From the IMG/VR virus record IMGVR_UViG_2917802685_000001, positions 90,159 to 154,158 of that record: a stretch of 64,000 bases of DNA; one strand, 5' to 3'. Below the pieces are notes generated by a model. The model did no database searches. It was not told where the DNA came from and worked only from the letters and a program-made list of their open reading frames with translations. This DNA is from a virus (taxonomy: Duplodnaviria; Caudoviricetes). Of this stretch, positions 1-64,000 are shown in pieces (position 1 is the first letter of the stretch; every line of letters starts with the position of its first letter). The translations under genes and the position numbers were made by a program.

Positions 1-1014
1 GACTGGCTGACCGCCGAGCGCCGCAACGAATGGGCCTTGATCGACTTCCTCGGCCTGACCGCCGACACGTACGAGGTGGCCACCACCACGCCCCACGAGC
101 GCGGCACGCAGCGCGAGACCCTCGGCCGCGCGGACGCCTGGGAGCAGATGGGCAACGCGCTCCGCAACGGCCAGCGCATCACCATCGACGCCCGCACCAT
201 GACCGTGCACACCAAGATGGGCGCCCGCTGGACGTTCACGTGCACCGAGAAGGAGCCCACCCCCGTCACGGCCGAGGACGTTGAGGACGTCGACTACCGC
301 ATGTTCGTCGGCGTGCTGTTCGAGGACGCGAAGGACATGGGTACCTACAAGGCCGCGAACGTCCGCGCGGCGATCAAGAACAACGCCGACCAGGGCCACC
401 GCGCCGTGCGCACCGAGGACGGCATGATCCACGTGTACTACTCCTGGTTCGTGCCGCAGCGCCCCGGGGCCGAGGAGAGCCCCGCCGCGCCCGCCGAGGA
501 ACTGGACCGCATGGGGCGCCCGCACATCGCGATTGCGCCCAAGCCCGGCGAGGACTCCGTCTCTCACCTGTCGGCGGGGAGCGCGCTCACCCGTGGCCTG
601 CCGCTGAACATGCTGGCGCATCCGGCCGTCGAGGAGCAGCCCGGCGCGCCCGTGGCCATCAACCCCCAGGAGCGCCCGCCCCTCGCCGAACGCGTGACCG
701 TGGGTGATCTGAACGTGGGCGACGAGTTCGTGACGCGCTGCGGGTGGACGGTGCTTGCCATCGACGGCGGCACGTTCACCGCCGAGCGCTACGACGGCGG
801 GCAGACCGTGACTCAGACCGTGCCGGAGAGCACCGAGGTACTGCGCACCCGCCGCGCCCCGCAGGTGCGTGGTGTGGTTCCCAGCCCGCACGGTGTGGGG
901 ACTGCCGTGGTGCTGGCGCCCCGCAGCGTGGGCGACACGGAGCCCTGGGCGGACGCGGCTGACACGAGGTACGGCGCCCGGTACGAGGAGACGGAGGTGG
1001 AGCGCGAGGCGTAG
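1..1014 (+). CDS. Hypothetical phage protein, 5'-truncated by window edge
   Basis: Frame open from base 1 (DWLTAERRNEWALID...), strong GC3 bias. Confidence 0.8.
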   Translation, partial: DWLTAERRNEWALIDFLGLTADTYEVATTTPHERGTQRETLGRADAWEQMGNALRNGQRITIDARTMTVHTKMGARWTFTCTEKEPTPVTAEDVEDVDYRMFVGVLFEDAKDMGTYKAANVRAAIKNNADQGHRAVRTEDGMIHVYYSWFVPQRPGAEESPAAPAEELDRMGRPHIAIAPKPGEDSVSHLSAGSALTRGLPLNMLAHPAVEEQPGAPVAINPQERPPLAERVTVGDLNVGDEFVTRCGWTVLAIDGGTFTAERYDGGQTVTQTVPESTEVLRTRRAPQVRGVVPSPHGVGTAVVLAPRSVGDTEPWADAADTRYGARYEETEVEREA

Positions 1015-1096
1015 CCGGGGGCACGCAGACACAGCAGGGGCCGGGAGGGCATCCCGCGCCCCTGCTGGCGTGTCCGCGATTGGTCGGCACCCCGGC

Positions 1097-1130
1097 TTGA
1101 CACTGGCAACAACTGTTGCTGTAGAGTGGG
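1097..1130 (+). promoter_or_regulatory. Early promoter P1 with palindromic operator (19-bp spacer)
   Basis: TTGACA-19nt-TAGAGT; GCAAC-AACT-GTTGC at 1106-1119. Confidence 0.85.
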
Positions 1131-1169
1131 ACGCGTCCCGCCGGACACCACCACGAAGGAGCACACCCC

Positions 1170-2600
1170 ATGAGCGTGATCGAGATCAAGCGCAAGCCGA
1201 CCGCCCGCCAGGTCGAGGCGCTGCGCACCGGGACCACGAACCCCGAGGGCATCATCGAGGTGACCGCCGACAAGCGCACCCATGAGGGGCTCGTGGGCCG
1301 TGGCCTGGCCGACTGGAAGCGCCCCGAGACCCTGGGGCTCGGCCGCAGCGTCCACGGTACGGCCCTGTGCGTGATCAACAGCCAGGGGCGTGACTACCTC
1401 GCCAAGCTGGACGGTGTGGAGATCACCCGCGACGACGTGGCCGAGGGCAAGCGGCTCGCGCTGGCCTACCTCGGGTTCGGCGAGCGCCGCCGGGAGGCCG
1501 AGCAGGCCCCCGCCTCCGTGGTGTTGAAGGGTGAGTTCGCCCGGGTGCGCCGCGTGATGCGCCGCGCCATGCGCAACGCCGGTGCCGAGGCCGCGAACAA
1601 CGCGCTGAACCAGTACAACCGCACTCACGCGCTGCTGCTCGCGGCGCGTAGGTTCGACCAGGAGGACGCGGCCACGGCCGCGCAGGACACCACCACCACG
1701 ACCGAGGAGGCCCCCGTGGCCGAGACCCCCGTGCACGACCCCTACGCCCCGACCCCGGGCATCGACGTGGACGGACGCCCGTACGCCGTGGGGGACACCG
1801 TGGAGTCCACCCACCGCGCCCGCACCGGCGCCCGGCGCGGTAAGGCCGCTGAGGTGGGCACCGTGACCGCCGTGGTTGACGGGCGCCCCGTGGTCCGCTT
1901 CACCACCGGCGACCAGGACGAGACCGACGTGCGCCCTGACCTGTTCCGTATCACCACCCCCGCCGCGCCCGTCAACGAGCCTGCCGACTTCCGGGGCCTC
2001 ACCCGCGACGACGTGGCCCACGATGCCGCCCAGGCGCTCGCGACGCTGTCCGACGACGACCGCGCCACGGTCGAGGGCAAGGCACCCTCGGTGGTGCTGG
2101 GGCTGGCGTTCCGCCGGGCGCAGACGGCATGGTGCGCCACCCGCCGGGAGCACACCGCCGAGGAGTCGGCCGTGTACGACCGTCAGGCGAACATCGCGAG
2201 CGCTGCGCTGATCTTCGAGCGAGCCGACGACCCCGAGGCCGCCGCCACCGCGCGCGCCGACGACTTCCGCATCACGAACGCCGAGCGCGCCGCCAAGGCC
2301 AAGCGCATCGAGGAGGCCCGCGCTCGGGCGCTCGTCGTCGAGTGGGCGAACTCCGAGCCCTACCGGGGTTACGCCGTGCGCACCGAGGACCGTGGCCACG
2401 GCATCATCGCCGTCTACGTCCGGGGCAGCGCCGACGAGAGCAGCAAGATCGAGAAGGCGGGCAACGCGTACGCCCGGGAACACCTCACCTTCGAGCCGGG
2501 CCTGTCGGCCCACGCGAACGGGGGCGGGGAGTTCTTCCAGGGTGAGTACATCGCGCAGATGATCTACACCACGAAGCGGCTCGCCCCGCGCGAGGACTGA
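1170..2600 (+). CDS. Multidomain protein with N-terminal winged-helix-like domain and central SH3/KOW-like segment
   Basis: RBS AAGGAG; N-terminus paralogous to 5518 ORF (RKPTA...RTH.G...VIN..GR.YLAKLD). Confidence 0.8.
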   Translation: MSVIEIKRKPTARQVEALRTGTTNPEGIIEVTADKRTHEGLVGRGLADWKRPETLGLGRSVHGTALCVINSQGRDYLAKLDGVEITRDDVAEGKRLALAYLGFGERRREAEQAPASVVLKGEFARVRRVMRRAMRNAGAEAANNALNQYNRTHALLLAARRFDQEDAATAAQDTTTTTEEAPVAETPVHDPYAPTPGIDVDGRPYAVGDTVESTHRARTGARRGKAAEVGTVTAVVDGRPVVRFTTGDQDETDVRPDLFRITTPAAPVNEPADFRGLTRDDVAHDAAQALATLSDDDRATVEGKAPSVVLGLAFRRAQTAWCATRREHTAEESAVYDRQANIASAALIFERADDPEAAATARADDFRITNAERAAKAKRIEEARARALVVEWANSEPYRGYAVRTEDRGHGIIAVYVRGSADESSKIEKAGNAYAREHLTFEPGLSAHANGGGEFFQGEYIAQMIYTTKRLAPRED

Positions 2601-2704
2601 CACCAGGGCGCCCAGGAGCGCCGACTAGCGCCCGGTCGACCCCACCGGCCGGGCGCGCCCCGCAGGACCACCACACGCCAGCACGGCCACGAGGAGACAC
2701 CACC

Positions 2705-3148
2705 ATGAACGAGACCATCAGCCCCGCCGCCCGCGCCGTCCTGGGGATCATCGTCACCGTCACCGCGACGGGGGAGTACGCCCGCGCCCGGCTCGCGTTC
2801 GGCGAGGGCAGCGAGCACGCGGGCATGGTCGAGATCGGCATGGCCGACGGCACCAAGCGGTACGTCACCGCCATGGAGATCGCTCCGGCCCAGGGGTTCC
2901 CGATTCAGATGCGGGCCATCCCGGTGTACCCGGACGCCGCCGACGGTTCCAGCCGCCCCATGGGACTGTGCCAGAACGAGGGGTGCGGGCTGGTCGAGTC
3001 GAACGTCATCGACGTGGTGGCCACCAAGGGAGCGCGCTACACCTGCGGGGACTGGTACGTGAAGCGGGGAGGGCGTGACGTGAAGGCGCCGACGGCCACC
3101 GTGTGTACCCACTGCTACGCCCAGGGGCGTACGCCTTTCAGCAGCTGA
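2705..3148 (+). CDS. Hypothetical protein with Cys pairs (possible Zn binding)
   Basis: RBS GAGGAG; CQNEGC and CTHC. Confidence 0.75.
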   Translation: MNETISPAARAVLGIIVTVTATGEYARARLAFGEGSEHAGMVEIGMADGTKRYVTAMEIAPAQGFPIQMRAIPVYPDAADGSSRPMGLCQNEGCGLVESNVIDVVATKGARYTCGDWYVKRGGRDVKAPTATVCTHCYAQGRTPFSS

Positions 3149-3230
3149 CGCAGCATCACCACGGGCGCCCCGACCACACCGGGGCGCCCCGCCTGGCAAC
3201 GACCACACGACCACGCCCAGGGGGGCAGCA

Positions 3231-3707
3231 GTGAGCACACTGGAGACGTTGACGCGCTACGTGTGGGCGGAGTCGCCCAGCCTCGCATGGGGACTGGTGA
3301 ACCTGCGGGAGGCGGATGACGGCGCATGGCTCTCCGGGCAGGTCCACACCGCCCAGGAGGACGCGGAGCGCCAGGAGGACAAGCGCACGGGGACGGCTCT
3401 CTACCGGGTGACGCGCACGAGCACGCTCGCCGACGAGAGCACGCCCGCCCCCGAGGGGGAGGACTGGGTGTTCACCTACAGCACCGAGGGCCGACACGAC
3501 GTGTGGAGCAAGCCGAATTGCTACAGCTCTTTCCCTGGCGTGAAGCGGCTCGATGGGTTCTGGACGTTCCCGGAACCCAGGGAGCCTATCGAGCGGGCAG
3601 CGTGGGCGAACCTGGAGCCGCGCACCGTGGGGTACGGGACAGCGTTCAGGGCGTATCTGCTGGCGTGGTCGGTGGACGTGGTGGGAGGGCAGCAGGGGGA
3701 CGAGTAG
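3231..3707 (+). CDS. Hypothetical protein
   Basis: GTG start, GC3 bias. Confidence 0.7.
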   Translation: MSTLETLTRYVWAESPSLAWGLVNLREADDGAWLSGQVHTAQEDAERQEDKRTGTALYRVTRTSTLADESTPAPEGEDWVFTYSTEGRHDVWSKPNCYSSFPGVKRLDGFWTFPEPREPIERAAWANLEPRTVGYGTAFRAYLLAWSVDVVGGQQGDE

Positions 3708-3865
3708 CCAGGGGCAGGGACTACCGGCGGCAGGGGCAGGGGACAGCATCCCGCCCCTGCCGTTCTGTGTGGGTGCGTGCGCATATGGGGTGAGTCGGAC
3801 ACCCCTCGGAGGGGGCGAGACCCGGGCCGGGCCAGAGCGCTCCGGAATTGATGGGGCGCACCCGC

Positions 3866-3899
3866 TTGACACGGGCAACGACTGTTGCCCTAGAGTGGG
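3866..3899 (+). promoter_or_regulatory. Early promoter P2 with operator (19-bp spacer)
   Basis: TTGACA-19-TAGAGT; GGGCAAC-GACT-GTTGCCC. Confidence 0.85.
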
Positions 3900-3926
3900 T
3901 ACTCCGCCACACCATGAGGAGCAGCA

Positions 3927-5351
3927 ATGGGCATCACGATCTGCAACGGCAAGCGAGTCGAGGGCTACGACCCCAACAGCGGCAGCAACAGTGAGGCCGC
4001 CGTGGCCGCCCACAACGCCGAGTGCCACGAGCGCACCTACGAGGGCGCGGTGCTGCGCCTGCGGGAGCGCAACGGCTACGACGACAGCGACTTTTACGCC
4101 CTGGTGTGGGACGAGGAGCAGCAGCGGGTACGGGAGATCCAGTACGCGACCACCCGGGGGTGGACGTACCACAACGGGGCGAGCATCGACGCGACGCACG
4201 AGGTGATCGCCAAGGCGGTCGCGCAGATGACCGAGGCGCGGTTCGCCCTGGTGCAGGAGGACTACGCCCAGACGCCGCGCAAGGAGTACACGGCGCGCGC
4301 CACGGTCAAGGGCGCAGCGGTCGAGGGTGTGATCGCGTGGGTGGGCAAGTCGCGTAACCGGTACATCGACATCGCCCGCTACGGGATCAAGGTCGAGGGG
4401 CGCAAGGGCTACGTGTTCCGTGACGCGACCGACGACGACTTTGAGTTCGACGTGCCGCCGGTGAGCGAGGCGGACATGATCACGTGGCGCAGCAACTGTG
4501 AGCACAACGTGCGTGCGGAGCTGGCGCAGGCGCAGGCGATTGCCGACCAGCGTGACCCGCGCCCCGCTGCTCCGGCCCCGGGGACGATCGTGGATGCCCA
4601 GGAGGAGGACGAGACGGGCATGCGGCTGTACGCGGTGGGTGAGTCGTTCTGTGAGGACGGCTGGGCGCAGCAGGTTGCGGCGGCTGTGGTGGACGAGTCG
4701 GCGGCTGAGTACACGGTGATGGGTCACCGGGCGGACGGGTCGAAGATGCCCGCCCGTGAGGTGACGGTGTTCCGGGCGCTGGGCATGGTGGCGCGGTGGG
4801 TGGAGAACGACGGGGCGCAGGTGTGCCACGACGGGCGTGGGGTGGTGCGGATCGTGCGGGAGGACGGGGCGCGGCTCATGCTGGCGCCGGTGCGCCCCCA
4901 GGAGGCCGCCCAGGGCCCCCAGGAGGACGCGGAGCGCCCCGGGGTGGCCGAGGAGACCCAGGAGGCCCCTACGGGCGCTGAGACGGCCGAGGGGGGCGCC
5001 CAGGAGGCGCAGGGGGCCGAGGAGCGCCACGACATGGTGAGCGGCCTCCCCATGGGGCAGATGGCTTGCCTGTGCGGGCTCACGGACGTGGATGCGCTCC
5101 TGGGGCACTGGGTGGCCACGGGTGTGCTGCCGGTGGTGCCGCTGGTGGAGATGAGCGGGGTGTGGCGGATCACGGGGCGTGGCGCCGAGGTGTACGCGGA
5201 GGGGGCGACGCAGGCGGAGGCGTGGGCGGACGCGGCGCGCCAGGGGTTCGAGCGGGACTACTTCCACGCGATCACGCACCTGAGCATGGCGGAGCTGGAG
5301 GCCCTCACCGCGCCCCAGGAGGCCGCTGTCGAGGGTGAGCGCGTGGCGTAG
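3927..5351 (+). CDS. Multidomain hypothetical phage protein
   Basis: RBS GAGGAG; N-terminal ERNGYDDSDFYA...YATTRGW motif typical of phage proteins. Confidence 0.8.
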   Translation: MGITICNGKRVEGYDPNSGSNSEAAVAAHNAECHERTYEGAVLRLRERNGYDDSDFYALVWDEEQQRVREIQYATTRGWTYHNGASIDATHEVIAKAVAQMTEARFALVQEDYAQTPRKEYTARATVKGAAVEGVIAWVGKSRNRYIDIARYGIKVEGRKGYVFRDATDDDFEFDVPPVSEADMITWRSNCEHNVRAELAQAQAIADQRDPRPAAPAPGTIVDAQEEDETGMRLYAVGESFCEDGWAQQVAAAVVDESAAEYTVMGHRADGSKMPAREVTVFRALGMVARWVENDGAQVCHDGRGVVRIVREDGARLMLAPVRPQEAAQGPQEDAERPGVAEETQEAPTGAETAEGGAQEAQGAEERHDMVSGLPMGQMACLCGLTDVDALLGHWVATGVLPVVPLVEMSGVWRITGRGAEVYAEGATQAEAWADAARQGFERDYFHAITHLSMAELEALTAPQEAAVEGERVA

Positions 5352-5445
5352 CTGCGGATTCCGTTGCTCTCGCCGGTGGGCCGACCGTGAGTTTTCGTTG
5401 CGACGGCCCTCGGTGGGTGCGGATTTCGTTGTTTGGGCGCCCCCT

Positions 5446-5479
5446 GGTACACGGGCAACAACTGTTGCGCTAGAGTGGG
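5446..5479 (+). promoter_or_regulatory. Early promoter P3 with operator
   Basis: GGTACA-19-TAGAGT; GCAAC-AACT-GTTGC. Confidence 0.8.
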
Positions 5480-5517
5480 CACCCCGCCAGACACTGAGAC
5501 ACACCGAGGAGCACACG

Positions 5518-6816
5518 ATGGGCGACCTGATCACCCGCAAGCCGACCGCGATCATGATCGAGCTGCTGCGCCAGGGCGCGGCGAGCCCCAAGGGGATCAT
5601 GTCGCTGCTCGACCACAACGACCGCACCCACGACGGCATCCTCCGCCGGGACATGGCCGACGTGACGCCGGAGCCGGGCGCTACGCACTCGTGGCTCGTG
5701 ATCAACGACCGTGGGCGCGCCTACCTGGCCAAGCTCGACGCGGCGCAGCAGGAGCCCGTGAGCGCCCCGCAGACGGCCGAGGAGCACCCGGTGGCCCCCA
5801 AGGGTCCGGCGCTGGCCGACATCGCCCGTGTGAGCCTGGAGACGGTCACGCTGGGCACCGGCGAGGCTGCCCGGGTGCGCCCCACGTATGTGGTGCTGGC
5901 GTACGGCAGCATCCACCAGTTCGCCGACATCGATGGCACGTGGGTGGAGGTGTGCGGGCGCTGCGGCGGCTCGGGTGACATGCCGTACAAGCACATGCAC
6001 GAAGGGGTGTGCTACGGCTGCAACCGCACGGGGCTGCGCCCCGACATCTTCACCGGCACCCAGGAGCAGCGGGACGCGTTCGTCTACCCGTGGGCGCTGC
6101 GCAAGGAGCGTGAGCGCGTGGCCGCCGAAAAGCGCGCCGCCAAGATCCACGCCAAGCGCGTCGCCGCCTGGCAGCGCTGGGAGGCCGCGAACGGTGAGCT
6201 GATCACCTGGTGCCGCTCCCTGACGCCGGACAGCGTGGAGGAGTACGACGAGGGGCGCCAGTCGCTCGCCGACACCCGCGAGGAGGCCGAGCGCATCCTG
6301 TGCGAGGGCGAGACCCTGGTGCGCTCCGGCCAGTTCGAGGACGGGGTGCACGCGGGCCGCTGGTGGGGGGACTTCCACATCGTGGTGCGTAGCGAGGTGT
6401 TCAACAGCTACGGGCACCGCGCCGCCAACCTGATCAAGGACGTGCGCGAGGGACACGAGCCCCTCGACGGGCGCGGCACGGCGCTGCTGACCAAGGTGAT
6501 GCGCAGCGCGGTGCAGGCGGCTGCGACCACCCGGTACGCCGGGCCGCTGGGCGCTGAGGTGACCGTGGTCGGCCGGGTGAAGCGCACCAAGATCGTTGAC
6601 GGCTTCAACGCGTGGAGCCCCTCGCGCCGCATGATCGTCCTGGAGGGCACCGGCGAGCACGCGGGGGTGACCGTGGTCGCCTACTCCGGGAGCGCCGCCG
6701 CAAAGGCCCTCCAGGAGGGGCAGGAGGGCGTGACGGTGACCGGGGTGGTGTCCAAGCACAAGGAGTACAGCGGCGCCCGTGACACGAGCCTGAAGAGCGC
6801 CAGGGTCACGGCGTAG
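5518..6816 (+). CDS. wHTH + Zn finger + C-terminal OB-fold (putative ssDNA-binding) protein
   Basis: CGRCGGSG...CYGC; C-terminal VTGVVSKHKEYSGARDTSL OB-like pattern; RBS GAGGAG. Confidence 0.75.
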   Translation: MGDLITRKPTAIMIELLRQGAASPKGIMSLLDHNDRTHDGILRRDMADVTPEPGATHSWLVINDRGRAYLAKLDAAQQEPVSAPQTAEEHPVAPKGPALADIARVSLETVTLGTGEAARVRPTYVVLAYGSIHQFADIDGTWVEVCGRCGGSGDMPYKHMHEGVCYGCNRTGLRPDIFTGTQEQRDAFVYPWALRKERERVAAEKRAAKIHAKRVAAWQRWEAANGELITWCRSLTPDSVEEYDEGRQSLADTREEAERILCEGETLVRSGQFEDGVHAGRWWGDFHIVVRSEVFNSYGHRAANLIKDVREGHEPLDGRGTALLTKVMRSAVQAAATTRYAGPLGAEVTVVGRVKRTKIVDGFNAWSPSRRMIVLEGTGEHAGVTVVAYSGSAAAKALQEGQEGVTVTGVVSKHKEYSGARDTSLKSARVTA

Positions 6817-6884
6817 GCACGGGCGCGCCCCGGGGTGAGGGTCGGCCGCCACGGCCCTCCCCCGGGGCGGTTTCTCCCACCCGC

Positions 6885-6918
6885 TTGACACGGGCAACGG
6901 TCGTTGCCCTAGAGTGGG
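6885..6918 (+). promoter_or_regulatory. Early promoter P4 with operator (19-bp spacer)
   Basis: TTGACA-19-TAGAGT; GGGCAAC-GGTC-GTTGCCC. Confidence 0.85.
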
Positions 6919-6949
6919 CCTCCCGCCGTTTGATGAGGAGCACTTGATC

Positions 6950-8542
6950 ATGACGAACACCACCGCCACCGCCGCCCAACTGCTCGCCGACGCCGCCGAG
7001 GCCGAGACCAACGCCGCCGCCCAGGACGCCGAGGCCGCCGCCCTGCTGCGCGCGGTCGAGCGTGAGCGCTCCTCCCTCGCCTACGCCCTCGCCGACCGCA
7101 GCAAGGCCCACCGCAAGGCCACCCGCCGCGACCGCCCCAACCGCCACGCCCAGGGCCGCGAGGAACTCCGCGTGATCGACGAGAAGCGCATCCCCCCCAT
7201 TGAGGCCCGCATCGCCGACCTCATGACCGACGTGGAGTTCCTCCAGGACGACGCCGCCCGCCTGCGCACCGTGGCCGCCGACTACCGCGCCCAGCACACC
7301 GCCGCCACCGCCGCCCCCGTCACCCTCACCACCCCGTACGCGTTCATCGACTGGTACGCCGACTACGGCACCGACAAGATCACCGACGCCGACGCGGACG
7401 CCACCCTCACCGCCGCCCGCACCGCCTACCGCACCACCGCCCCCCGCGAGAACGTCAAGATCACCACCGCCGACCCCCGCATCCTCGACGGCCTCACCAC
7501 CGCCGCCGCCGGATTCATCGCCAGCACCCGCGAGGACATCGACAACAACCCCGACATGGCCGGACTGCTCGCCCGCGACATCCGGCGCACCGAGCGATTC
7601 ATGGAACGCATCACCGAAGTGCGCACCCTGCTGCTCGACTCCGCCCAGGAAGCCCAGGAGGCGCAGCAGACGGCCCAGGAGGCCCCCGCCGCCCCCGCTG
7701 CGCCCCAGGAGGCCCCCACGGCCGCCGAGGGCCCCGTGCGCGCCGACTGGGAGCGTGACCTCCCCGCCACCCCGGCCACCGCCGCCCCCGCTGCTCCGTT
7801 CGACACCACGGACCCGGCCACGTGGGCCGAGACCCCCGAGGGGTACGAGTGGCGCGAGGTCGACGCCGAGACCGGCGAGCTGCAGCTGTTCGCCCCCGAC
7901 GGCACCAACCTCAGCGCCGCCCTCCCCGCCCCCACCGCCACCAACACCGAGGCGCAGATGATCGCCGCCCGCCCCCGCGTCACCACCCCCGCCCCCGCTG
8001 CGCCCCAGGGGCTCGCCGACTGGGAGCGTGACCTGTTGGCCGCCGCCCCCACCCTCCCCACCGCCGACCGCGAGCCCTCCGCCGATCAGAACATTGCCGA
8101 GGGCGACGACCCCCAGGGGCCCCAGGAGCGCCCCACCGTCGGTGAGAGCAGCGACCCCTACCCCACGCACAACACCATGGGCCGCTGCACCCACGGCCAC
8201 ACCTGCCGATTCCACCGCCCCACCGCCGCATGCGGTATCTGGATCCACCCCGACCGCACCACGTGCACCGCCACCCCCACCGTTCACGTCACGTGGACCG
8301 ACACCGTCAGGGGCCACCACCACGCCACGGTGACGCTCCCCGGCGGGGGCCGCGCCCGCATCACCTACGCCCCCCACGGCACCGTGTGGACGTACCTGGG
8401 GGCCGCCAGCATGGGCACCGGATCCCCCACCGTCGCCCGCGCCCGCTCCCTCGCCGACCTCATCACCCAATACGCCCGCCTCAAGGGCTACACCGCCGCC
8501 CGCATCGAGGAGTACGGCACCCCCGAGCGCCCCGCCCGCTGA
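6950..8542 (+). CDS. Coiled-coil / low-complexity hypothetical protein with two ADWERDL repeats
   Basis: RBS GAGGAG; heptad-rich N-terminus; Ala/Pro/Thr linkers. Confidence 0.8.
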   Translation: MTNTTATAAQLLADAAEAETNAAAQDAEAAALLRAVERERSSLAYALADRSKAHRKATRRDRPNRHAQGREELRVIDEKRIPPIEARIADLMTDVEFLQDDAARLRTVAADYRAQHTAATAAPVTLTTPYAFIDWYADYGTDKITDADADATLTAARTAYRTTAPRENVKITTADPRILDGLTTAAAGFIASTREDIDNNPDMAGLLARDIRRTERFMERITEVRTLLLDSAQEAQEAQQTAQEAPAAPAAPQEAPTAAEGPVRADWERDLPATPATAAPAAPFDTTDPATWAETPEGYEWREVDAETGELQLFAPDGTNLSAALPAPTATNTEAQMIAARPRVTTPAPAAPQGLADWERDLLAAAPTLPTADREPSADQNIAEGDDPQGPQERPTVGESSDPYPTHNTMGRCTHGHTCRFHRPTAACGIWIHPDRTTCTATPTVHVTWTDTVRGHHHATVTLPGGGRARITYAPHGTVWTYLGAASMGTGSPTVARARSLADLITQYARLKGYTAARIEEYGTPERPAR

Positions 8543-8643
8543 GCGCCCCCAGGAGCGCCGGGGCCGACCCCACCGGCCCCGGCGCCCACCCAGCCCCGCA
8601 ACGCCCCTCCAGCCGCCCGCCACGCCCCAGGGAGACACCACTC

Positions 8644-8901
8644 ATGAGCGCCAAGCAGAGCCGCACCGGTCAGATCGTCGGCATCCGCCGCACCACCGAA
8701 CCCGTGTACGAGGGCAACACCCTCACCGGACAGCGCGTGTGGACCACCGTCACCACCCGGATCACCGACGACGGCCCCGACCTCAACCGGCTCGTACACA
8801 CCCGCATGGACCCGGAGGAGGCCCTCACGTGGGCGCAGCGCCTCATCGACACCGCCGGGCAGACCCAGGAACTCCGCGACGACGTCGGCCACACCGCCTG
8901 A
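8644..8901 (+). CDS. Small hypothetical protein
   Basis: RBS GGGAG, ATG start, GC3 bias. Confidence 0.7.
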   Translation: MSAKQSRTGQIVGIRRTTEPVYEGNTLTGQRVWTTVTTRITDDGPDLNRLVHTRMDPEEALTWAQRLIDTAGQTQELRDDVGHTA

Positions 8902-8944
8902 CACACCCCCAGGGCGCCCCGCACACCCGGGGCGCCCCTCGGCT

Positions 8945-8986
8945 CCACCGACCCACCACGACCCGCCAGCAAGCCCAGGAGCGCCC
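8945..8986 (+). repeat. 42-bp intergenic direct repeat, copy 1 (contains RBS)
   Basis: CCACCGACCCACCACGACCCGCCAGCAAGCCCAGGAGCGCCC, identical to 9808-9849. Confidence 0.9.
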
Positions 8987-8989
8987 GTC

Positions 8990-9337
8990 ATGACCGTCAC
9001 CCACGGCACCCCCGCCCCCGCCGCCGACGAGGAGCAGCGCCCCGTCCCCGTGGAGATCGTTTGGATGCACCGTGATGGCACCCGCATGACGGGCCTGATG
9101 TTCATGGGCACCCTGCCCGCCGCCGACCATGCCGCCATCGACGCAACCGGCAAGGTCGACCAGTGGCAGATCACCGGCGGCACCCGCCGCGCCACCCTCG
9201 ACGGCTTCAACGACTACGCCGACGAGCAGCACGGGTTCCGCCAGCTCACCCCCGACCAGGCCGCCCGCGCCGCCGCTGACTGGCTCGGCTTCACCGGCCG
9301 CCCGGTCACCCTCAAGATCCTCGACGAGACCCGCTGA
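8990..9337 (+). CDS. Hypothetical protein
   Basis: Follows repeat-borne AGGAG RBS. Confidence 0.75.
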   Translation: MTVTHGTPAPAADEEQRPVPVEIVWMHRDGTRMTGLMFMGTLPAADHAAIDATGKVDQWQITGGTRRATLDGFNDYADEQHGFRQLTPDQAARAAADWLGFTGRPVTLKILDETR

Positions 9338-9412
9338 ACGCCCCCAGGAGCGCCCCACACCGCCCCGCAACGCCCCGCCCGACCGCCACACACCCCCGCA
9401 GGAGCGAACACG

Positions 9413-9763
9413 ATGAACGCCAGCCCCGCCGCTGACATGGACGAGTACCTCGCCGGGTTCGACGCCCGGCACGCCAACGACACATACACCACGCCCGACA
9501 GCTACATAGCCGCCTGCCCGCGCCCCGCCCTCGCCCGCCTCATCGCCGCCTACAGCCGGTACCTGGACGAGGGCATCGCCGCCACCGACGGGCATTTCAT
9601 CCCCCTCGATTTCGAGGCATGGAAGGCATCCCGCACCACCGAACTGCCGCCCACCGAGGCATGGGACACCCTCCCCCCGCGCCCCAAGGACCGATACCCC
9701 TTCGGCAAGCGCTACAGCAAGTTCAACAACAGCCAGCGCACCCGCCGCCAGCGAGGCCGCTGA
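9413..9763 (+). CDS. Hypothetical protein with basic C-terminus
   Basis: RBS AGGAG; ends KRYSKFNNSQRTRRQRGR. Confidence 0.7.
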   Translation: MNASPAADMDEYLAGFDARHANDTYTTPDSYIAACPRPALARLIAAYSRYLDEGIAATDGHFIPLDFEAWKASRTTELPPTEAWDTLPPRPKDRYPFGKRYSKFNNSQRTRRQRGR

Positions 9764-9807
9764 GTGCCCCGCTGCGCCCCGCCCACGACCCGGACGGGGC
9801 GCAGCAC

Positions 9808-9849
9808 CCACCGACCCACCACGACCCGCCAGCAAGCCCAGGAGCGCCC
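9808..9849 (+). repeat. 42-bp intergenic direct repeat, copy 2
   Basis: Identical to 8945-8986. Confidence 0.9.
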
Positions 9850-9852
9850 ACC

Positions 9853-10137
9853 ATGGCCACCCGCCCGCCCACCGACGCCGCCCGCCAGCGCGCCGCCGAG
9901 CACCTCGCCCTCCAGGCCGCCGACGCCCTCACCGCCGCCGGACACCCCCGGGCCGACGCCACCGCCACCGGCTGGGCCACGCACCCCATCCCGGGCGAGG
10001 TCCACGTGTCCCAGCGCGGCGGCACCATCTGGTCGAAGAACGAGGCCGCCGAGGCCTACGCGGCCACCCTCCAGGCCGCCGGATTCACGGCAACCATCCC
10101 CACGCCCGGCACCGTCCTCATCCCCGCCCACCACTGA
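9853..10137 (+). CDS. Hypothetical protein
   Basis: ATG after repeat RBS. Confidence 0.75.
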   Translation: MATRPPTDAARQRAAEHLALQAADALTAAGHPRADATATGWATHPIPGEVHVSQRGGTIWSKNEAAEAYAATLQAAGFTATIPTPGTVLIPAHH

Positions 10138-10152
10138 CCCCAGGAGCGCCCC

Positions 10153-10521
10153 ATGGGCCCGTACGCCAGCCTCGCCCAGCCCCACCCCAGCGCCGCCGTC
10201 GACACCCTGCGAGCCCTCGTCCCCGACGACGCCGACGTGATCCGCGTCCGCGCCGCCACCCGCACCGCCGCAACCGGCTGGGCATGGACCACGGCCGAGG
10301 TCCTCGGCGCCTACGAGTGGCCGCCTTACCCCGGCGAGCCGCTCCGCCCCATCGAGCGCACCGCCGACGACAGCACCCACGCCAGCCTCACCGTGTGCGA
10401 GTTCCTCCGCACCCACGAACACGCGCCCATCGTCCGCCAGGTGCGCGCCAACGACACCGCGTACACGTTCAGCATCCGCCTCAGCCGCCCCCGCTGGGCC
10501 GACTGGGACGACGTCGACTGA
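10153..10521 (+). CDS. Hypothetical protein
   Basis: CCCAGGAGCGCCCC-ATG leader. Confidence 0.7.
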   Translation: MGPYASLAQPHPSAAVDTLRALVPDDADVIRVRAATRTAATGWAWTTAEVLGAYEWPPYPGEPLRPIERTADDSTHASLTVCEFLRTHEHAPIVRQVRANDTAYTFSIRLSRPRWADWDDVD

Positions 10522-10619
10522 GCGCCCCACACGCCCCGCTGCGCCCCTCACCGCCAACGGGAGGGCGCAGCACCCGCCCCGGGCCCGCCAGCCCGCCACA
10601 ACCCCAGGAGCGCCCCGCC

Positions 10620-11042
10620 ATGACTCGCACCGCCCGCCGCCGCCCCGGCATCCATGCCAAGTGCCTCGCCACCCTCGACCGCGACGGCGTCATCCTCATC
10701 TGCGGCCGCTCGCCCGAGCACACCACCAACACCGACCCCGAGCGCCGCAAGCACTACGACCCCGACGAAGACGCCACCTGGACCGAGGAGCGCCCCGCGC
10801 CCACCGGCGTCCGCCCCGAGCCCGGCAAGACCTACGCCACCCGCCCCGTCACCGGCCGCCCCGGCTGGCACCACGTCTACGACCGCACCGGCGCCCTGCG
10901 CGCCCTCGCCGAGCGCCGCCCCTCCTGGTGGCACCTCTACACCGCCAGCGAGCACGGCGCCGCCCAGGGCGCGCCCGTCCGGTACGAGACCCTCCGCGAC
11001 GGCGCCGACGCCTACACCCGCACCCAGGAGCGCCCCGCATGA
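10620..11042 (+). CDS. Hypothetical protein with Cys/His module
   Basis: Leader CCCAGGAGCGCCC; C-x12-C-x5-H. Confidence 0.7.
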   Translation: MTRTARRRPGIHAKCLATLDRDGVILICGRSPEHTTNTDPERRKHYDPDEDATWTEERPAPTGVRPEPGKTYATRPVTGRPGWHHVYDRTGALRALAERRPSWWHLYTASEHGAAQGAPVRYETLRDGADAYTRTQERPA

Positions 11043-11782
11043 CCAAGTCTTCCCGCCCGCAGGCCGACCCGCCCGCGCTGGCCGCCGCCGCCGAGACCCT
11101 CCAGGCAGCCGCCGCGCGCCTCCTGGCCGCCGGTGTGCCCCTGGCGGACGTCACCGCGCTCGCCGAGGCCGCCCGCGACTACGCCGCCGAGCACGCAGCC
11201 GCAACGGTCGCCCGGCTCGACCGCAGCATCGGACTGCTCTCCCCCTCACCCCTCTCCACTAAGCCCATCGACGCCGTCCGCGCCACCGCGCTCCCGCTCA
11301 TCCCCGCCGCCGACCACGAGCACGTGTGGGTGACCGCGCTGGACGGGGACGACGAGCCCGCACGGGACGCCGACGGGAACACGTGGACGCACTGCGGCGT
11401 GTGCGGAGATCCCCGAGACGGCGCGCCGCGCCCCGTGTTCCTGAGCACGCCGTGCGCCCGGCCCGACTGCGAGCACACGCTCAACTGGCACACCGGCACC
11501 GGCGGGCACGGGTGCATCGCTCGCGGCGGCGCCTGCTCCTGCCCCGCCTTCGCCCAGGCCGACACCGACGCGCACCACCAGGCCCTCAATGACGGACGAC
11601 CCAACGCCAGCGAGCGCGGCGTGCACTACGACATCGAGGAGGGACGTCCCGACGGCTACCCCGTGTGGCGCATCGTGCGCCACCTGGGCCGCAACGCCCG
11701 CGAGGTCACCGCGTACCGCCACCCCACTGCTGCCGACATCGTCGCCTCCGCCCTCAACACCGCCGCCCGCCATGAGGACTGA
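11039..11782 (+). CDS. Cys/His-rich hypothetical protein
   Basis: ATGA overlap; HEHVW..CGVC and C-x3-C-x-H..H..C..C-x-C. Confidence 0.7.
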   Translation: MTKSSRPQADPPALAAAAETLQAAAARLLAAGVPLADVTALAEAARDYAAEHAAATVARLDRSIGLLSPSPLSTKPIDAVRATALPLIPAADHEHVWVTALDGDDEPARDADGNTWTHCGVCGDPRDGAPRPVFLSTPCARPDCEHTLNWHTGTGGHGCIARGGACSCPAFAQADTDAHHQALNDGRPNASERGVHYDIEEGRPDGYPVWRIVRHLGRNAREVTAYRHPTAADIVASALNTAARHED

Positions 11783-11786
11783 CCCC

Positions 11787-12128
11787 GTGACCGACCCCGC
11801 CGACCGGATGCCGACCGCCCGCGTCAAGCTCCCCGGCAGCTTTTGTGACTGGCTCGCCGCCACCCTCGCCGCCCTCGGTGACAGCCCCTCCCTCGCCTCC
11901 GTGCGCGCCACCCTCGACGCGGCCCGGCGCACCGAGCGGCGGCACGGCTACTTCCTCACCCTCGACGCCACCGAGCCCGTCCTGGAGATGCTCGGAGCGT
12001 TCGCCGCCGACTGCATCGCCCTGGGCCGTCCCGCCACCGGCCACAACACCCGCGAGGCCGCCCGCACCGCCCGGCTGCGCATCCACCACGCCCACACCAC
12101 CCTGACCGACCAGGAGCCGACCCCGTGA
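11787..12128 (+). CDS. Hypothetical protein
   Basis: GAGGA RBS then GTG (alternative ATG 11772). Confidence 0.65.
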   Translation: MTDPADRMPTARVKLPGSFCDWLAATLAALGDSPSLASVRATLDAARRTERRHGYFLTLDATEPVLEMLGAFAADCIALGRPATGHNTREAARTARLRIHHAHTTLTDQEPTP

Positions 12129-12565
12129 CCGTCCAGCCGCCCGCCCGGCGCCCCTGCGCCTCCTGCCCGTACCGCGAGGACGTCCCGCCGGGCATCTGGG
12201 CCGAGAAGGAGTACGCCAAGCTCCCCACCTTCGACGAGCCGACCTGGGCCCAGCCCGGCACGCTGTTCCTGTGCCACCAGCACGACCGCGACGACGACCG
12301 CGCCCGCGTCTGCGCCGGGTGGGCCGGATGCCACGACATGAGCCAGAGCCTTGGTCTGCGCATCGCGGCAGCGTCCGGGGAAGTCACGCCCGAGACCGCC
12401 GAGGCCATCTACGACTACGTCTCGCCCGTGCCGCTGTTCGCCTCCGGCGCCGAGGCCGCCGCCCACGGCCGCAGCGGCATCGACGACCCGGACATCGACG
12501 CCGTCCTCGCCATCCGCAAGATCGAACGCAGGCGCACCGACCTCACCGAACCCAAGGGGAACTGA
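12125..12565 (+). CDS. DUF6283-like Cys-rich protein
   Basis: PCASCPYR..VPPGIW..EY.KL...LFLCHQ...CAGW pattern. Confidence 0.75.
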   Translation: MTVQPPARRPCASCPYREDVPPGIWAEKEYAKLPTFDEPTWAQPGTLFLCHQHDRDDDRARVCAGWAGCHDMSQSLGLRIAAASGEVTPETAEAIYDYVSPVPLFASGAEAAAHGRSGIDDPDIDAVLAIRKIERRRTDLTEPKGN

Positions 12566-12568
12566 CCC

Positions 12569-13135
12569 ATGGACACGCCTCCCGAGTGCCTGGAGATGAT
12601 CAGCACGCACGGCGCCATCGTCCAGTGCGAGAAGCACGCCGCCCACTCCGCCAGACGCATGCCCTCCTGGCGCTGGCACGAGGGTCAGGGCGGTGTCCGC
12701 TGGCCCGCCGCGCCGCGTGACTCGTTCCTGGCCAACGACGGCCCGCGCTGGAACCGGCCCGACAGCGGGTTCGACGTGATCGGCCGTCTCGACGAGCCCG
12801 GCATCCCCGACGGCCCGACCGTGCGCGCCATGCTGCTCGCCACCGCCCTGTGCGCTGGGGCCGATCTGGACGGCACGCCCGAGTCGTGGGGCACGGCCGC
12901 CGCGCTGCGGGCCCGGTTCGAGACCGGCACGCCGCGCCTGTCCTACGACGAGACCCTCGCGTTCGCCGACCTCGCCCGCGTGTACGCCATACCGGACCAC
13001 CGCCAGACCGTGCTGCGCGCCCTGGGCTACCTGAGCGCCGTCAACGGCCTGCCGCGAACGACCTGCCGGGGCCTTGACGACAACGGCGACAAGTGCGGGC
13101 GCAGCAACCACCACCGTGGTGACTGCCGCCACTGA
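12569..13135 (+). CDS. Hypothetical protein with terminal Cys/His modules
   Basis: TGACCCATG coupling; two C-x-C-x-H modules. Confidence 0.7.
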   Translation: MDTPPECLEMISTHGAIVQCEKHAAHSARRMPSWRWHEGQGGVRWPAAPRDSFLANDGPRWNRPDSGFDVIGRLDEPGIPDGPTVRAMLLATALCAGADLDGTPESWGTAAALRARFETGTPRLSYDETLAFADLARVYAIPDHRQTVLRALGYLSAVNGLPRTTCRGLDDNGDKCGRSNHHRGDCRH

Positions 13136-13176
13136 CGACGAATGACTTCGAGAATTCTCTACGACCCCACCTAATG

Positions 13177-13201
13177 GCATCAGTTGGTGCCCTAGAGTGG
13201 G
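13177..13201 (+). promoter_or_regulatory. Promoter/operator P5 (no clear -35)
   Basis: GCATC-AGTT-GGTGC-cc-TAGAGTGGG. Confidence 0.7.
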
Positions 13202-13231
13202 GTCGTTGTCTCTGAGAGGACGGACCACCAC

Positions 13232-13858
13232 ATGCACGACACCGAAGCCCCGCACGAGACCGAGGTGATCGCCCTCCGCCGGGTCATCGCCGAGAAGCAC
13301 CCCACGGCCACCAGCACTCAAGTCCACGAGCACGAGGGCCAGTTCATCGGCATCACCTTCCGCGTGACCGCCCGCACGCTGCAGTACTTCCGCTGGGCCG
13401 ACCCCACCGGCGCCATGCCGGACAGCCCCCGCTACACCCGCGATCACGCCGCCGCCGTCCTCCTGGCCCGTGCCGAGCGCGCCGCCGTCCGCATCACCCC
13501 CGCCGCCCTATGGACGCGCGCCGGTGAGGAGCAGGTGTCGGTGCTGAAGGAGGACGCGGGTGACTGCCCCGACTGCGATAAGCAGCTCACCCGCGCCATG
13601 TTCCGCTGGACCGAGCGCACGCCGGACCCGGACCCGTTCGAAGCCAGCCTGTTCTCCGGCGACGGCCGGTTCTCCTCACTGCGGCACAGCGACGGCAGCC
13701 CTGACCACGAAGGCCCGTTCGGCCCCAGCTCCAAGCCCGCCCGCACCGCCTGCCCCGAGTGCCTGCGCCCCGGCGTCACCTTCCAGGACACCGGCTACGG
13801 CTGGAACGCCAACTGCCCGCACTGCGGCTGGCAGAACTACACCGACAGCGGCGACTGA
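13232..13858 (+). CDS. Zn-ribbon hypothetical protein
   Basis: CPDC, CPEC, CPHC motifs; RBS GAGGA. Confidence 0.75.
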   Translation: MHDTEAPHETEVIALRRVIAEKHPTATSTQVHEHEGQFIGITFRVTARTLQYFRWADPTGAMPDSPRYTRDHAAAVLLARAERAAVRITPAALWTRAGEEQVSVLKEDAGDCPDCDKQLTRAMFRWTERTPDPDPFEASLFSGDGRFSSLRHSDGSPDHEGPFGPSSKPARTACPECLRPGVTFQDTGYGWNANCPHCGWQNYTDSGD

Positions 13859-13864
13859 GCCAGC

Positions 13865-13896
13865 TAGACACGCAACACATGTTTCGATAGAGTGGG
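13865..13896 (+). promoter_or_regulatory. Promoter/operator P6 (17-bp spacer)
   Basis: TAGACA-17-TAGAGT; GCAAC-ACAT-GTTTC. Confidence 0.8.
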
Positions 13897-13970
13897 GCCG
13901 TTGGTGGGGCCGGTGTCAGACCCGGCCCCTACGCTCCCACCACCATCACCCTCCCCAGGAGAACGACACC

Positions 13971-14846
13971 ATGGGAATCCCGAAGGTCGACGAGGCCACC
14001 ACGATCGCCCTGGAAGCGATCCGTGACGCCGCCCCCGGCCTGCTCACCATGACCGAGGTCTCCAAGAAGGTCGCCTCGCACGCAGACGTCTCCATCGGCA
14101 CTGCCCGCAACCGGCTGCGCGCCGCCGTCGCGGCTGGCGGACTCCTCGAACTCACCCCCGAGACGCGGAAGTTCTTCGTCGACCTGCCCGGCGAGAAGAC
14201 CGCCGGGGTCGGCCCGTTCTACATCGCCCAGGAGTGGACGGGCACCGGCCGGGAGCACCGCAAGGTGATCACCACCGACGACAGCAAGATGCGCCCCAGC
14301 TCCTACGGGCCCGGCAACACCACGTACCTGGCCGACCCCGAGCAGATCCGCGAGTACGTCCAGCAGCTCGCCGACGAGCAGAAGGCCAAGAGGGAGGCCG
14401 AGATCGAGGCGGCCAAGGCCGAGAAGAAGGCCGAGAAGAAGGAGTTCGGCCGCCGGTTCCCCGGCCTCCTGCGCACCCTGCGCCGGTTCCGCCTGCTCGG
14501 CACGGAGATCCGAGAGCACCGGGGCCGCTTCGCCTCGGTGAAGACCAGCACGCACCTCGAAGACGAGGACCGGCGCGGCAAGGAGGCGCTGGCGATCGAG
14601 GAGCGCGACGCGAGCCTGACCATCTACGCGTGGGGCGACGAGAACGTGGCCCTGCTCAATTCCCTCCTGACGGCCGGGATCGCCGCGCACATCGAGTCCC
14701 AGCCGCTGACCCTCTGCGCGCACTGCGGTGGCCGCATCCTGCAGGTCCCCCAGGGCGAGGACGGAGGGTTCTGGTGGCACATCGACTCCACCAGCGCGTC
14801 CTGCGCCCAGGGTGACACCAAGGCCGAGCCCGCGCAGGAGAACTGA
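13971..14846 (+). CDS. Putative winged-HTH DNA-binding protein with coiled coil and Zn site
   Basis: LTMTEVSKKVA..VSIGTARNRLRAAV; CAHC..WWH..C. Confidence 0.7.
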   Translation: MGIPKVDEATTIALEAIRDAAPGLLTMTEVSKKVASHADVSIGTARNRLRAAVAAGGLLELTPETRKFFVDLPGEKTAGVGPFYIAQEWTGTGREHRKVITTDDSKMRPSSYGPGNTTYLADPEQIREYVQQLADEQKAKREAEIEAAKAEKKAEKKEFGRRFPGLLRTLRRFRLLGTEIREHRGRFASVKTSTHLEDEDRRGKEALAIEERDASLTIYAWGDENVALLNSLLTAGIAAHIESQPLTLCAHCGGRILQVPQGEDGGFWWHIDSTSASCAQGDTKAEPAQEN

Positions 14847-14848
14847 CC

Positions 14849-15295
14849 ATGCCCAACTCCGCCACCTGCCCCGGCTGCCGGAACTACCCCGTCACCGTGA
14901 CGCCGACCGGCGCCCTGCGCGCCCACGACACCGGGACCGGAAAGCCGTGCCCCGGCAGGGGTTTCCGTCTCGACCAGCCCATCTACCCGCAGCTCATCAA
15001 GTTCTGGGGCTGGGAGACCGGCCAGAAGCTGATGAAGAGGGAGTTCCCCGAGTGGGTGTCGCCGATGGAGAGCGGCCCTCACCCGCAGGGCACCCTGCAG
15101 GAGCTGATCATGAAGGCATACCCCCGCGCGGACGCCTTCGGCTACGCCGGAGCGCTCACCGGCACCGGCAAGGGCCTGACGTTCTCCGTCGGCCGCCGCT
15201 GGTACTTCGCCGCCGAGGACGGCTTCGTCGGCGAGAACTACCTGCGCCGCTCGGACGCAGCTGACGCCTTCCACGCATACATGAAGGAGAACTGA
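14849..15295 (+). CDS. Hypothetical protein with N-terminal CxxC..H..C module
   Basis: GGAGAACTGACCATG coupling. Confidence 0.75.
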   Translation: MPNSATCPGCRNYPVTVTPTGALRAHDTGTGKPCPGRGFRLDQPIYPQLIKFWGWETGQKLMKREFPEWVSPMESGPHPQGTLQELIMKAYPRADAFGYAGALTGTGKGLTFSVGRRWYFAAEDGFVGENYLRRSDAADAFHAYMKEN

Positions 15296-15298
15296 CCC

Positions 15299-15607
15299 AT
15301 GACCACCACGCCCGCCGCCTTCCACTTCGTTGCCCCCGTCACCGTCAAGGACGGCGAGCTGACCGCCCACACCGACGACGGCAAGGTGTCCGTGCGCATC
15401 ACGGACGCGGTCGACCGCATCGTCGGCGGGATGCACCCGGGCAACCTCTACGCCGTGTGGGAGTTCGACGAGCGCCCCAACCCGGCCCACGCCGCCACCA
15501 CGGCCCAGCAGGAGCGCCCGGCTCGCATCCTCGTCCACCCCGGCCACGGTGAGCTGTTGCAGCTCGCCGACTCCTACCGCCTGGACCTGACCGTCAAGGA
15601 GTTCTGA
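15299..15607 (+). CDS. Hypothetical protein
   Basis: Coupled start, GC3 bias. Confidence 0.7.
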   Translation: MTTTPAAFHFVAPVTVKDGELTAHTDDGKVSVRITDAVDRIVGGMHPGNLYAVWEFDERPNPAHAATTAQQERPARILVHPGHGELLQLADSYRLDLTVKEF

Positions 15608-15609
15608 CC

Positions 15610-16092
15610 ATGGCCATCGCCTGCGCCGACGACTGGGCCGACGCCCTCGACGCGTACCAGACCCACCACGGCATGAGCGCGGGCGACCTCGTCTCTAGCG
15701 CCTGTGCCGCCGGGGAGGTCGTGGGCATCACCCTCGACCCCCGGCACCCGGCCGCCGACGACGAGCGGCCCCACCTCGCCGCAGACAACGGCTGGGTCGT
15801 CCGCTACGACCCGAAGTACGGCTGGTGGGAGGGCGTCACCTACTCACTGTGGACGCTCGTCCACGAGGCCGACGGGAGCAGCGACGCCGCCTGGGTGCTG
15901 CGCTACGGCATCGGCGCCGACACCCAGGTGTACGACACGAACCCCGACCTGGGGCCGGACGACCACGCCGACGCCCAGGAGTGGGGCAAGCGGGTCCTGG
16001 CCAACCACCACTACACCAACATCGCCATCTGGATCGCGCACCGGCCCGGCCCGGACACCGCGCCCAGCCACTGGGTTGCCAAGGAGGACTGA
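15610..16092 (+). CDS. Hypothetical protein
   Basis: Coupled start, GC3 bias. Confidence 0.7.
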
Positions 16093-16095
16093 CCC

Positions 16096-16290
16096 ATGAG
16101 CCAGGATCCGACCCTGGACGCCACCCGCGACTTCGAGCAGCTGGTGGACGTGACCCTCAAGAAGCTGGGTCTGGACCCGCGCGAGGCCAGCAACGTGCGC
16201 GCCTGCCTGAGCAAGGCGTACAGCTTCGGCTACGACGCCTGCCAGGCCGACGCCATGAACGGCATGTTCGGCCGCATCGGAGAGGACTGA
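16096..16290 (+). CDS. Small hypothetical protein
   Basis: AGGAGG RBS. Confidence 0.7.
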
Positions 16291-16292
16291 CC

Positions 16293-16580
16293 ATGCCCGT
16301 CGCAAAAACCCTGTCCGGCAAGGTGATCACCTGCGACGGCTGCAAGGCGCCGCTCGAAGAGGTCACCGAGGACATGAAGCACCCGATCCCGCCGGGCCTG
16401 TACCTGCCGGGCGTGCGGTTCTACGTCTGCCGCCCGCTGCCCGGCCGCGTCTCCTGCCTGACCCGGGCGCGCCAGCGGGAGGCCGAGCACCTGCGCCAGT
16501 GCGGACGCTGCCAGTACACCCACGGCCGCCTGCGGACGACCGCCCTCATCATCGAGCTGACCAGCGAGGAACCGCAGTGA
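16293..16580 (+). CDS. Cys-rich small protein
   Basis: GAGGA-TGACCATG; CDGC, CGRC. Confidence 0.65.
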
Positions 16581-17047
16581 ACGAGCCAAAGATCATCCAG
16601 GCGGTAAGGCCGACCCGGCCCGCCTACAGCCTGCGGGAGGCCGAGGATCTGATGACGATCCTCCTGCAGAGCGGGCACCCGCAGGCCGACCACCTCGTCA
16701 CCAAGCTGGTCACCGCCGCCGAGCAGCCCGGTCCGTACCTGGAACTGATGGAGCGCATCCGGACGTCCCTTACCCTCGGCACCGATGAGCCTGCCGAGCC
16801 GGACCGCAGCCCCTGCGACCGGTGCCACGGCGGGAATCTGTACGACCTGATGGGGCACACCTACATGGGCCACCGGGTCACCAACTCCCTCGCCCGCCGG
16901 GGGGTGATGACGTTCGAGGAGCTGACCGCGCGCAGCACGGCATGGCTGCTGGACGAGGGCGGCCTGGGCGCCAAGGGCTTCCACCTGGTCCGGGAGAAGG
17001 TCGGCGGCCGGGCCTGGTCGGCGATGGAGGCCCGTTCGGAAGGCTGA
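16577..17047 (+). CDS. Protein with C-terminal RNA polymerase alpha-CTD-like (HhH) domain
   Basis: [44 protein letters not shown] matches the RpoA CTD pattern R..N.L...GI....EL...SE..LL...G.KS. Confidence 0.7.
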
Positions 17048-17056
17048 CCACACCCC

Positions 17057-17088
17057 TAGACGCGCAACTGTTGATGCATTAGAGTGGA
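17057..17088 (+). promoter_or_regulatory. Promoter/operator P7 (17-bp spacer)
   Basis: TAGACG-17-TAGAGT; GCAAC-TGTT-GATGC. Confidence 0.8.
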
Positions 17089-17178
17089 GCCGTTGTCAGG
17101 TGCTCTCGCCCGCCAGCTGGGTACCTGCAGCAAACCACCGCCACCCCCCTCGACCCGCCACGAGGAGAACACCCCGCC

Positions 17179-17376
17179 ATGCGCCCCATCCTGGCGTTCG
17201 CGCCCATAGTGCCGTCCGCCCTCACGCCCGCCGTCTGCCTGTGGCTGCACTTCCGCTACGGCTCCACCCCGCAGGGCAGCGCCCTGTGCTACAACCTCAC
17301 CGGCCTGTACGCGGTCGTCACCGTCGTCCTCGCCGTCGTCGGCCGCGCCTGGGTCGCCCCGGGGGCCGAGCAGTGA
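17179..17376 (+). CDS. Small membrane protein (2 hydrophobic segments)
   Basis: GAGGAG RBS; hydrophobic stretches. Confidence 0.65.
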   Translation: MRPILAFAPIVPSALTPAVCLWLHFRYGSTPQGSALCYNLTGLYAVVTVVLAVVGRAWVAPGAEQ

Positions 17377-17717
17377 GCGACGACGGCCACCGCGAGTGGG
17401 TCGCCGCCACCCGCGACGCCTACCCCGAGACGTTCACCGAGCTGCTCATCCCGCGCGCTTTCCTGGCTGGTCACATCGCCGCCAGCCAGCCCGCCGCGCC
17501 GGAGGAACTGTCCCTGCAGCTCGACCACGTCGGCGGGACCCCGGCCCTCGGGAACGCGGTGCGCGCCCAGTGGCCGGTGACGCTTCTCCGGCCGCTGGCC
17601 GACTACGCCGAGGACTGCGCCCGCGCCTGGAGCCCCGTCACCTGGCGCACCGCGCACGTCGCGGCCGACGCCCTCGCCGAGCAGGTCAATCGTCAACTCG
17701 CCAGGGAGTCCCAGTGA
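17373..17717 (+). CDS. Hypothetical protein
   Basis: GTGA overlap. Confidence 0.65.
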   Translation: MSDDGHREWVAATRDAYPETFTELLIPRAFLAGHIAASQPAAPEELSLQLDHVGGTPALGNAVRAQWPVTLLRPLADYAEDCARAWSPVTWRTAHVAADALAEQVNRQLARESQ

Positions 17718-18034
17718 TGCAGCCGATCACCATGGCCGATGCCGCCGACCTGGGCGTGCCCGAGTGCTTCTCCGACGAGTTCGCCTTCCTGGAGCGCACC
17801 GGCCAGCTCCCGCCGTACGCGGGGCCGGTCGAGCGGGACTGGGGCAGCGACGCCTACGACCCGTACATGGACGACCGGTTCGAGGAGCCCGTCGTCCGCC
17901 TCGACAAGTTCGTGCCCGTGCCGGTCGCCGAGCCGGAGCCGTTGAAGGTCATGCCGACCGGTCGCCCCGGTCACGAGTCCTGGTGCGACATCGACCACGG
18001 ATCCGTCCGCGAGCACTGCCCGCCCCCGTTCTGA
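17717..18034 (+). CDS. Acidic hypothetical protein
   Basis: TGATG overlap; ends HESWCDIDH..HCPPPF. Confidence 0.7.
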   Translation: MQPITMADAADLGVPECFSDEFAFLERTGQLPPYAGPVERDWGSDAYDPYMDDRFEEPVVRLDKFVPVPVAEPEPLKVMPTGRPGHESWCDIDHGSVREHCPPPF

Positions 18035-18044
18035 GGGAGACCTG

Positions 18045-18311
18045 ATGCGCCGTCGCGACGCCGTCAAGTACGCCGCCGTCCTGGTCGCCGTGTTCGGCAC
18101 GATCATCTGCGCGGCCGAGTTCCAGGACACCGGCGCCCAGCCGGTCCCGATGCAGCCCCACGTCGTCTCCATCACCACCACCCCGAGCTGTTCCCCGAGC
18201 GCCCTCGACACGGCCGCCGCGCTGGAGCGGGCCCGCGAGGACGCCCGCCGGGTGCAGCACAAGGTGATGGACAACGCCAGCCGTTCCGCCACTTCGTGGC
18301 TGGCCCCGTAG
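18045..18311 (+). CDS. Secreted/membrane-anchored small protein
   Basis: MRRRDAVK followed by hydrophobic segment. Confidence 0.65.
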   Translation: MRRRDAVKYAAVLVAVFGTIICAAEFQDTGAQPVPMQPHVVSITTTPSCSPSALDTAAALERAREDARRVQHKVMDNASRSATSWLAP

Positions 18312-18360
18312 ACCACCCACCACACTGTCAACCCACGTATCCCTAGGGGGGATCGACCGT

Positions 18361-18723
18361 ATGAAGGTCACCAAGCTCAACCGCTACCTCTTCCCGCCCG
18401 GCGCCGTCACGGCCGCTGTGCTGCTCCTCGGCGCCTGCAGCGGCATGGAGGACAAGCCGGACAGCATCGCCGCCGACGTGATGTGCCACGACTTCGTCGA
18501 GAAGCAGCTCAAGAGTCCCGGTACCGCGAAGTTCGCCGGAGTCACGGACTACAAGTACAAGACGCTGAGCGACAAGAAGCCGTGGAAGTTCCGCATCACG
18601 TCCTGGGTCGACAGCCAGAACCCCATGGGCGGCGTCGTGCGCAACCCGTACGTGTGCACCGTCTCCACCAAGGACAACAAGACCTGGCACCTCGACGACC
18701 TGCAGTTCACCAACCCGAACTGA
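18361..18723 (+). CDS. Putative lipoprotein
   Basis: Lipobox LLGAC after basic N-region; VEKQLKSPGTAKF...VDSQNPMGG pattern. Confidence 0.8.
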   Translation: MKVTKLNRYLFPPGAVTAAVLLLGACSGMEDKPDSIAADVMCHDFVEKQLKSPGTAKFAGVTDYKYKTLSDKKPWKFRITSWVDSQNPMGGVVRNPYVCTVSTKDNKTWHLDDLQFTNPN

Positions 18724-18769
18724 CGCCCACCGCACACCGTTACACCACTCCGTATCCCTAGGGGGGATC

Positions 18770-19309
18770 ATGTACGACCCGAACATCCCGCAGCAGCCCG
18801 CCAATGCCTCGCGCCCCTGGTACAAGATGAAGCGCACCTGGGCCGGTGCCCTCGTCGGCCTGTTCGTCATCGGCGCCATCGCGGGCGGCAACGACGACAC
18901 CAAGAAGACGACCGCCGCCCCGTCGCCGACCAAGACGGTCACCGCGACCCCGTCCCCGTCGCCGACCTCGGCCGACGACGCCCTCAAGAAGATCCAGGAG
19001 CACAACAAGAAGGGCCAGGACGACCTCAAGAACGCCATCGAGAAGGCGTCCAAGTCGGCCGAGGCCGCTGCGCCGCCCGCCGACAACGGCGACCTGCCGG
19101 ACCTGGTCGGCATGAACCACCAGGCCGCCCAGGACACGGCCCAGGCCGCCGGGTTCTTCAACCTGCGCGAGAAGGACGCCTCCGGCGCCGAGCGGATGCT
19201 GCTGTGGGACCGCAACTGGAAGGTCTGCAAGCAGGAGCCCGCCCCGGGCAGCCACTCCAAGGAGATCACCGTCACGCTCTACTCGGTGAAGCTCGAAGAG
19301 TCCTGCTGA
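18770..19309 (+). CDS. Membrane-anchored PASTA-domain protein
   Basis: TM helix, Pro/Thr linker, LPDLVGMNHQAAQDTAQAAGF...WKVCKQEPAPG. Confidence 0.8.
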   Translation: MYDPNIPQQPANASRPWYKMKRTWAGALVGLFVIGAIAGGNDDTKKTTAAPSPTKTVTATPSPSPTSADDALKKIQEHNKKGQDDLKNAIEKASKSAEAAAPPADNGDLPDLVGMNHQAAQDTAQAAGFFNLREKDASGAERMLLWDRNWKVCKQEPAPGSHSKEITVTLYSVKLEESC

Positions 19310-19324
19310 TTCCGCAACGCCCCG

Positions 19325-19355
19325 ACGGCCGCGCCCAGACAATGGGCGCGGCCGT
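19325..19355 (+). terminator. Stem-loop terminator
   Basis: ACGGCCGCGCCCA / TGGGCGCGGCCGT inverted repeat. Confidence 0.7.
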
Positions 19356-19381
19356 TCCTTCCCGCCTAGGAGAACACCATC

Positions 19382-19690
19382 ATGACCCTCAGCCAGCGCA
19401 GGCTCTTCTGCACTCTCGGCGGCCTCGCCCTCATCATCGTGGGCGGCATCTTCTGGCTCGTCGGCGACGAGAACTCCGTCACCGGCGACAACCGGATGGA
19501 CCTCCACTCCGCCGCCGTGTGGGGTGAGGTGCTCAACTACGAGAGCACCGAGAAGAAGGACTACGACGACGCCAAGATCCTCAAGGAGAAGGGCGAGAAC
19601 GAGAAGACGACCGGGCTCGCCCTCGTCGCCTTCGGCGCGGTCGTCTTCGTCCTCCGCTTCACCGCCCGCCCGACGTCCAAGGTGGCCTGA
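19382..19690 (+). CDS. Two-TM membrane protein
   Basis: Two hydrophobic helices; AGGAG RBS. Confidence 0.75.
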   Translation: MTLSQRRLFCTLGGLALIIVGGIFWLVGDENSVTGDNRMDLHSAAVWGEVLNYESTEKKDYDDAKILKEKGENEKTTGLALVAFGAVVFVLRFTARPTSKVA

Positions 19691-19692
19691 CC

Positions 19693-20340
19693 ATGGCGCT
19701 TCCCGACAACCTGAAGAAGGGCGACCCGCTCGTCCTCGTCTCGGCCGACAGCAAGAGGGAGCCCCGCAACGTCGTCGTCTCCCGCGTCGGCCGTGCCTGG
19801 GTGTACGTCTGCCGCGAGGGTGAGACGGAGGAGACCAGAGACCAGTTCAACCGCGTCACCGGCGTCTCGAAGGAGAACCACGGCTGGGCACGGTGGCTGG
19901 TCACGCCCGAGCAGTATGCGGAGATGAAGGAGCGCGAGCAGCTGCTGGCCGACCTGAAGGCGGCCGGAGTCGAGATCGAGCACAAGCAGCAGGACACGAT
20001 GCCGCTGGCCAAGCTGCGTGGCCTGCTGGCCGCCGTGACCGAGAGCGACCTGGTCACCGTGCGCCTGCCTCGTGACCTCGCCTCCGAGGTCGCATGCATC
20101 ATCGGCGCGCACCTGGACGAATACTTCACCCCGAACCCGTGGGGCGTCATCGAGGCCGTCCGCCAGATGGACCCCGAGCGCGGGGCCTCCATGTACCGGA
20201 GCCGCCGGTACAACGTCAACGGCGGCACCGTGTACGACACCGTCGACCGGGTGGAGGTCGAGACCGAGTTCGCCGACAGTGACGCCTCCCGCGCCTGGGT
20301 CAACACCCACGGCAAGACCTGCGCCAGCAGGGAGAGTTGA
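19693..20340 (+). CDS. Hypothetical protein with N-terminal beta-barrel (VSRVGRAWVYV)
   Basis: TGACCATG coupling. Confidence 0.75.
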   Translation: MALPDNLKKGDPLVLVSADSKREPRNVVVSRVGRAWVYVCREGETEETRDQFNRVTGVSKENHGWARWLVTPEQYAEMKEREQLLADLKAAGVEIEHKQQDTMPLAKLRGLLAAVTESDLVTVRLPRDLASEVACIIGAHLDEYFTPNPWGVIEAVRQMDPERGASMYRSRRYNVNGGTVYDTVDRVEVETEFADSDASRAWVNTHGKTCASRES

Positions 20341-20343
20341 CCC

Positions 20344-20592
20344 GTGATGAGGAGTGGGTACGTCTCCTGCGGCAAGGACCTCGGCCGCGAGCATCCGCCG
20401 CACACCTGCAGGCGACGCCACGGCCACAACACCGTGTGCAGTCACGCCCCCGACCTGAGCACCGACAGGGGCTTCAACGATGCCTGGGCCGAGTACTTCG
20501 CCGCGCACCCGGAGGTCCTGGCGAGCTGGGCCCACCAGAACGACCGCTGGCCCCCGGGGTACGGCGACCAGAAGGAGTTGCTCAGTGCCTAG
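20344..20592 (+). CDS. Small Cys/His protein
   Basis: C-x12-C-x5-H module. Confidence 0.6.
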   Translation: MMRSGYVSCGKDLGREHPPHTCRRRHGHNTVCSHAPDLSTDRGFNDAWAEYFAAHPEVLASWAHQNDRWPPGYGDQKELLSA

Positions 20593-21217
20593 GCGGTCCA
20601 TGAAGTCTCTGCTGCTGCAGCTGGCCGCCTCGCACCCGGACGTCGTCGCGGCCGAGAAGGCGGAGAAGGAAGCCCGCTTCAACTCCCCCGAGGCGCGCCG
20701 GGTGCGCTCCGAGCGTTCCACGAAGGCCGCCGCTACCGTGCGCGCCCGTCGGAAGGCCCGGGAGGCCCTGGAGGCTGACATGGAAGCACGCGAGCCCACC
20801 GGCCCGACCTGCGGCGCCTTCGGGATCATCCTGCAGGCCCAGGAGACTGAGTGCGATCGGCCGCCGCACAAGCACGGCGACCACCAGAATTGGGCGGGCG
20901 ACCGCTGGCCCAGCTACGAGGGGGAGTACGACGAGATGCTGACCGTGACCACTGACAACCTGCGCGAACTGCTGAACGGCCCGAGCGATAACCCGGTTCT
21001 GTACGTGGCCCGCGACGAGGACACGGGCGAGCCCGTCCGGCTGGAAGTGTGGGACGAGGCCCTCGTGCCGCACGGCGATATCGTGACGCGCAAGCACGAG
21101 CTGGTCGACGCACTGGGCGGCCCCGACCACCCGGACGGGGTGACCCAGGACGCCCTGGAGCACCTGCTGGAGGGCTACCAGGCCGAGGTCGACACCATGG
21201 AGGAGGCCAGCAGCTGA
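20585..21217 (+). CDS. Hypothetical protein
   Basis: AAGGAG RBS then GTG; central C..C..H..H. Confidence 0.7.
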   Translation: MPRRSMKSLLLQLAASHPDVVAAEKAEKEARFNSPEARRVRSERSTKAAATVRARRKAREALEADMEAREPTGPTCGAFGIILQAQETECDRPPHKHGDHQNWAGDRWPSYEGEYDEMLTVTTDNLRELLNGPSDNPVLYVARDEDTGEPVRLEVWDEALVPHGDIVTRKHELVDALGGPDHPDGVTQDALEHLLEGYQAEVDTMEEASS

Positions 21218-21219
21218 TC

Positions 21220-21396
21220 ATGAAGAAGGCAGCCGTGGTCTTCGTTCTGTACACCCTGGGTGGGGGGCTCGCCGCGTCGGTCGTGGCCCTCGTCGATCCG
21301 TCCATGGGTAGCCTGCCCGTCGCCGTCTTCCTGGGAGTGCCGTTCGGGGTGGCAGGAGGGCTTCACTCGTCCCACATCTACCTGAAGACGTGGTAG
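21220..21396 (+). CDS. Small membrane protein
   Basis: MKK followed by two hydrophobic segments. Confidence 0.6.
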   Translation: MKKAAVVFVLYTLGGGLAASVVALVDPSMGSLPVAVFLGVPFGVAGGLHSSHIYLKTW

Positions 21397-21413
21397 TTGA
21401 TGCAGCAGCAGGT

Positions 21414-21443
21414 GGGCCCGTCCCTTTCGCCGGGGGCGGGCCT
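21414..21443 (+). terminator. Stem-loop terminator
   Basis: GGGCCCGTCCC / GGGGCGGGCCT. Confidence 0.55.
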
Positions 21444-21461
21444 TCGGGTTTCCCGAACCGG

Positions 21462-21493
21462 TAGACACGCAACTATTGATGCCTTAGAGTGGG
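21462..21493 (+). promoter_or_regulatory. Promoter/operator P8 (17-bp spacer)
   Basis: TAGACA-17-TAGAGT; GCAAC-TATT-GATGC. Confidence 0.8.
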
Positions 21494-21520
21494 GCCACCG
21501 CCTAGGAACAAGGGGAACCG

Positions 21521-22021
21521 ATGAGCCTGCTGTACAACGCCCTCGTGGACGAGGCGCGCCGGATGCCGTACATGGAGCTGGAGCTGGAGCCGGTGTCTAC
21601 CGTCGGCCTCGACGAGCGGCTGCCGACCGGTGACCGGAAGGTCCGGGCAGACCTCCGGTTGATGATCAAGGCCATGGCGGACTCTGTCCTGGCCCTGCCC
21701 CACGCTCACGAGTACCAGTACCAGCTGGAGCGGGTTCCCTGGCCGAACAGCCGGGAGCGGGCGGCCCGCGCCGCGAACCGCTTCCACGACATCTCCCTGC
21801 AGGTACTGAGGGACATGGGCGCTGCCGCAGGCGAAGAGGGCGCCAGCATGTGGACCTGCGCGGCTCGGGTCGCGGAGATCCTCATGGAGGACTACGGCAA
21901 CAACCCGCACTGGAGCGAGGACTACCGCGAGGTCGCCAGCCAGTTCTTCTGCGCGATGCGCCCCGGCTACCTCGACGAGAAGGTCTTCAGTGAACTGCTG
22001 GCCGCCATGAAGGAGAGCTGA
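21521..22021 (+). CDS. Hypothetical protein
   Basis: RBS AGGGGA, GC3 bias. Confidence 0.75.
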   Translation: MSLLYNALVDEARRMPYMELELEPVSTVGLDERLPTGDRKVRADLRLMIKAMADSVLALPHAHEYQYQLERVPWPNSRERAARAANRFHDISLQVLRDMGAAAGEEGASMWTCAARVAEILMEDYGNNPHWSEDYREVASQFFCAMRPGYLDEKVFSELLAAMKES

Positions 22022-22599
22022 TGTTCCTGGTGCCCATCCCCGAGGGCTGGGACCCGGCCCCGCACGGCTGGCGCCCGGCCGAGACGAAGATCGAGCCGCT
22101 CGACGCGCAGGACGCCACGGTGTACCTGCTGCGCTTCGCGCCGCCGCTGCGGTTCCCGGCCTCGCTGGCCATCTTCCGCAACCCGGCGAGCGGCCAGCGC
22201 GTGGCCTGGTATGGGCCGCTGGCCACTGAGAACGCGGAGCAGATCGTCCAGGGCCCGGCGCTCGCGACGATCGGCATCTCGCCGGAGGACTGGGGGCCGG
22301 AGGACCGGCAGCCGGAGGTGAGCCGCCATGGCTGCGCCGAGTTCGACGAGCTGCTGGAGGGCAGCAGCCTGGGCTCGCCGCGCGCGAAGGCGCTGCGGGA
22401 GGGCTTCAGTGCCTACCGCCCGCCCGCGCCGGACGACGACGTGGCGGAGGAGCGGTGCCCGGAGTGCGAGAGCACCGACTACGGGCCGGTCGACATCGCG
22501 TGGCCGTTCGGTCCGCCGGAGCACAACCCGAACCCGCAGGTCAGCTACGTCGTCGGCGTGTGCATGAACTGCGGGTACACCACCGACAGTAATGAGTAA
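22021..22599 (+). CDS. Hypothetical protein with C-terminal Zn ribbon
   Basis: TGATG overlap; CPEC...CMNC. Confidence 0.7.
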   Translation: MFLVPIPEGWDPAPHGWRPAETKIEPLDAQDATVYLLRFAPPLRFPASLAIFRNPASGQRVAWYGPLATENAEQIVQGPALATIGISPEDWGPEDRQPEVSRHGCAEFDELLEGSSLGSPRAKALREGFSAYRPPAPDDDVAEERCPECESTDYGPVDIAWPFGPPEHNPNPQVSYVVGVCMNCGYTTDSNE

Positions 22600-22727
22600 G
22601 CAAAAAAACGGATTTCCGTCGATCCATTGAAGCTGTTTTGGCAAGATCGGTGACGGCCGCCACATCCTGACCTCCATCAGGCGCGGCCGTCTCTCGTTTA
22701 CCTCTTGACCCGCCACAGGAGGGCTTC

Positions 22728-23006
22728 ATGCCGCAGATGACCGCTACCGTCGAGCCGCTTGTACGCCTCGGCGGCACGATCCGCCTGACCGCCCGGCGCA
22801 GCGATGGCTGCACCATCGAGATGGAGCTGACCCGTGGCAGCTCGCGCGGGCACGTCACCCACGCCGTGACCAGCGAGGACGGCCGTCTGGTGTCCGTCGT
22901 GGCGCGGTCGTGGCCGCTGACCGGCGACGAGCCGAAGCTGGCCGCCGACGTCGCGGACGCAATCCAGATCGCCGAGAAGCGCTTCGCCGAGGGCGTCGCG
23001 CGCTAG
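22728..23006 (+). CDS. Hypothetical protein
   Basis: AGGAGG RBS. Confidence 0.7.
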   Translation: MPQMTATVEPLVRLGGTIRLTARRSDGCTIEMELTRGSSRGHVTHAVTSEDGRLVSVVARSWPLTGDEPKLAADVADAIQIAEKRFAEGVAR

Positions 23007-23061
23007 CCTCGAACTGCCCCGCCAGGCACCTATTCGTTCCGACTCACCGCCAGGAGTCCCC

Positions 23062-23436
23062 ATGGCCGCCAAGACCATCACCAGCAAACTGACCGCCGCT
23101 CAGCGCCAGGCCCTGCTCCACGCCGACCCCGCCACCGGCCAGATCAACGCCTCCGGCTGCAACTTCCGCGAGGAGCTGCGGCGCAAGCGCTACGCCGAGT
23201 CCTCGCACGGGACCTTGTACCTGACCGAGTACGGCTGGCGACTGCACGCCCTCCTGAAGGAGGAGCACAAGGAGTTCGCCGTCGCGGGCGTGCCCTGGAC
23301 GAAGATGCAGGAGATCACCGACCTGTACCTGCTGAACGGCCTGAGCGTCGAGGAGATCTCGCGCCGCACCCGTGTGACCGGCGGTGGGGTCATGGCCGTG
23401 CTCGCCTTCCGCCAGGTGCTGCCCGACGCCGCCTGA
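23062..23436 (+). CDS. Double HTH protein (wHTH + region-4-like HTH)
   Basis: LTAAQRQAL...LYLTEYG; ITDLYLLNGLSVEEISRRTRVT. Confidence 0.7.
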   Translation: MAAKTITSKLTAAQRQALLHADPATGQINASGCNFREELRRKRYAESSHGTLYLTEYGWRLHALLKEEHKEFAVAGVPWTKMQEITDLYLLNGLSVEEISRRTRVTGGGVMAVLAFRQVLPDAA

Positions 23437-23458
23437 ACGGCCTTCGTTCCACCCCATG

Positions 23459-23483
23459 GCATCCATTGATGCGTTAGAGTGGG
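23459..23483 (+). promoter_or_regulatory. Promoter/operator P9 (no clear -35)
   Basis: GCATC-CATT-GATGC-gt-TAGAGTGGG. Confidence 0.75.
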
Positions 23484-23516
23484 TCGATTGTCTACACCAC
23501 CCCCTGGAGCCCTGCC

Positions 23517-24119
23517 ATGCGCTTGTCCGAGCTGAAACCGCGAGAGCTGTACGCCACCAAGGCGGCCTCCCGAACGGCCGCCCGTCGCTCCACCGGCCCG
23601 GCGCTCCTGCTGGACACGCGCCTGTGGGAACTCAACCCCGGCCCGGCAGGGACCTCCTTCTTCCTGGCTCCCGCCGACGCCCAGTCCAGGTCGGGGGTCC
23701 AGGACAGCAGCACCGGCGCACGGCGGGGCATGCTCGTCATCCAGGCGAGCCCCGCCGCCGCCTTCACCAAGGGCTTCGACGAGCAGGCGGTGGCCGAGGA
23801 GCTGGCCGTCATCGGCCAGCAGAAGGACATCGAGAAGCTCGCCCGTCTCGTGCGGCGTGACGCCATCGACCGCGTCCTCGGCGACCTGCGCGAGAACCTG
23901 CCCGCGTCACTCATCCTCAACGTGACGCCGCTGCAGGCACTCGTCGACCCGTGGCAGGCCGCCAAGAAGTACCGGTGCACCGAGGCTGCCTGCAGCGCGG
24001 AAGTCAGCCTCGACGCCGCCGACCGTGTGCGCCCCCACGAGAACGACCAGGGCGATCGGTGCGCGGCCAGCCTCACGCACATGTCCGCCAAGGTGCGAGA
24101 GACCAACCTGATCCCATAG
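23517..24119 (+). CDS. Hypothetical protein with C-terminal C..C..H..C module
   Basis: GGAG RBS. Confidence 0.7.
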   Translation: MRLSELKPRELYATKAASRTAARRSTGPALLLDTRLWELNPGPAGTSFFLAPADAQSRSGVQDSSTGARRGMLVIQASPAAAFTKGFDEQAVAEELAVIGQQKDIEKLARLVRRDAIDRVLGDLRENLPASLILNVTPLQALVDPWQAAKKYRCTEAACSAEVSLDAADRVRPHENDQGDRCAASLTHMSAKVRETNLIP

Positions 24120-24148
24120 ACAGGCAACAGTTGATGCAATAGAGTGGG
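24117..24148 (+). promoter_or_regulatory. Promoter/operator P10 (17-bp spacer)
   Basis: TAGACA-17-TAGAGT; GCAAC-AGTT-GATGC. Confidence 0.8.
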
Positions 24149-24178
24149 GCCACCGCCAAGGGAACGAAGGAGAGCACC

Positions 24179-25063
24179 TTGCCCACCGACCGCACCACCA
24201 TCCACGCCCGCGTCACGGAACTCGTCGACATGCTCCTCGACGCCGCCACGCAGACCTCGCCCGCTGCCGAGCAGTCCACCGACACCGCCCCGAACATGGA
24301 GGAGAGCGCCGAGGCCGCCAAGCGCTTCTTCGCCCCCCGCACCGGCACCGAGAACGTCGACTACGACGCCATGACCGACGAGGAGCTGCTGAAGAGCGAT
24401 GTCGGCACCCGCGTGCGCGAGATCCTCTACCGCCAACTCCACACGCGGGGCAAGGAGGAGTACGACAAGTCCCAGCGCAGGAGCGCTGGCGCTGGCATCT
24501 ACGGCGGCGTCACGCGGGCGGCAGACTGGGTCTACCCCGAAGACACCTGGGACGGCTTCCGCGACGCCGAGACGTGGGATCCGCCCTACGAGCCCACTGA
24601 CAAGGCCCGCGCCGAGCTGATGGAGCGCATCGCCGCCAATGACTACAAGGTCGAGCGCTTCCAGGTCGAGAAGTGGGCCAACGACATCGCCGAGGCGAAC
24701 GGATGGGGCGAGGACGAGGAGGCAGCCCAGCAGGACGAAGCCGCCGAGCCGCAGGAGTGGGGCATCGTCCAGCTCTCCCGCAGGACCCAGTCGCCGCTGC
24801 GGCGGGCGACGGTCCACAAGGCACCCTGTGCCGCGCTGGCGAAGGCAGTGAAGGCCGGGACGACCAGGGAGCGCACCCTGGGCGAGCTGTGGAACGTCGT
24901 CATCGCGGGCTTCTACGCGGACGGGCCGGAGCCGGGCACCGACCTCACGACGGTCTACACCCTGTGCGTGCAGTGCCGCGCGGACCAGGCGCTGCAGCAG
25001 GCCAAGGGTGACGACCTCAAAGCCTGGAAGAACGGCGCGCGGCTGCGGGCGGCCGGGCGATGA
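24179..25063 (+). CDS. Hypothetical protein with C-terminal HxxxC...CxxC module
   Basis: AAGGAG RBS + TTG start. Confidence 0.75.
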   Translation: MPTDRTTIHARVTELVDMLLDAATQTSPAAEQSTDTAPNMEESAEAAKRFFAPRTGTENVDYDAMTDEELLKSDVGTRVREILYRQLHTRGKEEYDKSQRRSAGAGIYGGVTRAADWVYPEDTWDGFRDAETWDPPYEPTDKARAELMERIAANDYKVERFQVEKWANDIAEANGWGEDEEAAQQDEAAEPQEWGIVQLSRRTQSPLRRATVHKAPCAALAKAVKAGTTRERTLGELWNVVIAGFYADGPEPGTDLTTVYTLCVQCRADQALQQAKGDDLKAWKNGARLRAAGR

Positions 25064-25473
25064 GTGCGCCCATAGCCTTCCTGGTCACTTACGCCAACGG
25101 GCACACCGTCATCCAGGGCGGCGAGGACGTCCTGGAACAGACCGAGTTCAGCGTCTCGCGCGGCTTCGCAACCCGCCGGGACCTGGACGGCGGCGCCTTC
25201 GAGCTGACCAGCACCGAGGACGGCCGCACCCGCCGGTACGAGCCGGTCACCAAAGAACAGCCGGACGCCACCCGGTTCTACGAGAAGCTCTCCGACGACG
25301 GCCTGGACTGGGAGAGCACGGGGATAGTCCCCTCCAGCCAGGCCGGACGCCGGTGCGCCCGACAGGTCAACCAGGGCTTCGGCAACCTCTGGTACCTCGC
25401 CAGTGGCGCCATGGTCCTCATCGACAGCACCCGGCGCCGCCAGATCCTGCGCTACGAGCCGGTGGGGGCCTGA
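25060..25473 (+). CDS. Hypothetical protein with internal duplication (two RYEPV-ending units)
   Basis: ATGA overlap; repeated GF...GA..L......RYEPV. Confidence 0.75.
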   Translation: MSAPIAFLVTYANGHTVIQGGEDVLEQTEFSVSRGFATRRDLDGGAFELTSTEDGRTRRYEPVTKEQPDATRFYEKLSDDGLDWESTGIVPSSQAGRRCARQVNQGFGNLWYLASGAMVLIDSTRRRQILRYEPVGA

Positions 25474-25474
25474 C

Positions 25475-25618
25475 ATGCCGGAGCAGACGATGTACTCCGT
25501 GATGCTGGCCTCGGAGCATAAGCAGGGCCTCCACGAGGACACCCCGCACAAGATGTGCAGGGCCTGCCACCCCGCCGAAGCGGCACTCCTCGACCAGCTC
25601 GACGACGACCAGTCCTGA
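25475..25618 (+). CDS. Small His/Cys protein
   Basis: MPEQTMY...H..H..H.MCRAC. Confidence 0.55.
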   Translation: MPEQTMYSVMLASEHKQGLHEDTPHKMCRACHPAEAALLDQLDDDQS

Positions 25619-25704
25619 CCGGCCAGGCAGCCCGCCAACTGCCCGGCCCCGTCACTTCTTTACAACTCCATCAGCAGTTCCTCGACCGCCAACGAAGGAA
25701 CACC

Positions 25705-26184
25705 ATGACCGCCATCATGAACCGGCGCGCCCTCGCGACCGCCAGCGCCTACCTGCGCCTGAACCCCATCACCCGTCGCGCCGAGATCGTCCACGGCTCC
25801 CAGGTCGACTTCATCCTCACCGAGGTCTTCGAGGACGACGCCGTCCAGCAGCAGGCCGGAGGGGGCTTCATCACCATCGAACAGCCCGGGGACTTCGAGG
25901 ACTCCGAGATCGAGGAGTCGGTCGTCACCCAGTACGTGCCGCTCGCCGAGAACCAGGACATGCGCCAGCTCGCCGAGTCGTACCGGCACTGGGCCGCGCC
26001 CACGGGCGGCAAGCCGATCCCGCAGACGCAGCCCATGAGCGGCAAGGGTCTGAGCGTGCTCGTACGGCGCGCGCCCGGCACCTTCTGCCTGACGCGGGCC
26101 GGTGAGGTCGCGCACCTGGTGCGGGGCCGAATCGTCGACCAGTTCAAGCCGCTGACGGCCGCCGACATGGCCCAGGCTGCGTAG
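25705..26184 (+). CDS. Hypothetical protein
   Basis: AAGGA RBS, GC3 bias. Confidence 0.75.
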   Translation: MTAIMNRRALATASAYLRLNPITRRAEIVHGSQVDFILTEVFEDDAVQQQAGGGFITIEQPGDFEDSEIEESVVTQYVPLAENQDMRQLAESYRHWAAPTGGKPIPQTQPMSGKGLSVLVRRAPGTFCLTRAGEVAHLVRGRIVDQFKPLTAADMAQAA

Positions 26185-26195
26185 ACTGTGTCCTG

Positions 26196-26230
26196 GAGTC
26201 CCACCCCTTCTACTCAGGGGGTGGGGCTTC
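26196..26230 (+). terminator. Stem-loop terminator
   Basis: CCCACCCCT / GGGGGTGGG inverted repeat. Confidence 0.6.
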
Positions 26231-26383
26231 GTCATGTCCGCCTCTGGCCTGCAAAAGTCACTGAGTGTCAGTTTTCTGCATATGCCTGGCCGAGGTGTTA
26301 TGTGCGTGTAGAGTGAAGGCCACGCGGACCCGCCAGTCTGCAAGATCAACTTTCTTCAATCTCCACCCGCCAGGAGATCATCC

Positions 26384-26656
26384 ATGCCTTCATCTGAGTG
26401 CGCTGTGCCCTCGAAGCCGCGCGTGTCTGTCGAGCTTCCCAAAGAAGCGGTCGACGACTACACCTTCACTCCGGATCTCGCGCGTGAGTGGCTGGGACTG
26501 ACTCAGGATGAGCTGGACGACCTGGTGCGGAGGTCTCGGCTGAACCGCACTCGCGGACTCGTCGGCCCCCTGGAGCTGGTCAACGGTGGACAGAGCTTCA
26601 CCATGCGCTCCGTGTTCGACTACCGCCGCAACCTGCTGGCAGCCATCACTCTCTGA
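26384..26656 (+). CDS. MerR-fold/excisionase-like HTH protein
   Basis: FTPDLAREWLGLTQDELDDLVRRSRL...GGQSFTMRSV. Confidence 0.6.
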   Translation: MPSSECAVPSKPRVSVELPKEAVDDYTFTPDLAREWLGLTQDELDDLVRRSRLNRTRGLVGPLELVNGGQSFTMRSVFDYRRNLLAAITL

Positions 26657-26679
26657 ACCTTCAGGAAGGGCAACCCGCC

Positions 26680-27228
26680 ATGCCCGCAGCACATCCGCAC
26701 CTGTTTGCCGTCCGCGACAACCTCGACCTGCGTGACAAGGAAGCCCACCGCCTGGTGGCCATGGCCGCGATCGACGACATCACCACGCGCTCCAGGCCGC
26801 AGTGGCAGTGGACGCACCGGCAGATGGCCGAACTGACCGGCGTACCGCAGCCGTTCGTGTCGCTGGTCGGCAACTACCTCGACTACCGGCGCAACCTGCG
26901 CAAGATCGGCACCGTGACGGGGATACGCCCCTACCGGTCCACCTGCGCCCAGACGTTCCTGTACGGGGAGGACGACCACCCGCTGGACATCCTGAATCTG
27001 GGTACTAGCGGAGACCGTACGGAGCAGATGGCCAAGATGCTGATGGAGGCCACCGCGCGCAAGGTCCGCGTCGATCCCGATGCCGTCCACAACATCGAAC
27101 GGATGCTGGGCCGGTTCTGCGGCATGGCCTGGCAGACGGTCGTCGAGACGGTCCAGCGCCAGCAGACCGCCCGCAACAACGTCACCACTCTTCCCACCAC
27201 CACCGCCATGGGGGTCAAAGCAGCATGA
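26680..27228 (+). CDS. HTH (XRE-like) DNA-binding protein
   Basis: WTHRQMAELTGVPQPFVSLV. Confidence 0.7.
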   Translation: MPAAHPHLFAVRDNLDLRDKEAHRLVAMAAIDDITTRSRPQWQWTHRQMAELTGVPQPFVSLVGNYLDYRRNLRKIGTVTGIRPYRSTCAQTFLYGEDDHPLDILNLGTSGDRTEQMAKMLMEATARKVRVDPDAVHNIERMLGRFCGMAWQTVVETVQRQQTARNNVTTLPTTTAMGVKAA

Positions 27229-27812
27229 GCGACACCACCACCACCGAGAGCACCGGTACGACGGTCACCCTCGTCTACTCGCCTTCGGGCAGCAACAGGG
27301 TCATCAAGAAGTTCTTCAAGGGGATGTCCGAGGACGACATCGTCGCCGTCTCCGCCGCCCTTGTCGGGCGCCGGGTCGACATGCCGGAGCTTCACGAATC
27401 CGACGTGAAGCAGCTGAAGGACTCGCACGAGAGGCAGATCCGCTGGTACACCGACCGGATGGCGGAGGCTCTGGCCGAGGGCATGGGCCGCTGGTTCCGG
27501 TGGGCGCCCAAGCGTGCCCGCAAGGTCACCCTCGACCTCCTCTCGGACTACCTGCGCGGCGCCACGGCCACCCTGATCAGTGAGCTGACCGCCGCCCACT
27601 CCGAGATCCACCGCACGCACGAGCAGGCCCGCGCGCTGCGTCTGCAGCCGCGCCCGGAGCCGGTCGCGGAGCCCCTCGTCCCCTGCCGCTGCTGCTCGGC
27701 CACCTTCGTGCGCGCCGACTTTCTGCCCGAGGGCTGGACGCCGGACCACGACGGGTACCCGCGCTGCCCGCAGCACCGGGTCATCGAGCTGACGAAGGAC
27801 CAGGTGCGATGA
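27225..27812 (+). CDS. Hypothetical protein with C-terminal Zn module
   Basis: ATGA overlap; CRCC...GW...CPQH. Confidence 0.7.
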   Translation: MSDTTTTESTGTTVTLVYSPSGSNRVIKKFFKGMSEDDIVAVSAALVGRRVDMPELHESDVKQLKDSHERQIRWYTDRMAEALAEGMGRWFRWAPKRARKVTLDLLSDYLRGATATLISELTAAHSEIHRTHEQARALRLQPRPEPVAEPLVPCRCCSATFVRADFLPEGWTPDHDGYPRCPQHRVIELTKDQVR

Positions 27813-28000
27813 GATTCGCGATCGGGGCGATCCTCGGCGCCATCACCGCCGGGGTCGCCCACCACGCGGGCCAGAGCACGGAAATTGCCTGCCTGGTCGG
27901 CACCGGAGTGATCATCGCGGTGTGGTTCCGTCTGACCGACGCGCTGTGGGATCTGGGCTGCGTGATCCTGGCCTGGGCGCTCAGCGGGGGTCACGACTGA
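27809..28000 (+). CDS. Small membrane protein
   Basis: Hydrophobic; paralogous-looking to the next gene. Confidence 0.65.
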   Translation: MRFAIGAILGAITAGVAHHAGQSTEIACLVGTGVIIAVWFRLTDALWDLGCVILAWALSGGHD

Positions 28001-28155
28001 TGCGTACCCTCCTCGGCGCGGCTGCCGGTATAGCCACCGGCGGCGGCGCCTGGCTCGTCAAGGACTCCGGCGCGGGCGTCTTCGTCGGAACCCTCACGGC
28101 GATCACCATATGGTTCTGGGCCTGGGGCAACATCCCCGGAGGCCGCCGTGGCTAA
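28000..28155 (+). CDS. Small membrane protein
   Basis: TGATG overlap; MRTLLGAAAGIATG...ITIWFW. Confidence 0.6.
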   Translation: MRTLLGAAAGIATGGGAWLVKDSGAGVFVGTLTAITIWFWAWGNIPGGRRG

Positions 28156-28342
28156 GACCATCGACAAGGTGTGCTCGCGCTGCGGCGTCGTCCACTTCAG
28201 CGTGGAGGCCGAGGCCGACGGCGACCTGGTCCATTTTCAGCTCGTGGTGACGAAGTGGCCCTGCACGGAGTCGGTCGTCCGCGAGCGGCCCCGCCTGGCC
28301 GACATGCTGGCCACGGCGCTCGTGAGCGAAGCGGCAGCGTAG
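28148..28342 (+). CDS. Small hypothetical protein
   Basis: GGAGG RBS + GTG; CSRC. Confidence 0.6.
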   Translation: MAKTIDKVCSRCGVVHFSVEAEADGDLVHFQLVVTKWPCTESVVRERPRLADMLATALVSEAAA

Positions 28343-28345
28343 TAG

Positions 28346-28380
28346 CTGTCTCACCGCCGGTCGGCGCCCCCATGGGGTGG
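28346..28380 (+). promoter_or_regulatory. Late-type promoter motif (variant)
   Basis: CTGTC-N21-ATGGGGTGG. Confidence 0.5.
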
Positions 28381-28397
28381 AGAAAGGGGACCACCAC

Positions 28398-28949
28398 ATG
28401 CTCGCCGACTGGCAGATCAAGGACCGCATCATCTCGGGAGATTTTGACATCTCCCCGTTCGACCCGGAGCGGGTGCAGCCTGCATCCGTGGACATGCTGC
28501 TCGACCAGTACGTGCGCACGCTGGACCGGCCTTTTCCTGAGGGGTCGGCGATCGACGTGGCGGACGTGCGACCCGGGCACACGACGCTCGCCGAGATCGA
28601 CGAGGCCGGGTGGCTTCTGCAGCCCGGCGACTTCCTCCTCGGCAGCACCGTGGAGCGTGTGACCCTGCCGCCCGATCTGGCGGCGAGGGTCGAAGGGAAG
28701 AGTTCTCTGGGCCGGTTGGGCCTGACCGTCCACGTGACGGCGGGCTTCATCGACCCGGGGTTCAGCGGGCAGATCACGCTGGAGATCGCCAACCTGTCCG
28801 GCAAGCCGATCCGGCTCCGGCGGCTGATGCCGATCGCCCAGCTGTGCCTGATCCCCATGGCGGCCGTCCCCTCGCGGCCGTATGGGATCGCGGGCAACCA
28901 CTACCAGAACCAGTTCGGGCCTACCGAATCTCGTTACGAAATGCGCTGA
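28398..28949 (+). CDS. dcd: dCTP deaminase
   Basis: QPASVD, EGKSSLGRLGL, AGFIDPGFSGQITLEI, YQNQ motifs. Confidence 0.95.
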   Translation: MLADWQIKDRIISGDFDISPFDPERVQPASVDMLLDQYVRTLDRPFPEGSAIDVADVRPGHTTLAEIDEAGWLLQPGDFLLGSTVERVTLPPDLAARVEGKSSLGRLGLTVHVTAGFIDPGFSGQITLEIANLSGKPIRLRRLMPIAQLCLIPMAAVPSRPYGIAGNHYQNQFGPTESRYEMR

Positions 28950-29042
28950 TCTTTGCGTTTCGTCGCCGGTTTTCTCCGGTCTGGCAGTGGTTGTCAGTGG
29001 CCGCCACCACAATGCAAACACCGCCAGCGTAAGGAGAACACC

Positions 29043-30779
29043 ATGAGGCGAAAGTCGCTTCAGCCTTGGCCGGAGACGGTCTGGTACACCAGCGGCCGAG
29101 TGAAGAACTCCAGCTCTCTGCGGGCGATCCGCCAGCGCCTGCAGCAGGAGCCGTTCCAGCACTGGCGGGAGTTCACCCCCTCCGACGACCCGAAGTGGTG
29201 GTGGGGGTTCGACGCCTCCTGGCGTACCGAGGACGGCGACCGCATCAAGGCCAGGCTGGAACTGCAGCCGGACCTGACGGCAGCCTCCATCCTGAATCTG
29301 TCCAAGAAGAAGCTGGACACCAGCGACGTCAACATCGAGTTCTGCTGGAGGCTGACGGCCGAGGCCGACAGTCCCTGGCGCCTGGACTGGCAGTCGCCGA
29401 TGACCATGTTCGGCGATGTCCGCCCGTACGACTGGGTCTCCGGCCGCATGCCGCTGGTCGACTACACCTACGCCAAGGAAGTGACCCCCCAGGAGTGCAG
29501 TCAGATGTTCTCCGCCATGTCGGCGGCCTCCTGGTACATCACCGTCATCACCCACGACAAGACGCCGATCGACAAGGTGGTGCCCGAGGCGGAACCCACG
29601 CTCGGCACCTACCTGCCTCCTTCCCTGCGGGGGCGGGTGGTGGAGGTGCGCGTCTTCGGGGATCAGGACCAGATCGTCAACGCCCACGAAGTGCTGCCGG
29701 AGAGCAGGCTGCGGCTGAAGTGGGGCGGGGCGCTGATCCTGCCGACGAACCCGCGCCAGGAGGAGTGGTGCTGGGCCGACTACTCCGTCCGGCGGCCGTC
29801 CGGCGGGAACATGGAGCAGCTGCTGAAGGAGACGGCCGAGGCCGTCACCCGGTACGCCGCGCTCCGGCCGCACTACGGCGGCGCGACCCGCTGGTGCGTG
29901 AAGGACCTGCGCGAGACGTGGATGTTGCCGGAGATCCAGGTGGCACCCAAGCGGATACTGCAGGAGAAGGACCAGGCCGTCGAGCGTACCCGTGAGCTGG
30001 AGCAGGCGCTGGTCGACCTGCAGGGCGTCGTGGACGACGAGCGGAAGATGGCCGAGCGGGCGAGGAAGGCCCGGGACGACGCCGAGAGCAGGCTGCAGGA
30101 GCTGCGCGCACAGCCGCTGGCCCAGCAGGCGAGGGAGGCCGAGCGGCAGGCCCAGGAGGCGTGGGCGGCCAGCGAGGTGTCCGACGGCGAGGTGGAGCGG
30201 CTCACCGGCGAGGTGGGGTGGCTTCGCCGTCAGCTGGCGCAGGTGCCGGGCCGGGCGTACGGGGAGCCGGTGCCGGAGCCCGCGAAGGGGCCGGAGAGCT
30301 GGCAGGAGCTGCTGGAGCTGGCGCCCGAGCTGCTGGAGCATGTGCAGGTCCTCGACAGCGTGCGGGCTCCGCTGCAGAAGCTGTACGGGCACGCGTCGTC
30401 GGGGTCGTGGCTGCGGCGGACGTGGGACACGCTGGAGGCGTTGAATGCCTACGTCGCGGCCAAGAAGGAGCACGGTTCGCAGGTGCTGCCGCACTTCGCC
30501 ACGTACCTGGAGTGGCCGCAGGCGACCGACCTCATCCCCCGGACCTGGTTCCGTCCCTCCGAGGTGAGTCTGGAGCGCACCGGGAGCAGCTGGAAGCAGA
30601 CCCGGATGTTCGAAGTGCCGGGCCTGGGCGAGGTGTTCATGGGGCTCCACGTCCGGATCGGACAGGGCAGCGGCGGACTGGCGCCCCGGATGCACTTCTA
30701 CGACGACACCTGCGGACCGACCGAGAAGGTCCACGTCGGCTACATCGGCCCGCACCTTCCGAACTGGAAGGGCCGCTGA
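29043..30779 (+). CDS. Coiled-coil protein with C-terminal RelE/ParE-like (putative RNase) domain
   Basis: Long heptad region; C-terminal HVRIG...PRMHFYDD...KVHVGYIGPHL. Confidence 0.6.
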   Translation: MRRKSLQPWPETVWYTSGRVKNSSSLRAIRQRLQQEPFQHWREFTPSDDPKWWWGFDASWRTEDGDRIKARLELQPDLTAASILNLSKKKLDTSDVNIEFCWRLTAEADSPWRLDWQSPMTMFGDVRPYDWVSGRMPLVDYTYAKEVTPQECSQMFSAMSAASWYITVITHDKTPIDKVVPEAEPTLGTYLPPSLRGRVVEVRVFGDQDQIVNAHEVLPESRLRLKWGGALILPTNPRQEEWCWADYSVRRPSGGNMEQLLKETAEAVTRYAALRPHYGGATRWCVKDLRETWMLPEIQVAPKRILQEKDQAVERTRELEQALVDLQGVVDDERKMAERARKARDDAESRLQELRAQPLAQQAREAERQAQEAWAASEVSDGEVERLTGEVGWLRRQLAQVPGRAYGEPVPEPAKGPESWQELLELAPELLEHVQVLDSVRAPLQKLYGHASSGSWLRRTWDTLEALNAYVAAKKEHGSQVLPHFATYLEWPQATDLIPRTWFRPSEVSLERTGSSWKQTRMFEVPGLGEVFMGLHVRIGQGSGGLAPRMHFYDDTCGPTEKVHVGYIGPHLPNWKGR

Positions 30780-30794
30780 TCTAGTCCCCTCTTC

Positions 30795-30830
30795 CTGTCT
30801 CACCCCTCCCTCGGCCCCCTCAAGGGGCGG
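30795..30830 (+). promoter_or_regulatory. Late-type promoter motif
   Basis: CTGTC-N22-AAGGGGCGG. Confidence 0.65.
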
Positions 30831-30847
30831 AAGGAGGGGTGATTCGT

Positions 30848-33010
30848 ATGTACGACGCTCGACACGACGCGCCGGACGACCTGTGGACGGACGAGTCCTG
30901 GGCCGCCGAGGAGTCCACGCGTGAGCCGATGCGTCCTCATGCGCGCGGCCAGCGCCGCAACCCCTCCCGCGAAGACCGTTCCGTACGTCGCCGGATGCGC
31001 CGCGCGGGCGCGCAGGAGGAGAACAGCATGCCCAGCCCTGACCGCTCCGAGCTGCTGCAGCGGATCGAGCGTGCCGCATCGTTCGACGAACAGCTCAAGC
31101 TCGTCGCCCAGCTCCACGATTTCGACCGTGCCGCGCAGCGCACCGCCGCGCTGGACCGCGAGGCGGACCTGGCCGACACCTCGATCCGAGAGAGGTTCAC
31201 CCCGGTCGTCTCCGCCGTCGCGCGCGGTACCAGCGCGTCCGACTGGCTGGACACCGAGGTCACCGACACGCCGTTCGACCACGGCCAGCTCATCGCGCAG
31301 GCCGCGCTGTGGTTCGGCGGCGTGCCGGACTTCGTCAAGGCCGACCAGGAGGAGTTCGCCGAGCAGGCCGTCGGCAAGGCCCGCCAGGTCTCCGCGAGCC
31401 TCGGCGCGCAGTCCCAGACGGCCGAGGACATCTTCGTCGGCTACGCGACGTTCCTGCGCACCCAGGCCGTCACCGTCGAGGCCGCCTCGGGCGTGGACCA
31501 GATCCAGCAGACCACCGCGCCGGACGGCGTCACCAACAAGCCGACCCCGCTGCCCCCGGACGTGTTCGACAACTTCGCGCCGCCGGTCGCCGACATCAAC
31601 ACCGCCGTCTCCGGCACGGAGACCTCCAGCGCGGCCCCGGCGATCCAGATGTCCCAGCAGGGCGGAAACTCCAGCCCCGAGGTGCCCGGCGGCCACGACA
31701 GCAGCGGCCAGCTGACCGGCCCCGGCGCGGAGCCGTCCCTGTCCGGCGGTGGCGGCAGCTCCTCGCCGGAGCGCGCGGGCGGCCACTCCATCTCCGGGGA
31801 CCTCCCGGCGCAGGGCGGGCCGACCAACGCCACTCCGCAGGCCGAACCGGCGCAGGAGGAGACCGAGCAGACCCAGGAGGCCGGTGACGTCTCCCAGCGC
31901 CCGAAGACGGCCGCGTCCGGCCTGGAGCAGGTCCAGCAGTCGGTCGACGTCCACGACCAAGACCACTCCACGCCGCTGCCGACCACCGTGGCGTTCCCCT
32001 GGACTCTGGACGAGGGCGGCGAGGCCCACGGGATGACCGGCGACGCCCAGTACGACCAGGGCGGGCAGGTCTCCTCCGGCCACCAGGCGCACGCCCGGCG
32101 CGTGCAGGCCGACACCTACACCGCGCCTCCGCAGATCATCGAGCCGAACATCGCCAACTCCCCGGCCTCCACGCCGCCGCGCAACGTCGGCCAGGCCGGG
32201 AATGGCGCGGCCGACGCCAAGAACCCCGACGCGAAGCCGTCGTTCGGCGACGCGCACGCCGCGCCCCAGTACACCCAGGGCTACACCAGCACTGCCCCGG
32301 CCGCGCCCGCGCAGGACGTGCCGTACTCCATGGGCGGCGACAACGGCCAGAGCCTGCAGCACCCCGCGTTCGCCTCCCGCCGCGTCGCCTCCAAGCAGGA
32401 CATGCAGCACCCCGACTTCCAGAAGGGCTACAAGTACGCGGCCCGCTGGAAGGAGGGCACCCCGGTGGTCCGGCCCGGCTCTGCGGAGCTGGAGGCCGGT
32501 ATCTACGCCGGGTTCACCGACAACCCGCACTCGCGCGGTGCGTGGCTGTCCGCGCACGCGGCCCTGGCGTCCGTCGAGCCCTCCCTGGGCCGCCGGATCG
32601 CCCAGCACCGGGAGCTGACCCACAAGGTGGCCGCCGCGCAGGCCCTGCCCACCGACGGCACCTACCTGCAGGTCGAGGCCGCGACCGGGATCGACCTGGA
32701 CACCACCAACCCGTCCACCTCGCCGTCGCCGTCCGGCGACACCCCGATCAACGGCCCCGGCAAGCCCGGCCCGCTCGCGGGAGGCATGGACGCAGCCGCC
32801 CCGGCCGGTGCCGCCCCCTACAACGGGGCCGAGCCGATGGGCCAGCCGGTCGTGCCGTCCTCGGCGGCCGTGCCGCAGGGCCAGCCGGTGACCATCCCCG
32901 ACAGCGGCATGGCGTCCGCGTACAACTCCGGCTCCGGCCTGTCCCCGACGGCGTCCGCGTTCCGCCGCCGCGTGCAGGCGGGCCTCCTCGCTGAGAAGAA
33001 GGGCGCCTGA
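30848..33010 (+). CDS. Putative internal head/core protein, low complexity (alternative start 31028)
   Basis: First gene of late unit; internal repeats AASG(V/L)(D/E)Q(I/V)QQ; many x-x-A motifs. Confidence 0.75.
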   Translation: MYDARHDAPDDLWTDESWAAEESTREPMRPHARGQRRNPSREDRSVRRRMRRAGAQEENSMPSPDRSELLQRIERAASFDEQLKLVAQLHDFDRAAQRTAALDREADLADTSIRERFTPVVSAVARGTSASDWLDTEVTDTPFDHGQLIAQAALWFGGVPDFVKADQEEFAEQAVGKARQVSASLGAQSQTAEDIFVGYATFLRTQAVTVEAASGVDQIQQTTAPDGVTNKPTPLPPDVFDNFAPPVADINTAVSGTETSSAAPAIQMSQQGGNSSPEVPGGHDSSGQLTGPGAEPSLSGGGGSSSPERAGGHSISGDLPAQGGPTNATPQAEPAQEETEQTQEAGDVSQRPKTAASGLEQVQQSVDVHDQDHSTPLPTTVAFPWTLDEGGEAHGMTGDAQYDQGGQVSSGHQAHARRVQADTYTAPPQIIEPNIANSPASTPPRNVGQAGNGAADAKNPDAKPSFGDAHAAPQYTQGYTSTAPAAPAQDVPYSMGGDNGQSLQHPAFASRRVASKQDMQHPDFQKGYKYAARWKEGTPVVRPGSAELEAGIYAGFTDNPHSRGAWLSAHAALASVEPSLGRRIAQHRELTHKVAAAQALPTDGTYLQVEAATGIDLDTTNPSTSPSPSGDTPINGPGKPGPLAGGMDAAAPAGAAPYNGAEPMGQPVVPSSAAVPQGQPVTIPDSGMASAYNSGSGLSPTASAFRRRVQAGLLAEKKGA

Positions 33011-33012
33011 CC

Positions 33013-34275
33013 ATGGACATCGCATCCCTGATGTGGGACGAGACCGGCCGCGACCTCGACCACGAGCGTCGTGAGCTGGCCCGTACGGCCGCCCTGAACG
33101 ACGCCGAGCGCATGGTCGGCCAGTTCCTCTACCAGGCGTCCAACGACGTCGACCTGGTCAACCGGTTCGCGCTGGCCGACTCGCAGCTGCAGGCCGTGGC
33201 GTCCCTGCGCGGCTACCCGCTGCAGGACCTGACCGGCGACCTGACCGAGCGATGGCAGCTGCTGTCCCAGACGCGTACGGCGCACCGGCAGAAGGTGGCC
33301 GCGTCGGCGCAGAAGCTGAAGGCGACGACGGCCGCCGAGCAGGTCATGGACACGGTGGCGGCCCGCCTGGCCGCCGTGGCGGCGCGCCAGAACCCCGGCG
33401 TGCCGATGGTCGAGTGCCTGAAGCTGGCCACCGAGGCCGTCCGTGTGCACGCCGACGCCTACCCGCTGGCGTACGAGTCGTGGGGCGGCACGCACGACGG
33501 CCCGGTCTCCAACCGGGTCAAGAACTTCACCCCGGGCCAGCTGCCGAAGGCTCTTCCGGAGAGTGCCAGCGGCCCGGCGGCCGACCCGGGCGCCAACGGC
33601 GGCTCCGGCACCTTCGACGAGGTCAAGAAGCGTCTGGACGGCCTGGAAGAGGGCCTCGGTTCGGCTGCCTCCCTGGACCCGACTGTGGCCGGGTTCTACC
33701 AGCGGCTGAAGGACTGGTGGCACGGCGGCGAGGAGGCGCAGCACACCCCGGCGGCTCCGACCCACGCCCCGGCTCCGGCTCCCGCGCAGCGGGCCCCGTA
33801 CATGACCCCGAGCAACAACGCGGCCTCCGACCACGTCGATGACGCCGTCACGCGTCATCACGACGAGCAGGGGCGCCGCGAGTTCAACGACATCATGAAC
33901 CGGCTGAACGGCGACCAGGCCGAGATGAACCACAAGTGGGACACCCCGCGCGAGGACCGCTTCGAGAGCCCTGCGGAGACCAACCAGCGCACGAGGTACC
34001 TGCAGGACGCTCACGACCGGCGGACCACCGACATGGAGGGACGAGTGGACAGCCTCGGCGATTCGCTGACGCCGACCCCGCCGAGCACGCCTGCGGGCGG
34101 CTTCTCCCACTCCGAGCGCTCCCAGATCACCAACGTGCCGATGCACAACGCGGAGCCCGCCGACTTCTCCCACGTCGACACCGGCACCGGCGGCGGCCAG
34201 CAGGTGCTGCCGACCGACCCGGCCGAGCACGCCTTCTCCCACCGGGCCAGCCTCCAGCACAGCCTGTTCGAGTAG
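33013..34275 (+). CDS. Putative virion head protein
   Basis: TGACCATG coupling; position upstream of portal; ends QHSLFE. Confidence 0.7.
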   Translation: MDIASLMWDETGRDLDHERRELARTAALNDAERMVGQFLYQASNDVDLVNRFALADSQLQAVASLRGYPLQDLTGDLTERWQLLSQTRTAHRQKVAASAQKLKATTAAEQVMDTVAARLAAVAARQNPGVPMVECLKLATEAVRVHADAYPLAYESWGGTHDGPVSNRVKNFTPGQLPKALPESASGPAADPGANGGSGTFDEVKKRLDGLEEGLGSAASLDPTVAGFYQRLKDWWHGGEEAQHTPAAPTHAPAPAPAQRAPYMTPSNNAASDHVDDAVTRHHDEQGRREFNDIMNRLNGDQAEMNHKWDTPREDRFESPAETNQRTRYLQDAHDRRTTDMEGRVDSLGDSLTPTPPSTPAGGFSHSERSQITNVPMHNAEPADFSHVDTGTGGGQQVLPTDPAEHAFSHRASLQHSLFE

Positions 34276-34283
34276 GAGCAGCG

Positions 34284-34496
34284 ATGGACCCGAACCTCGC
34301 CTGGGGAGCCATCCTCGGCACCGCGTTCGCCTACGAGATGTACGGCGTCTTCAACGGCAAGTTGGGCGACACGCTCTCCGAGCGGGTTCGGGCCTGGTTC
34401 CACACCAGCACCCGGCCCGGCAAGGCGGCCTTCGTCATCGCCTGGCTGGGCCTGACGGCCTGGTTCATCCCGCACATCCTTTTCGGAGGTCAGTAG
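34284..34496 (+). CDS. Small two-TM membrane protein
   Basis: AGGAG RBS; AW..YE...DTLSERVR...WF..H pattern common in actinophages. Confidence 0.75.
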   Translation: MDPNLAWGAILGTAFAYEMYGVFNGKLGDTLSERVRAWFHTSTRPGKAAFVIAWLGLTAWFIPHILFGGQ

Positions 34497-34853
34497 GTGT
34501 TCATCTACCAGGCCACCGTGGAGAAGGTGGTGGACGGCGACACCCTGGACCTGCAGGTCGACCTGGGGTTCGGGGTGTTCACCCGGCAGCGGGTGCGCCT
34601 CCTCGGCATCAACGCCGCCGAGCACGGCACCGAACTCGGCGACAAGGCCACCGCTTTCGTCCGTGACTGGGTCCAGAAGCATGGGCCGGTGTTCACCGTC
34701 CGGACCCAGAAGGACAAGCGGGAGAAGTACGGCCGCTACCTCGCGACGGTCCTGTCCGGCACCGAGGACCTGGGCCAGGCGCTGATCGACGCCGGACTGG
34801 CTCTCCCGTACGACGGTACCGGCCCCCGGCCCGTGCCGGAGCCGGTACCGTAG
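34497..34853 (+). CDS. Thermonuclease (SNase-like)
   Basis: VVDGDT, RVRLLGINA.E, EKYGRYLA motifs. Confidence 0.9.
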   Translation: MFIYQATVEKVVDGDTLDLQVDLGFGVFTRQRVRLLGINAAEHGTELGDKATAFVRDWVQKHGPVFTVRTQKDKREKYGRYLATVLSGTEDLGQALIDAGLALPYDGTGPRPVPEPVP

Positions 34854-34948
34854 CCGAAGGCCCCATGGCCCACCGCCTGTCGCGATTCGACATCCACACG
34901 CGCGGGCACACTCGCCCCTCCCGGCCACGTTGCGGGAGGGGCGCTGTG

Positions 34949-34983
34949 CTGTCCGGGGCCGCCGGTCCACCTGTAGAGGGTGG
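34949..34983 (+). promoter_or_regulatory. Late-type promoter motif (variant)
   Basis: CTGTC-N21-AGAGGGTGG. Confidence 0.5.
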
Positions 34984-34994
34984 AGGTGAGCGGT

Positions 34995-35513
34995 ATGACG
35001 CTGCACACGGTGGTGGCGCACCAGTCCGGCGATGGGATCACCATCGCGCACTGCCCGTTCTGCGGTTCGGGGCAGGTCATCGGCCGCTCGGACGGCAACA
35101 CGGAGTGCTCGTTCTGCAATCAGTCGTTCCTGGTCAGGGTGCAGCCGATGTTCTCGGCGTTCCCTCAGTCGATCGACGGGATGCCGGTGCAGATTCCGGG
35201 GATGCCGCCTCCGACCATGCCCGGGATGCCGCCGGGCGGTGACCCCAACGACCCGAACGCCATGCCGCCCGGCGCCGAGGGCCCGCCTGGTGCGGACGCG
35301 GGAGGAGCGCCGCCGTTCGGCGGGGGAAGCGACTCAAGCGACTCAGGCTCGGACAGCGGCGGCTCGGACGGCTCCGGCTCCGATGACAAGGACTCCGGCG
35401 GCGGGCCGCCGTTCGGGAAGAAGGAGTCCGTCTACCGCGTCCCCGGCGGCCGGACGCTCGGGCGGTCCGCGTACGTCGACTACCTCGCCGGGCTCCTGGG
35501 AGGCCAGCAGTGA
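34995..35513 (+). CDS. Zn-ribbon protein with Pro-rich and acidic tail
   Basis: CPFCGSG...CSFC; GGAGGTGA RBS. Confidence 0.8.
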   Translation: MTLHTVVAHQSGDGITIAHCPFCGSGQVIGRSDGNTECSFCNQSFLVRVQPMFSAFPQSIDGMPVQIPGMPPPTMPGMPPGGDPNDPNAMPPGAEGPPGADAGGAPPFGGGSDSSDSGSDSGGSDGSGSDDKDSGGGPPFGKKESVYRVPGGRTLGRSAYVDYLAGLLGGQQ

Positions 35514-35695
35514 TCTCCCTGCGTGCCCTGGTGACGCTGGAAGTGGACGGCGTCGTCTACGTCACCGGTGAGGTGCTGGAGCTGCCTGAGGGCCAGGAAG
35601 CCCGTGCTGCCCAGCTGCAGTCATACGGGTACGCCGACGAGGCTCCGGCGGAACCGGTGAAGAAGACGCGGCGGAAGACGACCCCCGCCTCCTGA
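35510..35695 (+). CDS. Small virion-associated protein with basic tail
   Basis: GTGA overlap; ends PVKKTRRKTT. Confidence 0.7.
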   Translation: MISLRALVTLEVDGVVYVTGEVLELPEGQEARAAQLQSYGYADEAPAEPVKKTRRKTTPAS

Positions 35696-35701
35696 TCGGC
35701 C

Positions 35702-35736
35702 CTGTCTGTGGCGGCTCGCCCACCCCCAAGGGGTGA
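35702..35736 (+). promoter_or_regulatory. Late promoter motif
   Basis: CTGTC-N21-AAGGGGTGA. Confidence 0.8.
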
Positions 35737-35754
35737 GCCACCACAGGAGGATTC

Positions 35755-37932
35755 ATGGCAAGCCAGCGGGGCGGAGCCCAGCCGAACTACGACGGCGAGC
35801 AGTCACGGATCGATCGTCTGTTCCGTCGCTTCTCCTCGCGGCCGGGCGAGTCGGGCGAAGAGGCCGAGATGCGCGCCAACCGGCGCGTCGGCCGCCGGAA
35901 GACGGCAGCGGCGGGTTTCACCGGCGGCGGCGCGGGCGGTCCTTCGGTGGACTTCGCCACGGTCAGGCCGCGCGACCCGCTGTTCTACTGGCGGCAGAAC
36001 AACCTGCCGTTCCAGTTCGACGACCCGGCGCAGATGCAGAAGATGCGGGCGTACTGCCGACTTCTTTACATCTCGCATCCGCTGGTCGGCTCCTGCGTCG
36101 ACATCTACTCGAAGTACCCGCTGCTCGGGCTGAAGATGTCATGCAAGGACGAGCGGCTCACCGAGTTCTACACGGACCACTTCCTCTCCGAGGACGGCCT
36201 GGACTACCAGAAGTTCCTCGTCAGGATGGGCCGGGAGTACTGGACGACCGGTGAGGCGTGGCCGCTCGGCACCTTCAACGAGGACCTCGGCGTCTGGGAC
36301 GACGAGGAGCTGCTGAACCCCGACGACGTCGAGGTGCAGCCCTCCCCGTTCCTGCGCGAGCCCCGGTTCCTGATCCGGCTCCCGCAGAGCATGAAGGAGC
36401 TGATCCGCACCCGGCAGCCCGCCTGGGAGTACGAGAAGCTCATCACGGCGTACCCGGAGCTGACGTACTACTCCGACGACAACGCCCTCATGCCCGTCAG
36501 CAACATCCTGCTGCGGCAGATGAAGTTCGAGGCGGACACGTTCAACCCCCGGGGCATCCCGCTGCTGTACAGAGCGATGCGTTCGCTCATGCAGGAAGAG
36601 ATGCTGAACGCGGCCGTCGACTCGATCGCCGACCGGCTCTACACGCCGCTCATCCACGCCAAGCTCGGCGCGTCCGCGTCCGACCTCGGCACCAACGTGC
36701 CGTGGATTCCCACCATGGACGACCTCGCCGACTTCGAGGAGGCCGTGGACGCGGCCCTCGCGGGCGACTTCCGCATCATCATGACCCACTTCGCGGTCCA
36801 GATGGAGTCGGTGCTGGGCAAGGAGGACATCCCCGACCTGACCGGTGACTTCGACCGGATCGAGGGCCGGGTCCTGCAGACATTCGGCTTGAGCAAGACC
36901 ATGCTCGCCGGTGCCTCCTCCGGCGAGACGTACGCGGCCGACGCCCTCAACCGCGACCTGGTCACGCAGATGCTGACCAACTACCAGAACCTCATCGCCT
37001 CCCACTACCGCCAGCGGGCCCTCGTCGTCGCCGAGGCCCAGGAGCACTTCGACTACGAAGAGCGCAACGGCAAGCGGTACGTGAAGATGGAGGAGATCTA
37101 CGAGATCGACGAGGAGACCGGCGAGGGCCGGATCGTCGAGCAGCCCAAGCTCCTCATCCCTGACCTGCAGTTCAAGACGATGTCCCTGCAGGACGAGGCC
37201 GCGCAGAACGAGTTCTTCGAGGCCCTGCGCGAGGCCGGGGTCCCGATCTCGATGAAGACGCGCCTGCACAACGTCAACATCGACTTCGACGAGGAGATCG
37301 AGAAGTCCCGCGACGAAGCCGTCGACCTCGCGGTGGCCGAGCAGGAGTCCCGCAAGGCCATCTACGTCGCGCTCAAGGACAAGGGCCTGCCGATCCCGCA
37401 GGACCTGCGGGCCGACTTCGAGCCGCGTGCGCTGCCCGAGGACCAGGACATGATGCAGCCGCCGACGGCGCCGCTGCGTATCCCGATCCTCGGCATGGAC
37501 CCGATCAGCTCTCAGCCCACGCTCGCGCCGACCATGCAGGACCTGACCGCGATGCCCGCCGACGGCGGCGTGGCCCAGCCCGGCGGCGTGCCGGAGCCGG
37601 TCGACGCCGACCAGGGCGAGCAGCGGCCGGACGAGTCCGACGAGCAGCGCGAGGACATGCCCAAGCAGTCCTCGCTGATTCCGTACCCCCGGCCGCGCCT
37701 CGACGACTACACGGGTCTGTTCCAGAACCACGAGCGGATGAAGGCCCTGGCCGACGAGCACCAGCCCAAAGTCAAGGTGCCGGTCAAGCCGGTCACCGAG
37801 GACGACGCCGAGACTCCGGTCCCCGAGGCGATCGAGCGCAAGAAGGCCGTCGGCCTCTACCAGGGCCCGCGCCACCTCGGCATGCGCCGCCACATCACGG
37901 AGGCCGACATCAACATGGAGCTGCAGGTATGA
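35755..37932 (+). CDS. Portal protein
   Basis: Size and position; HPLVGSCVDIYSKYPL, GREYW..GEAW, RGIPLLYR, RLYTPL motifs recalled from Bxz1-like portals. Confidence 0.8.
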   Translation: MASQRGGAQPNYDGEQSRIDRLFRRFSSRPGESGEEAEMRANRRVGRRKTAAAGFTGGGAGGPSVDFATVRPRDPLFYWRQNNLPFQFDDPAQMQKMRAYCRLLYISHPLVGSCVDIYSKYPLLGLKMSCKDERLTEFYTDHFLSEDGLDYQKFLVRMGREYWTTGEAWPLGTFNEDLGVWDDEELLNPDDVEVQPSPFLREPRFLIRLPQSMKELIRTRQPAWEYEKLITAYPELTYYSDDNALMPVSNILLRQMKFEADTFNPRGIPLLYRAMRSLMQEEMLNAAVDSIADRLYTPLIHAKLGASASDLGTNVPWIPTMDDLADFEEAVDAALAGDFRIIMTHFAVQMESVLGKEDIPDLTGDFDRIEGRVLQTFGLSKTMLAGASSGETYAADALNRDLVTQMLTNYQNLIASHYRQRALVVAEAQEHFDYEERNGKRYVKMEEIYEIDEETGEGRIVEQPKLLIPDLQFKTMSLQDEAAQNEFFEALREAGVPISMKTRLHNVNIDFDEEIEKSRDEAVDLAVAEQESRKAIYVALKDKGLPIPQDLRADFEPRALPEDQDMMQPPTAPLRIPILGMDPISSQPTLAPTMQDLTAMPADGGVAQPGGVPEPVDADQGEQRPDESDEQREDMPKQSSLIPYPRPRLDDYTGLFQNHERMKALADEHQPKVKVPVKPVTEDDAETPVPEAIERKKAVGLYQGPRHLGMRRHITEADINMELQV

Positions 37933-40900
37933 CGTTCACGCTGGTTCCGGTCACGCGGACCTACACCGACGGCTCGGGCAATCCCCGCAGCGGCACGGTT
38001 CGGCTGCAGCTCGTCGGCGTGCTCACCAACGACGGGGAGATCGCCGACCGGCGGCCGTACACGGCCACGCTCAACGGCCAGGGGGCCATATCCCTGAGCG
38101 TCCAGGCCACCAACGACCCCGACACACTCCCGGTCGGCGGCGGCACCTACGAGGTGACCGAGACGCTGTCCGGGCTGGCCACGGCCACCTACTTCATCGC
38201 CGTGCCGTACGACGGCGGGACGGTCAACCTGGCCACCGCGCCCCGGCTGGCCGAGGCCCTCGCGCCGGGCATCTTCTTCCAGCCCGTCAACCAGCGCGGC
38301 CTGCCCAACGGCTACGCGGGCCTCGACGGCTCCGGCCGCGTCCCCCTGGAACAGCTGCCCGCCAACCTCGGCACCGGCGGCGGGAGCGCCACGCCGATCA
38401 GCGGCGACAACACCGACATCCAGGCCCTGGGTACCCGGGCGGCCGGGGCCAGCGGCAAGGCGGCCGACGCCCAGCACGTCCACCAGATGCCGCTGCTGCA
38501 CCAGGTGGGACTGCCGACTGCCAGCATCCCCCTGAACGGCCAGCGCATCACCGGCGCGGCCAACGGCGTGAACCCGCAGGACTACGCCACCGTCGCCCAG
38601 CTCGGCGGCTCCGCGCTGGCCTGGTTCAACGTCAAGGACCTGGTGTACGGCGCCAAGGGCGACGGGACGACCGACGACACGGCCGCCATCCAGGCCGCCA
38701 TCAACGCCTGCCCCTCCGGAGGCATCGTCTACCTGCCCGCAGGCGTCTACCGCACCTCAGCCACCCTGAAGCCGAAGCCGGGCGTGGTCCTGCAGGGCGT
38801 GCACGCCAGCCTGATGTCCGGACCGGGCCTGACCGACCCGCCGTCCTACATCCAGCCGCTGGCCTCCTTCACGGGCACCGCGCTGCTCACTTACCAGGAC
38901 CAGGCCACCGGCGGCTATTCCAGCCTGGCGGCCGAGCACCAGCTGAACGACATCATGCTCGACGGCTCGACGCTGGACGGCACCAAGCCGGTCGACGGCA
39001 TCTACGCCGCCGGGAATGTCCAGAACGTTGTCATGCGTAACGTGACGATCCGGAAGATGTCCAACAACGGCATCGTCACCGCCGGGGTCAGCAACGTCTT
39101 CCCGTACTCCTGGCGCCTGCACCAGGTCATGGTCGACAACTGCCGTGGCAACGGCATGATGCTCAACCGGATGACCGACATCACCCTGGACGACTGCCAG
39201 GTAATCGGCTGCTGGGCGACCGGCTTCATCCTCAACAACATCGCCAACTCCACCATCATTGCCTGCCGCGCGGAGTGGAACGGCAACTACGGCTTCTACG
39301 TCACCGGCTCCTGGGGCAACGGCGCGGGCTCCGGCGGCGCCGTCATGTCCGCCTGCAGCACGGACCGCAACGGCTGGGACGGCGTGCGCGTGGACGCCAC
39401 CGGCAACGGCCCGCTGACCATCGGCGAGCTGGTCACCCGCCGCGACGGCCGCAACGGCGGCTCCGGCGGCGGGAACTATGCGGGCCTGTCCCTGGTCGGC
39501 TCCACCATGCCGGTCGTGGTCAGCGGACTGACCTGCTACCCGGGCGTGGACGACAACGGCAGCGGCACCAACTCGCCCCAGTACGGCGTCCGCCTGTCCG
39601 GCGCCTCCAACGTCCAGCTCGACATCGCCTACCTCCACGCCGACACGCAGGGCCTGTACGACGACGGCACCAACACGGCCGTCACGATCGGCGCCACCGT
39701 CACCACGGCGACCGGCCCGACCACCGCGCCCGTGCGCGCGGCCCGGCCCTCGCTCGCGGTGGACTGGCTGAACGTCAAGAAGTACAACGCCAAGGGCGAC
39801 GGCACCACCGACGACGCCCCGGCGATCCAGGCCGCCATCAACGCAGCCAGCGCGGCCGGGGGCGGCACGCTGTACTTCCCGGCTGGCCGCTACATCCTGA
39901 ACGCTGCACTCACCTGGGCCAGCGGCGTCAACGCGATCGGCGCGGGCGCCCGCGTGTCCATCCTGCAGTCGACCAACCAGACCCTGGACTGCATCACCGG
40001 CACCGACATCAGCGGCGTCACCCTGCAGGCGCTGCAGCTGTCCGGCCCCGGGCGCGGCTACGGCTCCGGTGTGCGCTTCACCCGCTTCTCCGCGCCGTCG
40101 ACCTCGAACATCAGCCTGCGGGACATGCTCATCCAGTCCTTCGGCGGCGACGGCGTCTTCTGCCACGAGCTGACCGCCAGCACGCTGCACCGCGTGCGGG
40201 TGCGGACCTGCGGCGGCCTCGGCTTCCACCTGCGCTCCCCGCAGGACACCGTCCTGGGTGGCACCTCGACGTCGCTGATCTCATGCTCCGCCGAGGGCAA
40301 CGTCACCGGCGGCTTCTGGCTCGACGGCATGGCCTACACGACCCTGAGCGCCTGCTCCGCCTCCAACACCCCGGCCGGGTACCGGCTGGACAACTGCCTG
40401 GCCGTGAGCCTCAGCGGCTCCGGCGCCGAGCAGTGCACCACCGGCCTGATCATCTACGGCGGCAACGGCACGGTAGTCACGGGCTTCTACACCGAGGCTT
40501 CCGACGGCACGAGCGTCTGGCTCACCAACGCCACCTCCGGCGTGATCCTGGCGGGCGTCGTGGAGGCGTCGCCCGGCTCCGGAGCCACCACCTGCCTCAA
40601 GGCGGACGCGGGCACATACGGCACCGCGCTGGGCCTGATCGCGGTCAAGCCGAACGCCCTGAACGGCACCGTCAACCTCCTCGGCCAGGGCGACGGCTCG
40701 GTCACCCTCGCCGGGCGCACCGTCATCCCCACGACCGGCCCCGGCGCCCGCATGGGCACGGCCGTCCTCGTCGGCGGCACGGTCACCGTGAACACCACGG
40801 CGATCGGGGCGGGCAGCGTCGTCATGCTGACCACCCAGACCCCGGGCGGCACGGTCGGCACCCCGTACGTCTCCGCGCGGACGGCGGGCACTTCCTTCGC

Positions 40901-40964
40901 CATCACCTCGACGTCGGCCAGCGACACCTCGACTGTCGGCTGGCGCATCCTCGACCCGTCCTGA
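37929..40964 (+). CDS. Fiber/spike protein with two tandem pectate-lyase-like beta-helix domains
   Basis: Two W(F/L)NVK..AKGDGTTDD..AIQAAINA...(L/F)PAG.Y starts followed by parallel beta-helix repeats. Confidence 0.85.
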   Translation: MTFTLVPVTRTYTDGSGNPRSGTVRLQLVGVLTNDGEIADRRPYTATLNGQGAISLSVQATNDPDTLPVGGGTYEVTETLSGLATATYFIAVPYDGGTVNLATAPRLAEALAPGIFFQPVNQRGLPNGYAGLDGSGRVPLEQLPANLGTGGGSATPISGDNTDIQALGTRAAGASGKAADAQHVHQMPLLHQVGLPTASIPLNGQRITGAANGVNPQDYATVAQLGGSALAWFNVKDLVYGAKGDGTTDDTAAIQAAINACPSGGIVYLPAGVYRTSATLKPKPGVVLQGVHASLMSGPGLTDPPSYIQPLASFTGTALLTYQDQATGGYSSLAAEHQLNDIMLDGSTLDGTKPVDGIYAAGNVQNVVMRNVTIRKMSNNGIVTAGVSNVFPYSWRLHQVMVDNCRGNGMMLNRMTDITLDDCQVIGCWATGFILNNIANSTIIACRAEWNGNYGFYVTGSWGNGAGSGGAVMSACSTDRNGWDGVRVDATGNGPLTIGELVTRRDGRNGGSGGGNYAGLSLVGSTMPVVVSGLTCYPGVDDNGSGTNSPQYGVRLSGASNVQLDIAYLHADTQGLYDDGTNTAVTIGATVTTATGPTTAPVRAARPSLAVDWLNVKKYNAKGDGTTDDAPAIQAAINAASAAGGGTLYFPAGRYILNAALTWASGVNAIGAGARVSILQSTNQTLDCITGTDISGVTLQALQLSGPGRGYGSGVRFTRFSAPSTSNISLRDMLIQSFGGDGVFCHELTASTLHRVRVRTCGGLGFHLRSPQDTVLGGTSTSLISCSAEGNVTGGFWLDGMAYTTLSACSASNTPAGYRLDNCLAVSLSGSGAEQCTTGLIIYGGNGTVVTGFYTEASDGTSVWLTNATSGVILAGVVEASPGSGATTCLKADAGTYGTALGLIAVKPNALNGTVNLLGQGDGSVTLAGRTVIPTTGPGARMGTAVLVGGTVTVNTTAIGAGSVVMLTTQTPGGTVGTPYVSARTAGTSFAITSTSASDTSTVGWRILDPS

Positions 40965-40978
40965 CCCCTGGAGCCCCC

Positions 40979-41776
40979 GTGGTAGCCGCAATCGCGCCCC
41001 AGACGCTGTTCGAACTCGGGCAGCAGGAAGCCGCCATCAAGTACCAGGAGGACTATGTCTCCAACACCTGGTCAAACCTGAACAAGTACGCCAAAGAGAC
41101 GCCCGGGATGGCCGAGTTCGACGGCCAGTCCTGGTGCGTCATCTTCCTGCTGTGGCTGGCCTACCGGGCCGGTGACGTCAGCATCATCCCCAACAGCCCC
41201 GACTGCCTGGAGGTCATCAACACCTACCAGTCCTGGAACCGGTGGAGCTGGTACCCGGCGGTCGGCGCGCAGGTCATGCTGGGCACCAACGGCGGTGACC
41301 ACACCGGCCTGGTGTACGCCTACAACTCCACTCAGATCTGGACGATAGAAGGCAATTCAAACACCACCGGTGCGGCCGAGGGCGACGGCGTCTACCTGCG
41401 GGTGCGCAACCGCTCCGACACCAACGTCTACGGCTACGGCTACCCGAAGTACTGCAGCCCGATGGTGACCGCCGACCCGGGCTGGGTCGACGACGGCACG
41501 CTGCTCAAGACGTCCTCCGGCACGGCAGCGGCGTACGCGCCGTACCCGGGCGCCGACTGGTTCGACATCGGCCGGACGTCGCCGCTCGTCCTCGCTGCAG
41601 CCCAGCGCCTCGTCGCGGTCGGCGCAGGCACCTTCACGCCGACCGCCGACATCGGCTCCGGCGACCTCACCGCGTGGGGCAACTGGCACGTGACGTGCGG
41701 CTCTCCGGGCGGCGCTTACACCGGCGTGCCCAACGAGACCATCTGGCGGGCCCTTCAGGTACCTCACAGCCACTGA
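40979..41776 (+). CDS. CHAP-family peptidoglycan hydrolase with C-terminal PG-binding domain (lysin 1)
   Basis: SWCVIF, GDHTGLV, TIEGNS; GTG start after GGAG. Confidence 0.8.
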   Translation: MVAAIAPQTLFELGQQEAAIKYQEDYVSNTWSNLNKYAKETPGMAEFDGQSWCVIFLLWLAYRAGDVSIIPNSPDCLEVINTYQSWNRWSWYPAVGAQVMLGTNGGDHTGLVYAYNSTQIWTIEGNSNTTGAAEGDGVYLRVRNRSDTNVYGYGYPKYCSPMVTADPGWVDDGTLLKTSSGTAAAYAPYPGADWFDIGRTSPLVLAAAQRLVAVGAGTFTPTADIGSGDLTAWGNWHVTCGSPGGAYTGVPNETIWRALQVPHSH

Positions 41777-41779
41777 TTG

Positions 41780-41813
41780 CTGTCTCGGTCGCGGGTTCCA
41801 ACCGAAGGGGTGA
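41780..41813 (+). promoter_or_regulatory. Late promoter motif
   Basis: CTGTC-N20-AAGGGGTGA. Confidence 0.75.
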
Positions 41814-41840
41814 GATCTCACCACCCTCCGGGAGGAACCC

Positions 41841-42716
41841 GTGACCGATTCGACCCCCGACTGGCGCCGCGTCGTCGACCACGTCCAGTCCATACCCGAG
41901 AAGATCTACGAGACCTGGAACAGCCGCGACGGCTGGGACAACCACACCATCTTCGGCAAGGAATACGGCTGGGACGGTGTGGCCTGGTGCTGCATCTTCG
42001 ACTGGGACATGTACCACGACGTCCAGCTCGACGCGATCGTCCCCAAGACGGCCTCCGTCGCGGGCATGACCGCCTGGGCCAAGCAGAAGGGCCAGTTCAG
42101 CGAGTACCCGTCCGTCGGCGCCTGGGTCAACTTCTCCAACGGCGCCCACACCGAGCTGGTGGTCGGCTTCGACGAGACGTGGGTGTACACCAAGGGCGGC
42201 AACTCGATCCAGACCGGGTCCGAGGACAACGGCCAGGGCAACGGCGTCTGGTCCCACGTCACCGCCCGCCGCGCCACCAAGGTCGTCGGCTACTTCGCCC
42301 CGCACTTCCCCGACGGCGTCTGCCCGCCCACGGCCGACCCCGCCGACCCGCGCGGCGGCAAGGCGGTCGCCTCCTGGCGCTGGTCGGCCCCGGTCGTTCC
42401 CAAGCCGCCGACTCCGCCCGCGCCGAGCAAGCCGACTCCGTCCAAGCCGACGCTCCCGGCCTTCCCCGGCCGCGAGTACTTCAGGCTCGGCGCGAAGAAC
42501 AAGTACGCCCTGCAGCTGCAGAAGTGGCTGGACAAGGGCAACTGGGGCCCGAAGTACGTAGTCGGCCCGTCCGACACCATGACCCAGACCGACCTGAAGA
42601 AGGTCAAGGCGCTGCAGGCGCACTACCTGTCGGCGCTCGGCCCGGCCGACGGCCTGTGCGGCCCGAAGACCTGGCAGTACGCCTTCGAGGTCGCGAACGG
42701 CCTGCGCAAGAAGTAG
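41841..42716 (+). CDS. CHAP-like endolysin with PG-binding domain (lysin 2)
   Basis: AWCCIF, AHTELV, TKGGNS; Pro linker; PAFPG..FRLG..LQKWL. Confidence 0.8.
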   Translation: MTDSTPDWRRVVDHVQSIPEKIYETWNSRDGWDNHTIFGKEYGWDGVAWCCIFDWDMYHDVQLDAIVPKTASVAGMTAWAKQKGQFSEYPSVGAWVNFSNGAHTELVVGFDETWVYTKGGNSIQTGSEDNGQGNGVWSHVTARRATKVVGYFAPHFPDGVCPPTADPADPRGGKAVASWRWSAPVVPKPPTPPAPSKPTPSKPTLPAFPGREYFRLGAKNKYALQLQKWLDKGNWGPKYVVGPSDTMTQTDLKKVKALQAHYLSALGPADGLCGPKTWQYAFEVANGLRKK

Positions 42717-42736
42717 CAGGCAGAACGCACACGGTG

Positions 42737-42770
42737 AGGCCCGGATTGCGATCGTCCGCAATCCGGGCCT
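42737..42770 (+). terminator. Stem-loop terminator
   Basis: 14-bp perfect stem AGGCCCGGATTGCG. Confidence 0.8.
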
Positions 42771-42775
42771 TCGCC

Positions 42776-42811
42776 CTGTCTGGACCACTGGGTACTGCCG
42801 CCAAGGGGTGA
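42776..42811 (+). promoter_or_regulatory. Late promoter motif
   Basis: CTGTC-N22-AAGGGGTGA. Confidence 0.75.
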
Positions 42812-42845
42812 AGACCACCACCACCCCCACCAAGGAGTTACGCGC

Positions 42846-43145
42846 ATGGCCCAGACGGAAAGCCCCGAGAACGTTGGGCAGTTGTGGCGGCTGATCGAGC
42901 GCGAACTCACTGATGTGAAGAGCCGCCTGGACAGCTACGTCACCAAGGACCAGTTCGACGCGGAGAGGCGGCTCCTGGAGGCCCGGATCTCCACGGCGGA
43001 GGACCAACTGAAGGCGCTGAAGCGCGAGGTCAGTGACGACCGGTCCTCGCGTCACCAAAGCCGCCGCGAGTTCGTCTACAAGGGCATCATCCCAGTCCTG
43101 GCCCTCGCGATAGCCGCCGTCTCCCTGCTCAGCGCCTTCCGCTGA
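42846..43145 (+). CDS. Coiled-coil protein with C-terminal TM helix (lysis accessory)
   Basis: Heptads then GIIPVLALAIAAVSLL; adjacent to lysins. Confidence 0.75.
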   Translation: MAQTESPENVGQLWRLIERELTDVKSRLDSYVTKDQFDAERRLLEARISTAEDQLKALKREVSDDRSSRHQSRREFVYKGIIPVLALAIAAVSLLSAFR

Positions 43146-43155
43146 AGCGCCCTTG

Positions 43156-43190
43156 CTGTCGCCACACCGGCGGCGACCCCCAAGAGCTGA
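43156..43190 (+). promoter_or_regulatory. Late promoter motif (variant)
   Basis: CTGTC-N21-AAGAGCTGA. Confidence 0.6.
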
Positions 43191-43218
43191 AGGGTTTCGG
43201 TCGTTGAGGGAGGCGCCG

Positions 43219-45471
43219 GTGGGCGGCAAGTTCGAGCGCGGCGAGCGCCTGGAGCACCAGACCCTGGGCGTGCAGCGTCTCGCGGTGCGCTCTGAGGACT
43301 ACTGGGAGTACAAGCCCGAGCAGCGCGTACAGACGATCGACGGTGTCACCGGCGTCGTCAAGCACGTCGAGGACGGCCCCTTCCCCGGCTCCGAGGAGTA
43401 CGAGGTCGTCCTGGACCGAGGTCTGGGCGGCGGCCGGTACACGGCCTCTCAGCTCAGCCCGGCGCCGATCACTGCCGAGGCCATGGAGCAGACGGCGGCC
43501 GTCGACTACCCGGAGCTGTCCCAGATCCTCGTCGAGCGCCCGGACCCGGCCCGCCAGTTCGTCACGGCGGGCAAGAACCCCTTCGCCGACAAGGACGACT
43601 CCGACGACTCCGGCGACGAGCCGGACGACGACTCGGAGGACTCGGGAGGTGACGACGACTCCGACGAGGACGACTCAAAGGACTCGGACGACTCCAGCGA
43701 CGAATCGGATGACGACGGCGACGACAACACGCCGCCGTGGGCCAAGAAGGCGTCCTCCCTCTTCTCCGACCTGGTCGTGACGGCCGCCGCCGACGCTGAC
43801 TTCCGCTTCCACATCACGGCCGCCTGGCGCGACGTGGTGGCCAAGGCCAAGCGGCTGCGTGCCGAGGGCCGCCTGCGCGTCACCCTCGCCTCCGACGGCT
43901 ACGTGTTCGCCGAGGTCAAGGGCGACCACCACGTCTACGAGACCGGCCTGCAGCGCATGCCGGGCAAGGTGGCCGCGCACTCCTGGTCCTGCGGCTGCAA
44001 GTGGGGTGCCTACCACTGGGGCGCCGACGACGACTTCTCCCGGTTCGCCGGGCGCATGTGCTCCCACGCGCTGGCCCTGCAGTACGAGGCCCAGTCCCGG
44101 GGGATGTTCGGCCGCGACGTCCACACGGACGAGCACAAGCCCACCTGGGTGCCGCGCCACGTCGTCGTCCGCTACGACATCGACGCCGACACCAACCGGC
44201 TGGCACCGTCCACGGCCGCCGTCCGGTCGAGCGAGCTTGGCGTCCCGCTGTCCTTCGTCGCGCGCGCGGCCGTGGCCGCAGGCGAGGACACTCAGGAAAT
44301 GCTGCTGGCGCTGGCTGCCGCCGGAATCAAGCCCATGCCGGGCCAGGGCGAGTTGTTCGACTCCAGCCCATACCAGACCCAGGCGCCGCAGCCGCAGCGC
44401 CAGCAGAAGGCGCCCGCCATCTGCGAGGACTGCGGAGAGCCGCGCGACCGCAACCACGCCAGTGCACACGCCGAGTACATGAGGCAGTTCGACAAGAGCC
44501 ACACGGACTGGGGCGAGCACTACCACAACGTCTCGCACACCATCCACCGGGGCATGGCGCTGGACCTGCCGGACGACGTGCACAAGGTCGTCCACGACCA
44601 CGAGAGGCCGATCCAGGAGCGCGCGACGGCGCTGGCCAAGCACATCACTGGCAACGGGCAGGGGCTGGGCTCGTTCTACTCAGACGACCTGAACGTCTCC
44701 CGGAACTACGCCTCGACGACCCGCACGGGGTCGGACAAGCACACACCCGTGGTGGTGCACGTGGCCAAGCCGGGCCGCCGGAACATCATCACGAACAAGG
44801 ACGAGCTGCAGGACAAGGGCGTGTACTCGTACACCGACCCGGGCAGCTCCGAAATCCCGCTCAAAGACGGATCCCCGGTGAAGATCACCGGCGTGTCCTG
44901 GGCCGCGCCGAAGAGCGCGCACGCATCGTCGCCGTCACAGGACTGGACCCGGCACGACTTCCCCCAGCCGCACCGGCACACCGCCAACGCCGACGCGCCG
45001 TTCGGGGAGCCGTCGGGGACGTCGTACCTGCTGCCGAAGACACCCGGCGCGACGGCGCCGAAGAAGCCGTGGGAGAACCCGGCGTCGGCCGGGCCGCTCG
45101 CAGGCGGGGACCCGGCGGGCTGGAACCGGCAGCTGCCGCTGCAGTCGTACGCCCACGGCGGCCTGGAAGCGGCGCTGTTCGAGCCCGGCGGTACGGAGGC
45201 GGAGCTGCACGACGAGCCGGAGGGCGCGCTGCCCTCGACGGACGGGGCGGTGCCGACAGACGAGGCGTCGGACCTGACGCCGTCGATGACGGCGGGCCTG
45301 CGCAGGCAGGCCCTCAAGGACTTCACCCTCGCCGAGCAGCAGGCGCTGATCAACGAGGGTGAGGGCGTCCGGGCGGCGAACCTCGACCGCCTGGACATCA
45401 AGGGGACTCACTACGCCGACCTGGAGCACGTCCTGGCGGCACAGGAGGATGACACCACATGGCTGGACTGA
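43219..45471 (+). CDS. Head polyprotein: SH3-like + acidic linker + SWIM Zn finger + ADP-ribosyltransferase-like domain
   Basis: GGAGG + GTG; WSCGC...MCSH (SWIM); IHRG...GSFYS...SEIPL (R-S-E-like). Confidence 0.75.
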   Translation: MGGKFERGERLEHQTLGVQRLAVRSEDYWEYKPEQRVQTIDGVTGVVKHVEDGPFPGSEEYEVVLDRGLGGGRYTASQLSPAPITAEAMEQTAAVDYPELSQILVERPDPARQFVTAGKNPFADKDDSDDSGDEPDDDSEDSGGDDDSDEDDSKDSDDSSDESDDDGDDNTPPWAKKASSLFSDLVVTAAADADFRFHITAAWRDVVAKAKRLRAEGRLRVTLASDGYVFAEVKGDHHVYETGLQRMPGKVAAHSWSCGCKWGAYHWGADDDFSRFAGRMCSHALALQYEAQSRGMFGRDVHTDEHKPTWVPRHVVVRYDIDADTNRLAPSTAAVRSSELGVPLSFVARAAVAAGEDTQEMLLALAAAGIKPMPGQGELFDSSPYQTQAPQPQRQQKAPAICEDCGEPRDRNHASAHAEYMRQFDKSHTDWGEHYHNVSHTIHRGMALDLPDDVHKVVHDHERPIQERATALAKHITGNGQGLGSFYSDDLNVSRNYASTTRTGSDKHTPVVVHVAKPGRRNIITNKDELQDKGVYSYTDPGSSEIPLKDGSPVKITGVSWAAPKSAHASSPSQDWTRHDFPQPHRHTANADAPFGEPSGTSYLLPKTPGATAPKKPWENPASAGPLAGGDPAGWNRQLPLQSYAHGGLEAALFEPGGTEAELHDEPEGALPSTDGAVPTDEASDLTPSMTAGLRRQALKDFTLAEQQALINEGEGVRAANLDRLDIKGTHYADLEHVLAAQEDDTTWLD

Positions 45472-45893
45472 TGGCTGACGCTGCTGAGCCGATCCCCGCT
45501 GAGACGGCGGCCGACGGCAGTGACCCGAAGTGCCCCTTCCGGGGCGACAGCCAGCGTTTCACCTGGCCCCGTGACCTGCAGATCGGCCAGCTGCAGGACG
45601 AGGTCACCGAGGCGCTCGGCCCGGACGTCCGGCTCGCGGCCTTCTTCCCGCTCGACGACGAGGGCGAGCCGGTCCCGGTCGGCGCGCAGGCCCCGATCAC
45701 GCTGTACGTCACGCCGTCCTCGGCGGACCTGGCGACGGTGAAGCAGGTGCTGGCCACGCACAGGCCGGACCCGTACTACGGCATGACGGACGAGCAGAAG
45801 GCGCAGGCGCAGCTGCGGGAGAAGATCGCTTCGGGCCAGCCGCTGACTCCGGAGGAGACGACGGCGGCCCTGCAGATGCTGCTCACTGGATGA
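45471..45893 (+). CDS. Hypothetical (virion-associated?) protein
   Basis: TGATG overlap. Confidence 0.75.
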   Translation: MADAAEPIPAETAADGSDPKCPFRGDSQRFTWPRDLQIGQLQDEVTEALGPDVRLAAFFPLDDEGEPVPVGAQAPITLYVTPSSADLATVKQVLATHRPDPYYGMTDEQKAQAQLREKIASGQPLTPEETTAALQMLLTG

Positions 45894-45906
45894 AAAAAAC
45901 TGAAAA

Positions 45907-45944
45907 CCGTTGAGCCGTCTTTCCATTGAAAGGCGGCTCAACGG
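45907..45944. terminator. Bidirectional terminator between convergent genes
   Basis: CCGTTGAGCCGTCTTTC / GAAAGGCGGCTCAACGG; A-tract on the left. Confidence 0.8.
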
Positions 45945-45946
45945 CG

Positions 45947-47215
45947 TTATGCGTGCACGGCCGATGTGAGGCGCCGGTTGATCAGGCCCATCTGCAGCGA
46001 GTTCTTCATGGCGTGCCCGACCGGCAGCAGCTTCGAGGTGGTGGTGAACAGGTCCTCCGTCGCCTGCAGGACGGCCTCACGCTGGTCCTTGAAGGGCTCC
46101 TCGTGGTCCTTCTTGCGCTGGATGGCGGTGTGCAGGAGGTAGGCGGTCACCGCGTACGAAGGCAGGCCGAGTTTGCAAGTGACCGTCTCGGCGCGCCCTC
46201 GCAGGTCGGTGGGCACGTAGGGGGCGAGATGGAGAGAGGCGTCGTGGATCTCCTGGATCCGCTTACGCAGGCGCAGGTCGAGGTGCTTCCAGTTCCAGAA
46301 GTCGTACAGGCGGGCCAGGAGATCGCAGGTGCGGGTGGGGCGCCGGTGGGGGACCTGGTCGTCGTAGATCACCTTGGGGACTGCCCGGGTCAGGGTGAGC
46401 CACAGCGGGCGCAGGTCGTTGATGGCGGCATGGGCCTTGACGAGGTGGTCCACGCGTTCCAGCTTCGGGGCCGCCGCGCCGCCGACGACGAGGAGGATGG
46501 CACTGACGAGGGCAAAGCTGGAGGTGACGTCCACGAACTGGTCGCCGCCGAGGAACGGTTTGTCGAAGAGGCGGACGATCAGGTAGCCAGAGCGCAGGAC
46601 GCCGTAGAACACGCCGATGGAGCAGCCCAGCGACATGGCCTGCATGCCGTACTTGAAGGCGCCCTTGGCTGACGGCTCTCGCGCCGTGGCGGAGCACATC
46701 ATGGAGGTGCAGACCAGGCCGAAGACCAGGTAGGCGTAGAAGAGCAGCATCTGCAGACTGCCCCAGAAGTGCCCGGCCTGGACAAAGATGAAGTCCGAGT
46801 CCTCTTGGCTGCCGGTGCGCCGCTGGGCGAACGGGAAGAGGGCGACCACCGCGACGACGACGAGCCAGCTGACGATGCGCCGGGGGTTGCTGCTGACGAC
46901 CTTCCGGTAGCGGGGCTCGCGTCTGCCTTCCATGCGGCCGGGCACGACGTTGGTGACCCAGCGCAGGAGTCCGGCGACGGCGGCGATCCCGAATATGTGC
47001 TTGGTCAGGGTGGTGATGTCGTCTACGCCGGTGGCCTCGTACAGGAAGTCCCCGACGCTTTGGATCTTCGCCAGCATCGCCAGGTCGAGGGCGAGGAAGA
47101 AGATCCAGAGCGGACGGCTTCGCGAGTTGCGGAGCGCGGCTGGGAAGCGTCGCAGGACTTCCAGGGTCAGGAGGCTGCTCACGATCCAGGCGGGCATGTC
47201 AGGTGTGGCGGTCAC
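45947..47215 (-). CDS. MAB_1171c-family multi-TM protein with C-terminal DUF6545-like domain
   Basis: About 7 TM helices then LRPLWLTL..AVP.V...LRLRKRIQEIHDA.L.L.PY. Confidence 0.8.
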   Translation of the reverse strand: MTATPDMPAWIVSSLLTLEVLRRFPAALRNSRSRPLWIFFLALDLAMLAKIQSVGDFLYEATGVDDITTLTKHIFGIAAVAGLLRWVTNVVPGRMEGRREPRYRKVVSSNPRRIVSWLVVVAVVALFPFAQRRTGSQEDSDFIFVQAGHFWGSLQMLLFYAYLVFGLVCTSMMCSATAREPSAKGAFKYGMQAMSLGCSIGVFYGVLRSGYLIVRLFDKPFLGGDQFVDVTSSFALVSAILLVVGGAAAPKLERVDHLVKAHAAINDLRPLWLTLTRAVPKVIYDDQVPHRRPTRTCDLLARLYDFWNWKHLDLRLRKRIQEIHDASLHLAPYVPTDLRGRAETVTCKLGLPSYAVTAYLLHTAIQRKKDHEEPFKDQREAVLQATEDLFTTTSKLLPVGHAMKNSLQMGLINRRLTSAVHA

Positions 47216-47230
47216 CGTTACTCATCTCGG

Positions 47231-47776
47231 TCAGATGTCGAGGCTCTCTCGCACGTTCGCCTCCAGGAGGGTCGCCTTGCGGGGGGCGTTCTGGGCCAGC
47301 CAGCCCTCGGCGAAGTAGCCGAATTTCTCGGCCTTTCGTTCGCGGTCCTCGCTGCTCGTGCCGTCGGCGCGGCACATGACTCCGGCGGAGGCGAGGGCGT
47401 CCGCGAGGAGGCCCGATGTACTGGTGCAGGCCCCCATCAAGAGGCGCACGATGCTGGTGAGGTTGAGCCGGTCCGGCTCATCTCCGTTGACCATGTGGCC
47501 AAGCTCGTGCCCCAGGACGTGGTTGTACGGTATGCCCGAGATGGCGGGATGGGCCCAGACGAGGTCGGTGTCCGGCGTAGGGAACCACATGCCGCTCGGG
47601 CCGTTCGGCGAGGCCACCACTGGGTCACGGCTGAGGATGAGGTTGCGACCGCGCACCTGCTCCACGTACGCGCGCAGCAGATCCTCGGCCGTCCAGGGAG
47701 ACGCGGGGAGCACCAGCCTCGTCAGTGCTTGGTCCCAAGTCCCCTTCAGGCCATGCCGGTTCCGCATCACACCCAT
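47231..47776 (-). CDS. ImmA/IrrE-like Zn metallopeptidase
   Basis: PSGMW, HVLGHELGHM (HExxH), ERKAE. Confidence 0.85.
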   Translation of the reverse strand: MGVMRNRHGLKGTWDQALTRLVLPASPWTAEDLLRAYVEQVRGRNLILSRDPVVASPNGPSGMWFPTPDTDLVWAHPAISGIPYNHVLGHELGHMVNGDEPDRLNLTSIVRLLMGACTSTSGLLADALASAGVMCRADGTSSEDRERKAEKFGYFAEGWLAQNAPRKATLLEANVRESLDI

Positions 47777-47847
47777 CCAAGCCCCCGTTGATCACTGAGT
47801 CTGCCTCTTGACGCCACTCAGCGTAAGGCACGGGGCTGACAATGGAG

Positions 47848-48423
47848 CTATCCGGTCTCGGCTTCGGGGGCCGCCTGTAGGGCCATCAGGGCGAGGCGGA
47901 AGATGCTCTCGACCTGCGCGGGGTCCTTCTCTTTGCCGCCTCGCAGCAGGGCGCCGATCAACTCCATGCCCTGCGTGCTCTCTGGGTCACTCTCCGTAGG
48001 CTTGTCGAGCGCCTGGGCGGCCGTGACAACTTGCATGCCGAGCTGGACGAGTTCCACTTCCTTCTCGATCTTGCGCGTTTCATCCGTGGCGTCGGCGCCG
48101 ATGCGCCAGAAGTCCGTGGGCACCTTGAAGAACAGGCTGAGGGCCTCGACGACCCCCCACTTCACGTCCTTCTTCTTGCCGTCGCGCAGCTCGGTCAGGT
48201 ACAGGCGGTTGACGACGTCGGGCTCAGTACGAATCTCCTCGCACGCCTGTGCGATTTCCTCCATACTGGCACCGGCAGCCTGCAGCTCCCGGGTCATCCG
48301 CAAATTTTTCTCCTCGCGGTACAACCTTGAAGCCTCGCGGGCGATCACACTGATGTCGTACTTCTTGCCATCAGGGCTGAGCTTCAAGGCGTGCAGCTGG
48401 CGGAACTTGCGACCTAGAGGCAT
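47848..48423 (-). CDS. XRE/EspR-like HTH transcriptional regulator
   Basis: YLTELRDGKKKDV...VEALSLFFKVPTDFW; RBS GAAGGGG before MPLGRKF. Confidence 0.8.
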   Translation of the reverse strand: MPLGRKFRQLHALKLSPDGKKYDISVIAREASRLYREEKNLRMTRELQAAGASMEEIAQACEEIRTEPDVVNRLYLTELRDGKKKDVKWGVVEALSLFFKVPTDFWRIGADATDETRKIEKEVELVQLGMQVVTAAQALDKPTESDPESTQGMELIGALLRGGKEKDPAQVESIFRLALMALQAAPEAETG

Positions 48424-48538
48424 CGGGTCCCCCTTCCCTATGTCGAGATGAAAAAAGTTGACCCATGCCTGGATCCTAGCGCCGATGCATGGTTTCCATA
48501 CACCCGGGGGCTCAGAACGAGCAGACATGTATGGAAAG

Positions 48539-48569
48539 TTGACACCAGTACCACCCGGCGTCATACGAT
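48539..48569 (+). promoter_or_regulatory. Sigma70-like promoter divergent from the HTH gene
   Basis: TTGACA-19-TACGAT; AAAGTTGAC repeated at 48454 and 48535. Confidence 0.45.
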
Positions 48570-48661
48570 CAGCGCAACAAACTGACAGACACGGGGCTGA
48601 CGGGGGGGCGATCCATCATGAGCACAGCTGTGACGGCTGCCCGAATCCCCTGCGCCGGGTC

Positions 48662-48696
48662 CTGTCTGGGCGCACCTGCGGGCCATCAAGGGGCGA
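48662..48696 (+). promoter_or_regulatory. Late promoter motif
   Basis: CTGTC-N21-AAGGGGCGA. Confidence 0.75.
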
Positions 48697-48722
48697 AGCA
48701 TCCCCTGGCCCGAGGAGTTCAG

Positions 48723-49025
48723 GTGCCTATTCCCGCCCTTGTCCGTACGGTCGTTCCCGCGATCGTCGGTACCGCTCTGGCGTTCCTCGCCTCGCACAAC
48801 ATCCACGTCAGCGCCGAGTGGCAGGACTACCTGACCGCTGGCCTGACCATGGGCCTCACCGGCCTGTACTACGTGTTCGCATCACAGCTTCAGTCGCGCT
48901 GGCCTCTCGCGGGCCTACTCCTCGGCTCCACTGCCAGGCCGACCTACACGGGACGGCACCGCAAGACCAGCACCCCCGATCCGGCGACCGCCACGTCGGA
49001 TCCCACTCCGGAAGACCGGCCGTAG
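48723..49025 (+). CDS. Holin
   Basis: GAGGAG + GTG; VRTVVPAIVG...YY...RWP..G.LLG...PTY actinophage holin pattern, 2 TM. Confidence 0.75.
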   Translation: MPIPALVRTVVPAIVGTALAFLASHNIHVSAEWQDYLTAGLTMGLTGLYYVFASQLQSRWPLAGLLLGSTARPTYTGRHRKTSTPDPATATSDPTPEDRP

Positions 49026-49057
49026 ACCGCCATCTACCGCTGACGTAGACCGGAGCT

Positions 49058-49104
49058 GAGCCCCGGCCGACCCGATTCCTTGCCAGGAAGGTCGGCCGGG
49101 GCTC
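49058..49104 (+). terminator. Stem-loop terminator
   Basis: 15-bp stem GAGCCCCGGCCGACC. Confidence 0.8.
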
Positions 49105-49354
49105 TCTGTATGCCGTCTACGGGCGTCGCATCGTTCAACGACGCATCGGGTGAACGGTATCGGCAAATTTAGAATAAGTCTATTTGTCGCCAAAGCGAGG
49201 AAGAGGACCTTCCGCTTCGGCCGACCAGCGGAGAGCGTATCTCGCATTGTGCCGAACCTCTGGCCATCGGTTCTCCCCTCCATGAGGTCTACACATCTCC
49301 TTCTCCAACCTGTTGCCGTCGACGGCCCCCAGGTTGCCCAGCGGACCGGGCTTC

Positions 49355-49389
49355 CTGTTCGTCACACCTCCTCCACCCCCAAGGGGCGA
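49355..49389 (+). promoter_or_regulatory. Late promoter motif
   Basis: CTGTT-N21-AAGGGGCGA. Confidence 0.75.
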
Positions 49390-49429
49390 GGGCGCACCAC
49401 GCGCCGCCGCCCGCACAGGAGGACCCGGT

Positions 49430-52400
49430 GTGCTGAAGTTCGCCACGGCCCAGATCATCGCCGCCAGCCTCGGCGATCAGCAGCGTGTCACCAAGGCGGC
49501 CCACCGTGCGGTGTTCGAGTACGACGCGCGTCCCGGCTACTTGTACGTACGCAGCAGGGCGATCAGTTCACGCTGCAACGACAATTTCGACGAATTTCCT
49601 GCCGAGGAGATCGCGGCGTCGTACAAGACGTTCGTCGGCAAGCCGGTCTTCGTGAACCACGTCAACGACAACCACCGGCGCGCCCGGGGCGTCATCATCG
49701 ACGCCGCTCTCCACCATGACCGCAACCCTGACGGCTCGCCGGACACGTGGGCCGAGGTCCTCATGGAGATCGACGCCACGCGGTTCCCGAAACTGGCCAA
49801 GGCGATCCTGGCCGGGCACATCGACCGGACCTCCATGGGCTGCGACGTCGAGCGCTCCGTGTGCTCCGCCTGCGGCAACGAGGCCCGCACTCCGGCCGAT
49901 TACTGCTCCCACATCCCTCACTTGAAGGGCAAGCGGATCTTCCGCGCCACGGCGGGCGGGAAGAAGGTCGGGGAGCTGGTCCGCGAAACCTGCTTCGGGT
50001 TGAGGTTCTTCGAGAACAGCGTGCTCGTAGAGCCCCCGGCCGACCCGACCGCGCACTTCCTCGGCGTGGACGCCTCCGGCCTCGGCAAGGCCGCCTCGAA
50101 GTCGCGGGTGCACGTTGGCAGCGAGCCCTGGATCGATACGACGGCCGCGACCGACTACTCCCAGTTCGAGGACCACGACGGCCTGGAGGGCGACGACGAC
50201 GGCGGCGAGGACGAGGCGCCCCAGCCGAAGCCCGCCCACCCCGCCGCGCACGCCAAGCCCGCCGTGCCGCACGTCCCGTTCGAGGGCACCACGCCCGACC
50301 ACCAGCGCCGCCAGGATGCGGTGACGCACGCCAAGCCCTTCACCCCGCTGAAGCCGAGCCTCAACGGCCTGCAGGCGCAGGCCGCCCAGGGCCTGTCCTG
50401 GGACGACATCGGCGCCCGCCACCCACACATCTACGGCGACCCCGAGGTCCACGGCGAGGCCGCCGAGCACGCCGACGGCCAGATGATCGGCTGGGCCGCC
50501 AACGACCTGGCCCACTCCACCCGGGACGACCCGGACGCCGAACGGCACGACATCAGCGAGTTGACCTTCCATCGCGCGATGGTCGACCCCCACACCATCG
50601 ACCACAAGCGGCACGGAAGCAGCGACGGCCGGGTGGCCTCGGCCGTCGAGGGCTACAAGAAGAACCCGGACGAGATGCCCCCGGTGGTGCTGGTGCACCG
50701 TCACGGCGTCTTCCAGGTCGCCGACGGCCACCACCGGACCGAGGCCGCCAAGGCCGTGGGCATGGACAAGGTCCCCGCCTACGTGGCGAAGTCGCCCTAC
50801 CCCAACAAGCCCAGCGGCTGGGGTGAGCGTGCTCCGTACCACGGCGCGGAGAAGACCCGCTGGACTCCGCCGAAGACGAAGGAGACCCCGGCCCCGGCCG
50901 CTCCTCAGTGGGAGCAGCAAAAGCTGTTCGAGGCCCGGCGTCAGGCGGCGCTGCAGGCGATGGCGGCTGCGAAGAAGCCCGCGCCGAAGGCCGCCGAGCC
51001 CGAGGTGGACGAGTACGGCACCCCGAAGCCGAAGCGCGGCCAGCCGTACGAGCCTGCCGGGGACCACCCCTGGTACAAGCAGGTTCCGCTGCACCACGAC
51101 CACATCGTCGACCACTGGGACAAGGCGACCGACGAGGAGAAGGACTCGGGCATGCGCTGGTACAGCGATGCCCACCACGTCGCCAAGGCCATCGCCAAGC
51201 TGCACCCGGGCATCACGTCTGACGAGGAGGCCGCGCACAAGGGCGCCGGTGTCCTGTCGGCCTACTCGCCGCGCACCAACTGGCCGATGAACATGTTCAA
51301 CGCGGCCCACTCCTTCCACCGGCAGGCCGCCGTCCGGCCGCTCAAGGACGACCCGGACAAGCCCGCGCACGCCATCACCATGGGCATGCACGCCGACAAG
51401 GCGCAGCGAATCATGGACGGCGAGCACCACCAGCCGGTCCTGAACTCGCCCAAGACGCAGGACTTCGCTCACCTCATCGAGCACGGCGGTCACGAGCCGC
51501 AGACCGACGAGGAGAAGAAATCCGGCGCCGAGCCCCGGATGAGCGGGCGTGTGGTCGTCGACCGGCACGCGCTGTCCGTGGCCGCCGGGCGCCGGATCAC
51601 CGACGTCGAGAACGACGCCCACTCGGGGTTCCCGGGGACCGGCGGCAAGCACGCCCGGCACTACTACGAGCACGCCGCCAACACCTACCGCAACGCCGCC
51701 GCTGCCATCTCCGAGAAGGAGGGCAAGCCGGTCGGCGCGCACCAGGTGCAGGCCGTGACGTGGCTGGTTCGCCAACGGCTCAACGCCGACGAGGACCAGG
51801 CCAACGTCAACGCCAACGCCAAGAACCTGGGCACCGGGCGCAGGAAGTCCGAGGAGAACATCAAGGGCCACTGGAAGGACTTCGCGGGTGAGCACGCGCC
51901 GGAGCTGAAGGAGCAGGGAAACTCCCACGTGGCCAGGGTCATTGACTCCACGTCCATCAACGACGACGGTACGATCCGTGCCGTTGCGTACGGGGAGATC
52001 AAGGCCCCGGCCGACGTCGACACTCTCCGCGAGGAGAACTGCCCGGTCTGCGGCGACAAGGACACCTTCGACGGTATCCAGTGCCAGATCTGCGGGTTCA
52101 TCAACCCGCCGGAGCAGTTCCGTGACCCGGACCTGGACAAGGCCAAGCAGCTCGACCTGCGCAAGCAGATCGTCGACCCGCAGCTGATCGACAACAACGG
52201 TGAGCTGCAGCGCGTCAACGACGACGGCACCGGCATGCCGCAGGACGGCGAGGAGCCCGGTGACGAGGAGCAGCAGCTGGGCCCCGACGGGCAGCCGCTG
52301 GACGAGGGCGACCCGCAGATGGTCGACGCCGACCAGCTCGACGAGAACGGCCTGCCGCCGTCCCCGTTCGGTGACCAGGCGCTCGACGGCACCCAGCAGG

Positions 52401-52906
52401 CGGGCCCGGCCGTCTCCGACCGCAACGGCGACGGCATGATCCAGCCGGACGAGATCGACCCCGACGGCAACGTCAACGCTCAGCCGCAGATGGTCGACCC
52501 GGGTCAGGGTGGCCAGGCCGCACCGCGTGAACTGCCGGGCTGGGGCAAGGACCACACCGGCCTGCCGTTCTGGCCGGGCCCGGACATGCCCGACCACCCC
52601 GGCGAGCCCGACAGCCCGGACGACAAGCTGGGTCTGGACGACGACGCCCCGCACGGCCGGATGCCGGAGCCGATGATGGGCCAGCCCGGCGACGGTGTCC
52701 CGGACCTGTTCTGCCCGAGCTGCGGCTTCGGTGCGGACGCCACCGCGCCGCAGACCCAGGACATGGGTAACCCGGGCGGCGCGGCCGACGGCGTCGTGGA
52801 CGGGGACGTCTGCCCCAGCTGCCAGCGCGCTCAGCTCCTGACCCCCGGTGAGATCAACAGCAACTTCTCGAAGGCGCCTGCTGTCGAGCGGTCCCCCTGG
52901 AGCTGA
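49430..52906 (+). CDS. Prohead (capsid maturation) protease polyprotein with ParB/Srx-like, DNA-glycosylase-like and Zn-ribbon domains
   Basis: AGGAGG + GTG; FVNH, TSMGC, FENS.LVEPPADP (protease); PPVVLV...VADGHHR (ParB); WY..A...SAYSP..W..N...VDRH...QAVTW; CPVC/CQIC, CPSC x2. Confidence 0.8.
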   Translation: MLKFATAQIIAASLGDQQRVTKAAHRAVFEYDARPGYLYVRSRAISSRCNDNFDEFPAEEIAASYKTFVGKPVFVNHVNDNHRRARGVIIDAALHHDRNPDGSPDTWAEVLMEIDATRFPKLAKAILAGHIDRTSMGCDVERSVCSACGNEARTPADYCSHIPHLKGKRIFRATAGGKKVGELVRETCFGLRFFENSVLVEPPADPTAHFLGVDASGLGKAASKSRVHVGSEPWIDTTAATDYSQFEDHDGLEGDDDGGEDEAPQPKPAHPAAHAKPAVPHVPFEGTTPDHQRRQDAVTHAKPFTPLKPSLNGLQAQAAQGLSWDDIGARHPHIYGDPEVHGEAAEHADGQMIGWAANDLAHSTRDDPDAERHDISELTFHRAMVDPHTIDHKRHGSSDGRVASAVEGYKKNPDEMPPVVLVHRHGVFQVADGHHRTEAAKAVGMDKVPAYVAKSPYPNKPSGWGERAPYHGAEKTRWTPPKTKETPAPAAPQWEQQKLFEARRQAALQAMAAAKKPAPKAAEPEVDEYGTPKPKRGQPYEPAGDHPWYKQVPLHHDHIVDHWDKATDEEKDSGMRWYSDAHHVAKAIAKLHPGITSDEEAAHKGAGVLSAYSPRTNWPMNMFNAAHSFHRQAAVRPLKDDPDKPAHAITMGMHADKAQRIMDGEHHQPVLNSPKTQDFAHLIEHGGHEPQTDEEKKSGAEPRMSGRVVVDRHALSVAAGRRITDVENDAHSGFPGTGGKHARHYYEHAANTYRNAAAAISEKEGKPVGAHQVQAVTWLVRQRLNADEDQANVNANAKNLGTGRRKSEENIKGHWKDFAGEHAPELKEQGNSHVARVIDSTSINDDGTIRAVAYGEIKAPADVDTLREENCPVCGDKDTFDGIQCQICGFINPPEQFRDPDLDKAKQLDLRKQIVDPQLIDNNGELQRVNDDGTGMPQDGEEPGDEEQQLGPDGQPLDEGDPQMVDADQLDENGLPPSPFGDQALDGTQQAGPAVSDRNGDGMIQPDEIDPDGNVNAQPQMVDPGQGGQAAPRELPGWGKDHTGLPFWPGPDMPDHPGEPDSPDDKLGLDDDAPHGRMPEPMMGQPGDGVPDLFCPSCGFGADATAPQTQDMGNPGGAADGVVDGDVCPSCQRAQLLTPGEINSNFSKAPAVERSPWS

Positions 52907-52914
52907 AGCAGTGA
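52881..52914 (+). promoter_or_regulatory. Late promoter motif (variant)
   Basis: CTGTC-N20-AAGCAGTGA. Confidence 0.5.
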
Positions 52915-52969
52915 AGACCGCCCACGGCAACGCGTCGTGAGCGAAGCAGGCTTTGAAGGAGTAACCAGT

Positions 52970-53842
52970 ATGAGCCGTCCGCTCATGGCAGCGCTGACCG
53001 CCCAGCAGCTCGTCATCGACGACCAGCGCAAGCAGCTGGCCGCGCAGGCCGCGCTGCTGGAGGTGCAGGGCAAGCAGATCTCGCTGATCGCCCGCCTGGC
53101 GGGTGTCACCACCGAAGTCGACGCGCTTGCCAAGACTGCCGACATCGCCAACCCCGCCCAGCCCATCCCGGACGGGCCGGAGCAGGCGCCCTCGGAGACG
53201 ACCGAGCAGGCCGCGACCCCCGAGACCAACGACGACGTCCGCTCGCCGGGCCAGACCGGCAACTCCACCGCCGGTGTCCCGGCCGCTGCGACCGACACCG
53301 CGCTCACTCCGGGCGGCACCCTCCCGGCCGAGCCGTACGGCAACCTGCAGGACGTCACCAGCCCTGTCTCCGGCGTCAACACCGGTGAGGTCCCCCTGGA
53401 CGAGACCCGCATCGAGACCGACGTCCGCGTCGGAGACCCGGCGCAGTGGGACGTCGCCTTCCCCTGGACCATGGGCGACAACAAGTCCAACTCCAACCCG
53501 GTGACTACGGGCGAGATGGCCGGTGCCAGCGGTGGTCCGTCGCGCACGCACGCGTGCCTGCGCCTGGCCCGCCTGCAGATCCAGGCCGGGATCGCCAGCG
53601 GCGACGACCTCACCGTGTCCGCACGCCTGGAGGGCGACGCCAGCCTCTCCGACGAGCTGATCAACCGTGAGATCGGCGTCCTGGACCGCGTCATGAAGGC
53701 CGCGTCTGCCCGGACCGCGCCGTCGGGCGGCCGTGTCGCGGCCCGCAGCGCGGAGCGTGTGGCGCCGTCTCTGGCGGCCCACGCGACCGCCTCTGCGGCT
53801 CCGCTCGCGGGCACCGACGAGGTCTCCGACCTGTTCGACTGA
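52970..53842 (+). CDS. Scaffolding-like protein
   Basis: Between protease and capsid; N-terminal coiled coil; ends SDLFD. Confidence 0.7.
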   Translation: MSRPLMAALTAQQLVIDDQRKQLAAQAALLEVQGKQISLIARLAGVTTEVDALAKTADIANPAQPIPDGPEQAPSETTEQAATPETNDDVRSPGQTGNSTAGVPAAATDTALTPGGTLPAEPYGNLQDVTSPVSGVNTGEVPLDETRIETDVRVGDPAQWDVAFPWTMGDNKSNSNPVTTGEMAGASGGPSRTHACLRLARLQIQAGIASGDDLTVSARLEGDASLSDELINREIGVLDRVMKAASARTAPSGGRVAARSAERVAPSLAAHATASAAPLAGTDEVSDLFD

Positions 53843-53850
53843 GCCACTGA

Positions 53851-53890
53851 ATGCAGAGGGCCCGACGGCTTCCGTCGGGCCCTTTTGCAT
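53851..53890 (+). terminator. Rho-independent terminator
   Basis: AGGGCCCGACGG / CCGTCGGGCCCT then TTT. Confidence 0.85.
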
Positions 53891-53918
53891 CTCCCCAGAA
53901 ATTCCTTGTGGTTGGGCA

Positions 53919-53954
53919 CTGTCTCACCCCCCATTGCCCGCGCCTAGGGGGTGA
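53919..53954 (+). promoter_or_regulatory. Late promoter motif
   Basis: CTGTC-N22-AGGGGGTGA. Confidence 0.75.
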
Positions 53955-54008
53955 AGACGGCCTGCCGGATCTCGGCGGCCAGCCGAGACCCACTGGAGGG
54001 CGGAACAC

Positions 54009-54521
54009 ATGATCCGCGTGCGGGCAAACCTGGCCCACATCAAGCGCACCCTGCGCCCGCTGTACGCCTGGACCCAGGCAACCCCCGCGTCCGTGTTCCT
54101 GGACCCGGCGTGGGACCGAAGCCTCCCGATCTGGCCTGGGATGGTCCTGTCGCAGACCGCTGGCGAGACCGTCAGCCTCATCGGCGCCGGTGGCGTGCCC
54201 TACGGCCTCGCCGGTGACTACGTCGGCGGCGACGGTTTCGACCCGCTGCTCGACGTCGGCGTGAACGCGACCTCCGTCTGGATCATGGGCTCGGACGCCC
54301 AGTTCGAGGTCCTCTCCCCGGCGTTCGACGACACCCAGGCCTGGACCGAGCCCAACGGCACCACCGAGCGGCTCGTCTACGCGATCACCGCCGGTACGGG
54401 CCGAGGCAAGCTCGCGCTCGCCACGAACGGCGCGGTCGCCACTGCGATCTCGACGCTGCCGGTCGGCCGCCTGCTCAAGGTCAACTCCCCGTCCAAGATC
54501 ACCATCGGCGGCCTGCGCTAA
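54009..54521 (+). CDS. Capsid decoration/cement protein
   Basis: Directly upstream of major capsid; KRTLRPLYA..QATP...IWPGMV recalled from Bxz1-like phages. Confidence 0.7.
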   Translation: MIRVRANLAHIKRTLRPLYAWTQATPASVFLDPAWDRSLPIWPGMVLSQTAGETVSLIGAGGVPYGLAGDYVGGDGFDPLLDVGVNATSVWIMGSDAQFEVLSPAFDDTQAWTEPNGTTERLVYAITAGTGRGKLALATNGAVATAISTLPVGRLLKVNSPSKITIGGLR

Positions 54522-54555
54522 AGCGCCCGAGCCGAGCGAGAGGACTCCACTCACC

Positions 54556-55542
54556 ATGACCGCAGCGCCCGCCGCAACCGGCCACGTTCGCACCGCGAAG
54601 AAGTCGGACGACTACGTCTCCGAGATCCTCGCTCGGCGCGAGTCCCGTGGCAACCAGCCGCTCTCCTTCGAGGCCAAGCGTCAGCGCCTCCAGGCCGTCG
54701 CCTCCGACTCCGTCAACGGGATCAAGCGCCTCGGCGTGGGCATGATCGGCCCGATCCAGTTGAAGCTCCGCTACCAGGGCATCACCCGCAACGTCCTCGT
54801 CGAGGACCCCTGCACCCCTGGTACGCCGGTCGAGTACGACGTCTGGGATGACCTCGGACAGGCGTACATCATGTCCGGCACGGACGGCGAGGTTCGCATC
54901 ACGCCGTTCGAAGGCAAGCGCATCCAGGTGCGGTTCTTCCGCATCGCGAGCCGCCCGGCGATCCGCAAGGAGGACCTGCTCTACCTGCGCATCAACGCGG
55001 TCGAGCAGGCGCAGGACGAGACCAAGCAGGCGATCCTCAAGCAGGAGGACAGCCGCCTCGTCACCATCCTGCAGGCCGCGATCTCCGACTACGCGGGCCG
55101 GGCCGACCACACGGTCACCCCGAACCACGTGATCACGGAGGCGTCCGGCTACCTGACCCCTGGCTCGCTCTACAGCGCCGTCTCCATGACGGACATGCAC
55201 GAGCTGCAGTCCAGCCGGATCCTGATCAACCCGATGGACTACCGGGACATGTACCGGTGGGACATCAACCAGACGGGCTGGGCGTTCAAGGACAGGGTCG
55301 TCGCGGGTGAGACCATCACCTCCTACGGCGAGTTCCAGATCCAGCGCTCGATCGTCATCCCGCAGAACACGATCTTCCTGACGCCGGACCCGCAGTTCCT
55401 GGGTGTCTTCCCCGTCCTGTACTCGCTGGACGTCGAGGAAAACCACCGCGTGGAGTCCTTCTGGAAGGGCTGGGTGTTCGACGAGATGGTGTCGATGCTC
55501 ATCCTCAACCCGCGCGGTCTGGCCAAGATCGTCAAGAGCTGA
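54556..55542 (+). CDS. Major capsid protein (HK97 fold, Bxz1-like)
   Basis: SDDYV...RLG..MIGPIQL.LRYQGI.RNVL.ED motif recalled from cluster-C capsid proteins; strong codon bias; flanking terminators. Confidence 0.9.
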   Translation: MTAAPAATGHVRTAKKSDDYVSEILARRESRGNQPLSFEAKRQRLQAVASDSVNGIKRLGVGMIGPIQLKLRYQGITRNVLVEDPCTPGTPVEYDVWDDLGQAYIMSGTDGEVRITPFEGKRIQVRFFRIASRPAIRKEDLLYLRINAVEQAQDETKQAILKQEDSRLVTILQAAISDYAGRADHTVTPNHVITEASGYLTPGSLYSAVSMTDMHELQSSRILINPMDYRDMYRWDINQTGWAFKDRVVAGETITSYGEFQIQRSIVIPQNTIFLTPDPQFLGVFPVLYSLDVEENHRVESFWKGWVFDEMVSMLILNPRGLAKIVKS

Positions 55543-55559
55543 CCGGACGCGGTACGCTC

Positions 55560-55600
55560 GACGAAGGCCCCCTCCAAGTCGACTGGAGGGGGCCTTCGTC
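55560..55600. terminator. Strong hairpin terminator after capsid gene
   Basis: 17-bp perfect stem GACGAAGGCCCCCTCCA. Confidence 0.85.
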
Positions 55601-55750
55601 ATGCCCACTGACCTCGGGGGCGCCGCCATAGGCTCATGGCCTCCGACCCGTGGGCGGGTGGTCGGGACCTCCGTGAGCCCTGGCCCCCGAAGGGGGACCA
55701 GGGTCACCGCCGGGCGTGCGCTCGGTGTGTCGTCTGGCGGGGTGACATAT
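55600..55750 (-). ncRNA. Candidate structured non-coding RNA
   Basis: Three adjacent stems with no ORF-like codon bias; cUUCGg-capped hairpin on the minus strand (55678-55703). Confidence 0.4.
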
Positions 55751-55832
55751 TCTCACCTTGACACATTCAGGCGGTAGTTGGAACCCCACCATCCGTAATT
55801 CTGCCCCCTGGAGAGAATTTCAGCCACAGTCA

Positions 55833-55867
55833 CTGTCTCCTGGGCCGCCTCCATCCATAGGGGGTGA
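55833..55867 (+). promoter_or_regulatory. Late promoter motif
   Basis: CTGTC-N21-AGGGGGTGA. Confidence 0.7.
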
Positions 55868-55917
55868 GGAGGGTTTGTGGTGGGCCCTCTGCGCGGCTCC
55901 GTTCTCCGGCCGCCAGC

Positions 55918-55952
55918 CTCAACCCCCGGGTTCCCCCTTCCCGGGGGTTGAG
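55918..55952 (+). terminator. Hairpin between tandem late promoters
   Basis: CTCAACCCCCGGG / CCCGGGGGTTGAG. Confidence 0.7.
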
Positions 55953-55954
55953 TG

Positions 55955-55989
55955 CTGTCTGGGGTGCTGCTGGGCCGCTCAAGGGGTGA
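55955..55989 (+). promoter_or_regulatory. Late promoter motif
   Basis: CTGTC-N21-AAGGGGTGA. Confidence 0.8.
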
Positions 55990-56020
55990 CGGAGGATCCG
56001 TCCCTGATCGAGGAGGCATC

Positions 56021-56404
56021 ATGCCTGTCCAGCAGCTCCAGGTTTCCAACCCGTCGGGCGGCGTCGTCGTCGTCACCCCGGACCCCGACAAGCCCAAGTC
56101 GTACCTGCGCTTCGAGGGCAAGGGCGACGAGGCGGGCGGTGACGTCCAGTTCGTCTCCCGCGATACCGCACTGCTGGCGCCGTTCGTGCGCGCGGTGCGC
56201 AACGGGACCCTGGTCATCGACGACGACCTCTCCGCCGACTCGGAGCTGCTGCGCGTACTCGGCACCGTCAAGGAGTACCAGCCGGAGGACCAGAAGCCGC
56301 TCACCGCGATCCGTGTGGTCACCGAGTGGAACGAGTCCGACGAGTCCTACAAGGCCGTCGACAAGCCCCTCCGCGTCGTCATCGAACCCCTCTTCAAGGC
56401 GTGA
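56021..56404 (+). CDS. Virion structural/assembly protein
   Basis: GAGGAGG RBS; follows capsid gene. Confidence 0.75.
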   Translation: MPVQQLQVSNPSGGVVVVTPDPDKPKSYLRFEGKGDEAGGDVQFVSRDTALLAPFVRAVRNGTLVIDDDLSADSELLRVLGTVKEYQPEDQKPLTAIRVVTEWNESDESYKAVDKPLRVVIEPLFKA

Positions 56405-56409
56405 GTCAC

Positions 56410-56730
56410 ATGAGCATGAGCGATCACGAGCGGGCGCTGCTGGTCACCGGCACGCTCGACACATCCGGCGTCGGCGGCAGCCCGTACGCAAACCTCGACC
56501 AGGTAGCCGTCGCCTTCGGCGCCGAAGTCTTCGAGGGGGACCACATCCCCCAGGAGACGCCTGTCAAGACAGAGCCCGAGCCGGAGCAGAAGGCGGCCGA
56601 AAACGGCCCCTCCGAGCCGGTGAAGGAGCCCGAGGTCGAGGCCAAGGTCGAGGAGAAGGCCGCCACGACCACCCGCGCCAAGCGTGCCCCGGCCAAGAAG
56701 GCGCAGGCGCCCGCGCCTGCTGACAAGTAA
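56410..56730 (+). CDS. Small virion protein with basic AKRAPAKK tail
   Basis: GTLDTSGVGG motif; codon bias. Confidence 0.7.
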   Translation: MSMSDHERALLVTGTLDTSGVGGSPYANLDQVAVAFGAEVFEGDHIPQETPVKTEPEPEQKAAENGPSEPVKEPEVEAKVEEKAATTTRAKRAPAKKAQAPAPADK

Positions 56731-56744
56731 AGGAGCGGGCTGCG

Positions 56745-57752
56745 ATGGCCGCGACTGATCAGACCAGCACCTACCAGACCGACGGTTCGATCGGTACCAA
56801 GGGTCAGCCGGGCGCTGCTCCCAGCCCGGTCGCGCAGCCCGAAACCAACGGTGCAGGCGTAGTTGACGCTCGCGGCTGGGCGGCGACGTCGACTGCGATC
56901 TCGGGCACCAAGGAGACCACGATCTCCACGGTGATCGACAAGCAGCAGCCGTACAAGGCGCCGTCGGCCCCTCCGGCGGCTGCGAACGCGGACACCACGA
57001 AGACGGACTCGCCGGTCGGCAACGGGCTCACCCAGCCCATCAACCCGCTCTTCTTGATGTCCGGCACCCAGGACACCGCAGCGTTCGGTGCCGTTCCGGC
57101 CGGTACCACGACCGTGCCGGTCGCTCCGGCCGCGCCCACGGCCGTCGCCGCCGACCGGTCCATCTTGGTGTCCTGGACGCCGGTGTCCAACCCGGGTTCG
57201 GATGCCAAGGTGACCCAGTACGTCATCGAGTCGGACACCGGCGGCCACGTCTACGCGCCCGCCAACGTGACCAGCTGGCGGTTCGAGAACGTCAAGGGCG
57301 GCCAGGCGTACAAGTTCCGCGTGGCGGCCTCGAACAGGAACGGTGACGGCGCGTTCAGCCCGTTCTCGGCGTCCGCTGTCGTTCCGAACAACGAGGACGA
57401 GGTCCGTCCGGTGGCGTTGTCGTCCAAGAACGTCGCGAACCCGATCTACAACCAGGACGGGTCGATCAAGCCGGGCTCGTACGGGGCGCCGACCGCGCCT
57501 GGCAAGCCCACCGTGGCGGCCGGTGCGACGACCACCGCCAACGTGACCTGGACGGCGCCGTCGACCGGGCAGCCGTCCGGGGGCTACGACGTCACCGCGT
57601 CCACGGGCCAGAAGGTCCACGTCGGCCCGGCCCTTCTGACGGCCAACGTGCCCGGTCTGACGCTGACGAACGTCATCACGTTCACCGTCACCGCGATCGG
57701 CCAGCTGCAGAACACCACTTCACCCGCGTCGAACGCGTACACCGTGGTCTGA
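56745..57752 (+). CDS. Virion protein with two fibronectin type III domains
   Basis: P.AP..VSWTP...Y...YKFRVAASN..G; second NVTWTAP...Y...FTVTA. Confidence 0.85.
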   Translation: MAATDQTSTYQTDGSIGTKGQPGAAPSPVAQPETNGAGVVDARGWAATSTAISGTKETTISTVIDKQQPYKAPSAPPAAANADTTKTDSPVGNGLTQPINPLFLMSGTQDTAAFGAVPAGTTTVPVAPAAPTAVAADRSILVSWTPVSNPGSDAKVTQYVIESDTGGHVYAPANVTSWRFENVKGGQAYKFRVAASNRNGDGAFSPFSASAVVPNNEDEVRPVALSSKNVANPIYNQDGSIKPGSYGAPTAPGKPTVAAGATTTANVTWTAPSTGQPSGGYDVTASTGQKVHVGPALLTANVPGLTLTNVITFTVTAIGQLQNTTSPASNAYTVV

Positions 57753-57765
57753 GTTCAGCTGGTCC

Positions 57766-57801
57766 AGCGGCCCCGTCCCACGACTCCGGGACGGGGCCGC
57801 T
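57766..57801 (+). terminator. Stem-loop terminator
   Basis: 14-bp stem AGCGGCCCCGTCCC. Confidence 0.8.
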
Positions 57802-57803
57802 TG

Positions 57804-57838
57804 CTGTTCACGCCCGCCTATCGGCCGCCAAGGGGCGA
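57804..57838 (+). promoter_or_regulatory. Late promoter motif
   Basis: CTGTT-N21-AAGGGGCGA. Confidence 0.75.
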
Positions 57839-57862
57839 AGGCGACACGAGGAGAGGGCGGCG

Positions 57863-58522
57863 ATGTCCGGTACGACACCACGGCTGGGGCTGAAGACGTG
57901 GGATCAGTCCGATCCCTTCCTCCGCCAAGACTTCAACGACAACAACGGCAAGCTCGACGCCTACCCGGGCGTCTACATCTGCACGTCCGGCTCCCGGCCC
58001 GCCTGGGGCGGCGCTCAGACCGGCCTGCGCATCTACGAGACCGACACCCGCCGCGAGTTGGTGTGGACGGGCACCGCGTGGCGGGCGCTCCTCGACGCAG
58101 CGCCGGTATGGACCGGGTACGTGCAGCCCAACGCCGCGATGGGCAAGGACACGCACGTCTACTACAAGATGGCCACCTTCACGGTGAACCGGCCTGGTGC
58201 GCTCCTGGTGCACCTGGAGGTCGAGTTCCAGTGCCAGTCCATCTACACGGCGAACGTCGCAGCACGTCCGCAGGTCGACGGCAGTGACTCCCAGATCGGC
58301 AGCACCTCGTCGTACATGCGCGTGCAGCAGACGAACACCTCCGGTGCGGGCTGGTCGAGGCACTACATGATGGGGGCTGACGGCCTGCGCACGGTCGGCG
58401 TCGGCAGCCACAACTTCGGCATCCACTTCTACACGACCCCCACGTCGACCACGTCGACCGTGTCGGTGAGCCTGGCGTCGGTGCGTGGCTGGGCGATGCT
58501 CGTCAACTCGCAGGACACCTGA
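57863..58522 (+). CDS. Short fiber / collar protein
   Basis: TPRLGL.W...DFNDN..KLD and G.RIYETDT...VWTGTAW fiber motifs. Confidence 0.7.
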   Translation: MSGTTPRLGLKTWDQSDPFLRQDFNDNNGKLDAYPGVYICTSGSRPAWGGAQTGLRIYETDTRRELVWTGTAWRALLDAAPVWTGYVQPNAAMGKDTHVYYKMATFTVNRPGALLVHLEVEFQCQSIYTANVAARPQVDGSDSQIGSTSSYMRVQQTNTSGAGWSRHYMMGADGLRTVGVGSHNFGIHFYTTPTSTTSTVSVSLASVRGWAMLVNSQDT

Positions 58523-59397
58523 TGGCGACCGACGAGTACACCGACCGGGCCTACATCTCCCGCTACGCGGCGGGAGACTTCGGCCTGCAGGTCATGCGCG
58601 ACGGCGCGCCCGGCGACGCCGACGCCGACGTCACGGTGGCGCTCCTGCACGACGACGACGCTCAGACGGCGGTGTTCTCCCGCACGGCCGACCACCCGGG
58701 CGTCGGCCAGTACACGGTTCGCCTGTCGTCCAAGGAGACGGCCACTCCAGGCCCGTACGTCCTGGTGTGGACGTACACCGTGGCCGGATCCGAGGAGGAG
58801 TGGCGGTACTGGCTGGAAGTCGGCAAGGCGGCCCCGGAGTACGACCGGCTGGCCGACTCGATGAAGGGGGTGATCGAGCAGACATGGAACCGGTTCAGCG
58901 ACCTGTTCGACTACGCCACCGAAGGCCCGCACCTGCAGACGTACGTCCAGTCCAACTTCGGCCGGAACCGCCTCGCGCAGCTGCTCAGGATCGCCGTCGG
59001 CCGCCTCAATACGGCCGCCCAGCCGTACCAGACGTACACCATCGACGGTGACGGCGGCGCCAGCTTCCCGGTGGACAAGTGGGGCTCCCTGCTGGAGTCC
59101 GCGCTGTACGTGGAGTGCCTGCGGCACCTGATGCGCTCCTACGTCGAGCAGCCCGAGGTCCAGTCCGGCTCCGGCGTCTCGCGGCTGGACCGGCGGGACT
59201 ACATGGACCGCTGGGGCGTGATCCTGCAGGGCGAGCAGGAGGTCCTGAAGTCCCAGCTCGACACCTTCAAGATCGCCCACATGGGGCTCGGCACCGCCCG
59301 GGTCCTCGTCTCCGGCGGCGCGTACGGGCGGTGGGGACCGACCCGGCTGCCGCTGTCCGAGGCCGCAAGGCCCCGGTGGCTCACACGGTTCTACTGA
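58522..59397 (+). CDS. Head-to-tail adaptor/neck protein
   Basis: Position; RSYVEQP...RLDRRDY..RW motif recalled from Bxz1-like neck proteins. Confidence 0.65.
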   Translation: MATDEYTDRAYISRYAAGDFGLQVMRDGAPGDADADVTVALLHDDDAQTAVFSRTADHPGVGQYTVRLSSKETATPGPYVLVWTYTVAGSEEEWRYWLEVGKAAPEYDRLADSMKGVIEQTWNRFSDLFDYATEGPHLQTYVQSNFGRNRLAQLLRIAVGRLNTAAQPYQTYTIDGDGGASFPVDKWGSLLESALYVECLRHLMRSYVEQPEVQSGSGVSRLDRRDYMDRWGVILQGEQEVLKSQLDTFKIAHMGLGTARVLVSGGAYGRWGPTRLPLSEAARPRWLTRFY

Positions 59398-59413
59398 TCG
59401 GCAAGGAGGGGCC

Positions 59414-59590
59414 ATGTCCGGTGGCGCCCACGAAGGTCCTGCACCGTCTGTCGAATTCGACCTGGACGTCATGGGAGTCGACCAGGTGGTGTGCGTCCAT
59501 CGGGCCTGCACCCAGGGCAAGACCGTGACCGACCTCTACCAGGCCGAGAAGTTCCGCATCCTCCACATCTGCCCCTGCTCCACGACTTGA
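59414..59590 (+). CDS. Small Cys/His protein (58 aa, not in ORF track)
   Basis: AAGGAGG RBS; MSGGAHEG...CVHRAC...HICPC. Confidence 0.6.
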   Translation: MSGGAHEGPAPSVEFDLDVMGVDQVVCVHRACTQGKTVTDLYQAEKFRILHICPCSTT

Positions 59591-59600
59591 TCGGAGACCC

Positions 59601-59774
59601 ATGTACAGCGTCACCCTCAAGGCCGGTCTGGTCGACGTCGTGCTGCCCAACGGCAACCGCTACCAGGGCGGCGACGTCGTCATCCTCTCCGCCCAGCACT
59701 ACGGACAGATCCCCACCGCCACTCGCACCGCCGTGTTCTCCGCCCAGAGCGTCGTCCCCGTCCCGGCGAGCTGA
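59601..59774 (+). CDS. Small virion protein (57 aa, not in ORF track)
   Basis: GGAG RBS; MYSVTLKAGLVDVVLPNGNRYQGGDVVILS; TGATG overlap with the next gene. Confidence 0.7.
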   Translation: MYSVTLKAGLVDVVLPNGNRYQGGDVVILSAQHYGQIPTATRTAVFSAQSVVPVPAS

Positions 59775-60439
59775 TGAGCACGACTCGGGGGACGTACGTC
59801 CGCACCCAGCAGAACTGGGCCGTCGAGCAGGAGCGCCAACGGCACGACCAGGCGCTGTGGATGATGGGCGAGAACACCCTGTTCTGCCTGATGTGGACGG
59901 CGCGAGACCACGATGCCGGGCTCGTCGGCCTGTGCACGGTGTGCGCGTCCGACCGGATCTCCAAGGCGTACGGGCAAGCGACGCGGAACAAGTGCCCCTC
60001 CTGCTTCGGCACGCGCTTCGAGGGCGGCTACCGCGCGCTCATCGTGCGCCCGGCGATCTTCACGGACGCCGACGACGGCCAGAGCTTCACCGCCCGGGGC
60101 GTCGTCTCGCCGCAGGAGGTCCACATGGAGACCACCAGCGACTTCCGCGTCCACGGCGGCGACTACGCCATGCGCGCCACCGGCGAGCGCCTGCAACTGC
60201 GTACCCCGCAGCGCACCACGCTGCGCACCGGCTTCGGTACCCCGCACCAGCGGGACGACGGAACGGCATACAACCTGACCCGGGCGGCCGTCGAGGACGA
60301 GGACTCCGTGGCCTACACAATCCCGCCGAACCCCACCGACCTCATCACCATCCTGTCCCGTTCTGGGTCAACTCCGCCCAGTTTCGCCGACATAGAAGTA
60401 ATTCGCGCTCCGCTGATCCCGCTGTACGAGCGAGACTGA
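59774..60439 (+). CDS. Neck / head-closure protein with Zn site
   Basis: CTVC...CPSCFGTRFEGGY; position. Confidence 0.7.
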   Translation: MSTTRGTYVRTQQNWAVEQERQRHDQALWMMGENTLFCLMWTARDHDAGLVGLCTVCASDRISKAYGQATRNKCPSCFGTRFEGGYRALIVRPAIFTDADDGQSFTARGVVSPQEVHMETTSDFRVHGGDYAMRATGERLQLRTPQRTTLRTGFGTPHQRDDGTAYNLTRAAVEDEDSVAYTIPPNPTDLITILSRSGSTPPSFADIEVIRAPLIPLYERD

Positions 60440-60472
60440 CGCCGCCACACCACCACACCAAGGGGTACCGCC

Positions 60473-61252
60473 ATGCCCACAGATGACTACGACCTCACCA
60501 TCCGCTCCGACGTCACCGTCGAGATCGTCAAGCACACTGCGTCCGACCACGACGTCCTCTTCGCCGCCCGTGTCTCCACCGTGGGCGAGCAGGCCGACCG
60601 CGACGCCATGCGCGGCGACTGCACTCATCAGGGCCTGGAGTGTCAGTGGTCGCAGTGCTCCCTCTCCGACAAGGACAAGGGGCTGATCAACTACCTGATG
60701 CGGGATCGTCACGGCTCGCCGTTCGAGCACAACTCGATGACGTTCTTCGTCAGCGCCCCGATCTTCGTGTTCCGCGAGTTCATGCGCCACAGGGTCGGGT
60801 TCAGTTACAACGAGGAGAGCGGAAGGTACCGCGAGCTTCAGCCCGTGTTCTACGTGCCAGGCGAGGACCGCAAGCTCGTCCAGAAGGGCAGGCCCGGGAA
60901 GTACGAGATGGTCGAGGGCACTCCCGAGCAGCACAGACTGGCCGTCGACACCATGGCGCGGGCCTACGTGGAGGCCTACGAGGCGTACCAGCTGCTGCTC
61001 GCCGACGGCGTGGCCCGCGAGGTCGCCCGCTCTGTGCTCCCCGTCGGCCTCTTCTCGTCGATGTACGTCACCTGCAACGCCCGCTCACTGATGCACTTCC
61101 TCGGCCTGCGCACCACCAGCAAGCTCGCCAAGACGCCCTCGTTCCCCCAGCGGGAGATCGAGATGGTGGCCGAGCAGATGGAAGCCAAGTGGGGCGAGCT
61201 GATGCCGCTCACCTATGAGGCATTCAACAAGAACGGCCGCGTCGCGCCGTAG
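60473..61252 (+). CDS. thyX: Flavin-dependent thymidylate synthase
   Basis: HGSPFEH, REFMRHR..SYNEESGRY, NARSLMHFLGLR, QREI. Confidence 0.95.
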   Translation: MPTDDYDLTIRSDVTVEIVKHTASDHDVLFAARVSTVGEQADRDAMRGDCTHQGLECQWSQCSLSDKDKGLINYLMRDRHGSPFEHNSMTFFVSAPIFVFREFMRHRVGFSYNEESGRYRELQPVFYVPGEDRKLVQKGRPGKYEMVEGTPEQHRLAVDTMARAYVEAYEAYQLLLADGVAREVARSVLPVGLFSSMYVTCNARSLMHFLGLRTTSKLAKTPSFPQREIEMVAEQMEAKWGELMPLTYEAFNKNGRVAP

Positions 61253-61352
61253 GATCGCTGCTGGACGAGATGCGCCCGGGGTGGGGACCTTCGGGCGCTT
61301 TCTCGTGTGTGGGGCCCTCCAGCCACCCCAAGGGGTGAGCAGAGGAGGCGCC

Positions 61353-62078
61353 GTGCTGGTCGAGGTCCCGGAGGTCCACCTCGTCACCCATCCCGACCGC
61401 ATGATCATGGTCGAGAAGGGGCTGCCTCCCAAGCGTGCCCGCGCCGCCGCGCTGGAGGCCGTACGGCAGGCCAGGCGCCGGATGCCGAAGCTCACCGGCG
61501 GCGCTGCGCGCGGGCTGCAGCCGCTGTACGGCAAGGGGTACTTCGGCCTCTCCTGGTCCACCGACGTCGTCTGGTACCAGGACCACGGCACCAAGCCGTT
61601 CACCATGCGCTCGCTGGCGGGGAAAGTGATCCCGATGTGGATCGACGATCCCACCGGCCAGGAGCGGCGCGACAACCCGAAGGCCAAGACGCGCACCACC
61701 GAGTCGGGGAAGATCCAGGTGCTGATCTTCCGGCGCGCGGCCCGCATCGGGGAGCGGAAGAAGGTCTACCGCAAGGACCCGAAGACCGGCCTGAAGGTGC
61801 TGGTCTCCGACAGCCCGGCCCACTACCCGGGTGCTCCCGGGCGCATCGGCTGGCGCGAGTCCAAGCAGCCCTGGACCCGGCCCGGGAAGCGCCCGGGTGC
61901 CATCCACCCGGGCAACATCGGCGTCTGGTGGCGCCACCCGGGCCTCAAGCCCAGGAGTTTTTTGAACACGTCCATGACCCTCGCGGCGCAGAAGAACGGC
62001 CTGCTGGCCGAACGGGTCTACGTCGCCGACCGGGGCTGGAGAAACAACGTCCGCCTGCACGGCGAGGAGTTCCGCTGA
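61353..62078 (+). CDS. Neck/tail-completion (virion morphogenesis) protein, basic
   Basis: GAGGAGG + GTG; MPKLTG...YQDHGTKPF...W.HPG..P..FL; preceded by AAGGGGTGA at 61330. Confidence 0.65.
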   Translation: MLVEVPEVHLVTHPDRMIMVEKGLPPKRARAAALEAVRQARRRMPKLTGGAARGLQPLYGKGYFGLSWSTDVVWYQDHGTKPFTMRSLAGKVIPMWIDDPTGQERRDNPKAKTRTTESGKIQVLIFRRAARIGERKKVYRKDPKTGLKVLVSDSPAHYPGAPGRIGWRESKQPWTRPGKRPGAIHPGNIGVWWRHPGLKPRSFLNTSMTLAAQKNGLLAERVYVADRGWRNNVRLHGEEFR

Positions 62079-62710
62079 TGTACGTCACCAGAGTGAAGAC
62101 CCTCGCGATCGAGGCCCTGCACGCGGCCTTCGACGACCAGTACCCCGTGGCGGAGTTCCAGGGGTTGCACTGCTCGCTGGAGTACCCGGTCGACAAGTCC
62201 AGCTTCCCCGAGGTCTGGGTGCGCTACAGCGACACGGGCCCGCTGCGGCAGGCGGGCATATCGCACGTCGAGGACACCGACCCGGTCGACGGCGGCCGTG
62301 TCGCGCCGTACACACGCTTCCGGTTCGAGGGCTCCTGGGAGTTCGTCGTCGTCGCTCTGTCCAGCGTGGAGCGAGACCGGGTCTACGACGAGCTGGTGGC
62401 GACGATTGCCTGGTCGGGATTCGACTCGCTGCGCGGCCGGTTCCGCTCGTACCTGGCGGACAACGACCTGATCGATCTGACAGTCCGGACGGACGAGATC
62501 GAGTCGACCGGCGAGTCGGCCGAGCCAGGCACACCGTGGGGCACTGACGAGGTGGTCTACGAGCGGACGTTGGCCATCGACCTGATCGGTGACTTCACGC
62601 CGGACCCGGAGACCGGCGTCATCGTCCCGCTCTCGAAGATCGTGGTCACGCCGACCGCCGACCTCACCCTCGACGATCTCAGCGACAGCGGCTTCGACTC
62701 CTGGCACTGA
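62078..62710 (+). CDS. Tail terminator / sheath-stabilising protein
   Basis: TGATG overlap; directly before the sheath. Confidence 0.6.
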   Translation: MYVTRVKTLAIEALHAAFDDQYPVAEFQGLHCSLEYPVDKSSFPEVWVRYSDTGPLRQAGISHVEDTDPVDGGRVAPYTRFRFEGSWEFVVVALSSVERDRVYDELVATIAWSGFDSLRGRFRSYLADNDLIDLTVRTDEIESTGESAEPGTPWGTDEVVYERTLAIDLIGDFTPDPETGVIVPLSKIVVTPTADLTLDDLSDSGFDSWH

Positions 62711-62712
62711 TG

Positions 62713-62746
62713 CTGTCCCGGCGTCGGTCAGCAGCCCAAGGGGTGA
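62713..62746 (+). promoter_or_regulatory. Late promoter motif
   Basis: CTGTC-N20-AAGGGGTGA. Confidence 0.8.
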
Positions 62747-62774
62747 CAGCTGACCGACGCGACTGGTGGGTGGC

Positions 62775-64000
62775 ATGCCCGACATCTCCTCTGCGACGTA
62801 CACGCCACCCGGCGTCTACGTCAGCGACGAATCGACTCCCACGGTCACCCCGCGCGGCGTGTCAACCACGACCGTCACGGTGATCGGCCCGGCCCTGGGC
62901 TACCAGACGACCAGTGAGGTCGTCACCGTCTTCTCCGCCTCGGCGACCGCACTGGCACAGCGCGGCGTGTACACCACGGCGGTTGTGGGGCCGCCCGCCA
63001 TCGCGGCGCCCGTGGTCACGACCCTGTCGGGCACGGCCATGGTCTACAACACCGACTACACCTTCGTGGTGACCGCCGGTTCAGGCGGTGCCGCCACGGC
63101 GATCACTTCGATCAAGCGCCTGTCGTCGAGCCAGAGCGACCTGACCCAGCCGTCCCCGAACGGCCTGAAGGACGGCGACCAGGTCCGGGTGACGTACGCG
63201 TTCACCAACGCGACGTACTACGAGCCGACCGAGTTCGAGGACTACGACCAGGTCGTGGCCACGTACGGCCAGGCCATGGTGTCGACGTCCCCGACCAGTC
63301 CGACGGCCTCGCAGGTCGCCTCGGCGCTGACTCTGGCGGCGAAGATCGCCCTGGAGAACGGCGCGGCCAGCGTGCTGTGCGTGGCCACCAACCCGTCGGC
63401 CGGGGACTTCCGTGCGCAGCTGCAGGCGGCGTACAGCAAGCTGGAGGCGGACTACCGGGCGCAGATCCTGGTGCCGTTGTTCGTGGACGGCACGTACAAC
63501 GCGCACACGCCGACGAACGTGGCGAACATGCTGGCCGACGTCAAGAACCACTGTGAGACGGCGGCCGACGACGGCTACGGCCGCATGGCGTTCACCGGCC
63601 TGGCCACGACGTACGACAACACGACCGGCCACGACCAGCTGGCGCTGGCGCAGGACAGCAAGCGGCTGGTGCTGTGCTACCCGAACCGGCTGCTGGCCTT
63701 CAACTCGGCCGTGAACGCCTCCACGGAGGTCGACGGTTTCTACCTGGCCGCTGCGATGGCCGGACGGCTGGCGCGGAACGCGGTCGCGCGAGGGCTGACG
63801 AACCAGTCGCTGACGTCGTTCACCGGCCTGCCCGCAACGATCGCGCAGGCCATGACCCGGACCTTCAAGAACAACCTCTCGAAGTCTGGCGTGAACGTCG
63901 CGGAGATCAACCAGAACAACCAGCTGGTCGCCCGGCACGGCGTGTCCACGAACATGTCCTCGATCCTGACGCAGGAGATCTCGCTGACCCGCATCGGCGA
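62775..64000 (+). CDS. Contractile tail sheath protein, 3'-truncated by window edge
   Basis: MPDISSATYTPPGVYV..E start; YLAAAMAG...LT...F...GV...RHGVST..QEIS. Confidence 0.85.
   Translation, partial: MPDISSATYTPPGVYVSDESTPTVTPRGVSTTTVTVIGPALGYQTTSEVVTVFSASATALAQRGVYTTAVVGPPAIAAPVVTTLSGTAMVYNTDYTFVVTAGSGGAATAITSIKRLSSSQSDLTQPSPNGLKDGDQVRVTYAFTNATYYEPTEFEDYDQVVATYGQAMVSTSPTSPTASQVASALTLAAKIALENGAASVLCVATNPSAGDFRAQLQAAYSKLEADYRAQILVPLFVDGTYNAHTPTNVANMLADVKNHCETAADDGYGRMAFTGLATTYDNTTGHDQLALAQDSKRLVLCYPNRLLAFNSAVNASTEVDGFYLAAAMAGRLARNAVARGLTNQSLTSFTGLPATIAQAMTRTFKNNLSKSGVNVAEINQNNQLVARHGVSTNMSSILTQEISLTRIG

What the first reader, a model, noticed from the sequence alone, without database searches (positions are those of the whole stretch)
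1097..24148. Ten-member promoter/operator regulon in two geometries: a possible single-factor switch
Seen: all ten sites have a GCA(A/T)C-N4-G(A/T)TGC-type palindrome (single mismatches at P5 and P6) ending exactly 2 nt before TAGAGTGG. The first four (1097, 3866, 5446, 6885) have 19-bp spacers, with perfect TTGACA at three and GGTACA at one. Four (13865, 17057, 21462, 24117) have TAGAC(A/G) with 17-bp spacers. Two (13177, 23459) lack a -35 and have GCATC left half-sites. Known: a 19-bp spacer containing a dyad is the hallmark of MerR-type activated promoters. Inference: one regulator could activate the 19-bp class while repressing the 17-bp class, or simply repress all ten as a lysogeny repressor. 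The MerR-fold-like HTH at 26384 and the XRE-like HTH at 26680 are candidates.
Basis: partly seen in the sequence, partly recalled or inferred. Interest (0 to 1): 0.75.

Follow-up and report, generated by a model that had tools for sequence, protein, structure and literature searches.

The report
Repeated promoter-operator cassettes of a phage-plasmid
A Streptomyces virus that also lives as a plasmid starts 19 of its gene blocks with the same host-type promoter carrying a built-in palindromic docking site, and its relatives keep the same layout but swap the inner letters of the site; this points to one virus-encoded regulator (most likely a repressor) that switches the whole block, a familiar kind of circuit in a little-studied group.

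Summary
All ten sites are present at the stated coordinates, with the stated spacers and mismatches (TAGAGTGG: 10 found, 0.8 expected). The window truncates the set: the element is the circular 154-kb plasmid pRLB1-9.1 of Streptomyces sp. RLB1-9, a phage-plasmid, and it carries 19 such cassettes, all on one strand. The dyad never occurs outside a cassette.

Relatives give the main new evidence. Elements with 82-87% identical terminase keep the frame GCA-N8-TGC, 2 nt, TAnnnT, GG, but with other inner bases. I found four specificity types and no mixing of types I, II and IV within a genome. This is the signature of an element-encoded regulator evolving together with its operators.

The "two geometries, one-factor switch" idea is not supported. 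The 19-bp class exists only in types I and III, and orthologous promoters change class. Pfam MerR and sigma-70 region-2 profiles match nothing on the element. The 90-aa (77-aa as annotated by PGAP) protein at 26384 does have a MerR/excisionase-type fold, but it is missing from the type IV element.

The regulator remains unidentified. The protein at 26680 and a probable tandem-HTH protein outside the window are the best candidates.

This scan noted a similar promoter-palindrome cassette array earlier on other DNA (e1-3670225), described as a ~155-kb Streptomyces phage-plasmid. The circuit is sound and ordinary in kind: interest moderate.

The parts
1097..1129 (+). Cassette P1: TTGACA, 19-bp spacer holding GCAACAACTGTTGC, TAGAGTGG. 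It lies 42 nt before the ATG at 1170.
3866..3898 (+). Cassette P2: TTGACA, 19-bp spacer holding GCAACGACTGTTGC, TAGAGTGG. It lies before the gene at 3927.
5446..5478 (+). Cassette P3: GGTACA (poor -35), 19 bp, GCAACAACTGTTGC, TAGAGTGG. It lies before the PGAP start at 5518. The cassettes at the same place (conserved upstream flank) in G006/G007 and G010 have no -35.
6885..6917 (+). Cassette P4: TTGACA, 19 bp, GCAACGGTCGTTGC, TAGAGTGG. It lies before the PGAP start at 6950.
13150..13159 (.). GAGAATTCTC palindrome 17 nt upstream of the P5 dyad. The same word occurs twice in the intergenic region of the WhiJ-like regulator outside the window, so it is probably a second regulator's site.
13177..13200 (+). 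Cassette P5: no -35, GCATCAGTTGGTGC, TAGAGTGG. It lies before the gene at 13232.
13865..13895 (+). Cassette P6: TAGACA, 17 bp, GCAACACATGTTTC (one mismatch), TAGAGTGG. It lies before the PGAP start at 13971.
17057..17087 (+). Cassette P7: TAGACG, 17 bp, GCAACTGTTGATGC, TAGAGTGG. It lies before the gene at 17179.
21462..21492 (+). Cassette P8: TAGACA, 17 bp, GCAACTATTGATGC, TAGAGTGG. It lies before the gene at 21521.
23459..23482 (+). Cassette P9: no -35, GCATCCATTGATGC, TAGAGTGG. It lies before the gene at 23517.
24117..24147 (+). Cassette P10, the last of the 19: TAGACA, 17 bp, GCAACAGTTGATGC, TAGAGTGG. It lies before the TTG start at 24179.
26278..26316 (+). Dyad-less promoter of the next operon: GCATATGC at the -35 position and TAGAGTGA as -10. 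It is conserved in type I and type II relatives, so it is not under the cassette operator.
26423..26656 (+). p77: a small protein with a MerR/excisionase/BldC-type winged-HTH fold. It is not detected in the type IV element, so it is unlikely to be the common regulator.
26680..27228 (+). XRE182: a weakly HTH-like 182-aa protein found in all four operator types, with a putative recognition helix that differs in each type. It is a candidate cassette regulator, not proven.

Best explanation
Each site is a complete start signal for host RNA polymerase (principal sigma, HrdB type). It consists of a -35 box, a spacer, the -10 box TAGAGT and a GG(G) discriminator, followed by a short leader with a ribosome-binding site.

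A 14-bp two-fold symmetric operator (GCAWC-N4-GWTGC) is built into the spacer, always 2 nt from the -10 box. One regulator encoded by the element binds it, probably as a dimer or as a tandem-HTH protein. A protein bound between -31 and -15 would keep polymerase off all 19 promoters at once. This would silence the roughly 50-kb block of mostly unknown, early-type genes (it also holds a minus-strand island of integrase, RiPP and WhiJ-like genes), either while the element sits in the cell as a plasmid or once later genes are on.

The different -35 boxes and spacer lengths (19, 17, none) most likely set the basal strength of individual promoters. They are not evidence for two modes of action.

Shown: the cassette anatomy, its copy number, its position before genes, and its lineage-specific variants. 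Inferred: protein binding, repression, and the identity of the regulator.
For: 1. There are 19 cassettes on one strand. Each lies 30-127 nt before an annotated start with an RBS. In one case the ATG sits exactly 7 nt after TAGAGT, which is a leaderless start at the expected +1.
2. The boxes fit the Streptomyces consensus of TANNNT and NTGACC with variable spacers (PMC4895711).
3. The dyad is never found outside a cassette in any of the genomes examined.
4. Relatives with 82-87% identical terminase keep the frame GCA-N8-TGC-NN-TAnnnT-GG but change the inner bases in all copies together. Type I is GCAWC (G000, G001-G003). Type II is GCAYAT..ATRTGC (G006, G007; 9 each). Type III is GCATCT..AGATGC (G010; 10). 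Type IV is GCACT-N4-AGTGC (G324; 17). Types I, II and IV never mix within a genome; type III lies within the degenerate type I pattern.
5. Orthologous promoters carry different operators at the same place. The first cassette, with a TTGCAA -35, is one example across types I-III.
6. Repressor and operator motif are known to diverge together in this way in heteroimmune Cluster A mycobacteriophages (PMC6550527).
7. The element is a plasmid in an isolated strain and encodes capsid, terminase, ParA and a Rep-like protein. It therefore needs a way to keep lytic genes off.
Against: - No binding, transcription start or expression data exist; no RNA run was listed.
- The regulator is not identified, and none of the candidates is clean. 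XRE182 differs between G006 and G007 at two helix positions although their operators are the same. The tandem-HTH protein at genome 45878-46516 has nearly invariant predicted contact residues across types.
- No stand-alone (autoregulatory) operator exists.
- A protein bound in the spacer could also be an activator.
- The right half-site is more variable than the left, and position 9 is T in 16 of 19 copies. The site is therefore not perfectly symmetric.
Confidence: 0.68

Rival explanations
1. Single-factor dual switch. A MerR-type protein under-winds the over-long 19-bp spacers and so activates that class, while the same protein blocks the 17-bp class.
For: - Seven of the 19 cassettes have a 19-bp spacer with the dyad centred in it, six of them with TTGAC(A/G).
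- The same pairing (TTGACN with 19 bp, TAGACA with 17-18 bp) recurs in type III.
- A small protein with a MerR/excisionase-type winged HTH is encoded just after the block.
Against: - Types II and IV have the same cassette frame with no 19-bp promoters.
- Orthologous promoters switch between 19 and 17 bp.
- MerR_1 and HTH_17 profiles find nothing on the element at E <= 1.
- p77 has no coiled-coil dimerisation helix and its recognition helix is acidic. It is absent from the type IV genome.
- 19-bp spacers fall within the normal Streptomyces range (PMC4895711).
Confidence: 0.07
2. The dyad is a positive element. An element-encoded activator, or a factor that re-targets host polymerase, must bind it for any cassette to fire. 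The block would then be a timed (early or middle) lytic class rather than a repressed one.
For: - Two cassettes of G000 (three by the scan's score cut-off) and about half of those in types II and IV have no recognisable -35 box, so they may need help.
- The dyad is locked to the -10 box at a fixed 2 nt, as if part of the promoter itself.
Against: - Six cassettes have near-perfect TTGACA plus TAGAGT and should fire unaided.
- A site filling the spacer is the classical position for occlusion.
- No sigma factor is encoded.
Confidence: 0.13
3. A host regulator binds the dyad. The element borrows a chromosomal regulon's operator, so that host physiology controls the block.
For: The exact 24-nt pattern occurs at conserved chromosomal loci in several actinomycetes. 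One locus, shared by three Streptomyces species, also shares the -35-like CAGACGC.
Against: - The 31 hits equal the roughly 35 expected by chance in 596 Gb (own arithmetic).
- The Saccharothrix and Williamsia hits are autoregulatory sites of their own TetR genes.
- Close relatives of the element carry four different operator types, which a conserved host factor would not explain.
Confidence: 0.05
4. The conserved cassette is chiefly a recombination joint for shuffling gene modules, and the palindrome has no regulatory role.
For: - One G001 cassette is a hybrid of two neighbouring G000 cassettes, with the gene between them missing.
- Gene content between cassettes varies greatly among relatives.
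- Two tyrosine recombinases and an Xis-like protein are encoded.
Against: - Five-bp arms around a 4-bp centre are far shorter than tyrosine-recombinase core sites.
- The strict 2-nt phasing with the -10 box points to transcription, and so does the concerted change of inner bases in all copies.
- Homologous recombination between 40-50-bp repeats explains the hybrid.
Confidence: 0.04

Closest known systems
Phage P1 C1 repressor with its dispersed operators (own knowledge)
   Same: A phage that lives as a plasmid. One repressor acts on many operators scattered over the genome, each at a promoter of a lytic operon.
   Different: P1 operators are asymmetric 17-mers at varied positions relative to the promoter. 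Here the site is a 14-bp dyad in fixed phase with the -10 box, and the repressor is not identified.
Streptomyces phage phiC31: c repressor and conserved inverted repeats (CIRs) beside a family of conserved early promoters (own knowledge; the 1990s papers are not in the searchable library)
   Same: A Streptomyces phage with many copies of one inverted repeat in intergenic regions of the early region. The repeats are bound by the phage repressor, and the early promoters are highly similar to each other.
   Different: As I recall, phiC31 early promoters are not HrdB-like, and the CIRs are separate 17-bp elements near the promoters rather than built into the spacer. The genome type also differs: here a roughly 154-kb relative of the Bxz1/E3 group kept as a plasmid.
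Cluster A mycobacteriophages (L5, Bxb1): immunity repressor with about 30 operators/stoperators (PMC6550527)
   Same: Tens of sites in one orientation. The motif consensus differs between heteroimmune lineages and tracks repressor divergence.
   Different: Stoperators are asymmetric 13-mers, are mostly not in promoters, and block elongation. Here every site is inside a promoter.
MerR-type promoters (merT, zntA, copA, soxS, tipA) (own knowledge)
   Same: A dyad centred in the spacer between -35 and -10. Seven cassettes have the 19-bp spacer typical of these promoters.
   Different: Most cassettes have 17-bp spacers or no -35, and relatives have none of 19 bp. No MerR-family protein with a coiled coil and effector domain is encoded.
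KorA/KorB global regulons of IncP plasmids (own knowledge)
   Same: A plasmid-wide set of identical palindromic operators at promoters, co-ordinating many operons.
   Different: The proteins are unrelated. The ParA partner protein here is only 26% identical between G000 and G007 but 68% between G000 and G006, so G006 and G007 carry different partner proteins although they share one operator type. It is therefore not the binder.

Membership tests
Host sigma-70/HrdB-type promoter | A -10 hexamer TANNNT, and a -35 hexamer resembling TTGACN at 16-19 bp | tested here: met
   TAGAGT is present in 18 of 19 cassettes and TAGTGT in one. A -35 with at least 4 of 6 matches is present in 16 of 19, at 17 or 19 bp. 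The consensus is taken from PMC4895711.
Host sigma-70/HrdB-type promoter | Lies upstream of genes at a leader distance typical for the host | tested here: met
   The distance from the -10 end to the start codon is 30-127 nt with an RBS. One ATG lies 7 nt after TAGAGT, a leaderless start.
Host sigma-70/HrdB-type promoter | A mapped transcription start 6-8 nt after the -10 box | not testable with these tools
   No RNA run holding this DNA was listed.
Phage/plasmid repressor-operator regulon (P1 C1, phiC31 c/CIR, L5 gp71 type) | Many dispersed copies of one specific site, far above chance, at promoters of the silenced genes | tested here: met
   19 copies against an expectation of 0-1.5. All are inside promoters and none lies elsewhere.
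Phage/plasmid repressor-operator regulon (P1 C1, phiC31 c/CIR, L5 gp71 type) | The site consensus changes between related elements, in all copies together (immunity-type variation) | tested here: met
   Four types share the frame GCA-N8-TGC-NN-TAnnnT. Types I, II and IV never mix within a genome; type III falls within the degenerate type I pattern.
Phage/plasmid repressor-operator regulon (P1 C1, phiC31 c/CIR, L5 gp71 type) | A cognate DNA-binding protein encoded by the element, whose reading head tracks the site type | tested here: inconclusive
   XRE182's helix differs in each of the four types, but also between G006 and G007, which share a type. The tandem-HTH protein is constant within a type but nearly constant between types too. 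p77 is absent from type IV.
Phage/plasmid repressor-operator regulon (P1 C1, phiC31 c/CIR, L5 gp71 type) | Demonstrated binding and repression | not testable with these tools
   Needs EMSA or footprinting and reporter assays.
MerR-type activated promoter | An over-long spacer of 19-20 bp at all regulated promoters | tested here: not met
   Only 7 of 19 cassettes in G000 qualify, and none of 9 in G006, 9 in G007 or 17 in G324. Orthologues switch class.
MerR-type activated promoter | A dyad centred in the spacer | tested here: met
   The 14-bp dyad has 3 nt on one side and 2 nt on the other in the 19-bp class, and 1 nt and 2 nt in the 17-bp class.
MerR-type activated promoter | A MerR-family regulator (winged HTH plus antiparallel coiled coil plus effector domain) encoded nearby | tested here: inconclusive
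   No MerR_1 or HTH_17 match on the element at E <= 1. p77 has the winged-HTH fold only, at Z 4-6.4, with no coiled coil.

The most novel reading that the evidence does not exclude
This family of roughly 155-kb Streptomyces phage-plasmids carries a natural set of at least four mutually exclusive operator specificities written into one invariant promoter frame (GCA-N8-TGC, 2 nt, TAnnnT, GG). The operators would be read by a regulator with no recognisable relatives (XRE182, which has no PDB fold match). That would make a ready-made orthogonal repressor/promoter kit for Streptomyces and a clean system for studying how a whole regulon re-tunes its operator in step with its repressor.
Probability: 0.25. 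Interest if true: 0.6.

Novelty: new member of a known kind. Interest (0 to 1): 0.4.

Why it matters
If confirmed, these cassettes define the early (or plasmid-silenced) transcription units of a barely studied group of large actinobacterial phage-plasmids, and they show that the group has split into several immunity-like types. The constant promoter frame with exchangeable operators would be a useful source of orthogonal, host-polymerase-dependent switchable promoters for Streptomyces engineering. As biology it is a new instance of a well-known design (one repressor, many dispersed operators), not a new principle.

Tried and rejected
- RNA evidence: no RNA holder was listed for the window DNA, so no start sites could be read.
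- megablast of the block against cultured phages: no match.
- Metagenome scan with the XRE182 profile: nothing found. Of 401 Streptomyces genomes, only one held a relative, and it gave type IV.
- k-mer counting over whole genomes was swamped by coding words. Restricting to intergenic DNA worked.
- Regulators considered and set aside:
  - The 414-aa winged-helix protein at genome 26817-28061 looks like a replication initiator.
  - The 79-aa GerE protein exists only in type I.
  - The WhiJ-like XRE protein has its own palindrome, GAGAATTCTC, twice in its own intergenic region.
  - The ParA partner protein is 68% identical to G000's in G006 but only 26% in G007, although those two share one operator type.
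  - The leaderless 110-aa gene after cassette 68968 is absent from other type I genomes.
  - p77 is absent from type IV.
- XRE182 model: only one of five models was confident, and neither Foldseek nor VIA-align gave a meaningful match. The Atlas gave only weak HTH leads at 0.80.
- Host-regulon idea: the genome-wide pattern scan gave 31 hits, the number expected by chance.
- Generic E. coli-type promoter scan: it finds only one of the ten sites, because it demands TATAAT-like boxes and 16-18-bp spacers.
- Literature: searches found no description of these cassettes or of pRLB1-9.1 regulation.

Full report
**What the window is.**
The window is the last 64 kb of a 154,158-bp record. That record is identical to the circular plasmid pRLB1-9.1 of Streptomyces sp. 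RLB1-9, a soil isolate from France. The plasmid encodes an HK97-fold capsid protein, a baseplate protein, DNA polymerase III alpha, a DnaB-like helicase, ParA and tyrosine recombinases. Its large terminase is about 30% identical to those of Rhodococcus phage E3, Gordonia phages and the Bxz1/Myrna/I3 mycobacteriophages. It is therefore a phage-plasmid.

**Checking the observation.**
- TAGAGTGG occurs ten times in the window, always on the + strand. Shuffles give 0.8.
- The set is cut by the window edge. The whole element has 19 cassettes between 64829 and 114305, all on the + strand. One has TAGTGT and one has TAGAGTGA.
- The perfect dyad occurs nine times against 0.0 expected.
- The loose form GCWWC-N4-GWWGC occurs 16 times, and 15 of those are in cassettes. 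The remaining cassettes have a G or a mismatch in the right half. The only other hit lies inside a coding region.
- The dyad therefore never stands alone, including in front of any regulator gene.

**Anatomy of a cassette.**
- Aligned on the -10 box, the information lies in tAGACa / TTGACA, GCAAC, a T at dyad position 9, G(T/A/G)TGC, two free bases, TAGAGT and GGG.
- The left half-site is GCAAC in 16 and GCATC in 3 copies. The right half is more variable: GTTGC 10, GATGC 5, GGTGC 3, GTTTC 1.
- Every cassette lies 30-127 nt before a PGAP-annotated start with a Shine-Dalgarno sequence. The exception is 68968, where the ATG begins 7 nt after TAGAGT, which is a leaderless start at the expected +1.
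- Genome-wide start-site mapping in S. coelicolor gave a -10 of TANNNT, a -35 of NTGACC, variable spacers (62% between 15 and 20 nt), a most frequent 5'-UTR length of 30-39 nt and 21% leaderless mRNAs (PMC4895711). The cassettes fit this picture of a housekeeping-type promoter.
- The element encodes no sigma-70 region 2.
- Many leaders carry CCGCC(A), a feature treated by another agent (e1-5777743). I did not pursue it.

**Relatives: the decisive evidence.**
The type I pattern recurs in several IMG/VR contigs that are close relatives with 97% identical terminase. Complete relatives with 82-87% identical terminase have no TAGAGTGG at all. Intergenic k-mer counts and direct inspection showed that they carry the same cassette with another operator.

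| Type | Genomes | Operator and -10 box | Cassettes |
|---|---|---|---|
| I | G000, G001-G003 | GCAWC-N4-GWTGC, TAGAGT | 19 in G000 |
| II | G006, G007 | GCA(T/C)AT(C/G)(C/G)AT(A/G)TGC-AT-TAnnnT | 9 each |
| III | G010; one more in L128 (contig from the same metagenome) | (C)GCATCT-YR-AGATGC(G)-C-TA(G/C)(G/C)GT | 10 |
| IV | G324 (155.7-kb contig of a Streptomyces genome) | GCACT-N4-AGTGC-GC-TAGGGT/TAGGTT | 17, two with a 1-nt gap |

- All four types fit one frame: GCA, eight bases, TGC, two bases, TAnnnT, usually GG. The centre of symmetry sits 9 nt before the -10 box.
- A cross-scan shows that types I, II and IV never mix within a genome. Type III is a subset of the degenerate type I pattern.
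- Orthologous promoters carry different operators at the same spot. The first cassette, with its unusual TTGCAA -35, is an example in types I, II and III.
- More distant relatives differ. G008 (67% identical terminase) has no spacer dyad. G009 (52%) has another cassette, with TCATTTTAAAATGA near -50 and a different dyad abutting TAGAGTGG.

A host factor, a polymerase contact or a structural signal would not change in all copies at once between close relatives. A cognate, element-encoded DNA-binding protein would. The same behaviour is documented for repressor and stoperator motifs of heteroimmune Cluster A mycobacteriophages (PMC6550527).

**The two geometries.**
- In G000 the classes are real: seven cassettes with 19 bp, ten with 17 bp and two without a -35.
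- Types II and IV have only 16-18-bp spacers or no -35.
- Pairing cassettes by their downstream sequence shows class changes at orthologous promoters. G000 77880 (TTGACG/19) pairs with G010 58804 (TTGTAA/17). G000 94049 (TTGACA/19) pairs with G010 75699 (TTGTAA/17). G000 89816 (TAGACG/17) pairs with G001 60011 (TTGACA/19). By upstream-flank context, the counterparts of P3 (GGTACA) in G006, G007 and G010 have no -35; by downstream sequence P3 pairs with G010 73807 (TTGTAA/17).
- The first genes after the cassettes are unrelated to each other, apart from one 80-residue N-terminal similarity. The class is therefore not tied to a gene family.
- A mechanism that needs two fixed geometries is not conserved. 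The differences are better read as promoter-strength variants.

**Is there a MerR?**
- Pfam MerR_1 and HTH_17 find nothing on the element at E <= 1, with positive controls ringing.
- Its best structural neighbours are almost all MerR-superfamily winged-HTH domains or excisionases. They include CbpM (Z 6.4), CvkR, SkgA, GlnR, GIsul2 and Pukovnik Xis, TipAL, SoxR, BmrR, RacA and BldC, with rmsd 2.3-2.9 A over 50-60 residues.
- The fold call is supported, though each score is modest.
- The protein ends after the second wing helix and so has no coiled coil. The helix in the recognition position reads QDELDDL, which is acidic.
- A profile of p77 finds nothing in the whole type IV genome at E <= 1, while it finds G003 and G006 at about 1e-44.
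- It may be an excisionase-like partner of the two tyrosine recombinases. It is unlikely to be the common cassette regulator.

**Who binds the dyad?**
I compared candidate DNA-binding proteins across the four types.
- **XRE182 (window 26680-27228).** It occurs in all four types. Its putative helix 3 differs in each: PQPFVSLVGNY in I, SPSFTAMLGNY in III, (A/V)PAFT(A/T)LVTNY in II and SLHFVALMQNY in IV. L127, whose operators (GCATC/GCACC) fall within type I tolerance, has the type I helix. Against it, G006 and G007 differ at two helix positions yet share operators. Its HTH assignment is weak (Pfam HTH_37 E 0.0017; PHROG E 0.00095; Atlas 0.80). Its model has no meaningful fold match.
- **The 212-aa protein at genome 45878-46516.** It has an N-terminal HTH_31 domain and probably a second, MBF1-like HTH. 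It is constant within types and differs between them mainly in helix 2, while the predicted base-contacting residues of helix 3 hardly change. A tandem-HTH monomer would fit the unequal conservation of the two half-sites.
- **The WhiJ-like regulator.** It has its own palindrome, GAGAATTCTC, twice in its own intergenic region.
- **The 414-aa winged-helix protein.** It looks like a replication initiator.
- **The GerE protein.** It is confined to type I.
- **The ParA partner protein.** It is 68% identical to G000's in G006 but only 26% in G007, although those two share one operator type.
- **p266 (genome 63992-64792).** This zinc-finger protein sits just upstream of the first cassette and is present exactly where cassettes are. 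Its finger differs between G006 and G007.

The regulator therefore remains open. My rough odds are XRE182 0.3, the tandem-HTH protein 0.25, another or unrecognised protein of the element 0.35, and a host protein 0.1.

**Mechanism.**
A dimer-sized site filling positions about -31 to -15 is the classical position for blocking polymerase. The element must keep roughly 50 kb of early-type genes quiet while it replicates as a plasmid. I therefore favour simultaneous repression of all 19 promoters, at 0.68. An activator reading is possible for the -35-less cassettes (0.13). The dual switch (0.07), a host regulator (0.05) and a pure recombination joint (0.04) are less likely, for the reasons given under rivals.

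**Comparison and novelty.**
The design of one regulator with many dispersed promoter-embedded operators and lineage-specific operator types is that of P1 C1, phiC31 c/CIR, L5 gp71 and KorA/KorB. Three features are particular here: the strict phasing of a 14-bp dyad with the -10 box, the four exchangeable specificities in one frame, and the lack of a recognisable repressor. This scan has already described what appears to be the same kind of cassette array on another ~155-kb Streptomyces phage-plasmid (e1-3670225). I file this as a new member of a known kind, of moderate interest.

Noticed in passing
window 13150-13159; genome 71679, 77220, 77250: The perfect palindrome GAGAATTCTC occurs four times in the element, against about 0.03 expected from base composition. 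Two copies lie in the intergenic region between the WhiJ-like XRE gene and its HATPase neighbour. One copy lies 17 nt upstream of the dyad of the -35-less cassette P5. It is probably the WhiJ-like regulator's operator, which would put P5 under two controls.
   Followed up: partly
window 26278-26316: The operon holding p77, XRE182 and a Zn-ribbon protein has its own promoter: TAGAGTGA, no dyad, and the palindrome GCATATGC at the -35 position. It is conserved in type I and type II relatives. The same word also lies next to GAGAATTCTC at genome 71664.
   Followed up: partly
genome 68968-68982 (+) and 68229-68242 (-), outside the window: Two divergent leaderless genes start 7-8 nt after a TAGAGTG(G/A) box, in a small island specific to type I elements next to a tyrosine recombinase. 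The + gene (110 aa) is absent even from other type I genomes.
   Followed up: partly
G001 (IMG/VR 3300046506_000327), reverse-complement coordinate about 59995, versus genome 89800-91287: One G001 cassette has the upstream flank of G000 cassette 89816 joined to the core and leader of cassette 91280, and the gene between them is missing. Cassettes therefore act as joints for gene loss or shuffling by recombination.
   Followed up: partly
L030, L052, L058 (three Streptomyces species); L048: A chromosomal site, CAGACGC-GCAAC-N4-GTTGC-CC-TAGAGTGG, is conserved at one locus in three species, followed by about 400 nt without a clear gene. L048 has one dyad flanked by back-to-back -10 boxes (CCACTCTAGG...CCTAGAGTGG). 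The overall hit number equals chance, so their relation to the element is open.
   Followed up: partly
L039, L041, L042, L053 (Saccharothrix); L044, L045, L059 (Williamsia): The same 24-nt pattern lies directly before TetR_C_11-family repressor genes of about 206 aa (the Pfam check covered L042 and L045). These are probably their own autoregulatory operators, a chance or convergent match to the phage-plasmid cassette.
   Followed up: partly
genome 63992-64792, outside the window: The 266-aa protein just upstream of the first cassette has a C-x2-C...H-x4-5-H finger, an Ala/Lys/Pro-rich basic tail and a C-terminal coiled coil. It is present in all four operator types and was not found in G008 or G009, which lack the cassettes.
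   Followed up: partly
G009 (IMG/VR 3300048999_000192), e.g. 57116-57170: This distant relative uses another cassette: the palindrome TCATTTTAAAATGA near -50, then CTCCC..AATCCTTGGAG abutting TAGAGTGG, in about 11 copies.
   Followed up: no
all 19 cassettes, dyad position 9: The base just 5' of the right half-site is T in 16 of 19 copies, while its mirror position is A in only 8. The right half is also more variable than the left, so the operator is functionally asymmetric.
   Followed up: no

Follow-up and report, generated by a model that had tools for sequence, protein, structure and literature searches.

The head proteins of an uncultured phage related to the Bxz1/E3 mycobacteriophage group contain short motifs ending in alanine, and these raise the question of whether a prohead protease cuts there to separate packaged enzymes from larger polyproteins. 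An earlier note had proposed that the phage loads swappable effector domains into its capsid as polyproteins, frees them during maturation and injects them with the DNA, an interpretation that was partly supported. The DNA analysed (the window, 64 000 nucleotides) comes from an IMG/VR myovirus of 154 kb, whose relatives are the Bxz1/E3/Pupper phages and whose proteome is 70% GC and Ala/Arg-rich, and makes up its head-assembly module. Gene identities, modular architecture and its variability, domain folds, motif conservation and a modest motif enrichment were computed by comparison with isolates including E3, Mangeria, Pupper and Finch and with the IMG/VR clade, 44 loci being used for insert lengths. 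A literature search for experiments on processing or virion content in the Bxz1/E3-like clade found none. All 17 of the motif strings quoted earlier were present in the proteins named; in the motifs below an arrow marks the candidate cut position.

The firmest result is the architecture of the protease fusion, one long chain with a slot for swappable enzymes, which comprises the following features.

49313..52906, + strand, prohead protease-cargo fusion, 1197 aa, probable GTG start at 49430 (phrog_18299 head maturation protease, phrog_2774)
49499..50062, + strand, protease domain (invariant columns, alignment A6)
50084..50095, + strand, left cargo border G-K-A-A↓S-K, analogue of a release site
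50498..50935, + strand, cargo module A, ParB/Srx-like by sub-threshold matches, with invariant D-G-H-H-R
50936..50977, + strand, A/B junction R-R-Q-A↓A-L-Q-A-M-A↓A-A-K-K
51065..51802, + strand, cargo module B, DUF7178, with invariant V-V-V-D-R-H and P-K-T (Pfam E 9e-29)
51974..52057, + strand, right cargo border and block I-R-A-V-A↓Y-G-E-I-K-A-P-A-D-V-D-T-L-R-E-E-N-C-P-V-C-G
52058..52903, + strand, conserved ∼300-aa tail: zinc ribbon, acidic low-complexity region, second zinc ribbon

From the N-terminus the chain runs through a serine protease domain, a hypervariable insert, the AYGE…VDTLRE…CPVCG block and a zinc-ribbon tail. Searching with the fusion by tblastn recovered annotated capsid maturation or prohead proteases of E3, Pupper and Erwinia jumbo phages, and the protease domain was 44% identical to the Bxz1-like and E3 protease domains. 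It contains an invariant N-H (FVNH) and S-M-G with an embedded invariant C-x2-C...C-x-H, and ends at PADPTA. The insert between this domain and the AYGE block measured 41–1512 aa over the 44 related loci, and still 210–642 aa among phages with a major capsid protein (MCP) at least 94% identical. The tail, whose zinc ribbons gave weak Pfam matches, was near constant (∼283–364 aa) while insert length varied. As the earlier note had anticipated, the modules varied between conserved anchors.

At the left border ...G-[LIM]-x-K-A-A↓ was the sole invariant column over 37 otherwise unalignable inserts (alignment A3), often with a tandem S-K-T-A↓ after it. The right border read x-x-[AS]↓[YF]GE, the residue ahead of [YF]GE always being A or S, and the block that it opens was also found in E3, Mangeria, Pupper, Finch and the IMG/VR clade. 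Modules A and B occurred separately or together among relatives, and the junction RRQA↓ALQAMA↓AAKK was a breakpoint of their shuffling. Pfam domains in the inserts were DUF7178 (27 of 37), NUDIX (5), GNAT (3), an Arr-type ART (1) and DUF6582 (1); Mangeria and Pupper carried Phage_L5_gp82. Wherever DUF7178 was located it brought its own leader, [LV]-[QE]-A-[EMT]-A-A.

In this phage a ParB/Srx-like domain and a domain of HhH-GPD glycosylase fold (DUF7178) occupy the slot. The predicted glycosylase-like fold of module B is well supported: its AF2 model had a pLDDT of 91.5, VIA-align gave Z 12.1 to MjOgg over 172 aa, and the top 38 rows were all HhH-GPD (OGG/AGOG/QNG1-like). Matches of module A, to DUF1015 and SbnI, were weak yet consistent; a profile search returned SbnI and sulfiredoxins only (E 0.1–0.5) and comparison with NCBIfam parB_part gave E 0.001, sub-threshold values that are consistent with a ParB/Srx-like module.

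A second gene showed a comparable arrangement around a SWIM module.

43153..45471, + strand, SWIM-anchored polyvalent-type protein, 772 aa (43219 ORF of the earlier note)
43786..44115, + strand, SWIM-type zinc-finger module, C-x-C-x21-C-x-H (phrog_2940/30974)
44380..45060, + strand, putative ADP-ribosyltransferase (ART)-like module, H-R-G ... G-x-F-Y-S ... S-S-E-I-P-L
45298..45468, + strand, conserved C-terminal module

Members of this family (756–2218 aa) consist of a variable N-terminus, the SWIM module (at residues ∼200–1450), a variable middle and a conserved C-terminal module; BLAST matches to E3, Mangeria, Pupper and Finch were confined to the SWIM module and the final ∼40 aa. The SWIM signature was invariant in five phages, and Pfam SWIM was at threshold in Finch gp16. 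The ART-like module had 229 homologues, many within proteins of up to 3714 aa. With its AF2 model (pLDDT 81) the best Foldseek matches were all ART toxins, yet with E of at least 0.037, and VIA-align placed 50 of 50 rows in the ART superfamily (Z 5–6.2); these sub-threshold matches lend moderate support to a predicted ART-like fold. The module ends HRHTA↓NAD, and a second ART copy was inserted at that point in two relatives (L086 and L096). The C-terminal module, L-R-R-Q-A↓L-K-D-F-T..EQ..LI.EG...A.NLD.LDI.GTHY followed by an acidic run and W-L-D, was kept in five isolates and ∼30 IMG/VR relatives, where LAKTA, RRQA or variants precede it. Such an acidic-plus-aromatic C-terminus was present in 2 of 143 proteins, the SWIM protein and the scaffold, and the module is a candidate capsid-targeting tail. 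The domain calls made earlier mostly held, the SWIM and glycosylase-like assignments firmly, the ART-like one moderately and the ParB/Srx-like one weakly.

The MCP, portal and scaffold positions are the usual sites of prohead protease action, and the module borders carried conserved Ala motifs common to these positions, as had been claimed. The remaining head genes considered were as follows.

30839..33010, + strand, head-module protein of no known family, 723 aa (30848 ORF of the earlier note)
33013..34275, + strand, head-module protein of no known family, 420 aa
35755..37932, + strand, portal protein (phrog_2833, E 1e-137)
52970..53842, + strand, scaffold-like protein (hhalign to the C-terminal domain of relatives' protease fusions)
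54009..54521, + strand, minor capsid protein of the Myrna gp98 / Finch gp18 type (Finch gp18 BLAST 1.7e-35; phrog_2783; PMC7150772)
54556..55542, + strand, MCP (phrog_2522, E 3e-107)

Residues 1–14 of the MCP (54556–54597) end H-V-R-T-A↓K-K-S-D-D-Y-V and are a candidate propeptide; in ∼50 distinct N-termini the leader was variable (11–27 aa), with [RGK]-[VTI]-A always at its end before the invariant KKSDDYV. The portal begins with the element E-x-R-x-N-R-R-V...R-R-K-T-A (P1 codon 35905–35907), followed by a Gly-rich linker and then the conserved core (FATVRPRDPLFYW). Most of ∼60 distinct portal N-termini had [RK]-[RK]-T-A, and a minority K-V-A, K-S-A, K-R-A or K-x-G. The scaffold ORF has its own GAAGGAG ribosome-binding site and lies in frame with the protease ORF, past a TGA stop; in three related loci (L052, L061, L075) it was fused in frame to the protease chain, and hhalign to the C-terminal domain of such fusions gave E 1e-4 and a probability of 57%. 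Its site, L-A-K-T-A↓D-I-A-N-P-A-Q-P (53126–53140), was conserved from 38% to 100% identity. The leaders of portal, scaffold, SWIM protein and polyvalent proteins had the same Ala-ending signature across dozens of relatives.

Collinear homologues of the 30839 protein were present at 33 loci, the most divergent at ∼38% identity. Its conserved Ala sites number five (P1 at residues 215, 358, 424, 614 and 714), of which three repeat the motif [RK]-x-A↓A-[ST]-G-[LI]-D-Q-I-Q, and directly upstream of conserved sites lay indels reaching 28 and 75 aa. The conserved sites of the 33013 protein were LARTA↓AL (P1 26), Q-K-[TV]-A↓A (P1 96) and VR[VK]HA↓DA (P1 147). The 30839 protein had no Pfam or PHROG match, no enzyme domain was recognisable in either protein and conservation ran from end to end; the two would more plausibly be internal head proteins that undergo processing than effector polyproteins. 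Swappable enzyme-like modules, as the earlier note proposed, were borne out for the protease and SWIM-protein genes and not for these two, and the minor capsid protein had no candidate Ala site, so that placing the motifs in 'nearly every head-module protein' was an overstatement.

Outside the window, the polyvalent proteins encoded after TerL begin M-T-[DE]..A..[FH]-F-R-[QT]-A, a leader kept in relatives while the sequence following it differs. The borders of Pfam domains (ART-PolyVal, 448–624; 2H, 673–798) coincide exactly with internal L-T-x-F-F-R-[QT]-A and L-Q-R-Q-A↓A-A-V, and leader ends as well as one internal domain border share the pentamer FFRQA. At the sequence level these proteins provide an apparent independent replicate of the motif-at-border layout.

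The loose pattern [RKHV][TQEVH]A occurred 40 times in seven head proteins, compared with 25.9±4.6 in composition-preserving shuffles (253 and 238±15 in the other 136 proteins), a test that is partly circular as the motif was derived from the same head proteins. A sharper motif taken from the leaders of the out-of-window polyvalent proteins is less circular: [RK][QT]A was found 12 times in head proteins with 5.5±2.3 expected (p=0.009) and 48 times in the rest with 48.6 expected, and [RK][QT]A[ASGD] 7 times with 1.9 expected (p=0.003) and 15 with 14.9. The enrichment in head proteins is modest. An unbiased test on conserved Ala residues in divergent homologues was negative, R/K at −2 being conserved in 17 of 172 head and 7 of 83 other cases (9.9% and 8.4%; background R+K 10.7%), and the large terminase, which is not packaged, was as motif-rich as any candidate (five [RK][TQ]A, 0.63 expected). 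Positional conservation is stronger evidence than enrichment. All 17 sites were conserved at least in close relatives, most of them down to 38–60% identity, and several were breakpoints of module gain or loss; the motif itself is loose, P3 being R, K, V, A, L or H and a few portals having Gly at P1. The original observation therefore stood as to its strings, their positional conservation and a modest excess; the conserved-Ala test and the terminase went against it.

Judged by position and conservation, the Ala-ending motifs are probably protease cut sites. With modest confidence we favour a reading in which a protease polyprotein like herpesvirus UL26, with a cargo slot, is cut at these motifs and its cargo is packaged and ejected. 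The scaffold is joined to this chain in many relatives and encoded by a separate adjacent gene here; the slots of relatives contain NUDIX, GNAT, ART, L5-gp82-like or other modules, and in the second protein the SWIM module and conserved C-terminal tail are the anchors around the ART-like module. Cleavage, packaging and ejection are proposed steps. The scaffold or tail parts of the chains would bring about their co-assembly into the prohead; a prohead protease has to be located inside that particle and, to our knowledge, protease fusions free themselves from scaffold or tail in all known systems. The protease would then cut after Ala in [RK]-[TQVA]-A and [VAQ]-E-A motifs, which would remove the 14-residue MCP leader and the portal N-terminal segment, dismantle the scaffold and separate the cargo modules. 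The freed enzymes may remain in the head, enter the host with the DNA and probably modify host or defence targets, as suggested by the analogy with T4 Alt, internal proteins and SPN3US ejection proteins.

It is possible, although we think it rather unlikely, that the large packaged polyvalent proteins stay largely intact and that the motifs stay uncut and serve as linkers, helix caps or targeting elements, to which scaffold or portal, for example, would bind, with at most the MCP leader removed. Many polyvalent proteins, including N4 vRNAP, ArdC and TraC1, are delivered unprocessed (PMC5512222), ∼80% of SPN3US head proteins are uncut (PMC10052503), and the negative conserved-Ala test would agree; many conserved sites also open conserved blocks, and structure rather than cleavage could account for their conservation. 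However, the same signature ends the variable leaders of the MCP and two polyvalent proteins, a classic propeptide layout, and flanks every cargo insert of the protease fusions, and redundancy of cut sites more readily explains the tandem duplications (SKAAS-KTA, LAKTATVKTA).

It appears improbable that the motifs share no signal and recur simply because the proteome is Ala/Arg-rich (70% GC) and the examples were selected post hoc. Composition alone would yield the loose motif ∼26 times in the head set, and the five copies in TerL and the conserved-Ala test point the same way, but the motif defined outside the window was 2–3.7-fold enriched in head proteins with the other ∼134 proteins at expectation, FFRQA recurred at leader ends and a domain border, and positions were conserved over ∼50 MCP, ∼60 portal, ∼30 SWIM-protein and 37 protease-fusion sequences. 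Processing with another specificity, for example after Glu, the Ala motifs being irrelevant, is very improbable: MCP leaders have no conserved Glu, the first conserved element past the leader being [RGK]-[VTI]-A↓K-K, the insert borders have no conserved x-x-E, and the related herpesvirus assemblins cut after Ala. Its attraction is that the detectable non-actinophage relatives of the protease domain are annotated 'prohead core protease' in jumbo phages, and all characterised enzymes of that type, those of T4, phiKZ and SPN3US, cut after Glu (PMC10052503).

The preferred reading, a protease polyprotein with a cargo slot, resembles herpesvirus UL26 in having a protease with the scaffold fused or adjacent, although the scaffold is here a separate adjacent gene. 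Herpesvirus assemblin recognises (V/L/I)-x-A↓S in the pUL26 protease-scaffold fusion and cuts behind the Ala; the candidate sites of this phage also end in Ala. Virion-packaged polyvalent proteins were described in 2017, including rare assemblin-like peptidase fusions with an inferred processing role (PMC5512222). The proteases of T4, phiKZ and SPN3US are the closest in function; their substrates include the MCP, the portal and numerous internal or ejection proteins (PMC10052503). The concept is already published in these two forms, and to call it a new system, as the earlier note did, was too strong. That the T4, phiKZ and SPN3US enzymes cut after Glu counts against cleavage at the Ala-ending candidate sites here.

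The window forms the last 64 kb of the 154,158-bp IMG/VR virus record (completeness rating 99%) and has a G+C content of ∼70%. Its major capsid protein (MCP) shares ∼59% identity with the MCPs of cluster C (Bxz1-like) mycobacteriophages, Gordonia phages Pupper and Skog and Rhodococcus phages E3 and Finch, and relatives of it were located at 383 IMG/VR loci. The sole megablast match of the region was the E3 capsid gene (73%), hence the phage has no annotated close relative. Genes were called by combining GC3 periodicity, PHROG and Pfam matches and synteny with annotated relatives. The features of the region, in window coordinates, are as follows.

30839 to 33010: 723-aa protein without known family (the 30839 protein)
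33013 (start): 420-aa protein without known family (the 33013 protein)
35755 (start): portal
37929 (start): tailspike-like pectate-lyase protein, 1011 aa, with two pectate-lyase/beta-helix regions and a K1-lyase C-terminal domain
41841 (start): endolysin
43153 to 45471: SWIM protein, 772 aa
45400 to 45468: acidic-aromatic tail of the SWIM protein
45947 to 47776, minus strand: two genes, encoding a 422-aa multi-pass membrane protein and a 181-aa protein
49313 to 52906: protease fusion, 1197 aa
52970 (start): scaffold-like protein, 301 aa
53800 to 53839: acidic-aromatic tail of the scaffold-like protein
54009 to 54521: minor capsid protein
54556 (start): MCP

Searches of Pfam, PHROG and NCBIfam yielded no match for the 30839 and 33013 proteins. 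The tailspike-like protein and the endolysin (37929-42716) separate the portal from the remainder of the head module, and Bxz1-like phages carry ThyX and RNA ligase genes in this location. The minus-strand pair breaks up an otherwise plus-strand head module and is followed by ∼1.5 kb without a clear gene (47.8-49.3 kb). Both the SWIM protein and the protease fusion are encoded between the portal (35755) and the MCP (54556).

The architecture of the protease fusion was the firmest result of the analysis. The N-terminal domain belongs by sequence to the head-maturation protease family (phrog_18299, E 2.7e-23; tblastn matches to annotated capsid maturation proteases), and the gene order is protease, scaffold, minor capsid protein, MCP. 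Residues N63-H64 and S122-M123-G124 were invariant in 14 divergent protease domains and are assigned, by analogy, as the catalytic His and Ser. PDB searches with the protease-domain sequence profile found no relative, only spurious zinc-finger matches, and those with the full fusion sequence gave only two weak matches (E 0.26-0.67). An invariant C-x2-C...C-x-H motif (C132, C135, C146 and H148 of the alignment) is embedded in the protease domain (window 49499-50062) and is likely, from its sequence, to be a zinc site; we know of no embedded zinc-type site of this kind in the T4, HK97 or herpesvirus prohead proteases.

The protease domain of five cultured phages and 44 IMG/VR loci terminates at PADPTA; next come a segment whose length ranges from 41 to 1512 aa, a conserved block, [AS]↓[YF]-G-E-x-[KE]-A-P-x-x-V-D-T-L-R-x-E-x-C-P-V-C-G (the arrow denotes a candidate cut point after Ala at P1), and a tail of ∼300 aa. 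Segment length was 210, 309, 435, 558, 588 or ∼640 aa among phages with at least 94% identical MCPs. The left border, G-[LIM]-x-K-A-A↓, often accompanied by a tandem S-K-T-A↓, was the sole invariant column of an otherwise unalignable set, and the right border is x-x-[AS]↓[YF]GE. Pfam domains identified in 37 distinct segments were DUF7178 (27), NUDIX (5), GNAT (3), Arr-type ADP-ribosyltransferase (ART, 1) and DUF6582 (1). A Phage_L5_gp82 domain lies in the same slot in Mangeria and Pupper, and is carried there by the cultured cluster C and Pupper phages. The window segment comprises two modules, A and B (DUF7178), each of which was found independently in relatives, and DUF7178 has a leader of its own, [LV]-[QE]-A-[EMT]-A-A, in every context in which it was found. 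A single chain in the window combines protease, ParB/Srx-like and DUF7178/HhH-GPD domains and zinc ribbons.

The fusion chain runs on into a scaffold-like domain in Bxz1-like phages, E3, Finch, Pupper and three IMG/VR loci (L052, L061 and L075). The window encodes the scaffold separately, by a gene in frame with the protease ORF and divided from it by a single TGA (52904-52972), and hhalign aligns the 301-aa product with the C-terminal domain of the fusions in relatives (E 1e-4, probability 57%). Read-through of the TGA into the scaffold is possible but was judged unnecessary, because the scaffold ORF has its own strong ribosome-binding site, GAAGGAG, after the in-frame TGA. The 301-aa ORF was also considered as the equivalent of the ∼170-aa gene that precedes the MCP gene in Myrna, Finch and E3, which encodes a TW1-like minor capsid protein (PMC7150772); the two did not fit on alignment, and the window counterpart of that gene is 54009-54521.

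By its sequence, the SWIM protein shares the layout logic of the protease fusion: SWIM and C-terminal modules are conserved, the N-terminus and middle are variable, and family members range from 756 to 2218 aa. The chain in the window contains SWIM and ART-like domains, and in two related loci, L086 (16259-19375) and L096 (17745-20654), a whole extra ART-like module is inserted at HRHTA↓NAD. These two loci consequently have two tandem ART-like modules where the window protein has one; loci L088 and L098 have an additional ∼45-aa copy of a segment found ahead of the window's ART module. An earlier note had proposed that swappable enzyme domains are carried between conserved sites of head polyproteins, and comparison of orthologues bore this out for the protease fusion and the SWIM protein, in which insert length and content vary between conserved borders; in the 30839 protein the sites were conserved with indels only. 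An acidic run followed by an aromatic/hydrophobic C-terminus was present in two of the 143 proteins of the genome, the scaffold (…EVSDLFD) and the SWIM protein (…EDDTTWLD), and SWIM-family relatives end …TDLFI, …SDIFC or …DDVMFA. This common tail, a clue noted post hoc, may be a shared coat-binding or targeting sequence.

The position of the candidate cut sites provides stronger evidence than their number. Approximately 50 distinct MCP N-termini have leaders of 11-27 residues which are variable in sequence, contain no conserved Glu and all end in [RGK]-[VTI]-A directly before the invariant [KAS]-[KR]-(K)-S-D-D-Y-V; in the five cultured phages the leader ends G-x-x-R-x-[AS]↓K. About 60 portals begin with E-x-R-x-N-R-R-[VI]...[RK]-[RK]-T-A, followed by a Gly-rich linker and the conserved core, with K-V-A, K-S-A, K-R-A or K-x-G as minority variants at P3-P1. 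The scaffold site, [KRH]-[TQR]-A↓D-[ILA]-A-N-P-A-Q-P, is kept across 38% to 100% identity, and KTA is tandemly duplicated in the scaffold of L014. All five sites of the 30839 protein are retained down to ∼38% identity; each opens a conserved block immediately after indel-rich sequence, and three are repeats of [RK]-x-A↓A-[ST]-G-[LI]-D-Q-I-Q. The two sites quoted in the earlier note for the 33013 protein and the three remaining sites of the SWIM protein were likewise conserved among relatives. A conserved nonapeptide, A-[AS]-[ST]-G-[LI]-D-Q-[IV]-Q, occurs three times in the 30839 protein, each time after [RK]-x-A or V-E-A, and in sequence looks like a repeated short linear motif.

Similar leaders occur outside the window, in two polyvalent proteins encoded after the large terminase gene (TerL), which start M-T-D-I-S-A-T-S-F-F-R-Q-A↓ and M-T-E-F-N-A-V-A-H-F-R-Q-A↓. 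The leader is retained in 16 TerL-linked loci although the downstream sequence differs, and internal G-F-F-R-Q-A↓ and L-L-Q-R-Q-A↓ motifs coincide exactly with the borders of Pfam ART-PolyVal (448-624) and 2H (673-798). The genome also encodes canonical members of the polyvalent-protein families (ART-PolyVal, PF18760).

Motif statistics were weaker than the earlier note had implied. All 17 strings it quoted are present, and its observation that Ala-ending motifs recur in the head proteins stood in part: a sharper motif was modestly enriched, and an unbiased test of conserved Ala residues gave no signal. The loose expression on which it relied, [RKHV][TQEVH]A, occurred 40 times in the seven head-module proteins (25.9±4.6 expected) and 253 times in the remaining proteome (238±15 expected), in a test that is partly circular. 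The sharper motif, [RK][QT]A, was defined from the polyvalent-protein leaders outside the window; it was found 12 times in the head-module proteins (5.5±2.3 expected, p 0.009) and 48 times elsewhere (48.6 expected), and the extended form [RK][QT]A[ASGD] seven times (1.9±1.4 expected, p 0.003) and 15 times (14.9 expected) respectively. Conserved Ala with conserved R/K at −2 showed no head excess (17/172, 9.9%, in head proteins; 7/83, 8.4%, in the rest; background 10.7%). Furthermore, the large terminase (phrog_2; 56270-58471 of the whole record, equivalent to 2271-4472 of locus L166) contains five [RK][TQ]A where 0.63 are expected, an excess taken as a caution against counting motifs. After these two controls, raw counts were dropped as the main argument; the sharper motif retains a modest signal by count, and the unbiased test shows none.

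The domain labels suggested in the earlier note fared unequally, glycosylase-like being well supported, SWIM supported by signature, ART-like moderately and ParB-like weakly. The predicted model of DUF7178 (pLDDT 91.5) has a two-lobed all-helical HhH-GPD fold. VIA-align superposed it on MjOgg with Z 12.1 (172 aa, rmsd 3.5), on QNG1/DUF2419 with Z 8.4, on AGOG with 8.1 and on OGG1 with ∼7.5, followed by AlkA and MutY; the best 38 matches were all HhH-GPD, and unrelated chains scored below 4. Foldseek alone gave no significant match for DUF7178 (E 0.15). D166-R167-H168 (VVVDRH) and K130 (PKT) were invariant in 27 sequences and, matched by motif, resemble the catalytic Asp motif and the HhH Lys of HhH-GPD enzymes. 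The DUF7178 domain (window 51065-51802, considered together with the protease fusions of L003 and L004) resembles 8-oxoguanine glycosylases as well as QNG1, the glycosylase of queuosine salvage. Genes for DNA modification of the 7-deazaguanine type have been reported in Finch (PMC13313380), and a link between a putative packaged glycosylase-fold enzyme and modified bases is possible. A literature search returned no papers on DUF7178.

The middle of the SWIM protein (residues 410-636) has 229 homologues, many in proteins of up to 3714 aa beside GNAT and Arr domains. Its predicted model (pLDDT 81) matched structures of the ART superfamily only, and weakly (Foldseek E at least 0.037; Z 5-6.2). 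The family consensus, H-R-G ... G-x-H-W-T ... E-x-E-V-P-L, fits the pattern of an R-S-E-type ART; the window copy has H-R-G, F-Y-S and S-S-E, the first Glu of E-x-E being replaced by Ser. PDB searches by sequence returned nothing for this region, and ESM Atlas features gave uninformative matches, all below 0.8. Aligned by hhalign with the genome's ART-PolyVal, the ART-like profile gave a 23-column match at G-x-H-[FW]-[ST] only (probability 14%), too little to place the two in one family. Module A had sub-threshold matches only, all to ParB/Srx proteins, around an invariant D-G-H-H-R.

These data point to a real and interesting architecture, for which a putative cut-site code is plausible. The most likely reading, which for the chain of steps as a whole we favour by a small measure, is a UL26-like protease-cargo-(scaffold) polyprotein which assembles into the prohead and is cut after Ala. 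The chain would enter the prohead, the protease would cut at the conserved motifs, as their position, their conservation and the assemblin precedent suggest, and the freed cargo would, by analogy, be ejected and act as an effector. The protease fusion is almost certainly present inside proheads, because prohead proteases act there. The location of their genes suggests that the SWIM, 30839 and 33013 proteins are packaged as well, and for the SWIM protein the tail it shares with the scaffold is a supporting, post hoc clue. A broader proposal, which we put forward as tentative and rather doubtful, is that a large actinophage lineage (Bxz1/cluster C, E3, Finch, Pupper and uncultured relatives in their hundreds) has in its essential prohead protease gene a natural cargo slot, in which any domain lying between two Ala-P1 sites of the UL26-like protease-scaffold polyprotein would be automatically encapsidated, excised and injected; that this lineage shares the [KR]-x-A code with phage-G-like giants and herpesviruses; and that assemblin-type Ala specificity and the protease-scaffold fusion are older than the split between phages and herpesviruses. 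Nothing usable was found in the literature on protein processing in Bxz1, E3, Myrna or Finch or on their virion proteomes, nor was any paper describing a protease-carried cargo slot in Bxz1-like phages.

If the cuts are real, these would be phages with HK97-type heads and an Ala/basic-P3 specificity so far associated with herpesviruses rather than with the Glu-specific enzymes of T4, phiKZ and SPN3US. Such cuts would also explain the variability of the 'hypothetical' 900-1400-aa genes located by the capsid gene in over 200 sequenced cluster C mycobacteriophages, and would pinpoint an insertion site and a leader with which proteins of choice could be loaded into the capsids of mycobacteriophages. 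The common family DUF7178, whose function is unknown, would gain a fold (HhH-GPD glycosylase) and a context (virion-delivered enzyme). Bxz1 and Myrna, both grown on M. smegmatis, are examples of cultured phages with non-pathogenic hosts in which these ideas can be tested.

Among known systems, herpesvirus pUL26 (assemblin, MEROPS S21, with the nested scaffold gene UL26.5) has, in one chain, the same order of N-terminal maturation protease, linker and C-terminal scaffold as that proposed here, together with a separately expressed scaffold and an HK97-fold capsid. Its self-release and maturation cuts after Ala, with hydrophobic or basic P3, have their proposed likeness here in the candidate sites. 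The window lineage differs in the hypervariable enzyme-cargo slot (41-1512 aa) between protease and scaffold, in a scaffold gene that is downstream in the window rather than nested, and in a putative P3 that is mostly Arg or Lys. The packaged polyvalent proteins that phages and conjugative elements encode (Iyer, Burroughs, Anand, de Souza and Aravind, 2017; PMC5512222) likewise link ART, GNAT, NUDIX, ParB-like and comparable modules into multi-domain chains. Their genes lie beside those for portal, terminase and head proteins, and the chains are predicted to enter the virion and perhaps to be freed by a peptidase domain. The protease fusion and the SWIM protein resemble them in having at least two unrelated effector-type domains per chain, a head-gene neighbourhood and a repertoire shuffled among relatives. 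In that survey assemblin-like peptidases were rare, always C-terminal and inferred to process polyvalent proteins (PMC5512222), whereas here the essential prohead protease is the N-terminal carrier and is linked to the scaffold, and a common Ala-P1 junction motif and short N-terminal leaders are proposed.

T4, phiKZ and SPN3US each rely on a single head protease to cut their MCP, portal and ejection proteins, in every case after Glu, with the motifs [LI]-x-E, [SAG]-x-E and A-x-E, and ∼80% of SPN3US head proteins are uncut (PMC10052503). The use of one protease for MCP, portal, scaffold and internal proteins, putative here, is shared with T4 gp21 (with Alt, the internal proteins IPI-III and their capsid targeting sequences) and with phiKZ gp175 and SPN3US gp245 (with their ejection proteins), as are short N-terminal leaders ending in the protease motif (here a candidate motif); the cargo of those phages is encoded by separate genes, not by inserts in the protease gene. 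T4 packages an ART (Alt) and injects it with the DNA, and the ART-type cargo described here may, by analogy, be packaged in the same manner. In lambda C/Nu3 and P2 gpO the protease shares its reading frame or its chain with the scaffold, but there are no inserted enzyme modules, and the proteases belong to different families (ClpP-like/S49 and S73). The present system is therefore distinguished from those known by a prohead protease that serves as the N-terminal carrier, a slot between protease and scaffold, and a putative Ala-P1 code.
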